NCBI GenBank assembly: GCA_964658305.1
Contig: OZ210885.1
Location: forward strand, 25,544,001 to 25,608,000
DNA: 64,000 nt
Source of the DNA: Leptogorgia sarmentosa
Lineage: Eukaryota
Direction: 5' to 3'
Program-made: the position numbers and the translations under genes
In this document: positions 1 through 64,000 of the stretch, one piece after another
Layout: every line of letters begins with the position of its first letter
How positions within the stretch are numbered: position 1 is the first letter of the stretch
The notes under the pieces: model-generated
Told to the model about the DNA's origin: nothing
Databases searched by the model: none
Seen by the model: the letters and a program-made list of their open reading frames with translations, nothing else

Positions 1-2135
1 CTTCTTGTTCCTGCAATAGTTTTGGCTTCATGCAGACGTGGCTCTAACCACACTTCAAATTTCTCAATTTCCTCAGTGCTGACGAAAAACATCTCGATTC
101 CTGAAATGTTAGCTTTTGCCCACGAAAAGAGTTGTTTAGCATTAAGAATGTAATTTCCTGTCGTAGCTTGCAGGCTGGCTCTGGCGACTAGACGCTTAAT
201 GGTTCCACCGATACCATCGCATGGACTTTTTCTGTGACTTGTTGCAAAAAAATGCCATTCTGCCTTCACCCCAAAATCCTTCTCATGGTAACAGAGATTT
301 AAAAAGTTCTTACAGTTCTTGTATTGGCTGGCGGCTCCATCACCGAAGTATCTCACCAACGAAAGACCTGGAACTAATTTTTTGAGATGAGCAATGATAA
401 CGCTGACAAAGGCATAAACAGTAGTGGCATCATGTTTCAAACAATTGCTGATTACACAGAAACTGAACGTACGGAGGTTGCCATCTTCTTCGCGATAATA
501 GGCGACGATTGGATGCAGCGTAGCTTGACTGTTATCCCAGTAGTAACCTTGAACAGCGTCCTGAACAATAAATGAGTAGTTTTCTGCGAAATCAAGCAAA
601 ACAACTGCAGTACCTTGAGATAAAGACTCTTTTTGCTCTGAAAGGTAAGCTGCTTGTGCTTTCGCAATGAAGCTATGGCTGGTTAGAGAGTTGATTTGTT
701 GAATAATCTCTTCCAAAACGTCACACGCAAGTTCCTGTCTTGTGATAAGTCGTGTGCCATCAGTATGCGTCCATTGCCTGAAAGTTAGTTGATCATCATC
801 CTCGATTGAACGTTCTAAAAAAACCGTCTGGAGGTATTCTCTTAGACTGGCAGAACCTGGACATTTCTCACAGCAATGAAGCATGCAGTTTCTTTCACTG
901 ATATTGCAGACAAGATTCTCCATTAAGAATTTATGATGAAGTTTTGGACCAGGCACAGAATCCAGCAGTAACTTGATATTTTGATGGTATTCGCAGACGC
1001 ATACCGAATGCGTACCTTTCGCCCCAACGGTAATACACCAACGCGGCCGAAGTTCACAAAACTTGGAATATCCAACGTGTTCACCACTTGATTTTGCTTT
1101 ATAGTGCAAATACAGTTCACGCAAATTAGCAAGCAAGAGCCGCTTTTGAACATGGATTCGCTTTCCCTCTGAATTTTTTACGGAGACGAAGTCTTTTTTT
1201 CCTGGACACATACACGTTACTTCATCGTCGTTGTAAAAATCAATTACCTTCGCCTTGCTTTCTTCCGACAATTTTCTTGCTTTTACTGGGCTTACATCGG
1301 GTAAAATCCCTTTAGCTTTTTTCAGTTTCCGTTCTTTGTTCACCATGTACTTAGATACCCCAAATTCGTTTGCAGTTTTTTCTATTCTCCAAGAAGGTGG
1401 TGCAAGAGTGATAAGTTTTAGTGTGGTTTCCATGTTTGAGGTAGAGCACTTCTCTTTGATCCCTTCTATGATTGCGTCAAGGTCTGTGCACTTTTGGCAG
1501 GTTTGAAGTTCATTGACGTCAACATTTAAACGACGAGCAACTTCGTCTGAGATGGCCGTCTGCACTTCTTGAGCCTTTCGCTTGGCATACACGGCTCTGT
1601 CTTTCTGTGTGAATTTAGTCTTAACTGGAGTGACACCGAGGGAGGTAAATGTGGCGGCAAGATTCTGTAACCTTTCTTCGTCTTCTGGATCATACTCTAC
1701 GTCTTCTGGTTTATACTCTTCGTCGTCTTCAATACAACTGTCATTGATGCTTCCAAGATGAGATGAACATTTTGGGCACAGCTTCTGACCAGGTTTAATA
1801 TCTTTCATGACCAGTTTGTTGATTTTTTTGGCTTTTGCAATATCTATGTTGCGTAAAGACTTTTTCCTTACCGTTGTTGGATGGATTTCGAAGGGATCAC
1901 AACAAGCTTTTTGCAAAAATTCATACTTCCGTAAATAAATCATTTCATGATGAAAACAGATATCGCCGTCATTTTCTGCCTTTAAACCGCTCCTTCGTAA
2001 AATTAGTTCCACATCATCAGCCGAAAGAGCTGCCAACTTGTTTTTTCCAACTTTCCTCGAGTAGGTGGTCTTGTGGCAATCTTCAGTTGAGCCGAGCAAA
2101 TTGCCTATTGAACAAGGTGCAAGCTTGCTTGCCAT
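1..2135 (-). pseudogene. Decayed Sola-like (probably Sola2-type) DDD transposase with Cys-rich N-terminus; runs off the left edge
   Basis: Manual minus-strand translation gives LLDFAENYSF..QGYYWDNSQATLHP (~600-510), YFGDGAASQYKN (~350-320), EWHFFATSHRKSPCDGIGGTIKR (~260-190) and N-terminal KPGQKLCPKC (~1800-1770). ATG at 2135. Many stops and frameshifts. No terminus seen. Confidence 0.65.
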
Positions 2136-3232
2136 TTTAAGTATGATTATTGTAATTATTCAGGAATATAATCATGACACTATAGTAAAGATGATCCCTA
2201 CCTCTCCAGTATTCAGTTTATGTTCCTATTTTATATATTACGTCACTATGTTACTGTGACATTACATGCAATTTTGACATTACAAATATGCATACTATTA
2301 ATTACTGCATGTAAGGAAGGATTCATGTATATTCAGAATCATTATTTTCAGCTGAAAGGCTACCGTGTTTAAATATTTTTAAATAATTAAATAAAATAAT
2401 TTTTAAATAAATAAAATTAATTAAGTGCTGTCTGTCACAGTACTATCAACCTTTTGGCTATTTGTTGCACTTGTGGTGAAATTGACGTAAATGTCATGTT
2501 AGTGAAAAAATCGGTACAATTCATTATTAATTTGTAGTAATTCGTTTGTTTACATTTGATTAACTTTGTATAAATTAGTGAAAATACCAATTTTTGGATC
2601 GCTTGTCAATATCGAACTACTCATAGGACAACGATAAAATTTTTACCACAGGTTTAGCAAAACATCTACTTTAACATAGTTAAATTTTGAGTTTGCCCGA
2701 TTTGTCCCACTTGCGTATTTCCTTCATCGAAAACAGGACACTTCTGAATATTGTCACATTTCAAGTCGATATTACATGGATTTTACTTATTATATTGGAG
2801 CTATTATTGCTTACAGGGATTCTCTTAAGGATTGTTTTTATAATTTGACAACATGAATGTACCTAGGGAGATGTCTACCAACATATTATAGTTCAATAGA
2901 ATGGCAAATTTGCAGATTTTCCATTTTGTCATGAAGTTTATTCCCCGTTATTGACGACATCCTTCATCGTAAACATTAATCAATGCAATGGTTTAAAAGT
3001 GCAGTATGAAGTTTATTACTGTCCAAATTTTCGTGTCAATATGTGGAGCGATGAACGAGACATTGAAGTGTGAATTATGCCAAAATTTAAAAATCCGTTA
3101 AAATGGCAACTTCCGCCGGTAACACTCACACAATGTCTTGAGTATATTTCCTAAAATACTTCATGTCATCTAGTGAAAATTCACACAAATTCTAATTGTA
3201 TTGTAATCTGAACGTCATCGGATGTTCAGTGA

Positions 3233-5810
3233 ATGATGGAGTTGGACTACTCTGAAAAGACAGATCGGAAAGACAGTTCAGCATATTCCGTCGAAGATCG
3301 CAAGTTCTTGCAAATTCTTGAAGAAGGAATCGAGAAAGACAAGAACTTCCGTTGGATGATGCCTTTGCCCTTTAGAGATAACCTTCCCCTCCACCTACCA
3401 GATAATCGTCCACATTGTCTCAGAAGAATGCTGTCCTTAAAGAGGAAGTTTGAAAGAGACCCGAAGCTGTATAGGGAGTACGGTGAATTCATGAACAAGA
3501 TAATCTCGAGAGGACATGCAGGCAAGGTCGAGGACACAGCCCGTGGATCTCTATCAGGCGAAACTTGGTTCCTCCCACACTTTCCAATCTATCATCCACA
3601 AAAGCCAGACCAAATCAGAGTTGTCTTCGATTGTAGTAACACATTTGAAGGAGAAAGCCTCAACAAACACCTTCTGCAATGACCAGATTTAATGAATAAG
3701 CTGGTAGGAGTTCTCACAAGATTCCGACAAGAAGAGATCGCCGTCACGTGTGACGTGGAGCAGATGTTCCACAACTTTATGGTATCCGAGGAGCACAGAG
3801 ACTATCTTCGTTTCCTGTGGTTTCAAGATGGTGACATGAATAAACCCATCGTAACGTACCGGATGAATGTACACCTATGCTAATTTTGGTCTTCGTAAAA
3901 CAGCGCAAGAAGGTGAACGCGAATTTGGCGAAGATATCGCAAATTTTCTACGAAACGATTTCTATGTGGACGATGGTTTGAGATCGGTGAAGAGAACAGA
4001 AGATGCCATCAACCTTATCACTAAATCCCAAGCAATGTGTGTGAAAGCGGGACTCCGTCTTTACAAGTTCGCCAGTAACTCCGTCGAAGTCCTTGAAGCC
4101 GTTGCAGCGGAAGACCGCGCAAAGGAAATAAAGGATCTCGATTTACGTCATGACAAGCTTCCAATTCAGAGATCACTTGGAACGTATTGGTGTATAGAAT
4201 CGGATACGTTTCAGTTCAGAATAACGTTAAAGGACAAACCTTTTACACGACGAGGCATTTTGAGTACGGTCAGTTCCGTGTACGATCCCCTCGGAATCGT
4301 TTGTTCAGTAATTCTCACCGGAAAATTGCTCCTTAGAGAACTTGTCCAACAGAAGGCGGGTTGGGATGATCCTATTTCCGAAGAGATGCGCCCGCGATGG
4401 GAGAAGTGGAGAGCAGAATTAAAAGAGTTGGAGAAGTTAGAAGAACACCGTTGTTTGAAACCACCAAGTTTTGGTGAGGTGAAGTCTACAGAAATCCATA
4501 GTTTCGCCGACGCCAGTCAGGCTGCAATTGGGCAAGTTTTGTATCTCAGGCTCGTGAACGACAAAGGTCAAGTCCACGTTTCGTTCTTGATGGCTAAAGC
4601 TCGAGTCGCACCTTTGAAACTCATCTCCATACCGAGACTCGAACTCACGGCAGCTGTTGTTTCCGTGAACGTAGTACAAGACCTTGAGAGAGAATTAGAG
4701 TTGGACATAGACGCAGCCATATACTACAGCGATTCAACCGTTGTTTTGGGATATATCCAGAACGTTTATGTGGGAAACAGAGTTCAGGCGATAAGAGAAA
4801 AAACCTCCCCAGAATCTTGGTACCATGTGAAAGGCACAGATAAGCCAGCTGACATCGCGTCAAGAACTTATAGATTCCCCCACCTGGCTGAACGGTCCAG
4901 ATTTTCTATGGTATGCCCGAAATTGCCCGAAAACACCAGCAGTGCACCTATGCTTGACGAGAACGACCCAGAAGTTAGAAAGGTCATTATACACGCTGTC
5001 AACGTAGAGTTGCAGAAAGAACCCTTAGGGGTGGACGTTCTGAATCGTTTCTCGTCGTGGTTCAAACTAAAACGAGCGGTAGCCTTGGCAACGAAGTACG
5101 TAAGCATTCTTCAAGCCAAAGTTACTCAGAAAAGAACAAGTCAAGAACCAGTTGCCCCAGAGAAAGAGTCGTCTAAGACTATTCTAGTCGAAGACCTGGA
5201 GCAAGCAGAACATACGGTATTAAGAATTGTCCAACAACATCATTTTCAGGAAGAGATAACCATGTTGCGGAAATTAAAGGACGGACAATTCGTAAACAAG
5301 ACAGAAACACGGATGAGGAACCCGAACTTAAAGCGCGTCAGTTCCATTCAACGCCTAGACCCATTCATAGACGAACACGGAATTATCCGTGTCGGAGGGC
5401 GAATTATACGTGCCGATGTAACATTTGAAGAGAAACATCCAGTTATCTTGCCAAAGAACAGTCACGTCACCATGCTAATTATACGACAGTACCACGAAGC
5501 AGTCCAGCATCAAGGCCGTCTACTGACCTTGAACGAGATTCGACAGGCCGGTTATTGGATAATCCATGGTCGAGGCACAGTATCCAACATCATCAATAAG
5601 TGTGTGAAGTGTCGTCGACGACGAGGTACGACAGACCCAGAAGATGTCCGATCTTCCTTTCGACCGTGTGACAGAAATCGCTCCATTCACCTATACTGGG
5701 GTCGATGCGTTTGGGCCTTGGTACATCAAAGAAGGCAGAAAGAGTATTAAGAGATACGGTATAATCTTCACCTGTATGGCTTCTAGGGCCATACACCTCG
5801 AAACAGTTAA
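3233..5810 (+). pseudogene. BEL/Pao LTR retrotransposon pol fragment (RT, RNase H, start of integrase), disrupted
   Basis: ORFs 3233-3682, 3692-3883 and 3867-5750 carry IRVVFDC, CDVEQMFHNF, FYVDDGL, YDPLG, FADAS, KARVAPL, IPRLEL and the integrase H..H..C..C. Integrase core is internally deleted at ~5810. Confidence 0.9.
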
Positions 5811-5918
5811 CTAAATGGCTGAACAACTTGAGACCGAAGGGAACTTCCCCACCGAGGAGCAGAGAACTTGAACAAACATTAACATATATATATTTAGAAA
5901 ATGTACAAGTTGACATTT

Positions 5919-6145
5919 TGAGGAGCCATGTAGCGGCCGGTACTTCCGGCCTAGGTTAATATTCTAACTTTTGAGTTCGCGCCCGGAGAGCACATGCAGG
6001 GCCGATCCGGGGGGACCGTTTTTGTTGGGATAGATCGAACTGCAAACAGAACTCAACTAGCAGGCCCCACAACCAGACACAAGAGGCCCCACAACCAGAC
6101 ACAAGAGGCCCCACAACCAGAGCAAGTTAGCAGTGGGGCTGGCAC
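5919..6145 (+). repeat. Purine tract and start of the 3' LTR of the upstream BEL element (TG at 5929), truncated by element A; includes ~3 copies of a 22-bp repeat (6062-6120)
   Basis: tgaggagcca|TGTAGCGGCC follows the pol end. The unit aggccccacaaccagacacaag is repeated. Confidence 0.5.
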
Positions 6146-6262
6146 ACGCGGTGCTTTCAATATTATACGCGGTGCTTTCAATATTATACGCGGTGCTTTC
6201 AATATTATACGCGGTGCTCTCAATATTATACGCGGTGCTCTCAATATTATACGCGGTGCTTC
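6146..6262 (+). repeat. 21-bp tandem array (~5 copies, cggtgctttcaatattatacg), left subterminal repeat of element A
   Basis: Read directly. Its reverse complement cgtataatattgaaagcaccg matches the right-end unit cgtataatgtttaaagcaccg. Confidence 0.9.
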
Positions 6263-8163
6263 AAGCACATTCTGTGCTTGCAACGTAATATGCGGTCGTT
6301 TCATCATTATTATGATCCCTGAGCCAATACGTTTGGTCAGCGGTATACGCCAGCGTATCTCGATATACGTCATTTTATACAAAACAATGATGTAACAGTG
6401 CGATCACGTTTCAGACTTTCAGTCACTCGGGGTTCAAAATTTGCAAGTTTTGTGTTGGCTGCCACGAAATTATTTTAATATCTAAGAGTTTTCTGGCCTT
6501 TCAAATCGAAATTAGGCTGATTTTCTAAGTATGGAAGAAATACTTCAATCTTTGAATTTGGGGACATTGTTTGGGCGATTTCAAGAACAGCGTATGGAAC
6601 CACAGGCTTTTTTAACTGCTTCTGATCAAGACTTGGTTCGTCTAGGCGTAACTACGATTGGCGATCGTATTCGCCTCCGCGATGCATGTAAGAAAAAAGT
6701 GGACGAAAACACTGCGTCGACAAGCCAAACATCTGCTGCACGTCAAAAGCGACTCTCGATTTTTAATCCACGGAGGCACAACAGCCGTGGCCAAGCACGT
6801 GGCACGGCAAGAAGCTCGAGTAGTGCGAGTAAGAGGGGGACAAAGGGCAATTCATGGATGCCGATGTTTGTTTGCTTGGCAGATAGCACTGCATCGAAAA
6901 CGCCGTCATCTTTGGAGAAAGAAATTCTTTTTAAAGCCGGGTTGGGGGTGAAGAAGATTAAATTGGACATTCAAGATGACGAACAGACTGTGCTAAACAA
7001 AATTACATCAGACGAAAGGGACACCACTGATAACGTTCTTGGATTTTCTCAACTGAAAACGTGCAGGGGGTATGAAATGATGCGATGCCAACCAAATTGT
7101 AGGGATCTGTCTATCATCGACTGCTCTTGGAATGCAAAAGATCTGCGTGCAAACATGGGAGGAGGACAAGGGAAGATTTATTTATGACCCATTCAGAAGT
7201 CTCTATCAACAAAGCCAATAGTAGCAGAAAGTCAGTCGGAAGTGAAAGAGAAATGCCATATGTGTAACCAGGAAATACTTGTTCGGAAGCTTCATGATCA
7301 TTTATGGTCTTGTACTGAGGGGTTGCTATCGAGTGATGATGATAGTGCAAATGAGAATACCACGACCGAGATTATCCCCACAGTAACAACATCAGTTGCC
7401 ACCGCAGTAACAACATCAGTTGCCACCGCAGTAACACCACCTGTTGCCACTGCAGTAACACCACCCGTTGCAACCACAGAGACACCTTTCATTGGAACCA
7501 CATATTCAACCACAGTGACATCATCTGTTGCTGCCACCTTGACCACCATAACCAATACCACCACAATAACACCATCTGTTTCCCAATCTGTTTTCCAACA
7601 ATCGTCTGACAACATCTTAGACATTCCCAACAGCTCAAACATGCCTTCCTCTTCTACTCAATCATCCATCACACTGGTCGACCTGACACACATGACAACA
7701 GAAGTCAACAGTAACAGGCAATCAACAGATGAAATTGTTGAAGACACTGCCACCTACTGTCAGCAACATAATGTATCAAATCCCGTTGAAATTCTCAGGT
7801 GTTGTCAAACAAAAATGGTAATAGGAAGAGCTTTGGAAGTTCGATCTGTGGATGAAGCAAATGAAGGAGCGACAAACTTCATCATGGTAGATAGGCATAA
7901 TCTAATTACAACAGCATTTGATGAAATTTTGTGCCTTACTGAATACAGGAGAACATTGCAAGTTCAATTTTATGGTGAGGTATCTATTTTATCAAAATAT
8001 ATGTGATTAATCTAGTCTAGCAATATTTTTTAATTATAACTTTGCTTGAACTGTGAGAAAGTTCTGTTCCTCTTACAGGTAAGCTAACTGTTTCATTAGG
8101 TGAATGTCAAATACTAACATCTAACACCAGACAATTTTATACTCTTCCATAAAAAGGGAAAAT

Positions 8164-11100
8164 TGTTATGAATCGTGATAATAGTTATGATTCCCTTTAT
8201 TCAACCCAACACCCTATTTGCTCAACTGACTAAAAAACTAGATTACATGAATATTTAAAGGCCAAATCACGTGTCAATCAATGTTCCCCTAGCTATGTAC
8301 AAACAAAACAGTTAATTAAAATACTTGAGTTCATGCAATTATAAATGTCAATCAGCTTATCTCAAAAATAAAAATTACTGCAATTCTTAACTATAATCTT
8401 ACCACAGTATCTGACACTGCCCGAGGTTTCTAAATTATTTTTTGATGAGAAACTAAATTAATTCTATTAAAATACTATTCCATTATAATTAGTCATAATC
8501 TCTTGACTTTCGTCTATATAAATTCATATAAGATTATTAGTTCTACATTTTCTGCTATATGTTCAAGCCTCAACTGGCTTCGAGTTGACTTCAATCAGTA
8601 TTAGTTGTTGAATTGTCCGTCTCAACAATGTTGGTCGGTTCTTACTTCCAGTAACCTTTACAATTACCGCTCTGACCTTGCCGTCTCTACCCGTTATCAG
8701 CCCCTCTACTTTACCGAGTTTCCAAAAAGCTCTATTCGTTGACTCGTTCTTTAAAATGACTATATCGCCTTTCGAGATATTGGTTACCGACCTTTCTTGC
8801 TGTTGTCGTTGAATTGAATGTTCTCGCAGTTCTGTGAGATACTCGGTTCTCCAACGCTTCGTTAAACTTTGTAACAATAACTTCTGAGGACGTCCACGCT
8901 TCGTTAGGGTTTGATAAGTACTCAAAATTTCGTGATGGTTCGAATTTGGAATTGACGTTATTCTTCGTCCGTAAATAAGATCAGAAGGGGTCAAGGCATA
9001 CGAAATAGACTCTTGGTCGTCGTACACGTATGTGATTGGTCTTGCGTTTATCACACCTTCGATTTCTACCAAAATTGTACTGTTCGAAATTCAACGTAGA
9101 TCTCCCGAGTATTTTCTTGAGTGGTCGTTTCACGCTACGGACGAGACGCTCCCAGTAACCACCCCACCAAGGGGCTTTCTCTATTATAAAACTCCACGTA
9201 ATTCTTTGGTTAACTAGATAAGCCCGAACTTCTTCTGCCCGAGTTATCTTGCATATATCCTTACATGCCGATTTAAATGTCTTAGCATTATCTGAATTCA
9301 ACGTTGCTGGCAGACCTCTACGACTCGCAAATCGTCTAAATGCTAATAAAAACGCTTCGGTACTTAATCCGTGAGTAAGTTCCAAATGTACCACTCTTGT
9401 AGCTGCACATGTGAGCAATGAGATGTACACCTTTAACGTTTCATTCCCTTTTGATAGCTCGTCTACAACGTACAAAGGGCCTGCGAAATCAAGCCCAACA
9501 TGAGTAAACGGTGGTTCTTCGGACACTCTTTCACTCGGAAGATAGGCAAATGAAACACTATTGTACGGAACTCCTTCGAACTTACGACATACTCTGCAAC
9601 TTTGAATCAATTTCTTAACAGCTTCGCAACCACGAATTATCCAAAATCCCTTACAACGAATGACTCAATTTTTATCAAAATAAAGTCCAAATTGTGTGAC
9701 ATAAATTGGAGGCGATAAGTGCCCATTGTTGGCACGATCACGCGACAGAAATTCAATCTCTTCAGTGAAAGAACTAGCTTGAACTACCTTGATCCATGTC
9801 GTTTCTGCTTCGTCAAGTTCGACTGAATTAAGCTGTCCGTAATTAGTCAATTCGTTGTTATTTGTATTAGCTACCTTACTCTTTTTGATTCTTTGGATAA
9901 ATTTCAACACCAACGCGGTGACTCGTAATAATCTCGTTAGATCACGATAATGACCAGCATTAATTATCTGATTAACTTTCTTAAATTGATTCTTGACAGA
10001 AACACTTACCAAGGAATGCGTAATCTTTGGCGAATTTTTGACAGCCTCTTGAAGAACTAATTCGTTGGAATTCGGGTTTATAACTTCAGGCCACTTTGTT
10101 TCGGAATGAAGGAGAAATTCTGGACCATTCCACCAGGTTGAATTATTTGCGAGGTCTTTCGCGGCAATTCCTCTCGAAGGCTGGATTCAAATGACGCCAG
10201 GAATGCTTACTCGTTAATTCACCTATCTCGCTAACACGATGTTGAACGTACTGTTTCCAATTTCCCACATTTTTGATCCAACATAACACGGTCACAGAGT
10301 CTGTCCAAAACGTAACATTGGTACAATCGAGCCCCGCGCGTTTGAGACTGTCCACAAGTCGAGCTAAGATTAATGCCCCTAACAACTCTAAGCGGGGAAT
10401 TGTCTGGGTCTTCAAAGGTGTGACTCTTGACTTTGAAGCAACTAATCTTACGTCAATCAGTCCGTTTTCGTAACAAGTTCGCATGTATACAACAGCAGCA
10501 TAAGCCAACTTGGACGCGTCAGAAAATACATGATATTGTATTTCTTTCGGTACTGATGAGAAGTAACACCGAGGTATTTTAATATCACAACGCTGCTTAA
10601 GCTGACACAAATAAGCCTTCCATGCTTTAAGTAAATTTGATTGTAACTCACCGTCCCATTTATGTTTTTGAACGCAAAGCTCTTGAAACAAAATTTTCAT
10701 TCCAATTGTAAAAGGAGTCAAAATACCAATCGGGTCGAATATCTTAGCTGTGACCTTGAGCACAGATCTCTTGCTGAGCGGTAGATTAATCGCATAATCA
10801 AACAATTAGTCATATTCAAAGTAAAATTCATCGGCTTTAGTGTCCCAATTCAGTCCGAGAACCTTTACCGCAGAATCTTTCGTGTTAGAATTTACTGTTC
10901 CCGTTGTAGATTTGGCGTAAGATTCGTCGTCTTCTTCTATTGGACCAATCAGTACAATTTGAGCTTGTTGATGAACATTTTCGGCTTGCATAATCCTCTC
11001 ACGCAACTCACGCGAATTTGTATGCCATTTTCTAAGGTTAAAACCACCTTCAGACATAATTTTCTTTGACTTTTAGTAGATCTCATACGCTTTCTCTTCG

Positions 11101-13485
11101 TTTAAATCCCCTGAAACAAGATCATCTACATACAACGACTTCTCGATTAATTCCACTAATTCAGGCTCACTTCGTTTGTACAGTTCCAGATGATGTTTGA
11201 TAGTGGCTCCCAAAATAGAGGGGGATGGCTGTAATTCAAACACCAGGCGATTAAATCGATACTGCACAATTTCAGGCGTAGCTTCGTTTGGATTTGCGAA
11301 CCATAGAAATCGAAGCATATCTCGATGTTCCTTCTTAATTCCAACCATTAAAAAGGCCTTTTCGATGTCGGCAGTTAAGGCAACAGCTTTTGAACGAAAC
11401 TTGATCAGCGTATCAAATACAAGTGGAATATAGTTTGGGCCATTATGTAAGCAATCGTCAAGCGATCGATTGTCCTTAGTTGACTTAGCAGAACCATCGT
11501 AAACTACTCTTACCTTCGTCGTTTCTCGACTCGTTCTAACGACCCGTTCTAACGACCGCATGATGTGGCGAAAAATGCACTCCCTTAACTTCGGGTTCTT
11601 TCGAGACTTCGTTTGGCACCCTTTCAATTATTCCAGCCTTGCATTGGTCTCGAATTATTCCGTCATATTCCTTCAATAAAGCGGGTTTCTTTTTCAAGTT
11701 GTAATACAGATATCGTAGGCGCGATACACACAGACCATAGTTATTGGATGTTGGCATACAATCATCCTTCCATGGTAAACTCGCTTCGTAATATGGACCA
11801 TTATGTGAAATCTTGGGCTTCGTACACTCGGGTGTAATACTTGGATTTATATCAGTTGTTGATTCCTTAATGCCTATAGCCTCAGTTTCCCAAAATCGTT
11901 TCAGTGTGTAATTCAGCATTTCGTCATTTTCCGGTACAATGTCGTGTGGAACAGCGTTAAAACCACTGACGACCAGATTTGAAACGACCTTGGAACTTGT
12001 ACAATTCGTGGTTTTCTTTACAGGACCAGAGAGTAACCAACCAAATTTGCTATTAACAGCCGTAGGACCAGCATGTCCACGAATTGTTTCGCCTTCAATA
12101 AATTCCCAATAATAATCGGACCCAATTAGAACGTCAATGGGCTGATTTTCAATGGAACTATCTGCTAATCGCAACCCGTGTAAATGCGAGTATTACTTTA
12201 CATTAACTTTCCCAGGAAGCGGTGAACAAATCACAGGATAACTAAGAGCGGATATTTCAAGTAATTCTCTTGCATTGGTCTTCAGTCTCATGGCAGCAAC
12301 GTCAGATCTTTGTTTCCTGTAGCCCTTTTCCCCAAACGTATTTAACTGGAGCGTTTCGGTCTTTGTTGTTTTAAGTCCAAGCCTTGTTTTCAGGTTATCA
12401 GTGATATAAGAACGTTGACTTCCAGTATCAAATAAGATACGCACGGTTGTTGACTTCGATCCGTCTTCGTTCAGTGCAGTCACTGTTGCAGTTTGTAGTA
12501 AAACGTTCTCCTTTGTTTTTGCACAGGTCGTCCGTGTCGCCGGTTTTTCTTCGATATCTCGTTCTTGTTTATTGCTCTCTTCATCATTCGTTTCTCGTTT
12601 ACTACCGAGACTTGCATTCGAGCAAAAAGAATGATGGTGATGACCTCCGCAACTTCGACAACCTTTTGGCTTTCCACAATTCTTTACCTGATGTCCTGGT
12701 TTCAAACATTCAAAACATCTCTTAGATTCGAACAAAATGTTCCTTCGGATTTTCGTATCGGTTACCTTGGCGCACGATGCTGAATAATGTGGAGCCTCGC
12801 AGTATACACACTTGATTAACGAGCTTCCCTTGTCGTTGAGTTCAGCCTTCGAAAACAATGCACTAGTGGTTGACGGTCGGTTACAATGATAAGTTGACGG
12901 TTTTTGATCGGTAGCCCTTACTCTTTCGCTAATTTCCTTCGCTTCAACTTCTTGACGTATCACGTCGAGTAACTCGTCGATTTTCCACACACTTCCCTTC
13001 GCAACTCTTGCTATTCGTAGTCGTAATTCACTCGGAAGTTTAGCCATCACAATAGGTATCAATAAACTGCCATACTGTTCGGAATCCACTCCAAGAGACG
13101 CCAAACCTCGAACATGAACAGTTATCTTGTCATACACATATCGTAGTGAAGTAAATCGATCAGAATCGTTGCAACCTTGAATCTTTAACAATTCGTCCAT
13201 ATGAGCAGATATGATCTGTTGTGGCTGGCCAAAACGTTCCTTCAATAATTCAATAGCCGAATGATAGTTAGCTTCAGTGAGTGTCAAACCTTGTATTGTG
13301 CGAGAAGCCGTTCCTTCCAGTAGCGAAATTAGATAGTTGAACTTTTCAACCGGTGATAAAGTAGTATTCTCATGAACGGCAGACTTGAAAGAATCCCAGA
13401 ACGATTGCCATTTGGTTGTTTCTCCTTTGAAATTGGGTAGTATTAACTTTGGTAATCTCGCACTTACATTGCCATTGGGTGTCGT
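8164..13485 (-). mobile_element. BEL/Pao LTR retrotransposon, 5'-truncated: gag, protease, RT, RNase H, integrase and 3' LTR (8164-8416)
   Basis: RLPKLILPNFKG..WQSFWDSF gag, CCHC knuckles, LFDTGSQRSY protease, ADIEKAFL/YVDD RT, FSDAS/IPRLEL RNase H, LDFAGP/SDNA/GGYWERLV integrase. Fragmented by stops and frameshifts. LTR reads TGTCAG...ATAACA with AATAAA on the minus strand. Confidence 0.9.
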
Positions 13486-16400
13486 CTTGAAAGAGACTCC
13501 TACAAGAGCAAAAGTTAACCTTAGAAAAGGCCCTAGATATTTGTCGACGCAGTGAGACAACTTCCAAGCAATTGCAAAATATGATAAGCCTCACTGAGAA
13601 GTCAATCGACCACGAAATCAAAGCAATTAGAGACCAAGGTCAAGGAAATCGGCGCTGTGATTTTTCAAGACCCCATGAGAAAAAGCGTTGCAAATATTGG
13701 GGGGGAATGCGTGAATTTGATAAGAATTCATGCCCAGCATACGGAAAGTCGTGTAAGAACTGTGGGTTTTGCAATCATTTCTCAAGGGTTTGCCAGAAGA
13801 AACGGAATGAAACTGCACGATCGGTCAAGGAGATTACCAAAGATGTTTCTAGTGACTCTGGTGATTCAGTGTACACAGTTTCTGTTTTGCCCGAGTTTCC
13901 GGATGATCAAGAAGTTTTAGCGGTTCGAACAAAACATAAAGAATTCAAGAGTAAAATTCTAACCGTAATGAACATTAAAGGGGGAAAAGAGACAAGTTTT
14001 CAAGTCGATACGGGCGCCACTTGCAATGTGATTAAACAGAAGGAACTGTCTGGGACAAAATATATGAAGAAAATTAAGAAAACAAAGCAAGTCCTCAAGA
14101 TGTATAACTCCTCCACTTTGAAACCAGTCGGTCAGTGTATGGTGCAATTACAAAATCCCGAAACATATAAGAAGTACAAGGTTGAATTTACGGTTATCGA
14201 CGGCGAGAATTGTACGAATCTTCTAGGAAGTCGAGCAGCACAGCAGATGGGTCTTGTTAATGTGAATTACGATAACATGAAAATTCTGTCAGAACCAGAT
14301 CAGAAAGGTGATTCACATACCACAATGACGTCATCAGAGTCAAGTCAGACGGAAAGGGCGACGCATTCCATATTGACCTCTTCTGAATCAAGTCAGACTG
14401 GATTGACCATGGAACAGATCACTAGTGAATACAAAGATATTTTTGAGGGACTGGGGCAGCTGGGACCGAAACTCCATCTGGAACTAGAAGAAAACGTGAA
14501 ACCTGTACAACAAGCAGTGAGAAAAACACCTGAGTCTATGAAAGATCCGCTGAGAAGCCACCTAGCTGAGCTCGAAGAGAAAGGTATAATTGAGAGAGTG
14601 TATCAACCTACAGAATGGATAAGCTCTATTGTCGTTGCAAAGAAATCCAATGGAAATATTCGCTTATGCCTAGATCCTCGTCCACTTAACAAGGCACTCA
14701 AGAGATGTCACCACCCCATGCAGACCATCGAAGATATATTACCTGAGCTTGGTAAAGCAAAAGTCTTCTCTAAGTTGGACTGTCTCAATGGTTATTGGCA
14801 ATTACCTTTCGGTAGGTATAAATGGAAACGCTTACCGTTTGGTATTTCTCCAGCTGGTGAGATATTTCAGAGTCGGTTAGACCAAGCGATCGAAGACCTT
14901 GAGGGAGTTAAGACAGTTGCTGATGATATTCTGGTGATTGGGAATGGCGACTCATTAGCAGAAGCAATCACCGACCATGATGTCAAAATGAAGCAACTGT
15001 TGGATCGATGCAGAGAGCGGGGAGTAAAGCTGAACGGAACAAAGTTTTTGCTGAAGCAAACGTCAGTTCCTTATATCAGACACGTTCTTACATCTACAGG
15101 GGTGAAACCTGATCCAGCCAAGGTTGAGGCGATCATTAAGATGGAAAGACCCACAAACGTAGAAGGAGTACGCAGAATCATGGGAACCATAAACTATTTA
15201 GCCAAATTTTTGCCACAGTTGTCTGACGTTTCGGAGCCTTTGCGAATACTTGCTAAGAAGGACGTTGTTTTTGCATGGGATCAAGTTCATGACCAAGCAT
15301 TCACGAAGTTGAAAGAGCTCGTTACCAAGCCGCCCTTACTCAAGTTCTATGAACCTGAGAAAGAATTGGTCATACAGTGTGATGCAAGCGAAGGGGGACT
15401 TGGGGCTGCTTTATTGCAAGATGGCAGACCTATAGCTTACGCAAGTCGGGCACTCAATTCAACTGAGCGCAATTACACTCAAATTGAGAAGGAACTCTTG
15501 GCGATTGTGTTCGGGGCAGAACGATTTCATCAGTACACATTTGGAAGACCAGTATGGGTTGACTCTGACCACAAACCATTGGAAACGATATTTGCAAAGC
15601 CACTCGTTTCTGCGCCCAGACGATTACAAAGAATGTTGATGCGGTTACAAATGTATGACCTGAGAGTAAGATACAAAAGAGGGACTGAATTATATCTGGC
15701 AGATACGGTAAGTGGGCACTATCTGACAGAGGTACAAGAAACCAGAGAAGCAGATGTTCTGAATTACTTGTCCGATGTGGAGACAGAGCAGAGCGAGCAT
15801 GAGGAAATCATGGAGATCAACCAATTGTTGGCGAGCGAAGATATTGCTAACATGTATCGAGACAAAACAGATCAAGATGAAGATTTGCAGGTGTTAAAGA
15901 GAGTCATACAGTCCAGGTGGCCAGAGGTTAAGAACAACCTGCCAGCCGCAGTGGGGTCCTACTTTCATATCCGGGATGAAATGGTGGTCCAAGATGGGCT
16001 GATATTACACGGTGATCGACTAGTTATTCCTAAGGCACATCGAAAGACAATGATGGAAAGTCTTCATGCCAGTCACCAAGGGATCGAAGCAACTCTGAGA
16101 AGGGCGAGAGAGACCATGTACTGGGCAAATATGAATGCGGAGATCAAAGATTATGTGAAGAAATGCGACTTATGCTGTAGTATTGGTCCCAAGCAATCAA
16201 AAGAAACACTCATCAGTCACGAGGTTCCTGACCGGCCATGGGGAAAGATCGCCACAGATTTGTTCGAGTTCGATGGCAAGGAGTATTTGGTAACAGTCGA
16301 TTATTTTTCGAATTTTTTCGAGATTGACCGCCTCTACAGTACGCAGGCCGTATCCGTTATTCGAAAGCTCAAGGCACACTTGGCGCGGTATGGCATTCCT

Positions 16401-17440
16401 GAAGAATTAATAAGTGATCAAGGTCCTCAGTTTACCTCTGGGGAATTCAAGAATTTCTGTGCGAGTTATGGAATGAAGCATACCATGACAAGCCCGCATT
16501 ATCATCAGGCAAATGGAATGGCTGAAGCTGCTGTTAAACAAGCGAAACGAGTCCTGAAAGTAGCCAAAATGTCTGGACGAGACCCACATTTAGCCTTGTT
16601 GGACCTTAGAAATACTCCTCAAGAAGGGTTCGGTTCAAGCCCAGCACAGCGATTGATGAGCAGGCGGACAAAAACTGTTTTGCCAATTTCGAAAGGTTTG
16701 CTAAAACCAGCAGTTATTCAAAAAACAAAACAGCAAAGAAGAGCGCGTCAAGAACGACAGAAGAAATTTTACAACCGGGGAGCAAGAGATTTACCAGCAT
16801 TGGCTGCAGGTGATCAAGTATGGATACAGCCAGTCAAAGTTGGGGATCGAGAATGGAACAAAGCAACCGTTTTAAGAGAAGCGGGTATCAGGTCTTACGA
16901 AGTCGAAACGGAGAATGACCGAACCCTCATTCGGAATCGAAGACATTTGAAGGAAGCAAAATCAAGATCCGCAAATGGGGATAAGCATCAACAGATCCAA
17001 GAATTACCTAAAACACCTGAAGTTGCCGAGCAACAATCGAGTGATTTTGATGGAGAAATAGACCCTATTCCAGAGCTCATTCCGGATCCTGATCGAGGCG
17101 TCCAAAGCAGCACTGAGTTCGGTAGAGACAATATAATTACTCGAACGCGGAGTGGTCGAATTAGTCAAAGACCAAAGTATCTGGACGATTATAGTACATA
17201 GGGTGATCATAAACGTTTACCTATTTATCAGAGAAAATAGACAATAACAATAACAAATTCTCTGTGAAAGGGAGGATGTTGCAATATTCAAAAAAAGACA
17301 ATAAAAAAATATATTTGCATGTGTAATTAGCTAGTAGCCTACTTAAGCCAAGTGAACATTTCAAATATCTGTATTAGTTAGCTAAATAAATCGATATAGG
17401 TTGTAGCTGGGCTGTGTGCTTTCATGTTAAATAAACGACA
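13486..17440 (+). mobile_element. Gypsy/Ty3 (Mag-like) LTR retrotransposon, 5'-truncated, with PPT and 3' LTR (17277-17440)
   Basis: Gag tail LTLEKALDICR, then the long pol ORF. PPT gaaagggagga|TGTTG...CGACA. Confidence 0.9.
13572..17201 (+). CDS. Gypsy gag-pol polyprotein (knuckle, protease, RT, RNase H, integrase), with a small in-frame deletion in RT
   Basis: 1209-aa ORF with VDTGA, CLDPRPLNKAL, LPFGI, VADD, CDAS..GLGA, HASHQG..C..C, DLF/SDQGPQF/NGMAE. GYWQ runs directly into LPFGRY, so the usual TTF segment is missing. Confidence 0.9.
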   Translation: MQNMISLTEKSIDHEIKAIRDQGQGNRRCDFSRPHEKKRCKYWGGMREFDKNSCPAYGKSCKNCGFCNHFSRVCQKKRNETARSVKEITKDVSSDSGDSVYTVSVLPEFPDDQEVLAVRTKHKEFKSKILTVMNIKGGKETSFQVDTGATCNVIKQKELSGTKYMKKIKKTKQVLKMYNSSTLKPVGQCMVQLQNPETYKKYKVEFTVIDGENCTNLLGSRAAQQMGLVNVNYDNMKILSEPDQKGDSHTTMTSSESSQTERATHSILTSSESSQTGLTMEQITSEYKDIFEGLGQLGPKLHLELEENVKPVQQAVRKTPESMKDPLRSHLAELEEKGIIERVYQPTEWISSIVVAKKSNGNIRLCLDPRPLNKALKRCHHPMQTIEDILPELGKAKVFSKLDCLNGYWQLPFGRYKWKRLPFGISPAGEIFQSRLDQAIEDLEGVKTVADDILVIGNGDSLAEAITDHDVKMKQLLDRCRERGVKLNGTKFLLKQTSVPYIRHVLTSTGVKPDPAKVEAIIKMERPTNVEGVRRIMGTINYLAKFLPQLSDVSEPLRILAKKDVVFAWDQVHDQAFTKLKELVTKPPLLKFYEPEKELVIQCDASEGGLGAALLQDGRPIAYASRALNSTERNYTQIEKELLAIVFGAERFHQYTFGRPVWVDSDHKPLETIFAKPLVSAPRRLQRMLMRLQMYDLRVRYKRGTELYLADTVSGHYLTEVQETREADVLNYLSDVETEQSEHEEIMEINQLLASEDIANMYRDKTDQDEDLQVLKRVIQSRWPEVKNNLPAAVGSYFHIRDEMVVQDGLILHGDRLVIPKAHRKTMMESLHASHQGIEATLRRARETMYWANMNAEIKDYVKKCDLCCSIGPKQSKETLISHEVPDRPWGKIATDLFEFDGKEYLVTVDYFSNFFEIDRLYSTQAVSVIRKLKAHLARYGIPEELISDQGPQFTSGEFKNFCASYGMKHTMTSPHYHQANGMAEAAVKQAKRVLKVAKMSGRDPHLALLDLRNTPQEGFGSSPAQRLMSRRTKTVLPISKGLLKPAVIQKTKQQRRARQERQKKFYNRGARDLPALAAGDQVWIQPVKVGDREWNKATVLREAGIRSYEVETENDRTLIRNRRHLKEAKSRSANGDKHQQIQELPKTPEVAEQQSSDFDGEIDPIPELIPDPDRGVQSSTEFGRDNIITRTRSGRISQRPKYLDDYST

Positions 17441-18238
17441 TGAGTTTATTGTACATGTTATTGTTACATGTTTTTTTATTATAGGTTGCAGAAGATTATG
17501 GTGGACCCAGAAAAGAATTCTTTCGCTTAGTCCTGATGGAAATAAAGGATAAGTTTTTCGACCAAGGGCTTAAAGTTCTATTAAAGGAGAAATACATACC
17601 TATTGGCATAATAATGGGTAAGCTATGGTGTGAATAGACATTTAGCCACAGGGAAATCTTGGATGTGGTTTTTTGTTAGCATGTTGATGCGTTTCTAATA
17701 TTGAAGTACTGACATATCATTTATTGTACAGGGAGAAAAAATCTTAGAGTACTATTTCAAATATGAGAAACAGGTCTGTATGGGTCTCCCCTCTATTTAA
17801 AATCAAACTTGAAATCCATTAATATGTCACTTTTTTGCAAAAGGACTTAGCATTATTCAAAATGGAAACATCCTGACCTTTATTGACGGAGAAATAAGAA
17901 AAAAAGTCTTCTCTGCTGAAGAAACTGAAGAAGCATGCATACATGAGTTACGTGAAGGTTTCAAGAAAGTTGGCATCTATCAAGTGAGTTTAGAATTGCA
18001 AACTAATGATCATATGCTTAGAATTATGTAATCAATGCTGGTATGTGATGTAAGAACAAAACATTTACATGTTCATAAAACACATTGTGTTCATACTTTG
18101 AAACTCATTATTGTATTATGTGACATAATATCATGCATATATTATATTTTATTAGCTTCATTAAAAACAGGCAATACATTGCTTATAATGATCTTCATGA
18201 ACGTTTGTCTGTATTTTACTCTAATTGTTAATTAGATA

Positions 18239-18384
18239 CAGTTACTGCCCAAAAGTCTAAATACAGTAGTCGTTCAATATAGAAATGGTTATTTCATTTG
18301 ATATAGGTGATTAAATCAAATTGTGATGAAACATTGCATAGATTGGGTTTTGTCACATGTATTTAGACTTTTGGGCAGTAACTG
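18239..18384. mobile_element. Small Tc1/mariner-type MITE
   Basis: 27-bp perfect TIR cagttactgcccaaaagtctaaataca, with TA on both sides. Confidence 0.8.
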
Positions 18385-18959
18385 TATTTTATTGTTACAT
18401 AAATTATATCAAATATGTTGGTTTGAGTTTTAGTTTGATTATACAATATACAGTATTTGTTATATCTTAGTTGAACTATAGACTGTATGGTAAAATGTTG
18501 CAACTTTCTTCACATATAAATAATATAAATACTTATTAGAAAAAATTTGTGATGCCTGTTGTTGCTTCTAACAAGTAAATAACTCATCAACTGGTCATAG
18601 CCTATTGTTGGCAGGTAGAATCCTCTGGCATATGACAGTAAAACTCTGTTGCTAAGTTCAAAAATCCATAATGAAATGCAAGCCAGTTTGTAAAGTTATT
18701 TCATTGTGAACATTCAAACTTCACAGTGAACTTTGGAACAAAAAATAGTTTGACCCTAACCCTTTATTTTACTTGTTTATTTACTAGCAGTGATGGGGTT
18801 ATTTTTTTTGCAACAGTGATAACGTGTTTTACATCATGCCTTCTAATGATGTCTAATGCTTTAACAAAGTCATCAATTCCATGGTTTGACCTGGTCCAGA
18901 TTTGGGAGGTAAGTTCATTAAAGCAAGCTTCAGGTAGCTCTGAAAGTAATGGAAGGAAT

Positions 18960-20177
18960 ACTGGTCTCCCCCCTCAGATTGCTCCTCATTTCCTTCATCT
19001 AGCTCTCCATCAAGATCTTCAATTGAAGTAGTAGTAACATGGAGCCCTACTGGATTGTTAACTTGCCCTGTTAGCCACAGCTGTGCAGGGTGTTGATCTG
19101 GTTGTTCGCATTCGGTGGTGGGCCCAAGCTGTTTTCCAAATAGTCAATTTTTCATTAATTATAGGAACAAATACATGGCGAAGGGCAGCCAGATGTAACT
19201 CATTCAAGGGATCAAGAATATCTTCTTCCTCCATAAAATAGAATAGCTGGTAAAAAACCCTCAAAACTCCTTCATACACATCTCTCCACAAACGTTCAAT
19301 CCTCTGATTGTGTGTACTCTTTCCAGCTATAACACTTCCGCGGTTGGTACCTCGATTTTGGATCATGAACTGTGCAATTCCAACATTTTCAAGGCCTTTG
19401 TCTGTTCGAATTCTACTGGGTAGTCCATATTCATTAACAGCATCTATAAAACACGCCAACACAGTATTGGCCTTGTTGTTTCAGAATACTGCAACGTAAC
19501 GGGCAAACGACTGAAACCATCAATGCCTCCTATGACAATGAAGTTCCAGCGAATAAGTTTATGGTTCGTGTCAATATGCCAGAGATGGTTTGGACCTTGA
19601 ACGTGGTATGTTCTCCTGTGCAACCTGCCTCTTGACCTTTGTGCAATACCCTCACTATCAACTCTATGCAGGCTATCACGTAATCGCCAGCGTTGAACTT
19701 TAATATTTCTTGTCAACAGCATCTGCTTTACAAGCCCCTCCCCAGAGTGGGGAAATTCAACAGTTATTTCCTTCACTTCGCGGTCCAAATGGTCGTCTGA
19801 AATTTCAGAGAAGTCCATCTTACTAAGGCCATACTGTCGCATCCTGCGATAAATTGGGCTCTCTGATACACAAAGAATCTTGCCAATTTCACTGATCGTT
19901 AAATCCTGATCAAGGTAACACTCCAAAACAGTCTGAGGAATATGAAATTGAGGAGCCCCACATTGATTTGACTTTCTTCTTCGCGGTTTCTCTGATCCAT
20001 ATTTCGAACACTCCACTTTTAATGCCATTATATCACTGCGATTTTGCACTCCTAAATTTTTAACTTCATTTAAAGAAAGCTTTCCCACCAAATCCGTGTT
20101 ATTTTCTCGCTAATGAATTTATCTACAAAGTGATCCAGTTTTACCTTTCGTAGAACAGACGCCATTTCGGACGCCAT
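18960..20177 (-). pseudogene. SAM-domain + HTH + integrase-core (IS3/IS481-like DDE) transposase of element A, frameshifted
   Basis: MASEMASVLRKVKLDHFVDKFISEKIT[fs]DLVGKLSLNEVKNLGVQNRSDIMAL (SAM-like), then [29 protein letters not shown] and [13 protein letters not shown]. Confidence 0.85.
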
Positions 20178-20299
20178 GTTTTATGTGTGGATAAAATATG
20201 AGTGGGCATTATATGAAGTTTTCAAGGAAAAATAGCTGCTGTCCAAATATTCTGGCTCACAACGGTACATATAATAATGACACTACCGAACGAAATGAT

Positions 20300-20745
20300 T
20301 GCACCACCGCGTATGATATTCAGGGCACATCATGTGTGCGCAGCACAACGCATAATGTTTAAAGCACTGCATATGATGGTTAATGCACCTCATATAATGT
20401 TTAAAGCACCGCATATGATGGTTAAAGCACCTCATATAATGTTTAAAGCACCGCTTATAATGATTAAATCACCGAATATAATGTTTAAAGCACCGCATAT
20501 AATGTTTAAAGCACCGCGTATAATGATTAAATCACCGAATATAATGTTTAAAGCACCGCGTATAATGTTTAAAGCACCGCGTATAATGATTAAATCACCG
20601 CGTATAATGATTAAATCACCGAATATAATGTTTAAAGCATCACATATAATGTTTAAAGCACCGCATATAATGATTAAATCACCGAATATAATGTTTAAAG
20701 CACTGCATATAATGTTTGAAGCACCAAATATAATTATAAAAGCAC
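20300..20745 (+). repeat. 21-bp tandem array (~20 copies, aaagcaccgcatataatgttt and variants), right subterminal repeat of element A
   Basis: Read directly. Contiguous units with no spacers. Confidence 0.9.
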
Positions 20746-20792
20746 CAGAGGAAATGCTATTTGATCACTTAAGACAGCTATGGCTTTCCATA

Positions 20793-21178
20793 GTCAAGAC
20801 TTCGAGTCTTTAGTCAGCAGGTTGTCAAGACCTAGAGTCTTTCGGCAATCAGTGGAAACTACTTTGAAGCAGGGTACTAGAATTATGTAAACATTTAAAT
20901 ATCAATTTAAAATAAATTAATGCTGTGAGTAGTTGAAACGTATGTTGTCAAGACTTCGAGTCTTTAGTCAGCAGGTTGTCAAGACCTAGAGTCTTTCGGC
21001 AATCAATGGAAACTACTTTGAAGCAGGGTACTAGAATTATTTAAACATTTAAATATTTAAATATCAATTTAAAATAGATTAATGCTGTGAGTAGTTGAAA
21101 CTTATGTTGTCAAGACTTCGACTCTTTAGTCAGCAGGTTGTCAAGACCTAGAGTCTTTCGGCAATCAGTGGAAACTGT
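20793..21178 (+). repeat. Tandem repeat, ~155-162-bp unit, ~2.4 copies
   Basis: gtcaagacttcga(g/c)tctttagtcagcaggttgtcaagacctagagtc recurs at ~20793, ~20948 and ~21109. Confidence 0.85.
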
Positions 21179-21192
21179 TTCACAGTGTAATA

Positions 21193-22020
21193 CCGGGTGG
21201 CGCAAAAAAAAGTATAACTGTTTGATTACTTATAACTCAAAAACCATATGCAGTAGAACCCTAAATGGAGTTTCATTGCATCCAGCGATGTCTAACTTAA
21301 ATTTTGGTATATTCGACAGGCATTTTCGTCCAAGATTGACTGAGATATGAGAGTTTAAACTTTTGTGAACAATTTTCAAACAGTCACAAATTAGCTAAAA
21401 ACGGCCTATTAAACTGATTTTATAGCCGCGTCACTATTTTATCATAAGCAGTGTTTTAACAAACGTAGTTGAAGTGCAAATTTCATCTTCCTTGTAACAG
21501 AGATGCTTTCTCATTTTTGTTTGCTGTTCGGCAACAGGAAAATTAAGCTACAAGGTTCATTTAAAGTTTTCTTCTAAATTTTAATTCGACGTCCAAAGGG
21601 AATGAACTGAATTCTAAAATGCGAATGTCGCCTCGTATGCTTCTAAGTAATAATTATGCCTCGTTTAACGAAGGACCAAAGAGTTGGCAAGATGCCGCAT
21701 TCGTACTCGGGAACATGCATTTCCTAACGAATAGACGTTTGTTTTACACGATCCGGAACACGGTACATCTCTTTATATGTCGTTAATGCTGTATTAATAT
21801 TTAATAGGCCGTTTTTAGCTAATTTGTGAAGGTTTCAAAATTGTTAACAAACGTTTGAACTCTCATATCTCAGTCAATCTCGGACGAAAATGGCTGTCGA
21901 ATATACCAAAATTTAAGTTAGACATTGCTGGATGCAATGAAACTCCATTTAGGGTTCTACCGCATATGGTTTTTGAGTTATAAGTAATCAAACAGTTGTA
22001 CTTTTTTTTGCGCCACCCGG
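21193..22020. mobile_element. Non-autonomous Tc1/mariner element with ~220-bp TIRs
   Basis: TA|CCGGGTGGCGCAAAAAAAAG ... CTTTTTTTTGCGCCACCCGG|TA. The inverted arms yield near-identical ORFs on both strands. Confidence 0.9.
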
Positions 22021-22189
22021 TACATATAAACACTGTAGATATCATACAGTAATTAATTGTTCAACACTTTCTTTGAATAATGAGGGAAATCATTCGAAAT
22101 TAAAAATACAGTAAATGATAAATTAAACTAAAATTCATACTATGCATATTTGGAAATTATTGTAGAAATTTGTAGGATTCTGGATTATA

Positions 22190-22374
22190 CAGTAGAACCT
22201 CGCTAACTCGAACTCTCAAGGGGAAAGAAAAATAGTTCGAGTTAGGGGGGGCTCGAGTTAACCGGAGTAAATTACTATAAAATGTATGTACTATCAAATC
22301 CAGGGGGAATTGGATTTAGTTCGAGTTAGCGGGGAGTTCGAGTTAAGCGAGTTCAAGTTAGCGAGATTCTACTG
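22190..22374. mobile_element. pogo/Tigger-like MITE
   Basis: TA|CAGTAGAACCTCGCTAACTCGAACTC ... GAGTTCAAGTTAGCGAGATTCTACTG|TA, with internal tcgagtta repeats. Confidence 0.8.
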
Positions 22375-23190
22375 TATATTAATACTATGCAGTATGCCAT
22401 ATTTATATAAATATATAGGCAGCTAGGATATGTATTGCAAATGATACAATCCTGAAATATTCAGCAGCTAAAATATAATAATATCATGAATGTAATTTAT
22501 ATAAGTAGTGTTCAATGTACATACAGTAGTGTATAAATAGTATGCTGTAGATAATTCATGTGAACAGTTTAATAGCTTGAAATAAATGTTTTAACGGGTC
22601 ACTGGGGCAAACCAATGTTGAATGGTTTGCTGTCAGTATTTTGTTTGTTTTTTCTTTTCGCACAGAGTTTAACAAAAGTTAATAGAGACGTGGCAGTACT
22701 ACACCATATGAAAGGCTGTACCAAAATTCAACACCTACTGTAGGAAATAAATAGCTCGGTCAAGAAGGAATGCACGTCGAAGTTCGCTTTGTATTTTATA
22801 GATGTATTTAATTTACTATTATCACACACCGTCTTCTCTAGGTACAAACACTAAAATGTACTAACCTGTTCTTATGTGGACTAAACAAACAGATAATTCG
22901 CTCGCATTTTGAAAATATACATTTTTCTTCAGCTTTAAAATCCATCTTAAAGGGAAATGGCAATATTTTTTTTTTCAACTTTAAAATAAAGCTTACGATA
23001 TATATTATTAAAAACAAGTAAAAGTTTCTGTTTGGACAGTTTCTTTCGCAGAAACCGGCAATTGTTTTTACCCAATTACTGCGTATCGGCCGCCATCTTG
23101 GATTATATTTCAGCGTAATTAGCGTTCTTGTGAAAATATTTTTGTGACGTCATAACCTGGGTTGTTGTTTTCAATATAATCGATTTCAAT

Positions 23191-23802
23191 GTGGCAAGTA
23201 AAGAAAGCGTCGCAAATACTGAGAAAAAAGATGAAATTTTTGGCTGCAAAGAGTTGGGTATTGAACCATACATGTTTGAGCCTAACAAAGGGGAGCAAGG
23301 CAAAGCTAGTGATGATTCGAGTGAAGAATCAGAGTCAGATGAAGAAGAGGTTGATGAGGAATTCGAGGCTGCTAATGCCTGGCGTCGTTTAACACTTTCA
23401 TGGTGTAAGTGCGGTAAATGTGTGATCATGGAGAAGACCATAGAAAGCTTCTGTTGCCAAGAAAAAGCATTGGAGTACGACGAGAAACTTACCAGTGCTC
23501 AAAATCAAGATTTGGAGTGCATTACAAGCCTGCCGTCATTTGTGGAAAACATGCTATCAAGAAACGTCCTTCATATTGATGTTTTTCAATATTTAGAGGA
23601 AACTTGGCCGTTAGGAGATGATGAACTAGAACAAACACATAAACTATATTGTCTTGTTTCCTACAGGAGATCTTCTAGATGGGTTTTCACCATTTTAGGA
23701 AAAAAAGTACGGAGAGTTTTCCCATCGTGTGTTTATACGTGTATACGAAACGAATTTGCTTCCCCAACTGGTCTTTACACTCACTTCAAGTTTGCAAAAT
23801 GA
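23191..23802 (+). CDS. KolX accessory protein (Cys-rich, similar to the P2X7 receptor C-terminal ballast domain)
   Basis: WCKCGKC..ESFCCQE..CIT..YRR..RWV..LGKKVRRVFPSCV..IRNEF..G.YTHFK. The start codon looks altered (atgtggca). Confidence 0.8.
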   Translation: MASKESVANTEKKDEIFGCKELGIEPYMFEPNKGEQGKASDDSSEESESDEEEVDEEFEAANAWRRLTLSWCKCGKCVIMEKTIESFCCQEKALEYDEKLTSAQNQDLECITSLPSFVENMLSRNVLHIDVFQYLEETWPLGDDELEQTHKLYCLVSYRRSSRWVFTILGKKVRRVFPSCVYTCIRNEFASPTGLYTHFKFAK

Positions 23803-23856
23803 ATTTACCTAGCAATGGATATATATTTATATTTACATATTGGATTATTTGGTGCT

Positions 23857-24787
23857 TTTTACCAAGTTTCTACAGCAAACATGTATGTATATTTTGTTGT
23901 TTATAAATAGTGAACTAACTACCTGTTCATTTAGGTTGTTCTAATATGCATTTTAATGAGAACTCACAAAGGAACCAATCCAAGACACAAGAGGGTGAAG
24001 ATCGATGGGTTGTCATTTATCCAAAAGTACACAAAGGTGAAAAATGTATTGCCAGAAAAATAAAAGAGGGTTTGTTTACACACATATCTACTCTACATTG
24101 ACAATCTGATGTACACATATTTCCAAGTGCTTTACATGCACACCTAACGGTGGCACATTTACCAGAGCATGTGCAACTAGACTTATTTTGGTCTGGAAGT
24201 GGTAGGGCTGGCTTTGAAAATCGCTATATCGCCTGTTAAGAACAGATGCCTTGGATTCTGCTTGCTTGCCATTCAAGTATTGCTCCACAAGTGACATTGG
24301 TTCTGGAGGAAGGACAAGATTGGCATGTTTCTGTGCTCTCTTCAAGGTGCAGTACTTTGCTCTCAGTTGAACACTTTCAAGCTGGACTGCCTCAATATAT
24401 TCTAAATTTAACAATAAAAACAGATACTTCATCAAGTTGGATAGGCTGATACAGAGATAATTTATATCAAACAACACTGAAAAATATCTGAGTTCCAAAC
24501 ACCCGTGTAAAGGTAGGATAAAATAAAAATACTTTTGCTGTTTCATACAACTTACTGTATGTTGGTTCTTCTTTTATTTTTCTGGCAATATATTTTTCAC
24601 CTTTGTGTACTTTTGGATAAATGACAACCCATCAATCTTCACCCTCTTGTGTCTTGGCTTGGTTCCTTTGTGAGTTCTCATTAAAATGCATATCAGAACA
24701 AAACAACCTAAATGAACAGGTAGTTAGTTCACTATTTATAAACAACACAAAATATACATACATGTTTGCTGTAGAAACTTGGTAAAA
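23857..24787. repeat. ~210-bp inverted duplication (23857-24067 vs 24570-24787) inside Kolobok
   Basis: ttttaccaagtttctacagcaaac...gccagaaaaataaaaga and its near-exact reverse complement. Confidence 0.9.
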
Positions 24788-26743
24788 TTTACTATATATA
24801 TATAATTATGTGTATATTATAAACCTGGCCATCAAGGAATGATATGGGTAGTATATCTTCTTTGGGGCAAATTGGTTATCCAGTGCATGTTTTGCTTCCA
24901 GTGATGAAGTTTGGTGGTAGTACGATAATTTTCGAGTCTGGGTCGGGTTAAAATCTCCTTAAGTTTCTTGAATGCTGCAGAACCTAATCAAAAAACAAAA
25001 AATGTTTTGGAAATTGCAAGAGTCTGTGGGCTATTTTTATAATTTTAAAGCATGATTCTCGTACATACCTGGCTTTATCCATTCTCGATCCAATATTCCA
25101 TGGGTGCATTCCTTGAAATACTTGAAACCTTCATGAACATGCACATCGGTGATATGGTTCAAGACACTCCTCCATTTTTCCTCCCTTTCATGCTCACATG
25201 TACTTGAATTGGCCACCCAGTAAATATCATTCATGATAGACTACATAGAAACAATTATAGCTGTAATGTGTATTTCACACACAGAGTCTAGGAAAAATTA
25301 CATGACCACTGAGCACTTAAAATTTTATAATTGTATCCCTATCCAAGGCTTTATAGCTTGAAATTTCTTAGTTTTGGCAATTTTCAACAACCTCTTCTTC
25401 TCACCTATAAAACCATAGGTTGAACAGTTACTAAAGATGAAGCACAAGACATGAATTGATACCAATCTGAGAAAGTTACCTATAACAATACAGATTGAAA
25501 ACATGATATAAGTTTAACAGAATGTACTTCCTAATGATGATATATTACATGTATATGTATAACAGCAGAGCAGCTACCTTTTGCCAAATGCCAGACATCA
25601 TAATTATGTTTGATGTTTGGTTTTTCCTGAGCCATGTAAGCTGATACTTGTATGTGTCTGTCTGTCTGTCACTAGTTTCTTCCACATCAGAGTGTTCAAG
25701 CAAAGCAAGTTGTCTTTTAAGGGATTCCAGTTCCATTGCATTTGAATTTTTAACTTCTGTGCTCTACATATGACAGATTTTTTGTTTCCCGTAAGTGGTT
25801 AGATTGATGGTTGTAACATATTACTCACTAAACCATTAAATTACTGCACTGTACCTTGATTATTTGAGTGTCCAGAATGACATTTCGTTCAACATCAAGT
25901 GTACTTCCAGCACCAAGTAGGCCGCAATGCCTTGGACTATCCACTCGCATATCCGATGCTATCTCGATTGCTTTCCCTTCTACTTCATCCAATAATTTTT
26001 GCTGTTCCCTTCTCCAAACATTTATTACAGCTGGTATTACATATGAACTGTGAATGTTTGACAACTCTCTCCTTTTGAAGCACAACATGTTTAGTGATTC
26101 CATGAATCTTATTGTTTTGATTCCATACCAATGCTTAGAATGCTAGAAGCCATAAGCAGATTTAAAACAGGTAACCTATTCATTAGTGGGCCTGTTGACC
26201 AGTATATGTTATATGCTCATGCTGAAGAAAATGAACATGAAATTAAAATTTTGCAATAGCTTCCAATTATACTTGTGACCAAAACAGAGCAGCAACTTCC
26301 ACATTTAAGGCACACACCAAATGCTGTTGAAATGGCCTCTTCACAAACAATGAATTTTAATTGGTCCTTGATAGACTTTCCACTGGTTAGTATTATTTGG
26401 CACATGGTTCAATTTCACTTTCATCACCTGATGTCATACTGTAGTCTTCACTGCAACTCTCTTCATCAAAACTTTTCTCACCATCTGACTCACTTGCTGA
26501 CTCCTCCAAGAATGAATCTTCAACAATATCAATATTTCTTGTATTCTTGTTGCCTTCCTCAGTTTCATTGATATTTTCCTTCGGAGGTCAACGTAGCATG
26601 TAATCCATGCAAATTGCGTCAGTAGATTTGCATGAGACTATATAAGGAGGTGCAATAGCAGGAATAAGCCATCACGTGAAGCACAAACCTGGCACACCTT
26701 CGTCAAAAAATATATATTTTTTTTTTGCTATTGATCTATTGGA

Positions 26744-27786
26744 ATGTCTACGGACCGTCGTACACAAGAGAATAGTTCGGTCGATACACAAGTCTTATTC
26801 GAACAAGTTCGAACATATTTTGATCAAAAATTAGAAAGCCTAACGACAGGATTTAAAGCAGCAACCGAAGCACAATCACAGAAGCTAGAACGTCAAGCCG
26901 AAGGCGGAAATTTAAAATTCCCAGGCAACAAAGATCAATTCCTGTTCAATACTTCAATACAGGACCTGTTGACGGAGACAGCAAGCTCACTCCAAAAACA
27001 GGACACATCCGACGCATTAAAGCGTATTGCGGAGGCAGACAAGCCCCTTCAGCAGCGGCAAAAGAAAATTAAGCTGGCAGACAAGAGCGAGGCGGGCTGG
27101 TTAACGGTATAAGAATACGAGGCAGACGATCTAGCCAGCGATTCGGAGGACGAAAAAAGAATAAAGAAAGCACAAGATTCAGCTAATCGCAAGCGCCGAC
27201 AGAACGCCTTAAAGAAAGAAAGAGCTGGTCAGCAACATGCAGCAGTCTATCCTATGCCTAGTACTCGCGCTGGTCATGAGCAATTGTTTTTTCGAGGTAA
27301 ATATCCCCTCCTTTGAGTTTCAGTGGCAGGCAAGTGCTTGCACCGTAGCCTGCCATTCTATATTGTTATGTTGTTGTTATGCTCAGTGGGAAGGAGAAGG
27401 AAAATGATTTTCCTTCGGATGAACGCAGAGAAGCAGAAGGAAATGATATTTTCCTTCGGAGGTCAACGTAGCATGTAATCCATGCAAATTGCGTCAGTAG
27501 ATTTGCATGAGACTATATAAGGAGGTGCAATAGCAGGAATAAGCCATCACGTGAAGCACAAACCTGGCACACCTTCGTCAAAAAAAAATTCTTCTGCTCG
27601 CCTGTACGCTTTCTTGTTTCAGGCCCCAGACTTCCAGCTCCAACCGATATGTGTTTTCGTTGCGGGAAAAGAGGACACTGGAGTTCAATGTGCACAAAGT
27701 TTGCCTTTAGAACACGAGGATCAGGATCCCAAAATAGGTCTGCCGGTGCCGACAGTGGCCAAGGAGACCGGTCAAGCGCCACTTAG
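26744..27786 (+). pseudogene. Spliced gag of the YR retrotransposon (exons 26744-27296 and 27623-27786); one premature stop at 27110
   Basis: KIKLADKSEAGWLTV*EYEADDLASDSEDEKRI. Donor CGAG|GTAAAT and acceptor TTCTTGTTTCAG|GC join in frame to the knuckle CFRCGKRGHWSSMC. Confidence 0.85.
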
Positions 27787-29745
27787 TAACGCCGCGGATT
27801 TTGACTGGAATTATGAAGATAATGACGACATTATACAGGTAGATTCTCAAATTAACACATATGAATATGAACATTCAGATTGTAAAGATGTTAAATCTTG
27901 CAACAGAGTTCAAGGGAGACTTAAACTACATATCCAATTTTGGAAAACAATTGGGGCACCCGACTTTATTGTAGACGCTATTGAAGAGGGTTACAAAATA
28001 CCCTTCCGTGAAACTCCCAAACCTAGGGTCTTTCAAAACAATCTATCTGCACTAAAGGACTGGCAATTCGTACATGAATCTATTACTGACTTACTAAATT
28101 CCGACCGCATCGCACAAGTCACAGAAAAGGATCTGATTGTATGTAGTCCACTATCAGTGTCCACTCAGCCAAGTGGCAAGAAGAGGCTCATTCTCGATCT
28201 GCGATTTGTCAATACGCATGTATACAAACAAACTACGAAGTTTGAAGATTGGCGCACAGCCTTTGAGTTCTTTGACAAAGGTTCCTTTTTCACTAAGTTT
28301 GACCTAAAATCGGGGTATCATCATTTAGAAATTTTCCCGGAACACCAACCCTTTCTGGGGTTCAGTTGGAAAATGGACAAGACTAACCCCAGCTATTTTA
28401 TGTTCACTGTATTGCCATTCGGATTAACCTCAGCACTCTGCATCTTTACCAAACTGTTACGCCCACTGGTAAAGCATTGGCGCTCTAGAGGCATAACTAA
28501 CGTGGTCTATTTAGATGACGGTTTCGATATTGCAAGCAACATCAACACTTGTACAGATAATTCCAACATTATTCGGTCAGATCTTCATCAAGCAGGCTTT
28601 ATCATTAATGACGATAAGTCTGTATGGCAGCCAACGCAGTCCATCATTTGGCTAGGAATACACTGGAACGGGGTCACCAGCTCAGTTAGCATTTCCCCTG
28701 ACAGAATCCATAAAACAAATAAGGTTCTGGAGAAGTTGATCTCCCAAAAGAAAGCGTCTGGTAGAAAACTGGCCTCAGTCATAGGAATGATAATTTCTAT
28801 GGGTCCTGTCATAGGCAATTTGACCCTAATTATGACACGTCACTGCCAGATGTCCGTCGCTTGTACAGATTCATGGGATTTAGTATTCGACCTACATCGC
28901 TATTGCTTGTTAGAATTAGAATTTTGGCAAAGCAACTTACGGTCTGCTAACAATCGTTCAGTGGTTTCTAGCCAGCCCCCTCAGGTAACATTTTTCTCGG
29001 ACGCTAGCGCAGTTGCCTGTGCAGCACACTCAGGCGATGGCAACATGATAGCACATCGCATGTTCACGGATGCCGAAAAAGCCGAAAGTTCTACTTACAG
29101 GGAACTCATTGCCATTAAGTTTGCACTCGAATCATTTAGTTCTTCCATAACTTGGTTTACCGATAGTCAGGTAGCGGCAAAAATCATCATAGTATGAAGT
29201 TCAACCTGCATGAACTGGCTTTTGCTGTTTTCTCAATTTGCTTCAAAGCCCAAATTCGATTGGATATACAATGGATACCTCGGACAAAAAACGAAAGAGC
29301 CGATTATCTTAGCAAAATTATAGATTATGACGACTGGGAAATTACACACCAATTATTTAGTTTATTGGAGGCAAGGTTTGGCCCACACACAGTGGACTGT
29401 TTTGCCGATTTCAAAAATCACAAAGTGTCTAAGTTTTACTCCAAGTTCTGGAACCCCGGGTCGGCCGGGATAAATGCATTTTCACAAAGTTGGGCAGGCG
29501 AAAACGCTCTTTTGGTACCTCCAGTCCCACTTGTACCTAAGGTATTAGCGTTTATGCACTATTGCCATGCCAAGGGGACCCTGATAGTCCCCTATTGGCC
29601 TTCGGCTCCATTTTGGCCTATCCTCGTTTCTCGATATTTCCATAACATTAGAAATCCGTCTTAAGGCAGGGCAACAACCAAAAATGCGTTCTTGGTTCAC
29701 ATGCATGGGAAGGATACATTATAGTTTTTCGCATTGAGTTCTCTT
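27787..29745 (+). pseudogene. RT - RNase H - adenine-methyltransferase-like pol of the YR retrotransposon, frameshifted near 29190 and 29660
   Basis: KRLILDLR, DLKSGYHH, LPFGL, YLDDG; SDAS, SSTYREL, WFTDSQ, WIPR..NERADYLSK; HTVDCFA..FYSKFWNPGS..NAF..W..EN..LVPP. Confidence 0.85.
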
Positions 29746-30008
29746 AACTCCATATGCAACGAATTACTTAAATTTGCTTACATTGTCGGCTTACTATGTA
29801 AAAAAAAAAAATAAATAAAAAAAAGTATTGGTCCCTAGCCAGGTGGCTGCGGGAGAGCATCGTCTTGGAACATTGTGTGAACGGTCCTGCCAGCCGGATG
29901 GCTTTAGAGTAGGAATATTTTGTGATCTCCTAATTGTCTACGTTTTCTGAATAAAGCGTGTCATTATACAGCGTACTGTTAGTACAGTTTCATTTTTCTT
30001 CATTGCAG

Positions 30009-31015
30009 GACCTAGTTTCTGCCCATTGTTGGGGAGAGGTCCACATCGATAACAGAAAACAAATTGTATGTCAGGTTTTGCATTCCCGAGCTAATTCCAC
30101 GGAAAAAGTTACGCTTCTCGATACCAAAAATTCAAGGCATTCGTCCAACAGCAATATCGAGGTCTTCCAAAACCTATTTTCCCGTATACTACGTTGGTAA
30201 TTTTGCAATATCTTTCACACCTGTTCGAAACCAAACGCATGTTTAGTGTCGTTTCACAAGCTTTTTGCGCGTTGAAGTGGATTCACGACCTTGTCCCTCT
30301 CGAGTCCAATCCTGCAGATTCAGCTTTGGTTCGGAATATCGTCGAAGCCAGTAAACGGTCGCACCATGTTGCACCAACAAAAAAGGAACCTATCTCCATG
30401 AATATGTTAGAGCAAATGGTGGATAAGTACGCACATCTGGCCGCTGATCTTAAGGCTATTAGAACGGCAGTGTTGCTATCCTTGGGTTTCTTCGGCTTAT
30501 TGAGAGCCAGTGAATTAATAAACATTAAAGCGAAAGACATAACCATTAATGACAACCACTTAGTTATTACAGTCCCCAGAAGCAAGACCGACCAATATAG
30601 AAATGGCAGTCAAGTTTACATTGCCCGCACTAACGGACTAGTCTGTCCACATGCTTTGCTTCTTCGGTATTTTGATATAGCTAATATTCGACCATCTTCA
30701 GAAGAACATATCTTCAGGGATATCAGGAATACTGGTAGAAAAAATCGCAAGACAACGCTCGGTTCAAGGCCCATGACCTACACTAGGCTACGTGAAATCG
30801 TAAAAGAAGCGATCGCCAGCATTGGCGTAGACCCTACAACATATAGTACGCACAGCCTACGGTCTGGAGGAGCCACGTTCATGGCAAACTCTCATGCTGA
30901 TAATCCACATCTCAATCGTCTATTGAAACTTCAAGGAAGGTGGAAGTCGGACTACTCAAAGGACACTTACATAAAAGATACTTTAGAACATAGATTGATG
31001 TTAAGTAACACATAA
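30009..31015 (+). pseudogene. Tyrosine recombinase of the YR retrotransposon (5' part frameshifted; ORF 30194-31015 open)
   Basis: GLLRASEL, SKTDQYRNG, HSLRSGGAT and GRWKS..SKDTYI give the R, K, HxxR and Y catalytic residues. Confidence 0.9.
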
Positions 31016-33206
31016 AAAAAAAAATTTAAAAAAAACAACAAAAAACAAAACAAAAAAAACAGTGGAATAAATTCAAGTTACCGGGCAAGTGCTTGCACCG
31101 TAGCCTGCCATTCTATACTGTTATGCTCAGTGGGAAGAAGGAAAATGATTTTCCTTCAGATGAACGCAGAGAAGCAGAAGGAAACCGTATTTTCTTTGTC
31201 ATCATTGTCCACAATAATATTAACTGGATCAGTTTGTGAACCAGTTGAAACCATCTTGGGCATTGATAAATACTTTGACAACAAGTCATTAGTAATGCAG
31301 GTTTGTGTCCCTTTTGTGACCATGGTTTTGTTTGTGTGCCTTGACTCCTCCCAAAATATTCCACTGGCAAAGTCTGAACATGGACTGAGTTGGGTCTGTC
31401 ATATTCACCTAATATCTCCTGTTGAAGTGTTGCAGCACCACATGTAGCTTCTCCAATTTCTGTTTCTTCTTCATTGGTTGTATTTTGTCCTGTTTCTTGT
31501 GATATTAAGTAATCAACTTCCTTAAAGACAAATACAACTGTGTGCATTTGAACAATTAAGAGGGTATATATTGAGGGTATGTATCACCAGATATTTTATT
31601 ATGAGTGCTTATTTGAGAGGAGGTCATAGAAATATTGTGGTATTACAGGCTATACACTACCATTATAAAAGATGTGGAAGTAGTACACTCTTTCTCCTTG
31701 ACAAAATTCCTGTCTTTCTTCTTTTTGTTTCTGATGGCTTGTCTAATTTAGCTGCATCAAGTGCTTTATTTATAGTCGGTATGGCATCAGGTTTAAGAAT
31801 TATTTTCTGCTTACCAGAAAATTTAATCGATTCCAGAAAGTAGGGAGAATGTGAGGGGATATACGCATCTGGGCTAAAGTGTGATGAACACAAACACATG
31901 CATTTTGACGGAACAAAGTTTTTTCGCTTGCAAAATTCAATCCAGATGTCGCGTCGCTTTTTTTCTTTATTTATTGGCTTTGGGAATGAAAAAAACTGTA
32001 TTTTGTTTTCAATATTCTTTTTGCTATCGCTTGTGCATCCGTAAACAGGACAGTACATCATGGTTTATAGAAATATTGTTCCTGGCAATATATCTACATT
32101 TCGCGCGATAATTCAACCTAGGTTGTGACGTCCACATATTGAAGTTTACATAAATTAGCATACAGGAATTCAATCCAATTCAATTCAAAGATGGTGGACG
32201 AAACACAATATTTGGGTAAAAACAATCGCCAATTTCTGCGAAAGCAACTGTCTCAAAACCAAACTTTTACTCATTTTAAGAATGCTATAAGGTAAGCTTT
32301 ATTTTAAAGTTGAAAAAAAATATATTGCTATTTCCCTTTAAGCTTGTTTCGGTCAGTGTTCGTGTAGTTTTGGCAAGCATGCCTTCGCGGTCCGCGCATA
32401 TGGGAGTTCACGCGTGTGACTGAGCGCTTCAAGTGTGGCCGAGAACCAAGCATTAAGTTACCTGAGTAATATTTAAAACGTTTTATGCAAATAAATGTAG
32501 TATTTCGCACCAAATTCAAGTTTATATTATAGTCCTAATAACGTACGAATAACAAATGTTCTCCAACAAGGGGGAATTTCGTTCTCGACCAATCAGCGCA
32601 TTTGTTGACATTTTTCCGCTAAGCCAATCAGAATGCGTAAATCGCTATTTTGTGAACAAAGATGGGTACAGATATATACTTTACTCTTCGGCTTTGTTGA
32701 TATTTTAATCCGAAATTAGAATATGTTGTTTAGGAAAGATTTTCCCACAATATTACTGTGGCAATTTGTAAATAATGGCGATTTTGGGGAGATATGCACG
32801 TCCAAACTTTGCCTCGCGCAAGTATAAATAATGCCCTTCGAATCCACCAACCTTTTGACATCTCAACTTATTAACTTGTTAATTTCCCGTGTCTAAACAT
32901 GGATCAATTCACGATCAGAGTGTCATGAGTACGGTGGCCCACAAGTGCAATGCACAAAGCAAATGTTCAATGCAATATAAGGATTTCAAATGCAATTAAA
33001 CTTTTCACAATGCAAAACAAAATTAATCGATACAAAATGAAAGTATTTATGTTGCAAAAATATATATTGTTACAATGCAAATTCAAAATTTAAATTCTTG
33101 ATCAATACAAAAACAAAGTTTATCCAATGCAAAAAGATTACCGCAGGACGTGTACAACGCGGGCGCATACAATGGTCCCTAATTTTCAAAAATACAATGT
33201 TTTGCA

Positions 33207-34481
33207 ATGTTTTGCCCTTTTTGTGGAGAAATTGTAGAAGATTTATTTCAGTTTTGCCCTTTCTGTGGAAATGAATTACAAAATGTAGCAAACCAGCCAG
33301 CAGAAGACGTGGAACCAGTCTTCCTTGGCAATGAAATATCGTGTGAGGAATTGATTAAGCGTTATTTCAGGCAAGGTTTTATCTATGAAAAAATTCTGTT
33401 GTTCCTGTCTAACTATCATGGCATCCACATGTCTCTCCGCACTCTTAAAACCAAACTTAATTCCCTTGGTTTGCAAAGAAGAAGCAGTGAAGTAGATATG
33501 GACATTCTACGTGATAGGATTCGACGAGAATTGGATGGCCCAGGAAACTCGGCTGGTTATCGTTCGGTCTGGCATACGTTGAAGCTCGAGGGTATGCAAG
33601 TACCTCGAGAAACTGTTCGACTTATAGTCAAGGAATTGGATCCAGAAGGTGTTAAAGAAAGACGAGCAAGAACACTTAGGCGACGAACATACAGATCACC
33701 CGGGCCAAATTATGTGTGGCATGTGGATGGGTACGACAAGTTGAAACCATATGGATTCCCAGTACACGGCTGCATTGATGGATACAGTAGAAAAATCCTG
33801 TGGTTAAAGGTATCTAGGACTAACAATGACCCAGCGGTGACCGGCCAACATTTCTTAGATGCTATTGCAAAGTATGGTGGATGCCCAACATTACTGAGAA
33901 CTGATAATGGAACTGAAAATGTGAATATGGCTGCAATACAATCTTATTTGCGCAGTTTCGGGGAAGATGATTTCGCTGGAGCCAGTGCACATAAGTATGG
34001 GTCATCACCTGCCAATCAACGCATAGAAGCTTGGTGGGCGTTTTTGCGAAAAAATCGATCTAATTGGTGGATCAACTTTTTCAAGGACCTTATTGATGAA
34101 GGGCAGCTTAATATGGCTAATAATATACAAAAAGAGTGTTTATGGTTTTCCTTTTCAGGTCTAATACAGGCTGATTTGAATTTAGTGCAGCGTCACTGGA
34201 ATAGTCATTATATACGGAAGTCAAGATTCGATACGGTTTCTGGCCGTCCAGATGAGCTTTATTTTCTCCCTGAGTGCTCTGGTGCAACTGACCATATTCA
34301 ACCTATCGATGACCAGGATTTTCAAGACATGTCAGCATATTGCCATCACTACAGTGATGAGGACAATATTTTCCAGGAGTATTTTCAGATGGTTAAGGAA
34401 CAACTTGCAATTTCCTCACCCACAGACTGGAGAGTTGCACTAGATATGTATACTCGATTGTGTGAAATTGCACAAACCTAA
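33207..34481 (+). CDS. Intact zinc-ribbon + HTH + integrase-core DDE transposase (424 aa)
   Basis: MFCPFCGE..FCPFCG; WHVDGYDKLKPYGFPVHGCIDGYSR; RTDNGTEN; NQRIEAWW. Uninterrupted ORF. Confidence 0.9.
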   Translation: MFCPFCGEIVEDLFQFCPFCGNELQNVANQPAEDVEPVFLGNEISCEELIKRYFRQGFIYEKILLFLSNYHGIHMSLRTLKTKLNSLGLQRRSSEVDMDILRDRIRRELDGPGNSAGYRSVWHTLKLEGMQVPRETVRLIVKELDPEGVKERRARTLRRRTYRSPGPNYVWHVDGYDKLKPYGFPVHGCIDGYSRKILWLKVSRTNNDPAVTGQHFLDAIAKYGGCPTLLRTDNGTENVNMAAIQSYLRSFGEDDFAGASAHKYGSSPANQRIEAWWAFLRKNRSNWWINFFKDLIDEGQLNMANNIQKECLWFSFSGLIQADLNLVQRHWNSHYIRKSRFDTVSGRPDELYFLPECSGATDHIQPIDDQDFQDMSAYCHHYSDEDNIFQEYFQMVKEQLAISSPTDWRVALDMYTRLCEIAQT

Positions 34482-34838
34482 GTTGTCTATGTGAACATAA
34501 AACTGTTATTTCATTTAAATTTTAAAACAGTGTACTAAAGTGAACAAACACTCTTAAAACATTTTAAAAAACACTGCAATTAACAAGTAATAGTTAAACA
34601 TTAATTAATATGTTAGGTAGAAATGTTTGAAATAAATAATAATAACAATTATTTAATGAACTTTTAAACTTAAGTTGCAATATGAAATTTATAAGTACAA
34701 TATGGTTGAACACTAAAATATTGACAAATTCTTGATCTTTGGCTATTTTGATCTCCAAATGAAGTCACAGTTTAATTGAACAAAAAACAGTGTGAGGAGC
34801 ATGCTAGTCTCAATTTTAGATGAATCGACTAAAACTGT

Positions 34839-37800
34839 TTATAATTTACTGAAGATCCCTCCGTTTATCAGTGCAGTTAATAAAGCATGGGTAATGCTGT
34901 TTTCCTGAGTATGTTTGTTGACATATAGATATAGCATGTTTGAGCATGTCTGTGCTGAAGGTATAATTTTGTTCTCATCATGAACAAATGAAATGCTTGG
35001 GTGAGGATTAAAGCCAACTGTTGGTATATTTGTTGCCCCAGTAGCAAACAAAAGAAAATGGCACGGTTTCACCAACGGGATAAAATCAAGTTCAGTTTGT
35101 GTCAACTCAATCCCATCGTCTTCCAACTCTTGTTTCAGTGTGCAATCTATGATGTATAAATGCATTTTTAAAACTTTCTTTGATGTTAGTTTACAGATGG
35201 ACAGTACCATTCAACTATACCAAACACCAACTACTTTAAAAAGCCTGTTTTAACTCCGAGCTAGCCCTAACTCCCCCAGACATACATTTCTATTCGCCCT
35301 ATTTATTTGTCCCACATCGAAATTTTAATGAATAGCTTTTAAATAATTAGCATTACCTTCTGCTGACTTAAGGAATGCAACAAATTTTGCCATGATTATT
35401 TCTTGTGCTTGTCTCCTATTGTTACCGACTGGTGCAAAACTTGGCTTCAGAATACTGACAACTTTCTTTGCATTGAGTTTTTCATTACTCAACTTAAATA
35501 GATGCTCTGCCATTCCTTTATTTTCACGAATGAAACTTAGAACCTGTAAAAATAACAATAAATGTAGTAACTGTAGTAACAGATATATATAACAACAATA
35601 AATTGGTAAACAGGTAAACATTTTTGCCTTTGAAAAGTAATAAAAACTAAATTTTATTTGTTATTTTTTTGGCCTGATGTAACAAATGATGAGAGTTTTA
35701 ATGCAAAACTTTCAACCCTTGGAATATATGGAGCCTACATTTCTGGTAACTTTAACATACATCAATGACTTTGATGTATGTTAAAGTTACTACAATTCAA
35801 AGACTTCAAGATTCATCAAAATATAACTTACATCATAATATCTTAATCCTTCAAGTAGCTGATCTAACATAGCTTGACATTTCACAATCACATAATATTC
35901 CACAACTTCATTTATAAATTCCTGTTTTTTCTCCATTTTAACAAAAACAGGCAACCCATCTATTTCATATTTCCATTCACACTGTGCCAAGAATGAATCA
36001 AACTCTGTCTGGGTTGTACACATTTTCAGCTAGAATGTAGAATAAAATAAATGCGAAATTAACAGTTATTCACTCTGGTTGCCTAATCAATTTAACACAT
36101 GTCCACTTATCATGACATCAAGAAATACTATGTATCATCCTTAATTGGATAATAAAACTATAACACTAACTCAGCTACTATAATTATTACACTAGCACTG
36201 TTGTTAAAACCATAAGTGCATAAGTTACATACTGTACCTTGTTAAGTGAATCCCTAACATTCTTATCTGGGACCTCATCAATAGCTGGAAAGGATTTGTC
36301 AAAACCACTCTGAATGTACTGACAGATACTAGTGCTGAAGAGTCGTGGAAATTCCCCTCCTTGCACAACCATGGTTGCCAGCATTCTTCCAACAATCAGA
36401 AAAGCATTTTTCTGCAATGCACCGACATTGCACCGCAAGACGTGCCCACAAGTTGTGTCTATTCAATTAGATTACATTTATTATCACAGAGTTTATAAAA
36501 ATGATATTAATACTCCTGTACTTTCTATAAAGCAAACACTCTTAACTCAAGACATACTTGTCAAAGTCCTTATCAATTGTCACTACTTAGAAGTAAAAGC
36601 ATTCTTACTTGTAACTGTTCCACTTTCTCTTGCTATAGCTCCCAATAATAAGTGAAAAAATTCCCTTCTCGGCCCGCCAAGATCAACTGCATCTTCTTCG
36701 CTTTCAAAAGTTGCAAACGTAACTTGGAACAACCCAGATCCTTTTAAGAAGCCATTCTTCAGAAAGTAAGGGAAGGCAGTTGGCCAAATGCTGAGTCTGC
36801 TGACCACTATGGTGCGATTTGGCCCATGAACTTTAGCTTCCGCAAACTGCTTGATGATGGTTTGAAAATCATCAATGGAATGAGTAGGTGTCTCATCAAC
36901 AGCTTTAGCAACATCATTAGACTGAGTATCAAGCAATTCAATTGTGTTCAAGCTATTATCTATAGCTCTTTGAACAGCTTCATTTTCATCAATATCAAGA
37001 GGCCAAATATAAAAACATTGATCGTATAATTAATTTATGAGCATGAAAGTACATTATTGTGTGGAAAGCAGAGGTGGCAGATGTGACTAGAATGGTGGGT
37101 GTATCAGTCATGATGGTTGGGCATTTAGGATTGAATATTGATCCTCCCCTGGGGGATCCCCCCCCCCCCCCCCCCCTCTTCAAGGCTTTATCAACTGGGT
37201 ACTCTGTTTTCTCTCCCTCACGAAACCAATATCAAGGGTGCGATGAAGAGTTTGGTCATCCTCTATTTTGTAAATAAATTAAGTCAATTACATTTTCCAA
37301 ATGAAATTTTCCAACATTCAAGATAATATATTTAATAGAAATAATATATCTAAAATGAACTTACAAAAAATCTGCAACTTCATAACACATAAGTACATCT
37401 TCTGTATCCAAGTTGCTCGTGGTACTGGACTCAGCAGCAGAAGCTGTGTAACCATTGCTGCAAAGGAAATCTATGTCCTCATCTAGCATCTCATCCATGT
37501 TGATGTTTTCAAGTTCTGTGTCAATCGGACTGGTACCTGGAACATCAATGATATCTTCTCTTTCTGGCACAGGAGCCAAGAATAGTGTTATTCTTGAATA
37601 GGATTTACCAAGGTCTTCTTTATACTTCTTTAAAATGAATTCTTCATCTGTTCCAGGTATGGTACGGGCTAAATTTGTATCTGGGTAGGCAAGCACATAA
37701 TCGCGTTCTTTTGAGAATGTTCTGTCGTAATCCTTCCATTTTTTTAAAGATCTTTCTAATACCTCATCGTAATTCATGTCTGTTGAAAGCTTCATAGGTA

Positions 37801-38140
37801 GGGTCTTACCAAAAACTCTTTTAAGGGAGCCAGTGAAATCAACATCCATGAGGCCAACGTTTATTAGTACTTCCTCCTTTTTTTCAATTTTTTTCTTCTT
37901 TGCCTTTGGCTCAAAGTGTGACCTCCGCTCGGTTTCCTTTACTTTTTTGAATGAAGAAAAGCTGGGGATTGGATTGGATGCATTTCTTCTCACAGGGACG
38001 CTTGTTGCTGTCGAGCTGCTAGCGCCTTGACTTGTGCCTTCCTCGCTGGCGCTACAGTTAATAGACGATCTTTTCGAACCACAACTTGGACAAAATTTGA
38101 ACTTTTGTTCCAGCTGCCCTCCGCAATTACCGCAAAACAT
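34839..38140 (-). CDS. Multi-exon zinc-ribbon + UIM-like + HECT (G2E3-like) E3 ubiquitin ligase of element B (about 6 exons; exon 2 acceptor uncertain)
   Basis: MFCGNCGG..FCPSCG start; DENEAVQRAIDNSL (UIM-like, ~36990-36949); DAVDLGGPRREFF; GRMLATMVVQGG; LDQLLEGL; LLFATGA..P; PSAQTCSNMLYL with catalytic Cys at ~34945. GT-AG boundaries are visible at most junctions. Confidence 0.8.
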
Positions 38141-39112
38141 AACAATTTATATGTAAAATTTATATTATATGAATTATTCATAAAGTAAAGTGCAGAAATG
38201 TTTGAAAACGTGGCCCGCACTGTTCTGTCTTCTGTGAATCTCGTGTTGTCGCTGTATGCGCCCGCGTTGTACATGTCTGCGGTAATCTTTTTGCATTGGA
38301 TAAACTTTGTTTTTGTATTGATCGAGAATTTTGAATTTGCATTGTAACAATATATATTTTTGCAACATAAATACTTTCATTTTGTATCGATTAATTTTGT
38401 TTTGCATTGTGAAAAGTTTAATTGCATTTGAAATCCTTGTATTGCATTGAACATTTGCTTTGTGCATTGCACTTGTGGGCCACCGTACATGAGTCATGAT
38501 ATGCACTACACGACTAACAGATGCTTTTGCGAACGTTTCAATCGCTTTTATTTTGCGAAGGAAAGTGAACGATAGTCTGAAACTCCTGCCTGCACTGCAT
38601 CCAGTGGTTGTTGGTGGCTTGTCCTGAGCAGGAGTGGATTAGCTCAAACTTTTTAACTAAATATTCTGCTGCTTTGGTTTTTAGACAATCAATTTGCTTT
38701 CTGCTGAAGTTAAATTTTTCTGGAGGGACAAATGATGACTGAAACTCCTGCATTTCTTTCTTGCATTCTCACTGGGATCAATTGACTTTAACGCCACCCC
38801 ATGTGCATGGGTGGCGTAGAAAAAGCTGTTCATGCCAGCTTCTGAACAAGGTTCCTTGTAAAGAAAAATTTGTCGATTTTCTGCCGTAAAACTTGTCAAG
38901 GAAAAATTGCTTGTCTTGGCGGGGTTTAATATTGTACGGAACTACTGCCCAAGTAAAATCTAGTTGGAAACTTCAGTTTATACAAATCTTCTCAAATTGG
39001 GAAATAGAAATCCAAGCATTCAGGCATGAATTAGTCAGCAAAACGTATATATGTGTTGAAGCATAGCGGACGTGTAATTTTACGTTCTGTTAAAAATTGT
39101 TTGCTTATCTCA

Positions 39113-39912
39113 ATGGCTGCTACAAAACAGCTAAGGAAAGAAAACGAAGAGTTACGAAATGATATTAGCGAATTACAGCAGAAGCTAGATAAAATCACTG
39201 AAGAAATGTTGAAGATAAACGATAAAACCGATCAGATTGAAGGCGGCCATGTTCCGAAGGACCAAGAAAAGTCTATACAGTTTGTAAGCGTTCAATACGA
39301 CGACCTCGTCTCGTTCAAAAATAATACGAATACGGAACTTAAATATATAAAATCGCAAGTCGAAATCATATCCACAAAATGTGAAAAAATTGCAAAAGCC
39401 ATTGACCAGGAATTGCTGGAAGATTATAGCTATCAGTATAATTTGAAAATTGTTGGCATACCGCAGGAGCAAGCAACTGAAACGGCGGAGCAGACGGCAA
39501 ATTTATGTCTTAATTTGTTTAAAGCTATTGGTGCTGACGAAGTGATCCTTCAAGATATCGATATAGCACATCGAATACCAGCGAGAAGATCTCTACAGAC
39601 CGTCCGAACGCAATAATCTGCAAGTTCGTTCGCCGCCTGGCAAGGGAAAAAGTAATGTCGGCAAGAAGGGCAGTAAACAACCTACGCCCAAATCAACTTG
39701 GACTTCCCCCAAATTCGCAACTTAACAACGTCAACATCTACGATCATCTCACTCCACATGTACAAGAACTGTTGTATGAGGCTAAGAAATATCAAAGGGT
39801 AAATCATTTCCAGTACTGCTTGGTGAGAAACAAGAAAACGATCTGCCTACGCAAGTCTGAGGCAGATGAAATAATTAAACTGAACAGTCTACAAGACTTA
39901 CTTGCATTGTAG
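39113..39912 (+). pseudogene. LINE ORF1 (coiled coil + RRM-like), one frameshift near 39600
   Basis: Heptad-rich N-terminus, YSYQYNLKIVGIP, DIDIAHRI, AIICKF, IYDHLTP. Confidence 0.75.
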
Positions 39913-39962
39913 AAAGAAGAATCTACTGGAACACGAGCTAAGTGATCTCTATTATGAATTAA

Positions 39963-42900
39963 ATGGCATCTGATAGTATAGATATGGGGTCAGTTTTCCC
40001 ATTTAATCATCTAGATGACACTCTTTTCTCTACTGCTTTGCACGAGATGTCGCACGGTGCTTTAAATTATGATTATAATCGCCTAGAAACTTTAGTATTC
40101 AACCCTATCGAACAAATAACTTTAAAATTCAGCCATCCTCTAGCCTCTAGTCTTGATCCAGATATAAAATTTTTTGAATACTCATTGCCCAAAAGTAACT
40201 ATATGGTTGAAGATGAGGTAAATAACCCAGATAGTATGAAGCAATATGATTCCAGTTTCTCTTTATTGCACCTAAATAGCCATAGTTTAGTTGGCATTTT
40301 TGATAAATTTCAATCTTTAATAGCAAACATGAACAATATATTCTCACTTATTGGGGTTACTGAAACTTGGTTAAATGATCAAACATCTGATACTGTAAAT
40401 ATTCCTGGTTATCATTTTATCTCCAACCATCGTAAACATAAAACTGGTGGTGGAGTCGGTATTTACTTACGAAATATTTTTCAATATAAAGTACTACAAG
40501 ACTGCACAATATCTAATCCTGAAGTAATCGAATCTCTGTTTGTTGAAATTTGTAACCCTCTTGGGAAAAACACCATAGTCGGTACAGTCTACAGACCACC
40601 TAATCAAAATCTTAATTACTTTATGGATGAATTAAATAGAATTCTCTCAACAATTTCTAAGGCTAATAAGAACTGTTATCTGATGGGTGATTTCAACCTT
40701 GACCTGCTACGTTATGAGGAACACGCGGTCACCCAGGAATTCATAGATTCTTTGTTTTCCTACATGTTCATTCCAATTATTACTAGACCTACACACTTAA
40801 CAGCACACACTGCCACACTTATCGATAATATATTCACAAATTGTCTCACACAGAATATTACAAATGGGATTATCATTAATGATATCTCTGATCACCTACC
40901 AATTTTTGCATCTTTTAACAATGAAAAAATTCCATATACTAAGACCTTAAAAACAAATACGTGTGATTATAATGATACAAATTTTAACAATTTTCAATCT
41001 TGTCTTTCACAAGTTAACTGGTCAAGTGTTCTCACTGACCAGGATCCTAACAAAATGTTTGAAATTTTTGTCTCAGAATATAGTAGACATTTTGAAGACT
41101 GTTCTCCTCTTAAAACAATAAAACGCAACAACCCAAAAAAAACAAAATCTCCGTGGATAACTAAAGGTTTATTAGCTTCAGTCAGGAAAAAAAAAAGATT
41201 ATATAAGAAGCTGCTAAAACATCCAACTTTGATATGTGAAACCCAATATAAAACCTATAAAAACAAACTAAATCATCTGATCAGAACTGCAAAGAAAATG
41301 TATTATGACGATAAATTTCAATCTTTAATAGCAAACATGAACAATATATTCTCACTTATTGGGGTTACTGAAACTTGTTTAAATGATCAAACATCTGATA
41401 CTGTAAATATTCCTGGTTATCATTTTATCTCCAACCATCGTAAACATAAAACTGGTGGTGGAGTCGGTATTTACTTACGAAATATTTTTCAATATAAAGT
41501 ACTACAAGACTGCACAATATCTAATCCTGAAGTAATCGAATCTCTGTTTGTTGAAATTTGTAACCCTCTTGGGAAAAACACCATAGTCGGTACAGTCTAC
41601 AGACCACCTAATCAAAATCTTAATTACTTTATGGATGAATTAAATAGAATTCTCTCAACAATTTCTAAGGCTAATAAGAACTGTTATCTGATGGGTGATT
41701 TCAACCTTGACCTGCTACGTTATGAGGAACATGCGGTCACCCAGGAATTCATAGATTCTTTGTTTTCCTACATGTTCATTCCAATTATTACTAGACCTAC
41801 ACACTTAACAGCACACACTGCCACACTTATCGATAATATATTCACAAATTGTCTCACACAGAATATTACAAATGGGATTATCATTAATGATATCTCTGAT
41901 CACCTACCAATTTTTGCATCTTTTAACAATGAAAAAATTCCGTATACTAAGACCTTAAAAACAAATACGTGTGATTATAATGATACAAATTTTAACAATT
42001 TTCAATCTTGTCTTTCACAAGTTAACTGGTCAAGTGTTCTCACTGACCAGGATCCTAACAAAATGTTTGAAATTTTTGTCTCAGAATATAGTAGACATTT
42101 TGAAGACTGTTTTCCTCTTAAAACAATAAAACGCAACAACCCAAAAAAAACAAAATCTCCGTGGATAACTAAAGGTTTATTAGCTTCAGTCAGGAAAAAA
42201 AATAGATTATATAAGAAGCTGCTAAAACATCCAACTTTGATATGTGAAACCCAATATAAAACCTATAAAAACAAACTAAATCATCTGATCAGAACTGCAA
42301 AGAAAATGTATTATGACGATAAATTTCAATTGGTCAAAAACAATCTGGAAGAAACCTGGAAAGTAATAAATGAAGTCACCAACAAGAAAAAACAGAAACA
42401 ATCCTTACCGTCTACACTTCAAGTTGGCGATCGATTAGTTACTGACCCTATTGAAATTGCCAATGGGTTTTGTAATTTCTTTTCAAACATAGGCCCATCC
42501 TTAGCAAATAAAATTCTGGCTGCAACCTCATCTTTTAGACACTATTTAGGACCCACCAACAGTGAAACAATATTCTTAAAACCAACTTCCTTGACTGAAC
42601 TAAGACAAATTTGCATGTCATTTAAGACTGGGACAGCCCCAGGTTATAATATTCCCATGCATGTTATCAAAAATTCTTTTGAATGCATCGTTGATCCTTT
42701 AATGCATTTGATTAACATATCGTTAGAGACAGGGGTCTCTCCAGATAAATTAAAAATGGCCAAAATAATCCCTATGTTTAAAGCAGATAATCCACAATTA
42801 TTTAAAAATTACAGACCCATTTCACTCCTAACAAATTTTTCCAAATTTTATGAAAGAGTTATGCATTCTCGATTACTTGAATTTGCAGAACAATTTGAAA

Positions 42901-43087
42901 TTTTGTGTAATAATCAGTTTGGCTTCCGTAAAAATTATTCAACAAATCTTCCACCAATTCATTTAATAAATAAAATTTCATCCTCTATTGACCATAGGGA
43001 GATTACAGCTGGTGTTTTCTTGGACCTCTCAAAAGCCTTCGATACTATACCATAAACTCTACGCTATGGTATCCGCGGGGTAGCGTT
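39963..43087 (+). pseudogene. LINE ORF2 5' part: APE endonuclease (duplicated in tandem) and RT N-terminus
   Basis: GVTETWL, GGGVGIY, YRPP, GDFN, IDNIF and SDH each occur twice (second copy GVTETCL). Then NYRPISLL, QFGFR and DLSKAFDT. Confidence 0.9.
40302..42330 (+). repeat. 1008-bp in-frame tandem duplication bounded by 13-bp microhomology GATAAATTTCAAT
   Basis: The motif occurs at 40302, 41310 and 42318. The two copies differ at only a handful of bases. Confidence 0.95.
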
Positions 43088-46000
43088 CAGGGGCGGATCC
43101 AGCTAAAAATCTGACCGTATCATAGGTAGAAGACCTCGCATAGCTAGGGGGGTCCGGGGGCATGCCCCCTGGAAATTTTTTTAAATTTGAACCCCGGAAA
43201 TGCCATTTCCTGCGTTCTGAGCGTCAGAGTCTACCTAAAATATGGCCTCAACAAGGCCATATTTTGGACAAAAAGAAACCAAAAACCTGCAATAAAGGTT
43301 GAAATTTTAACAACTGCTCATACCATTTCCTTCAGTGAACTTCTAGAACATAACTCATAATCGGATACGGCAGGGAGAAAAACTCGTAATCGTTCATAAC
43401 TGTTGTACTCCTTGAAACAGCAGCACGAAGGAAGTTATAGAAAATGTTCACTTTCATTTGATTTCAATCATGTTCCATCTTTTCACGGTCAGCATGGAGT
43501 AGATCAGTCAACAACATTCGTCTCGGGTGTTTTCGAGCAAAACGTTCAATGATTTCTTCGATGTCCAGATTTATCACACGATGGACATTCAGTAAGGCCA
43601 GCGATCTCAATCTCTTTTCGCCCATAGTGCTTCTTAAATAGGTTTTTAATCGCCTTAATGTGGATATAGATCTTTCACATGTACAGGTAGTGACAGGAAT
43701 GGTGCAAAAAATCTTCAAAGCGGTGAGTATATTGGGAAATGTATAAGGATCGATTTGTGGTAGAAGATCTTGAAGAGATAAGGGAGTGGTTTCCATAGCA
43801 TTGGTACAGTGTATTGTCCACATTTTCAATTCACACTCGAGGAAATCTGGATCAGGAAGATCGTCTTTATACTTTTCCAGGAAGCGAGAAAAATGTTCAA
43901 TCCAGTCAGATTGAGATACAACAACATTTGGCATGACATATAAAGCATCAAGAGCATCAAGGTTTCCTTCGGAGAATCGAGACTGTATCTGCCCCAATAG
44001 CTGATCGAGGAATGGTATTGTGACAACCTTCTTAAAATAATCCGATGCAGACTCAGAAGGAACATTTTCACGATAAACTTGTCGTCCAGAAGTCCTCGGT
44101 TTCGAAGGTGTTATATTAGCTTCTTTACCCAAGTTTACTGGGACTTCGTAAAACTTTGAGTGGGTGTCATCAATCTCAACTCGAAGCTGATCGATTGTAA
44201 GAAGTAGAAGGGAGACTTTTTCACGTGCTTTTCCGGCGTCTAACGAGGCGTTTTGTAGCTGTAGAGTTAGGGGTTTTGTGCACTTAAGACAGCTCTCCAC
44301 AACAACGAGGGCAACAATAAATGAGAATTTCTCAATCGCATTCTTCATACCACTTGCTCTATAACGAACGTCTTGATTATAAGATTTGTCTTTGGCGATG
44401 AGATCGAGGGAATCAGTTACAGCTGAATAACATTGAATGAAGATATGTAAACCATCGATTCTAGCAACCCATCTGGTTTTGCAAACATTTATCAATTTCT
44501 GATGGCGTTCATCTGGGAATAACTCTTTTATCCTTTCTTGCAGCATCAGTGTTCTTTTAGGAGAACTGTTGAAGAAATCAGAGACAGATCTTACATTGTC
44601 CATCATATCACGTATGATTGGCAAACTGCAGGAAGACGCAACACACAGGTTTAAAACGTGAGAACCACAATGCACGTAGATAGCTTTCTCAAAGCGACAC
44701 TGGATTCGAGCTGCTACACCGGACAACTTGCCAGCCATATTTCCGGCTCCATCATAGCCTTGGCCACGACATTCCTCCATCCTTAAGCCAATGCTGGTGA
44801 TAAATTTAGAAATATTTTCAGACAATGCTTCACCTGATAATCCGTCGCTGCACGGAATAAAACCCAAAAAGTCTTCCCGAATTTTCAAAGATTCGTCAAT
44901 AAATCTCAAAACCACGGCCATTTGTTCTGTGTTTGAGCAGTCCGTTGCCTCATCCGCCAGAAGTGAGAAAAACTTGGCCTTTTTGACATCATCGACTAGT
45001 TCTTCCATAACCATATCTCCACAGATTTCAATCAACTCGTTTTGAATGGTTTTGGATCGGTATGTCTGATTGGAGGGCACACTTCCAAAAAGGACATCTG
45101 TGAGATTCCCACAAGAAGCACCATACTTCAGAATTTCTATAAAATTCCCAGGATTTGATTTTTCGTCTTCTAGATGATGTGCGTCATCACGATGACCACG
45201 AAGGGGGATATTCTGGCGAGCGCAAGTCAAAATCACTCCAACAATAGGGCGAAGGCGCATTCTGTTCTTCTGGATCAACTCCAGCCGTGCATTGTTTATT
45301 TGGACATCAATTCTGGTTTCTTGGTTTTCCATGACTTGTTTGAAATTGAGTGCCCGAATGGTTGCTGTCTTATGGATCGGCGACTTTTCAGCATGATCTT
45401 GCAGCTTTTTAACAAATGATGTCGTAGGACGAAGAGGTGATCTAAATAATCGCTGCAATTTGGTAGCATTGTGAGAACTTTCACCACCAAAAAGGATGCA
45501 GTTTATACAAAACCCACCATCGACAGCCGCAGAATAACACAACCAAGGGAAAGAGGTTAACCATTCATATCGAAACCGCCTTTTAGTCTCCACATTACAC
45601 AAGAAAACATGGTCACTTTCAGGCTTCCACACCTTACAGAGAACATCGTATTTCTCAGCATCAGACAACATTGCTACACGATTGACGAAGTTGTTGATGT
45701 CATAAGGGTGAACAGTTCCTTGTGTTGATGGTTTGGGATCAGCATCCTCTTTGGTAGAAGGAAACGCCTGAATAACATTCTGGTTATCCGATTCGATAGC
45801 CGATTGCTGTTTTGCCTCATGATCTGGTTTTCTCTTCGACAATATTGCATCCAAAACAAGTTGTTTTCGTTTTCTACCAGGAAACATTTTCTCTGCTGGC
45901 TTATCAACTTTTGCTGTTGTTTTGATAGAAGTGGACGTTGTCGATGCAGGACGAGGTGCTATAGTTGTAATGGGTCTGGAAAGATGAGGCACGAAGTATT

Positions 46001-48078
46001 GATCACCAGTTGCAACAGACTGTTCAGGAAGGCAGAGAGCAACAAAGTGATTCTTTAACTCTGGTATCTTTCGGTCAACAAGATAGCGACTTGGCAAGGC
46101 GGCACAACGGAAAATGTGAATAATGGTAGGATCTTGGCCAAATCTTGGTTTAATTGTACAGTTATACATCTTAGCCAACGAATCCCACTGCTCTTTTGGC
46201 GCTGTCTCATTGGATATTGGAAAGTATGACTGAATAGTGCATCCAATAACAGTAGCTAAGCCAAACATACACATCATCGAGGAGAACTGGAAATTTTTAG
46301 AATTTTGCTCTGCTTCTTCAATAACTGATGCAATATTACCATCTTTCTCAAGTGCAGAAAGTGCAGAATCAGATACACATGGCAAATGCATTACCAAGTG
46401 AGGTGAATGCTCCACTATCATGTTGTAATTTAATAACAGGATGATTGCAGTAGAACTCTGCATTTTCGTACAGTTCAATACTTGTTAAACATCGTAAGAA
46501 TGTAGCTAGCTTTTCTGTCCCAGTAAAAGCAATTGAGGCTGCATTATAGAGACAATTCCCGTTAGGCGAGGTGCTGAATGATTTAAATGTAGATAAATAA
46601 AATCACATACACAGTACTATATATAAAGAAACATGCATAGTATATGCATGTTATCAAATCAAATTTAATTCACAAGTTTTTTTGTATCGTAAGACGAAAA
46701 AGACGAAGGCGGATATAAATTCAGTGATTTAAGTTTTCAATGACAATATCCTCAACATTTTGTAGCACTACAGTACCATATGTTCTCGAAATATACTATA
46801 TAACACTTGCGACCCAATATATGAAATGAAGTCTGATTTATTGAATAAATAATAAATTATTTGGCGCTCATGTATCGTCCATATCAATTTCACGCAGCTT
46901 TATGCTAATATATTGTAGCTTTTGTGTAGTGTTGATGGCGATAGTCATAACATTGTATTTCATTGTATATTTTGCGATTATTGACCTTTGCCCTTAGTTA
47001 ATTTTATATTAATCTTGCTTGTGTATTTCTATCTATATTTAGTTTTTTATCTTTTTGTTATATTAGTGTTACTCGTTCCCGTTTTTTAAATACTCAGTCT
47101 TGTATTGTATCGGTGTTGTTGCTGTTGTCGATTATTAAATTTCTTAAAACTCACTCGTATCGTGTGCGTAACCCGACCGTACCGGCCGTCTTACATAAAG
47201 ATAGGATTTACATAGTATTCGTCACAAACAGACAGTACGCAAATTATTATATATTTATGTAATGTAAAATAAATTATTTACCTTACAGGGATATGTTGAG
47301 CACATCTTTCAAGCTGAACTTTCGGAAATTGCATTTTGGAAAATTCACAAACACAGACGCTTTTTTTGTCAACATTATTCATGAAACCACAGACAATGCC
47401 TTCACAATAACCACGTAAAAGCTTCAATTCAGTGTTACAACCATCTTCTTTAGCATGAATTCGCTCAAAAATCCGTTTTATTTGATGGAGCACGTTTGTG
47501 TTACTCGACATGGCGAACGTATTAATTTATCAACAGTGAAAAATATAATATGATTTGTATCTGCCGCTCGATAAATATTGCGCAACACATTTGATTTGGC
47601 CACCGTATCAGACCGTATCAACACCGTATCGAAATTCTGCATTCTTATTGGTGGAGAGCCAGAGAATGACGACACAGTATCAAAAATGATCGGAATGTTA
47701 CTATTTCGGGAAACAAAATGGTACTGACCGTATCAGTGACCGTATCATGATCGCAGGCGCCGTATTCGTCTAAATTATTCAGCCTGTGTGGCAGGCTGTA
47801 TTTGCGGGCTTAAAATTCGAATATCAATTTAATTCTTCAATTAATTCGTTGGCTTCGGTCCGAAAGTAAGCTGCCCTCCAGAATTTACACACGGCATAGT
47901 CGACGTTTTAAAATTATTTTTAAATAATTTTGAATAATATAAAACAAATAAAATATTATTCAATGCGTAAAATCTTTAATTTTCAGTTCTTGTTAATCAT
48001 TTAATCACGGATTTAACATTTTTTGGAAAATCTGACCGTATCAGCTGATACGTTCGATATGGTCTGGATCCGCCCCTG
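43088..48078 (-). mobile_element. hAT element with 5-bp TSD (hAT5 type) inserted in the LINE RT
   Basis: GCGTT|CAGGGGCGGATCCAG ... CTGGATCCGCCCCTG|GCGTT, with subterminal gaccgtatca repeats. Confidence 0.9.
43464..47511 (-). CDS. OTU/vertnin-like domain fused to a PRKRIR/THAP12-like hAT transposase (exon 1 ~47511-47282; exon 2 ~46590-43464 with one frameshift near 46375)
   Basis: STSPNGNCLYNAASIAFTGTEKLATFLRCLTSIELYENAEFY (~46575-46450), FSSMMCMFGLATVIG and NHFVAL. Then TTF-type Zn finger, LRGHRD, ADEATD, GQGYDGA, HCGSHVLNL, TRW and CERSISTLRRLKTYLRSTM. Confidence 0.8.
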
Positions 48079-48561
48079 GCGTTGGAATGGATCAAAAGTT
48101 ATTTCAACAATCGTACCCAATTTGTGCAATTTAATGTTTTTTCCGTCGAAAAAGAAATCAGATGTGGGAGGGGGCGTAAGGGGGGTATGGAAACCGCAAA
48201 ACCTCACAGAAAAACGTAAAATACAGCAAAACCACAATTCCACATTACGATCATACTGTCATAAAGTATTTGACGCACCATCCGACGCATTTGAAGTTAT
48301 ATTTAGCTTTTATAGACTTTATACGTACTCTCAAAAAAGTGTACCCTGCCACGTTGGGATATCTTTTGACAAAAATATCCTAAATTTGTATATTTGTAAA
48401 TAACAGAGGCAACCTTTGAAATTCCCCCCACTTTTGGATGACGACAGCGCGAAAATCACATAAAAAGTCGCCTATTAATGGTAAAGCGTTAATACATGTC
48501 ACAATTATACTCACAAGGTCCACAAGGCTTTGTTAGACCTTTGCTAGACTTGCTACTAGGG

Positions 48562-51500
48562 TTACTGAAGTAGACGGTTATTGAAGCGCACAACTCTGCC
48601 AAAACAAGACTGCGCACCAAGTAGGAACGACACCGAACTCCCAATCTCTCCATGAGTTGTTGTTGCATCATCAAGCAATTCTTCGTCGCTGCTTTCGTCA
48701 AATTCGTCCGATTCGTCTTCTGACAACTCGTGTTCCATATCTGTTTCATGCTTATCATAGGCTATGGTCGTTATGGATACCGGCTTCTCAGAGACTTCAC
48801 ATTGCCTTTGGTACATAAATTCTGGGAGGGTGCCGTGACATGGTGGTCTCTTGGCGCACAGTCCATTGTCCAACGGCAGCACCGTAGGAAGATGCCCAGT
48901 CTCTCAGCGCATCGCTGTCAGCTTGGCATATGTTAACAACCGGTAAAGGATTCATAACAGGAACCTGCGACAACAGCAACGTTCCCTCCGGCTTTGAATA
49001 CCATGATTGTCTACTTGTGTGATAGTACGCTGCCCAACTGGTCACACGCTTCCCAGCTTCTTTCATCGCCGAGCCAAACGATCTGCAATATTCTGCCATT
49101 GACATGTTTACTCGCTTTACATGTACAATTGAATGGCAGTTTTCCACATCCAGTGTCATACAACTCAACAAATTTGTATGCACGTAATCATGTTCTTGAA
49201 GGTTAGCATGTAACCTCTGTAGGCCTGTGTCTATCATTGCAACTGATGCCACAGTCCTAGCTGACACATGTCCCTGGGGTCCATTTAGAGCTGTCTTGAT
49301 ACTACTAGCAGCTTGAATATCCTTCCCGTTCTCTTCCAGCATCGTCACAAACATACACAACACTGTCCAATTCCGTGCAGATACCTACGGGCTGCATAAA
49401 GCGACTTTCTTTCACAGGACCATCGATACAACCACTCTCATTCTCAGACCCTGCAAAAAGACTCAATTCTTCACCATCTCCACTCAGTTGCCATATAGAG
49501 GCCTTCGTCTGATTCGTGAACAGTACATCCTAACCAAATCTCGTAAGCACACAAGAATGGTCATAATGTTCAACAACTAATCTACAATCCAAAGTTTCCA
49601 AGTTTATCGCACTTATTCCCTGTGCGTGAGATACAAACAAATTCCCGTTGCAGAGACACATACTGTTCACTTTTTGCCAAGATACACCGTATGCAATGAT
49701 CGGTTGAATATTTGTGCCTTTCAGTCCAACGCCGTCTTTTTCAACGACGAAGGAAATTATTGATTTTTCGTTGCTTTCAGCTACATAAATGAACTCACTG
49801 TCCACACAAGCCATGGCCTCAGTGGTAGGCTGCGTTTGTCTGTCCCAGAAGTGAATTTCATCATTCCCCACATTGTGACGTGAATATTGACGTTGGAGAC
49901 TTTTAGAATACTTCTTCAATCTTGAAGTGATCTCGGCAACAGTTCCTCGAGATGATATGTTGAGTTTCATTGCCAACTTCACTGGGTCATCCTTCTTCTT
50001 CTTTTCTTTTGACAGCATGTGAATAGATCCTTCATTGAATTCAATTGCCTTGATGGGACCGCCGTTGGACGTCAAGAAAATTATGCCTTCTGCGCAATGG
50101 ATCTCTTTAGCTTTGAGGTTTTTGCCAATAGAAATGATTTTGTCTACAGGACAATGAAGGCGAGCTTTGTATAGAGTAGAACTTCCACATTTGGCATCAT
50201 AAGACAGGAAGGCAATCCATCCGTACGATAGTATAGAAATGCTAATTGGGCATGGGTACATGCCACGCTGGTTGTCTGCCGAGTATTTATCCAATTCTGG
50301 AATGATCGTGTGACATACATATCCCATGTCTTCCAGTGCATCTGTCAGGTTCTTGCTGCTCAAAGTGAGGACGGAGGAAGGATCTTGCCGGTCTTTATTT
50401 TTCACGTGATCGTTTTTGGGTATAAGCTTTCTGAAACGATACTTGGTGTTAAAAAGCTTAAGTTAATCCTCTCGCTTTTGCACTTCAGCCACCAGTAGGA
50501 GAAGGCCGCCTTCATGCTTTTGCCAACATGCGGGCAATCAGGCAAAATACACAAAAATTCCAGTTCAGGATCTATTGTGCCATTTTTGAGCTTTTTGTTC
50601 AGGATCTCAAATGCATTCTTGTTTCCTGTTTCGCAGTCGCTGCACAACACCATCACCACACGTCGAATACAAATACGATTTTGTTCAAGGCACAATTTAC
50701 AAGCTCTTAAGGAAGGAACATGGCTAATATGTCCAACTGCTTTACATTCATTAGACACTGCCTTAGAGTCATAGCATCTATCATAAAAGCTGACGCAATT
50801 TACTTGATCGGATGAGATAATGTGACGGCAATCTTTTTCTGTTTCAATTTCTTGGCATGTTTGGCAGATTTGTAACGTTTTAATGTGTTCTTCAAAATAA
50901 CTTGACATGGTCTGACCAGTCTTTCCAGACTTTGTTGTATAATCAACGGCAACAGGCAAGGAACAGAAGTTATCTAACGATGTTAAAGACAAGACAATGG
51001 CCTCAGTGACAATGTTCTCTTTTAGGCGGTCAGGGGATGGTGTAGGATTTTTTTTAACATAATCTAAATTAACTGGAAATATCAGACCCACGTTTTCTTT
51101 AATGTGTGCATCGAATTCAATCGCAGGTTTCAGTGCTGTTCCATCATTTGCCAATGCACACGGAATAACGACGTCGTTGGGAGTTTCAACAAGAGGTTTG
51201 GCTCCAGAGTTCTTTAAAAGTTCAATGTGTGCTATGGATAGCGGTTTTATAACCCCTGAATCTGGAGTGTATCCTGCTTGGAATTTCTGAATGAGTGATT
51301 CCGAGGGACCACCAAGATTCATCTTTTTATCCAATTCTTTGTTTATATGGTTGTGGCGACCATCTCCTAGGTTCATAGGCCCTCTAATAAAATTTGCAGT
51401 TCGTCTTCCACCAAGGTAGGTAATGGTATTAAAAAACTCTACAACCTCACGGTCATATTCGTGGAAGGGGTTGTACATTATTTCTACCACATCGCTTAAG

Positions 51501-51972
51501 TATCTGTACAGTATTTTGTCCTTTGAGATTCTTCCTCTTCTTATTAAATCATTTAGTTTAATACATAACTGATCAGCCTGTTCAACATCCACATGTACAG
51601 TATAAAAGTCGTCGCCATCGAGACTTTCTGTTTCGTCAATGCTAGAATTTTCGGTCTGAAATTCGATGCATGAACAAGTTTCCACATCACTTTCTGGATC
51701 ATAGTCAGAGCTGCTTCTTTCTTGTTCTTCAGAATCACGTTCCTCACATGAAGTGGAGTCACAGGACCTACACGGAAAAGTTGTTTACTTTTGTCACTGC
51801 ATGGTTTGTTTTGATAATCAATTTTAATACCCTCGTGGATTTTATGGTACAAAGTCTAAAAATGTTCGTAACACAACTTAGAGTCAAAATAGCCAAAAAT
51901 ATGTACGATTATTACATTAATACATTTCGATGTCAGAAATATCAATGTCTGAGTCAACTTCTGTTTCATGCA
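48562..51972 (-). pseudogene. Large fragmented DDE protein with P-element-like motif order plus SAP-like and beta-propeller-like segments
   Basis: ALANDGTALKP, VLCSDCETGNK, LPDCPHVGKSMK (DxxH), LNISSRGTVAEITSRLK (SAP-like), TLDVENCHS, and an acidic tail. The 5' part continues at 55989-56100. Confidence 0.55.
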
Positions 51973-54900
51973 CAGGGGCGTCGTGGCCTTGTCATTTTAG
52001 GGGGGGCCAAAGGGAAATTTTCCCGACAGAAAGGCGGCATATCCGACATATAATGGACTGTAATATGGCTAAAGCTATTAAGTAACTTGCAAGTTGTACT
52101 AGATGCTAGTATTTTAGTAATTGTTGCAATAACGGCGTGCTTGCAAACGAATTGATGAGTTCATCGTAATCTAAAGAAACCGTGAGCTCCTGTTCAACGT
52201 TTATGAGCATTAGCGAATTTAAATGCTGCTGACCCATTGTAGATCTCAACCTGTTTTTGACATATTTCAGTTTTGAAAATGTTCGTTCACACTTTGTAGA
52301 ACCGATCGGAAGTGTGACCAGTATCTTGTACAATCTATACAACTGTGGAAATGCACTTTGGAGATTAAATTTGGACAGAACTTTCAAAACTGTGATATAA
52401 TTCTGTCGACTTACGTCAGTGTTGCTTCCAAGAGAAAGGTCCCTTGGTGGGTCTTTCTCTTGGAGCTTTGGGTAGGTTGCTACAAACGAAAAATATTCTC
52501 CTTTCAGCTTTTCCTCGTCAAGACCATAATTTCGAGCCACACTTTGAAAACCATCTGCAGGTAACATGGTGCGTGTGTTGGCATCTTGAAACCGCTCCGG
52601 ATCAAGTAGAGAGAAATCGGAGAGAATGGCCTTGTGGGATGAGAAGCGTTCTCGAATTGAGACAATGGCTGTATCAATGGCGTAAATGAACGTTTCTCGT
52701 TGGTATCTGCTTCTCTGGTCTTCCTCGGTTTCATCGTTGCACAATTCACCAGGAAGGCGCTTCTTCCTTCGTACACGTTTCTCAACAAAATCTTGTTCTA
52801 CTAGTTCATGTTTCTCGCAAAAAGCTTTTGCGAGAGCATGAACTTTCTCAAATTCTTCACGAAGCTATTGAAGCTGGGATTCTGCTGTTTCCACCAATTG
52901 AATGGCTGTCAGCAAGTCAATCTTTTCCGATTGAAGATACAGGGAGGCAGGATTGGTTATAGCAAAGATCTCCTTGAAGACATGCGCGGTTAGAACCATT
53001 TCAAATGAAGTAATTTTTTTGCTCCAAAGCTTCAGCATCTGTGATGGTCTCCCTGCTATGGTTTGCTGATTGACAGTCTTGGAGCGTGTCCACAAAGCAA
53101 TCAAACAAATCGCTGTCTTGTGCAAAAAAAACATTCTCTAAGGCTTTCCGGTGACACCACCATCTTGTCGTCGAAACTCTCTGTGGTCGATGAATCTGCG
53201 TAATTTTAGACTTTTTATGCTTCTCTTCGAGGACGTCACTACGCTTTCTTGACTGCGAGAAGAATACGTACAACTTCTCTGATACGCCAAATAAGGACTT
53301 TGATGCAATGGAGGACTGGCAGGCTTCCATAATTACAAGATTCAAAACATGGTCAAACGTCCAAATGAATAAGCATTGCGGATTCGCTTGTTGAACCAGT
53401 GTTTTCACTCCCCTGTACTGCCCAGTCATAACAGACGCGCCGTCATAAGACTGTCCGACAGCGTTATTTATTGTTAACGTACTCTTCTTTAAAATCTCTT
53501 GAAGAGTATTGAATAATCCTTCGGCGGTTGAGTCCTTCACTCGCTGAACACATACCAACCGCTCCACAATGTCGAGAGATTTGCTTAAGTAACGCATAAT
53601 AATGGACAGTTGATCGGCATGGGAACTGTCAGTGGTGCAGTCCATAGCAAAGCTATACATCCCAGCGCTATTGATCTCATCTACGATGACTTTCAAGAGC
53701 TGGTTACCGGCGCTGTTGATGATTTTATTTTGGGATTCTGCACTCATAAATGAGACAAGTTTTCCTCTTCCACTCCTAGATTTCTTGTAGTTTGTTTTTC
53801 CGCTTCCCTTTTTTATTTTCTTTAACTTTGCACTTCTTACTTCGTCTACGTGATTGGATAGTGGTTCGTCGTATTTAGAAAGAACATCCACAAATGCCAG
53901 GAAATTTCCTTTCTTTGCTGCCACCTCTTCCGTTAATGATTCTTCGCGATGACCTCGAAAAGCAATGCCTTGTTTAGCTAAACACAGTACGATATCAATA
54001 AGCCGATGCATCACCATTCTGTTCTTGCGAACCTTCTCTTGCCTCGCTTTTCCCAGGATTTCTGCTTCATTACAAAGTTGTTCATTGATGGAAGTTTGTG
54101 AACAATAGTTTCCAAAATCAACGGTTGCATTAATATGACATTGAGATTGTTCGTGCTTCGAAAGTTTCTCGTTAGCCTTCTTCCAGTCGCGGTAACCAGT
54201 CTTTGTAAACGTTGTCTCCTTATTTGTTCCACTAAAGAAGATGCAGAAGTGACAAAAAACTGCATCTTCTGCTGGGGAGTACGAGAGCCACTTTCTCTCA
54301 AAATTATCTTTTCCAACCTTTACTTGGTACCAGCTTTCACTGAAGGAGCGCTCGCGAGAACCATACTTTGATCTCGTAAATTGCTTGCCTTTTATTTCTG
54401 CTGCTTTTTGTTGGTAAGGGCCTCGCAAAATCAACTGCTTTCGGGTGATTGCATTAAATTCTCTTAGTTTGTGTATATAGGTCGTGGAATCGGCCGTCTC
54501 GCTTAGGATGCAGGCTGTTCCACTAGTCGATTGCCGTGATTCCTCTGAAGACTTTTCCTCGATTGGCCCATCATCGACTAAAACCGATATTTCTTCATTC
54601 CTGCTTACTTCGGCAGTGTCGATATGTTTAAGAAACTCAGAACTTTTGGTGCATCTTTGGCTTAATGGTGTCATTGGGTTGGCATCAGAATTCTCGAGCG
54701 TCGGTGATGTTTTGTTGAAGGTTGAAGAAAAACCTTCGATCTCATGACTACTGTCTACGCTAATGTGGTCGTTAATCTCGTCAATCTGGCCGTCAACTAT
54801 CAGTGCCCTTGCTTCCTCATTGTTTATAACACGTCCTCCTCCATCTGCGATGGACTGGTAAGGCAGAGAAACGTCAATTTTCTCGTTGCTGGCTTCTAGG

Positions 54901-55980
54901 GATATGGTGGAGCCGTTACTGCTCGCTGTTTGCATTTGATCACAGGCAGCTGAAGGTGTGATAACCGAATGGCCACAGGAGTCACTGTCATTGGAATGTG
55001 TGTCTGTTGTGTCTGTCACATATGTCTGGGGCTGAGAAACTTTTTTACCAACTTGCATTCGATGACTTTGTTCATTGGAAGAATGTTGTTTCTTGGTTGA
55101 TGATGAACATGCAGCCTATGTTAGTAGATAGAAGAAATTTCATTTAAATTAACAAGCTATAGTTGCACCGACGTATTTAATAAGGCATGGCCCTCCAAAT
55201 TGGCGCGCGTTAATGAGGTGCTTAGACGTCTGGCTCTAATTGTTCAAAATGGCAGCCTACTTCCTGATGAAAATATTTTTGTACATTTTCGGGTAGTTTT
55301 GCATGTTTAATTTATCTCTGAGCAAACGTTTTTGTTTCCGATATGCTTCGGTATAACGTTGACACAAATTAATTAAACTATTACTATAATTATATAAATT
55401 TACCTGGAAAGGGTTTGCTGGAGCACCGGCATACTCGTACAGAATATGCTGGTGTTTCTTTACCTTGTCCGAGTGATATTTGTTATTGTGTCGAGATCTA
55501 TAGTCACTGTCAAATGTCTTTTCGCATAGCAGACATTCAATTTTCCGACGCTTGGGCGTTGGCGGCATTACTCACAGTCTCACACAGGCGAGCTTCTTTT
55601 AACTTTATAACTTTTCAGACTGATTTCACGTTGTGCATTCAAATATTATGTTCAAATTTTGCATACTGCGTGTGGCACTGTTTGAGCCCACGCGCTCCCA
55701 CAGAGCAGCTTCAGACTGAGACGTCATATAGGCGCGCATGTACCAGCAAGCGCTGAATGACGGCCCAGCCCGTGAAGATTAGTTGATTATGAGTCATCAG
55801 ACTAATCACTAATGCGATATGCAATAATATTATTCAACTATCAAGGTACGACTTCTTTATTTACGTTACATAGCTTTAAACTATTCCAACAAATGTGAAA
55901 CTGATCTAATTTTCCGACAACGCACAACGTTAGAGGGGGGGCCATGGCCCCCCCTGGCCCCCCCGGCCACGACGCCCCTG
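51973..55980 (-). mobile_element. hAT element with 16-bp TIR and 8-bp TSD, nested in the GAG-ended element
   Basis: TTCATGCA|CAGGGGCGTCGTGGCC ... GGCCACGACGCCCCTG|TTCATGCA. Confidence 0.95.
52106..55568 (-). pseudogene. ZMYM1-like hAT transposase; exon 1 55568-55404, exon 2 from 55115; frameshifts near 53000-52750
   Basis: A phase-0 GT-AG intron keeps the frame. WLSYSP..FCHFC, FRGHRE, MDCTTD, GQSYDGA, TTRW, CERTFSKLK. Confidence 0.85.
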
Positions 55981-56280
55981 TTCATGCAATTGCTTTGGAG
56001 CCTTCTTTTCTCTTCCAACATCAAGTCTTTGATGTTTGTCTGCTTGGTGGTTTCAGTACCAGAAGTATGAGTATTTGATTTATCTCTGCATTTCAAGAAA
56101 TGATCTACAGAATTAAAGGCTACAAATTAAAATACAGTACCGCATACACTGTCATACAGTATGTTTTGTCGGCAATGGAAATGAAAACTGAAAATGCTTC
56201 ATCTCATAAAACCGCAATACCGCAATATCCGCAAAACCGAGTCAAATTCAAGGCAAAACCGCAAACCCTTACGCCCCCTC

Positions 56281-57189
56281 CTCAAGGTTCAATATTGGGA
56301 CCACTTTTCTTTATCCTTTATATAAATGACCTCTCGGGTGTTTTCCATTTAACCGAATCTTTATTATTCGCAGATGATACAAGTATTTTTTACTCTCACA
56401 ATGATCCAGATGAATTAGCTAGAGTTATAAATGAAGAATTAGAATATATTGATTTATGGATGACGGTTAATAAGCTATCTGTAAACACCAACAAAACGAA
56501 TTATATCTTATTCAGAGGCAAAAACAAAAAAATTCATAAGAATTTATCTATTATATTTGATAAAACCCAGCTGGTACAAAAACAAAGTACTAAATTTTTA
56601 GGAGTTGTTATTGATGAAAACCTTTCCTGGAAATTACATATATCTTATATTTGTAAAAAGATTTCAAAATCCACCCGCATAATCTTTAGATGTCGCTATT
56701 ATTTATCTACTAAAACCAAATTATCCTTATATTATACTTTAGTTTATTCATACCTCACTTATTGTAATATAGTTTGGTCATCTAATTATAAAACTAACCT
56801 AAAACGGATATACTTGTTACAAAAACGAATTGTTCGAGCATTGACAAATTCGGATTATCGTGCCCATACTGCACCATTGTTTACTCAGTTAAAAATTCTT
56901 GATATCTACAAAATTAATGCATTTCATGTCGCCAAGTTTGTTTTCCTATCACCACCGTTTACTTCCCCCATCTTTTCACAACTTATTCATTACCAGTCAC
57001 CAAGTACACATTTACAATACTAGAAGTTCAAATTCATATCGATCCCATCTATGCAAAACAAATACTAAGCAGTTTACCATTCCTTTTCAAGGTCCCAAAA
57101 TCTGGAATTCACTGCCAAATGATATATTAAAAACAGAGACTTTGAGTTACTTCAGGAGTAGAATGCTTAATTTCTTATTAGAAAGTTAA
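56281..57189 (+). pseudogene. LINE ORF2 3' part (RT C-terminal half)
   Basis: PQGSILGPLFFILYINDL, LFADDT, KFLGV..LSW..HI, LQKRIVR. Frameshift near 56945. Confidence 0.9.
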
Positions 57190-57506
57190 TTCTATTTTAA
57201 TCTTATTTTAAAACAATAACAATTATAATAATGATATCTCTTCACCATCACAAAATATTTAATACATTAATTCATAATCTAATAATCACGTATCTTAACA
57301 CGGTCTCATGAGGAGACATCCAATCTACAAGCCCTAAGGTTTCTGGATGCCTCCTCGCCGCCTACTTATGTATGTAAATCATTAATTTATATCCACTAAA
57401 TTGTAGTAGCGTGGCAAATCAGAAATATAATATATAATAATATATTCACAAAATAAACCAGTCCCAAACCATATATCTGCCCTTACCACCAGTCCTAAAC
57501 CATAAC

Positions 57507-58851
57507 CACATGGGGTGGGGTGCGTTTAAGTCAATTGATCCCAGAGAGATTGATGCATGCAAGAAAGAAATGCAGGAGTTTCAGTCATCATTTGTCCCAC
57601 CCAGAAAATTTAACTTCAGCAGAAAGTGGATTGATTGTCTAAAAACCAAAGCAGCAGAATATTTAGTTAAAAAGTTTGAACTAATCCACTCCCACTCAGG
57701 ACAAGCCACCCAACAACCACAGGATGCAGTGCAGGCAGAGGAAGGACATAAACAGATGGGTCTTACCCAATTTATTTGGTGAACAAGTTGTAACCAACAG
57801 AGTGCTCCCACTTGGATTTTCCTCAGTGGAAATGTCACCAAATCCACAAAAATAAGTTACATGTAATTGGTCATATAATTGCAGTGCAATACATTGTGTT
57901 ATTGCTTGCAAAATTAAAACATGAAATTTAAAACTAGATAGGGAATTTCAGTTTGTCCAATAAATTTTACTAATATACACTTTCTATAACTGAATGACAG
58001 CTGCACTGTTCTTTCCTTGTCTCTAAAATAATGTCAATAAAAATATATAGATCAGTTCTTACCTTATTCTCACTCTGTGATTTAAACCAGAGTGTGTGAT
58101 GCCGTCCATTGCACTCACACAAGCACATTATGGCGCGTCTTTCTTGGCTGTGGGCATTCCTTTCATCCCCAGTGCAACCTTCCAGACATAAGCGTGTGCA
58201 AGATTTGCCAAGAATTCCTCATGTCGAAAGCTGCATCACTCACAGAAGCGGCAAATAAAGCAATCCATGAGCTCGCTCCTTCATCAGACGATAGTCAAGG
58301 CCCCAAGGACAAAGAAACTTTGAGAGACAATGCAGAAAATGACAGTGAGGACGAGTCGCATGATGTTGATGAAGAAGGCGAATTCCAAAACGATACAAGC
58401 GACACACAGACTGTCTTCAATTTGATATCAAGGGTGAAAACTTGGCATAGGTTTGAGACTTCGATGTCTTGAAGTTCGGTGAATCTCAGAATATTGTTTG
58501 CTTTCCTTCGCAAAATAAAAGCGATTGAAACGTTCGCCAAAGCATCCATTAGTCGTGTAGTGCATATCATGACTCATGACACTCTGGTCGTGAATTGATC
58601 CATGTTTAGACACGGGAAATTAACAAGTTAATAAGTTAAGATGTCAAAAGGTTGGTGGATTCGAAGGGCATTATTTATGCTTGCGCGAGGCAAAGTTTGG
58701 ACGTGCATATCTCCACAAAATCGCCATTATTTACAAATCACCACTGTAATATTGTAGGAAAATCTTTCCTTAACAACATATTCTAATTTCAAATTAAAAT
58801 ATCAAGATTCCAATGGCAACAAAGCCTAAGAGTTAATTATATATCTGTACC
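57507..58851 (+). mobile_element. Copy B of the unclassified TE end; 3' exons encode a RING-like Cys/His motif and an acidic tail (58092-58472)
   Basis: Inverted match to copy A. CDAVHC..GCGHSFHPQC..CKICQ follows a cag acceptor at 58091. Ends TATATATCTGTACC. Confidence 0.65.
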
Positions 58852-59718
58852 AAGTAAATAGTCTCCGTTCTCAAATGCTTGTACAATTCGCTGCCTATGT
58901 TCTTGTGATTCTATTGCACCTGAACATGTCGCACCCTACACCTTGTACCAACTGTGCAGTCTACAGCCACGGACAAACCACGCTTGTATTTATATATTTG
59001 TCTGGGACTGCTTAATTTTTAAACAAAGTGCGGAGTCCCTTTAGGTTTCTACACTGCGTGTCAAGAATATTACACCACATTTCAAGAATATTACACCACA
59101 TTTATGCCATATTCTGTAGTGTTTAATTGAAAAGATATTTGTGTTAAATGAACTTGATATGTGTTCTTTTGTTATCACAAACACAGAGTTGGCATCTAAG
59201 ACCATTGTAATAATTAAACATTCCTTTTATTATTTAAATTGTTTAATAATGTTAATAAACAACGCTTTCGTTATAATAAGTCATTCTTGACTCTGATGTC
59301 TATTCTCTAGATTTGTATGGTCCCATGTGCATGCTACTGTAAGCTTATTTTTTATATTGAATACATTTGCAAGATAATGAATGATTACGCATATTGAAAT
59401 TTTTGTATCGAATACTCGTTGCATGCAATTTGATGTTCAATCCATCCACATGCATATCCCTTTGTTTTATTCGTTGCTGGTTCATACACACGGTAGCCTG
59501 TTTTATCTTTGAGTAACAAACAGTGTATTGTACTTTAACTGATACCAGTCTCTGTTACTTTTAATTAGACCATATACTTTGTAAACTTATAGAATTAACC
59601 GATATATACTTTGTGAATAGCTAATATACCATTCTTTGTACTTGTTTACACGCCCTCTGTGAAAATCAGCTTCGGTTGACAGAGTTAGCATGGATAAATA
59701 AAGCTTTCTATCTATCTA
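58852..59718 (+). mobile_element. Probable 3' end of another LINE
   Basis: Ends in aataaagctttctatctatcta, a polyA signal followed by a short (tcta)n tail. No ORF support. Confidence 0.35.
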
Positions 59719-60953
59719 CTTGCACATGAATTGTGCATTTATTGGTAAAAGCATGAAAGTTGATATGCAGTTTATAGAACAAGTATTGCATGAGGAGTAT
59801 TTTTGGATGTATAGGGGCATCTCAAAAAATAATGGATGATGAAAATTTGGGATTTCTTAAATTCTACCATTAAAATATACTGCATAGTTAAAAATGCGAA
59901 ATTTCGTGATCAGCTGTGCAAGATTCACTTACATCATTAGGAGACCAAGAAAAACTATGTAGCCGTTTCTTTAGTATTTGTTCAAACTGCATGCCTACGA
60001 ACATTCATGCTTTTATCATGAAATGCACAGTTCCCAGGGGCGGATTCAGACAGGTTTAACAGGTTTATGTAAACCTGTCAGATTTTCCAGAGAAAGAAAA
60101 TTCTGAAATATTTTATTGTTTTTGGCCTTAATTGAGGACAATTTCTTTCACAAAAAGTGTGATATATAACTTACTACGTATGCTATTTAAATGCAGCATG
60201 AAATTTGATCATGGATTACATCATTTATATGACCTTGCGATTTTAAATTATTGACGTACAACCCCACTTGAAGATTATCGCGTTTGTTTCCGCTTACGAA
60301 ATACCGTAGTTGTGGCAAGTGCTGATATATCGTCGTGGGTCGTGGCCAGTAAACGCGACCTCAAACAAATATAGACGCCTGCAGTTGTGTGTAAACCGGT
60401 GGTCAGAGTTTTCCTAATGAGAATAAACCGGTCGCTACGCCTTTTGATTGGCTAAACGGCAGTGCATCGGCGGATGTAAACCGGTCATAAACCTGTGAAT
60501 CGAGCAGTCTGAAAAAAACCTGGGTAAGAGGGTTAACAGAACTCGAGGACGAGCGAAATATGTTTATAATTTTGCGTGGCGGAATATTTGTGTTGGCAAC
60601 TATGAATGAGGAAATGGTTTATATGACAAAGCTTTTGTGCATTTACATGGTTCTTGTTTCTTTTAAAGGTTTGTTTAAAATTATATATTAAATAATTGTG
60701 TTTATCTGTTATATGAGCATAACATACATCGATGCGTCAACGTTTCTTGTGACCTAATAGTGTGTACTTATAGCGCAAAAAATGCATATAGATTTGTATA
60801 GATTTGTGTGATTGTTGAGTCATTGCGTTGGTGACAGCGCATTAGGAAATGCGTGATTCTGACTAAGCAGTCCTTCCAGCTTAAATACAATTTTGTTCGG
60901 CTGTTTGTTCATTTTAAATTTGGTTTGATAACGTGTACAACTGTCGATCTGAA

Positions 60954-63539
60954 ATGCCAACTATATCTATATTGAAGCTAGCTGTACTTGTTCTATTGAT
61001 AACTAATATCGATGCGTCAAAGAGCACTAAATTATATTCCGTGGTGTCGTACCAATTATCATTAATGCCTCGCTACCAGATCAAATATTTTAATGGCAGA
61101 GCATTGTGTTATTCTAATACGACTGCCAGCTATTCTACATCGTCTGTTACTCTTGCAACTTCTGGTGATGTTGAGAAAAATCCCGGCCCTAAAGGATCCA
61201 GGAGTGAAGACCAAGAGCCAAGCAATATTTCTCGTAAACGACCAGCCAGTGAAATGTCAGCAGAGGAATCCAACCCGTATGATATCGGAATATTTCGATT
61301 TCCAAACGCTCAGCATTTTCTAATGAACAGAAGTACGATCTTATTTTGAAGTGCTGGAAACCCGAACCATCGTACAATTTTCCTAAAACTGTTGAAGGCA
61401 GAAATACGAGATCGTTCAGGTACGAGTGGCTACGAACATATCCTTGGTTGCGCTATAGTCCAATGTATGATGGTGCGTTTTGCCTGCCCTGCGTTTTATT
61501 TGGAAACGATACAGCGTTCGAGAGGTTAGACAAACTTTTTAAAAGCCCGCTTAAACTGTGGACTAGTGCGGCAAGTAAGTTTTCTGCACATGAGAAAAGA
61601 TCCTCAAAACACAAGAACAGCGTCACTGATTTACAGTTGTTCAAGGCTTCGATGCAGAACAAGAGAAAAGATATCGATGAACTTTTGTCCGCTCAGGTGG
61701 AAAAAAGAATAAAAGAAAACCGGGAAAGATTGTCCCCTATAGTAAAGTGTATTTTGCACTGTGGAAAACTAACCAGGCACTTAGAGGTCATCGAGATGAT
61801 TCGACTCAGGATAGGGAACAACAGGGAAATTTCAAAGACCTTATAGAGTTTAGGATAGAATCTGGAGATACTAAGTTAAAGGAGCATTTGGAAACAGCCA
61901 GTAAAAATCAGACATATCTTTCCAAAACAACACAAAATCAGCTAATCAGTGCCACTTCTAAATTTATTCGCGATACGATTTTGACAAATATCAATAATGG
62001 CTCCAGGTATTACAGCATAATGGCAGATGAAGCAACTGATATCTCTAATAAAGAGCAACTCTCTATGGTAGTGAGATACGTATATAACAGTAAAATCATT
62101 AGAGAGTCATTTATAGGCTTTTGTCATCTTTCTGATGGTTGTACAGGAGTTGCTATAAAGAATGAGATTCTAAAACAAATTAAAGATTTTGGCTTAGATA
62201 TTAACCTGTGTAGAGGTCAAGGATACGATGGTGCAGGAGCAGTAGCTGGTATTCGCAATGGAACCGCTGCTTTGATTAGATCAGAATATACTAAAGCTAT
62301 TTTTGTGCATTGTTCAAGCCACAGATTGAATTTATGTGTTGCTGCATCTTGTTCAATTCAGATTGTACGTGAAATGATGGATAACTGTAAGTCTATTGCT
62401 GATTTCTTTAACTTGTCACCCAAACGACAAAGCTATTTAATTGAAAATGTAAAGACATATTTGCCTGGCTCTAATCATTTTGTTTTAAAAGACTATGTAG
62501 AACAAGGTGGATTGAACGAATAGATGGACTTGAAAGAACATTGGAGCTTTATGTACCAATTATTAAAACTTGGAATAATGTCAGAGGACCAAATTCGGAG
62601 AAGTGGAATAATAATACTATTACATTAGCTGCAGGACTGCATAAGAAGTTAATTGGGTTTGAATTCATAATTGCTTTGAAAGTTGTTAGCAAAATAATTG
62701 GTTACACATGCAAGGCAACAGTTTTATTGCAAAGAACTGAGATGGATCTTGCTGGTGTAAAGTCAGAAATTGATTTCATAGTTGAAAAGTGTACTAATTT
62801 CAGATCAAACATTAATACTGAGCATGGGAACCTTTACCAAGAAGCTGTTGAGATCGGTACAAAAGTAGGAGAATTGCCAACCATGCCAAGAGTCGTACAA
62901 ACCCAGATACACAGACCAAACGCTCCGGCAAAAACACCCGAAGATTATTATAGGATAAATTTGACTGAACCTTTTTTGGCACATTTGATAACATCACTGA
63001 ATGAAAAATTTGAAGAATCAACACTGATCACCTATGAAGGCTTTTCCATTATTCCAAATATTCTGGTTAATTTGGTGGAGAAGAGTTTGCCTTGGAAAAG
63101 CAAATTGGAAAATTTTATTGACTTTTATCAAGCTGACCTGCCAAATATCGAGGGACTTGATGCAGAACTAGATATGTGGGAAACAAGATGGGTGAAAGAA
63201 GCGAGAAAGCTGAGAGAGTCTGACTCGGAACAAACCATTCCAAAGAGAATTTCTGATACTCTATTACATTCAGATGAAGAGTTTTACCCCAATATAAGCA
63301 CAATGTTAAATATTTTAGCCATCGTTCCCGCCACAACATGCACATGTGAAAGGTCTATTTTGGCATTAAGGAGATTGAAAACTTGGTTGAGATCAGCAAT
63401 GACAAACGAAAGATTGACTGGTTTGGCATTAATTCATGTTTATAGGCACATGACCTTTGATGTAGAAATTATTGATAACTTTGCACATGCATATCCCAGA
63501 TGGATGCGTTTGTTAAACGTTGTTTGCTCAGATGAATAA
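60954..63539 (+). pseudogene. Signal-peptide-like leader + 2A motif + PRKRIR/THAP12-like hAT transposase, with several frameshifts
   Basis: MPTISILKLAVLVLLITNIDA; TLATSGDVEKNPGP; NPYDIG..KCWKP; FRYEWL..FCLPC; LRGHRD; ADEATD; GQGYDGA; HCSSHRLNL; CERS..LRRLKTWLRSAM. Confidence 0.85.
61167..61190 (+). other. 2A/StopGo ribosome-skipping consensus D-V-E-x-N-P-G-P
   Basis: gat gtt gag aaa aat ccc ggc cct = DVEKNPGP, preceded by LATSG. Confidence 0.8.
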
Positions 63540-64000
63540 CGCTTTAAAATAATAACTTACTTATAATGTACGATATGTATATATATTAACTAAAATATAT
63601 TCTATCTTATTCCGTATTGAACAAGTTGTCAGATCCTCTAAGTCGAAGGGGCATTATATAAAAAAAAGATTTGTTAAAAACATGCATTTTCATATTGCTG
63701 ATATTGTCAAACGAGTGCCCCCCAAAACGCAGGAAATGCTGTTTTAGAGCACTAATTTTCAAAAATTTTGTCATGTCTAACCCTGGATCCGCCCCTGGTT
63801 CCAGCTAGATTTTGCACTAAACTGCCCTATTGGTGTGAAAGACCAGCCTGAAACTAAATCAATTCTAAAGCCATGTGCCGGACAATGGGAACACTTTTTA
63901 TAGACCGTCGTAGAGAGAACATAGTAAGCTCTGATCCGCAAATTTGCGCACAATATGTGTGGGTGCGGTTTCTGGGATGCAAAGGATGTGTGAAGTGTAA

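Follow-up and report, generated by a model that had tools for sequence, protein, structure and literature searches.

Two divergent IS3EU-type DNA transposons within a 64,000-nucleotide stretch of the Leptogorgia sarmentosa genome (hereafter, the window) each pair a DDE transposase gene with a HECT-type ligase gene, and in each element the two proteins begin with the same kind of module, a SAM domain in element A and a zinc ribbon in element B. This matching of N termini is real, exceeds what chance would give, and is partly explained. The chances appear about even that such modules were copied between the ends of the element as N-terminal exons by the terminal inverted repeats (TIRs) and were then kept by selection as a contact between ligase and transposase.

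Structure of the two elements and their N-terminal modules

Element B (positions 32930 to 38487) is a complete IS3EU/GingerRoot-type transposon of the zinc-ribbon lineage, with TA...TA ends, a 6-bp target duplication (CATGAG; left copy at 32924 to 32929 on the forward strand, right copy at 38488 to 38493), and an empty site. The joint of the empty site, from 32923 to 38488, was present in 4 of 4 runs, which may represent paralogous sites because the flank of element B is a multicopy repeat. No RNA data set was listed as carrying element B. The left TIR (32930 to 33166, forward strand) and the right TIR (38258 to 38487, reverse strand) are identical at 227 of 230 aligned bases. The transposase (33207 to 34481, forward strand) is an intact single ORF of 424 amino acids, consisting of a zinc ribbon (33207 to 33278), an HTH, and an rva_4 core (Pfam rva_4, E 1e-34; rve, E 1e-8) with D174, D233, and E274, by motif position. 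In the features tested, namely, the ends, the duplication, and a DDE core that lacks HHCC, element B agrees with IS3EU. The available text of two descriptions of IS3EU/GingerRoot elements from corals and other animals gives TA...TA termini, 6-bp target duplications, an integrase-like DDE core without HHCC, and a first Asp located 100 to 300 residues from the start (PMC10045372, PMC6839031); element B resembles these in its termini, duplication, and DDE core, and D174 falls in that range.

The partner gene of element B runs on the reverse strand. Its first exon (37364 to 38140) encodes a zinc ribbon (38069 to 38140), a basic stretch, and a conserved domain of ∼100 amino acids (37571 to 37873), for which no Pfam family was found and no fold was assigned, and which matched only unnamed eukaryotic clusters in the Atlas. 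The HECT-domain exons follow in five frames of approximate extent (34842 to 37029); the last frame matches Pfam HECT (PF00632) at 37.4 bits, against a cut-off of 23.9, and another frame at 15.1 bits. A putative catalytic-type Cys codon lies at 34944 to 34946 within an SAQTC motif, and a spliced relative (P0365) matches HECT at 32.1 bits. The identically spaced ribbons that the initial annotation had described at both N termini are borne out by Zn_Ribbon_1 scores of 27.8 bits for the isolated transposase N terminus and 26.4 bits for that of the partner, both above the cut-off of 25. Likewise, both ribbons lie just inside the TIRs in DNA that has diverged, as had been noted: the gap between the end of TIR similarity and the start codon measures 41 nt for the transposase and 118 nt for the ligase, and at the DNA level the two ribbon-coding segments are 56% identical. 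Of their 24 residues, 12 are identical, 5 of these through synonymous changes.

Element A, of the SAM lineage, is a dead copy. Sub-terminal 21-bp repeats on its left side (6146 to 6310, forward strand) adjoin BEL/Pao-derived sequence and are 72 to 83% complementary to a right array (20258 to 20809, reverse strand); its true termini and target duplication were searched for and not found. Five relatives from the A lineage (L002, L026, L044, L049, and L072) have a 6-bp target duplication. The first exon of the HECT-type partner (6531 to 7980, forward strand) encodes a SAM domain (6531 to 6701), a ubiquitin-like fold (about 6852 to 7208), a small zinc finger, a Thr-rich linker, and the start of the HECT N-lobe, and it contains an in-frame stop at 7185 to 7187. 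Exons 2 and 3 (17488 to 17985, forward strand), which continue the N-lobe, were located by tblastn with the ligases of L071 and L088 (E 1e-7 to 1e-13). The C-lobe with the catalytic Cys was not found downstream in the window copy; in the A-lineage relative L088, the C-lobe with its predicted catalytic Cys is present. The first intron is filled by an insert of ∼8.6 kb (8563 to 17200; ORFs, DUF1759/DUF1758) made up of BEL/Pao and Gypsy-like retrotransposon sequence that is foreign to the element's own genes; the Gypsy label comes from reading the ORF rather than from a tool match. The window as a whole is transposon-rich animal DNA, and the nearest named relatives of its proteins come from corals and octocorals.

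The transposase of element A (18770 to 20177, reverse strand; SAM, HTH, and rva_4 core, with Pfam rva_4 matches at E 1e-16 and 1e-50) is decayed, with at least three frameshifts, near 20100, 19480, and 19110. The one near 20100 splits the SAM domain, which is recovered in two frames (19993 to 20168, reverse strand; profile matches of 39 and 16 bits). Intact homologues, among the matches listed, are 71 to 76% identical to it; the transposase lineages of A and B are ∼25% identical to each other. Thus, the convergent DDE transposase and HECT-type gene that had been reported in two divergent elements were found in both, and all four N-terminal peptides quoted in the initial annotation lie where it had placed them, the one at 6531 on the forward strand belonging to the partner of element A and the one read from 20177/20165 on the reverse strand to its transposase.

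Pfam, profile, and fold evidence agree with the earlier reading that both proteins of element A begin with a SAM domain. SAM_1 matches a 60-amino-acid piece of the partner at 25.7 bits (cut-off, 23), and the model of this domain matches the tankyrase SAM (Z 9.4, rmsd 2.0, 59 residues aligned), as well as the BICC1 and Eph SAMs. The transposase SAM was judged via intact homologues, 31 of 85 of which match SAM_1 and 26 of 85 SAM_2 (E ≤0.05); a profile built on the transposase SAM finds the tankyrase SAM (E 2e-4). In the model of one homologue (P0126; pLDDT 91), residues 1 to 60 match the SAMs of Shank3 (Z 9.4, rmsd 2.1, 60 aligned) and tankyrase, and a transposase homologue model matches integrase cores (Z 16.2, rmsd 3.4, 187 aligned). 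The solved structures nearest to the transposon SAMs are interacting SAMs, those of BICC1, ANKS6, tankyrase, and Shank. The middle domain of the A-type partner resembles ubiquitin-like folds at a middling Z (6.4, rmsd 2.9, 79 aligned to Ufm1) and gave no profile alignment with that of the B-type partners (E 0.41).

The two modules of each pair are recognizably alike. Profile-profile comparison gave a probability of 96 to 98 for SAM against SAM (98.4 in one comparison, with E 5e-15) and of 99.0 for ribbon against ribbon, versus 0.5 and 0.1 for the crossed pairs. Local alignment scores were 75 for the two N termini of element B, 59 for those of element A (with P0126 standing in for the transposase), and 16 for both crossed pairs. 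The SAM pair aligns over 54 to 61 columns, both members ending in an LRxxC motif, and within each pair the modules start at residue 1 and agree in length and spacing.

Distribution and divergence of the modules

The homologues of the four proteins were scanned with four home-made profiles; the 445 proteins examined comprise, among the matches listed, 120 of 1,653 and 120 of 182 transposases, 150 of 1,011 B-type partners, and 55 of 55 A-type partners. Among these, 115 of the 120 A-type transposases and 39 of the 55 A-type partners had a SAM domain, as opposed to 0 of 270 B-type proteins. The ribbon was found in 69 of the 120 B-type transposases and in 82 of the 150 B-type partners (80 of 105 when only partners with a long N terminus are counted), as opposed to 0 of 175 A-type proteins. 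Because the modules were part of the queries and the profiles derive from the very sets that were scanned, the positive counts are inflated; neither the zeros nor the matches across genes, such as the 106 of 120 listed A-type transposases found by the partner SAM profile, share that circularity. The expectation that the two genes co-vary in module type thus held across lineages, without a crossed case among the 445 listed proteins. Judged from these sequences, the match is fixed per lineage: it follows the transposase lineage and is not swapped per element. Loci with both N termini in view are few, namely, one SAM/SAM, two ribbon/ribbon, one decayed, and nine helical. Both modules are kept across animal phyla, with SAM on both genes in cnidarians, molluscs, and a hemichordate. 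No ribbon match was obtained for 51 of 120 B-lineage transposases, some of them truncated; the partners of these transposases lie outside the data. Because many B-lineage transposases are without it, the ribbon is dispensable on the transposase side. Protein queries against viral contigs returned no related locus, and 37 viral-contig matches to the terminal 15-mer of element B were dismissed as chance, with no transposase or partner domain there.

IS3EU elements do not as a rule carry a matched module. A scan with the core motif only, covering the best 80 of 534 confirmed loci in 15 of 64 parts of a metagenome collection (a further 22 loci were host DNA binned into prokaryote genomes), assigned 71 of the 80 loci to the A side by best core profile and 9 to the B lineage, and SAM was present in only 2 of the 71. 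In most of the remaining loci, the transposase begins with a helical region of ∼90 residues, and the partner with one or two short helices followed by the same ubiquitin-like domain as in the partner of element A, without SAM. Five of these helical-lineage loci represent whole elements, bounded by TATGG...CCATA ends and flanked by 6-bp duplications. Nine pairs from the helical lineage, the commonest of the three, one of them with its genes head to head (L003), gave N-terminal scores of 22.6 for cognate and 22.8 for non-cognate combinations (p 0.54), and it is this lack of cognate likeness that argues against a general rule. In the transposase tree, which was built with FastTree from 171 rows of this analysis only and was midpoint-rooted (no outgroup, no AU test), the SAM transposases cluster as a single group nested inside the helical lineage, whose partners have no SAM; this nesting implies that SAM was gained on both genes. 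The SAM locus L084 was seen without its partner start, and partner N termini were not found in L020 and L133. A SAM-like fragment upstream of the helical transposase in L136 (19.7 bits, frameshifted) was left uncounted and has no counterpart at the far end.

Within the lineages, the two copies of each module have drifted to different degrees. The mean identity of ribbons is 0.354 between transposases and ligases and 0.362 and 0.393 within the two groups, and the nearest neighbor belongs to the same gene class in 113 of 133 cases. For the SAMs, the nearest neighbor comes from the same gene class in 134 of 134 cases, identity is 0.47 and 0.55 within classes versus 0.27 between them, and an old split (support 100/100, in a tree of 67 of the 134 rows whose bootstrap had not settled) separates the SAMs of transposases from those of ligases, each a clade of its own. 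The earlier view that the modules are conserved is supported by the ribbon residues kept in element B and by the transposase SAM, with a mean identity of 0.46 versus 0.55 for the transposase body. The class of ligase SAMs has the canonical basic end-helix motif TIGDRIRLR, and the transposase class has a changed motif, NRSDMMxLR, together with a conserved acidic mid-loop EKITPD; we take these motifs to represent the end-helix and mid-loop surfaces of SAM. Such end-helix asymmetry between the two classes fits a heterodimer.

A ribbon exon inside the terminal inverted repeat

The most direct evidence on the origin of the matched modules comes from L086, a family of the B lineage, and its sister L076 (88% identical). 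The left contig end of L086 consists of the final 13 nt of a ribbon exon, a donor site, and an intron; over 87 nt, it matches the ligase end at 94% identity. The 67-nt, phase-1 ribbon exon can be spliced in frame to either gene at a pyrimidine-rich acceptor, and the second exons of the two genes are open over 440 and 710 codons. The second exon of the partner has no usable Met before the conserved domain, and the transposase frame has an upstream Met of its own. This partner was called HECT-type from tblastn to relatives and gave no Pfam HECT match at E 0.001. From this arrangement, it is likely that both L086 genes use the exon encoded in the TIR; the exon is known from one family on two contigs, and the transposase side of L086 shows only its last 13 nt. 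L076 is a complete, decayed element with a 6-bp duplication. Its TIRs align both before and after the ribbon exon, which a 92-nt deletion has removed from the left arm, and this alignment on both sides indicates that the TIR spans the exon. An old inward extension of the TIRs that copied one N terminus onto both genes, which the initial annotation had entertained only as an alternative, is thus the reading with the most direct evidence.

The L076 and L086 transposases sit in a sub-clade whose other sampled members lack the ribbon. For example, in L081, terminus and start codon are separated by about 130 nt that contain no ribbon. Given this placement, the transposase ribbon looks like a separate, recent re-gain from the ligase end. 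The ribbons of L086 and L076 differ by 1 synonymous and 4 non-synonymous codon changes, which does not support constraint, L076 being decayed. No SAM domain was caught inside a TIR. Nevertheless, we infer that the SAM pair and the ribbon pair of element B probably arose in the same way as the L076/L086 ribbon, and TIR copying is the probable origin of the matched modules.

Origin and possible role of the matched modules

The proposed course of events is as follows. The TIR would at times extend over the first exon of one gene, which would create a copy of this exon at the other end; selection would keep the copied module, giving the HECT ligase a means of binding its transposase; and, as the edge of the TIR retreats, the two SAMs would specialize into a heterotypic pair, the ligase SAM keeping the canonical basic end-helix motif and that of the transposase changing. 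TIR copying and a docking address are compatible, the former accounting for origin and the latter for retention; for retention as a ligase-transposase contact, the evidence leaves the balance roughly level. The ligase would then be a helper of transposition, ubiquitinating the transposase or other proteins of the transpososome, and the fact that all three lineages carry it speaks for a function in transposition. Disassembly of a spent transpososome has an analogy in ClpX and MuA, and by this analogy the most plausible output of the ligase, put forward tentatively, would be taking apart the spent complex after integration; limiting the transposase level and marking chromatin are other possible outputs.

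Complex prediction for the SAM pair gave a weak pass, with no interface given (ipSAE 0.34, versus 0.00 for the best of 3 controls), from single sequences without alignments and with a 71%-identical stand-in for the transposase. At least 95% of contacts are shared by the three runs, and the pLDDT of the partners is at least 71. In calibration, 5 of the 78 solved complexes passed with an ipSAE of ≤0.60, as did every one of the 4 mismatches (n = 180) that passed, so that 0.34 lies at the lower edge, and the pass may reflect memory because SAM-SAM complexes have been solved.

The same origin would leave room for modules that are kept for parallel jobs, such as self-assembly, contact with DNA or chromatin, or binding of one shared host partner, without the two proteins touching each other through them. 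The evidence for a TIR origin fits this reading equally; the ligase SAM keeps conserved acidic and basic surfaces and could self-associate; and the ribbon spans only 23 residues, is conserved at little more than its cysteines and a few neighbors, and is missing in several transposase sub-clades. However, both SAM copies persist in cnidarians, molluscs, and a hemichordate, and their split into two separate profiles is what a heterotypic pair would be expected to show; together with the weak docking pass, this makes parallel jobs rather unlikely. More specific still was the initial proposal of a swappable cognate address, by which each ligase picks its own transposase among related elements. Co-variation of module type between the genes agrees with it, and a TIR-encoded exon as in L086 would equip the two proteins with the same tag, specific to their family; yet only two module types with about three origins were seen, type follows lineage, most sampled elements have no matched module, the SAMs are two old gene-class subfamilies, and the helical pairs show no cognate preference, all of which renders such an address improbable. 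Of the proposed docking, therefore, the contact itself finds some backing in the SAM/SAM model, and its element-specific, swappable character did not hold up. Similarly, the prediction that cognate modules are closest to each other failed for SAMs and for helical pairs and is borne out only by the TIR-encoded ribbon of L086.

Finally, each gene could have captured its module independently. SAM domains and zinc ribbons are common, mobile, promiscuous N-terminal domains, the two lineages represent only two events, and a host source is possible because BICC1 matches the profile of the ligase SAM at 37 bits. Against such coincidence stand the shared position at residue 1, the shared length and spacing, the LRxxC end of both SAMs, the lack of crossed cases among the listed homologues, and the copying route caught in L076/L086; independent capture is accordingly very improbable. 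If the preferred reading, TIR copying followed by retention as a contact, is extended, the TIR may be seen, speculatively, as a domain-copying device: any small exon that enters it would land at the N terminus of both convergent proteins in one step as a matched interaction tag, and IS3EU would have used this repeatedly, for SAM, for the ribbon, and for the recent ribbon re-gain, replacing an ancestral helix-to-bundle contact. If this is true, a protein-protein interface can arise at once, with a repeat that serves transposition duplicating a self-associating exon onto two genes.

Parts of this scheme have precedents. The Myb-like partner in PIF/Harbinger is a transposon-encoded helper that binds its transposase; it binds DNA and is not an enzyme. 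The elements described here are similar in that the transposon encodes the putative helper, but the PIF/Harbinger contact involves no duplicated module, and binding in the present case is predicted. The heterotypic SAM pairs CNK/HYP and EphA2/SHIP2 exemplify SAM-SAM contacts between different proteins, as modeled here for the transposon pair. According to the available text of PMC3440606, maize MuDR has two convergent genes with promoters and start sites within the TIRs. Both genes thus share TIR-encoded information, a precedent at the promoter level; by contrast, the shared part here is a coding exon, and the MuDR transposase is unrelated. Fungal TET+ IS3EU elements, as presented in the available text of PMC12730594, carry an alpha-kinase gene opposite in orientation to the transposase and have TAYGG...CCRTA ends. 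Such ends are shared by element B and the five A-lineage relatives named above, and a second enzyme gene in opposite orientation is common to the fungal elements and those analyzed here; the fungal elements differ in encoding a kinase and TET/JBP rather than a HECT ligase, and the same text describes no matched N termini for them.

The available text of the IS3EU/GingerRoot descriptions (PMC10045372, PMC6839031) contains no SAM or ribbon N termini and no TIR-encoded exon, and the words "HECT" and "ubiquitin" are absent from their main texts and from that of PMC12730594; the corresponding Repbase entries and supplements may describe the second gene. A literature search found neither matched transposase/HECT N termini nor a shared TIR exon, in a body of work where Repbase, subscription journals, and supplements may note the HECT gene. 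The second gene of animal IS3EU elements, so far unexplained, becomes testable with element B, which is nearly intact, young, and small. Many of the SAM- or ribbon-bearing HECT-type genes annotated as "uncharacterized" in invertebrates and fish are probably these transposon genes.

N-terminal modules and gene order in related elements

Among the related IS3EU-type loci collected outside the window, six representatives of the helical lineage, the commonest sampled (L002, L026, L046, L071, L072, and L088), encode transposases with an N-terminal helical region of roughly 90 residues, and their HECT-type partners carry short amphipathic helices at the N-terminus. The ancestral docking mode of these pairs could be a helix-into-bundle contact. 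A frameshifted SAM-like fragment at L136:8070-8250, nearer to the ligase class of SAM, is located upstream of a transposase with a helical start, at a distance of about 300-500 nt; it is possibly an intermediate or a remnant. In L003, L021, L022, and L134, the HECT-type genes are not convergent with the transposase but form head-to-head or tandem arrangements with it, which may represent nested elements or other architectures.

Zinc ribbons and B-type partner domains

In two further loci, L086 (1-87 and 5024-5160) and L076 (1981-7960), the terminal inverted repeat (TIR) contains a first exon encoding the zinc ribbon, and both genes have acceptors in frame with it; the left-arm copy is deleted in L076. 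Of the homologous proteins, P0365 is a spliced B-type ligase that combines the ribbon, a ubiquitin-binding CUE domain, and HECT. The B-type partner domain is also found in fish proteins (P0241, P0243, and P0363), including up to five repeats in annotated medaka genes and a fusion with a transposase fragment in a carp gene model. Such repeated or fused domains possibly reflect host recruitment or mis-annotation.

Mobile elements surrounding element B

Element B (window 32930-38487) is inserted within a multicopy repeat (left side, 32697-32930 / 58572-58805; right side, 38488-38766 / 57557-58578), the second copy of which is inverted, near 57.5-58.8 kb. A pair of inverted repeats (22939-23102 / 32185-32349) encloses ORFs with a P2RX7_C domain (23134-23802) and a THAP domain (31663-32064), an arrangement that probably belongs to another DNA transposon with two genes. 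A DIRS-like element with split direct repeats (26735-31015) encodes gag-like, reverse transcriptase (RT), and tyrosine recombinase proteins. The interval 43464-63539 contains three transposase genes or gene fragments of hAT-like type (DUF4371) and a further ORF set (48797-51784). Finally, a LINE-like endonuclease/RT ORF (39963-43055) harbors an exact internal duplication with a period of 1008 nt that keeps the frame.

Follow-up and report, generated by a model that had tools for sequence, protein, structure and literature searches.

A conserved 2A leader, probably of LINE origin, in front of a hAT5 transposase of Leptogorgia sarmentosa

The locus described here raises the question of what a 2A (StopGo) motif is doing in front of a hAT transposase: whether it is translated with the enzyme, where it came from and whether it could free the enzyme from the leader. 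In the window, by which we mean the whole 64,000 nucleotide stretch of Leptogorgia sarmentosa DNA that was analyzed (contig OZ210885.1, positions 25,544,001 to 25,608,000), a single frame at 60918-61349 carries the ATG at 60954, MPTISILKLAVLVLLITNIDA, SSVTLATSGDVEKNPGP, SRKRP and NPYDIG (61272-61289), confirming the first-pass annotation, which had placed a signal-like leader, a 2A and the two downstream motifs in one frame. Leader codons 1-39 (60954-61070, + strand, as are all features here unless noted) comprise the ATG, a basic residue and an h-like hydrophobic run at codons 9-19 (60978-61010). A conserved 30-codon block, RYxIKYF-xxRxLYYSNTTASY (61071-61160), leads into the 2A/StopGo core SGDVEKNPG/P (61161-61190), where the skip is predicted to fall after Gly (61185-61187) and before Pro (61188-61190), and a variable linker, predicted to be disordered (61191-61271), carries a basic RKRP (61233-61244), which we infer to be NLS-like, and a Met at 61254. 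The core therefore sits at the N-terminal boundary of the transposase, as had been proposed, and does so likewise in the relative P0198; the hAT5 element at 45710 has HPYDIN, and the proposed alignment of NPYDIG to it also held.

NPGP occurs once in the window when all six frames are scanned, and an exact D(V/I)ExNPGP would be expected by chance 4e-5 times per window. GDVEKNPGP also has the form of the class A 2A core as defined in PMC12846837, (D/G/C/N)(V/I)ExNPGP with G before D. Judged by hydropathy, the N-terminus has the basic n-region and hydrophobic h-region of a signal peptide; of the 694 frames in the window that are open from an ATG for 30 codons, only 5, the leader among them, contain a nine-residue run at least as hydrophobic. 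The best nine-residue hydropathy is 2.2-4.1 in all eight subfamily representatives, hydrophobicity being retained (8/8) although residue identity is low. Hydrophobicity that is kept where sequence is not is typical of signal peptides. The leader had no match in Pfam, nor any at 0.9 or more in the ESM Atlas. An explanation through RNA structure was rejected, as the fold around the core was no better than that of shuffles (z -0.2).

The element that carries the leader spans 60035-63797 (3763 bp) and is bounded by TIRs and target-site duplications. The left 15-bp TIR, CAGGGGCGGATTCAG (60035-60049), is complementary at 14 of 15 positions to the right TIR (63783-63797, - strand), and a 5-bp target-site duplication (TSD), GTTCC, flanks the element at 60030-60034 and 63798-63802. 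Between the short TIRs lies a transposase gene (61272-63539) with a zinc-finger-like N-terminus, DUF4371 (PF14291), a DDE core and a C-terminal hAT dimerisation domain (PF05699), as expected of the hAT superfamily. The hAT5 group is defined by a 5-bp TSD (PMC12730594, after Repbase Reports), so that GTTCC on both sides places the element in hAT5, an assignment by TSD length. Among named proteins the closest to the transposase are from corals, with identity of about 45%. Aligned with intact P0198, the window transposase falls into four frames; it is frameshifted near 61318, 61770 and 62490, and a short gap lies near 62570. The first shift is followed by the stop of the leader ORF, which is 131 codons long. 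At 61318 one base separates the window from contigs of two runs in two studies; such aligned contigs represent other copies or alleles, and carry no information on copy number or expression. With three frameshifts and a product that would be only 131 aa, the window copy is dead. Three runs from two studies contain an internal-deletion derivative, with 61108 joined to 63674, in which the 2A and the transposase are gone but the two ends remain, together with the first ~51 leader codons.

The first-pass annotation supposed one ORF running from leader through 2A to transposase, and this stands for relatives but not for the decayed window copy. P0198 is a complete single ORF of 866 aa with a hydrophobic N-terminus, SGDIETNPGP, DUF4371 and the hAT dimerisation domain, together with the motifs ADEATD, GYDGAG, CRTRW and TCTCEGS, and in P0001 (474 aa) the frame is likewise open through the 2A into the transposase. 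A model of P0198 built on a 47-row alignment reached a mean pLDDT of 81 and matched Hermes (E 8e-11); it shows a helix at residues 3-17 and no confident structure at 18-102, a region covered by few alignment rows. Short TIRs, a 5-bp TSD, DUF4371, the dimerisation domain and a Hermes-like fold are all shared with the hAT5 group as described in PMC12730594. A single-sequence model was uninformative (pLDDT 34), and sequence searches of the PDB found no transposase.

To place the leader among relatives we compared the 137 proteins that align over at least 100 residues of the P0198 core. A 2A-like core is present in 14 of the 23 proteins with at least 61% core identity; of the other nine, eight start within five residues of the block and one has a frameshifted leader. 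No 2A-like motif was found in the called proteins of the 114 relatives at 48% identity or less, a set compared at the protein level, in which many gene calls reach only a few residues upstream; for the second hAT5 of the window the DNA itself was examined, and it has no 2A. The leader-bearing group forms one branch, with SH-aLRT 100 in a 65-row tree and 100/100 in a 46-row tree (12 of the 46 rows), both trees being built on subsets of the 137 rows, with short rows dropped and the outgroup subsampled. A single acquisition of the leader would fit this monophyly. The 2A leader is thus restricted to one hAT5 clade, other relatives beginning near PxD(I/V)G or having an OTU-like N-terminal domain. 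A scan of genome contigs gave 18 candidates, none of which was confirmed.

Two doubts attached to the original proposal, that the motif might not be conserved and that the region might not be translated, were not borne out. Two relatives were available as DNA, L001 and L002; L002 is decayed and was left out, so the codon test is a single pair, the window against L001 (77% nucleotide identity). Over the 40 codons ending in NPGP, pN is 0.11 and pS 0.67 (Fisher p 2e-8), the leader differences falling 2, 8 and 19 at codon positions one, two and three. The same pair gives pN/pS of 0.09/0.76 and 0.07/0.68 in the transposase, values that the leader resembles. Taken by themselves, the 10-codon core and the linker are not significant (p 0.07 each), and the signal region is unconstrained (pN 0.46, pS 0.56). 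The non-coding DNA upstream is hardly alignable between the two copies. Selection of this kind suggests that the leader is translated.

Across the deepest split of the eight representatives, mean identity is 0.88 in the core, 0.63 in the 30 pre-core residues, 0.64 in the first 75 residues of the transposase (the zinc-finger region), and 0.21 in both linker and signal region. The 2A is thus kept across diverged hAT5 subfamilies, and its changes among representatives lie mostly at V/I and at the free x position, which is the variation StopGo tolerates. At least one intact-core copy exists in seven of the eight subfamily groups; counted over 32 clade copies, the core is intact in 19 and altered in 13, mostly by differing changes in fragmentary genes. 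NPGP changes are denser than those of the pre-core block (6/16 against 11/120, post hoc p 0.01), a rate closer to the linker's 18/80. Within subfamilies the variants of 61179-61190 are NPGI, NPGL, NPCP, NSGP, KPGP and SPGP, a mild excess, with NPGI being one allele that occurs in two studies. CpG decay was rejected as their cause, the predicted Gly-to-Ser change not being among those seen.

Could the leader instead be a LINE fragment lying in a 5' UTR or intron, with the transposase made from Met 61254 or from a spliced exon? In subfamilies A-D a Met does stand 20-21 residues past the core, close to where leader-less relatives start. This Met is absent in E, F and G, however, so a downstream start is not general, and the leader frame is preserved in all eight groups. 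Purifying selection acts in that frame, third positions accounting for 19 of the 29 differences, while the upstream non-coding DNA of the same two copies hardly aligns. A crude scan for splice acceptors, by which the intron possibility was examined, gave no candidate site from the ATG to where the transposase begins. We regard the untranslated reading as largely refuted and very improbable.

As to where the leader came from, a profile built from seven leaders returned 17 of 7996 proteins scored, ranking ten hAT proteins and then LINE-type proteins with PHD and APE, plus RT in one of them (P0152). Several of the LINE proteins share the whole layout of a hydrophobic N-terminus, a basic stretch, YYxNS(T)A(S/T) and SGD(V/I)EKNPGP. 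With the core removed, all five LINE leaders reach 40-50 when scored on the pre-core block, a level attained by none of 2000 shuffles, and 13 other 2A contexts score 12-20, at background (best 44/2000); the comparison is partly circular because the LINE proteins came from the leader profile. Independent of that search is the sea-urchin L2 peptide STR-51_SP, which has the identical nine residues LYYSNTTAS (PMC12338488, supplement 2) and is active in skipping (PMC3708506). The match of the hAT leader to those of LINE ORF2, together with the common LYYSNTTAS, makes its capture from a LINE likely and supports the LINE-derived leader suggested at the outset. The direction, LINE to hAT, is also likely, because the leader type is found in several LINE clades and in one hAT clade, an argument from distribution without a rooted tree. 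P0151, P0152 and P0153, LINE ORF2 proteins with a signal-like N-terminus, a YYxNS block, 2A, PHD and APE, are of the candidate donor type. A viral donor was rejected in favor of a LINE, as the resemblance at four loci in viral contigs is confined to the 2A core.

Whether ribosomes skip at this core is a separate matter. In active eukaryotic 2As the stretch before the core is helical and rich in Leu (PMC13405545). The leader context ends in SG or CG, as the L-rich motifs do, yet the ten residues preceding the core hold only 0-2 Leu among the representatives, and a Leu-poor context would argue against efficient skipping. In the same paper 20-mers were tested in HEK293T; among ten of the same register (Y/F-x-x-S), hand-picked by us from 24 tested 20-mers with TSGD(V/I)E, two skipped, two fell off and six showed no skip. 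These peptides would leave out the conserved YYxNT block, because they are only 20 residues long, and their source proteins were not found in the supplement searched. STR-61, -69 and -197, YYSN-type like STR-51, are active as 30-mers (PMC3708506, PMC12338488); hAT leaders have 18 residues between YYxN and SGD, and LINE leaders 13-15. It also should be considered that, according to PMC2978324, an N-terminal signal can suppress skipping in cells, though a signal-anchor directly before a 2A still left the downstream protein free.

The locus is a decayed copy from a hAT5 clade whose 2A leader is conserved, evidently translated and likely captured once from a LINE ORF2, and on balance we think it somewhat probable that partial skipping frees a working transposase in intact relatives. 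Ribosomes would start at the leader ATG and the hydrophobic N-terminus would engage SRP; skipping at NPG/P would release a leader of about 78 aa, and the Pro-started transposase, with its RKRP or RKRS stretch, could then reach the nucleus. Without skipping, either a fused product would enter the ER or synthesis would stop at the 2A, and in both cases the product would be lost to transposition. The dose of transposase would therefore be capped by how often ribosomes skip, which is probably at a low to moderate rate. This dose-limit reading extends the down-regulation by 2A proposed for single-ORF LINEs (PMC3894237) and the dual targeting seen with NLR proteins. A bolder version is possible but somewhat doubtful: that an ER signal plus StopGo cassette from a retrotransposon makes skipping obligatory, every unskipped transposase going to the ER and the 2A setting the dose, that YYxNTTxSY, a long and Leu-poor context, would count as a new type of upstream StopGo sequence needing about 30 residues, and that the cassette would be traded between transposon classes.

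Two other readings take the leader as translated and dispense with efficient stop-and-go. The leader may be an attenuator, whose nascent peptide stalls or drops ribosomes, the enzyme arising from rare restart or read-through. The selected stretch is the whole 30-40 residues, an exit-tunnel length, most retrotransposon 2A-like peptides tested in PMC13405545 lowered the protein level, some only falling off, and those of the same register mostly did not skip; the reduction there accompanied 3-6 leucines, however, against 0-2 in hAT leaders, and the final Pro, required for restart, is present in 8/8 representatives, so we hold attenuation to be unlikely. Less likely again is that there is no recoding at all, the leader staying fused and its basic-aromatic block acting in the protein as a tether, a localisation or a degradation signal, with the core a LINE relic. 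Such a relic would agree with the poor upstream context, with NPGP being changed in many copies and with the codon test of the core by itself, but across the deep split the core is better kept than the zinc-finger region, identity drops sharply straight after the Pro, the region has no confident fold, though few alignment rows lie there, and the called proteins of the 114 relatives have no 2A-like motif. Partial skipping remains the reading we prefer over both.

To our knowledge, the cellular 2As published so far belong to retrotransposons or to a small number of host gene families. In the literature and recent 2A surveys, as far as main texts and readable supplements go (Repbase reports, theses and subscription journals lying outside this scope), we found no 2A in a hAT or other TIR transposase; among the "transposase" matches listed in the survey supplements there was only L1 ORF1, and in the PMC13405545 table a single Acropora protein matches PIF1. 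The hAT leader is real and conserved, is probably undescribed and, with its activity predicted, would be a variant of the N-terminal 2A of LINEs. Single-ORF APE-type non-LTR retrotransposons (sea-urchin L2/Rex1 STR-51, -61, -69 and -197) likewise have a 2A 40-80 residues from the ORF start, before the mobility enzyme (Odon et al. 2013, PMC3708506), and the STR peptides share with the hAT leader the pre-core type R-x-x-YYxN(S/T)T(A/S) (PMC12338488). Unlike them, the hAT leader is hosted by a cut-and-paste DDE transposon with TIRs, its spacer is 3-5 residues longer, its context is Ser/Thr-rich rather than Leu-rich, and it is known here from sequence. The Strongylocentrotus NLR 2As also combine a signal-like N-terminus with a 2A before a protein working outside the ER, and there routing by skipping, with dual targeting, was demonstrated (Roulston et al. 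2016, PMC4981915); in those the 26-aa 2A is itself the signal, whereas the hAT leader has a hydrophobic run that precedes the core by about 60 residues. A conserved case of this kind would represent a recoding module that passed from a class I to a class II element and is held there by selection. It would also offer a clean test case for the proposal that N-terminal 2As throttle transposon enzymes, since excision and integration of hAT elements are simple to assay and sister elements lacking the leader provide natural controls.

Other elements of the window and protein set were noted in passing. P0012, a protein of 314 aa without a domain match, carries four exact or near 2A cores and degenerate tandem repeats. 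The second hAT5 of the window (43088-48078, - strand) has perfect 15-bp TIRs, the 5-bp TSD GCGTT and no 2A; it has an OTU-like N-terminal domain with GNC near 46560 and a frameshift near 46375, and its relative P0093 matches PF02338. It would appear that hAT5 N-termini swap modules. At 39963-43052 (+) a LINE ORF2 frame has its endonuclease region twice in tandem, a duplication or an assembly artefact, and at 27521-31012 (+) RT/RNase H frames are followed by a tyrosine-recombinase-like frame, read by eye as probably DIRS-type. A third hAT element (51973-55980, - strand) has CAGGGGCGTCG ends and a canonical 8-bp TSD, TTCATGCA.
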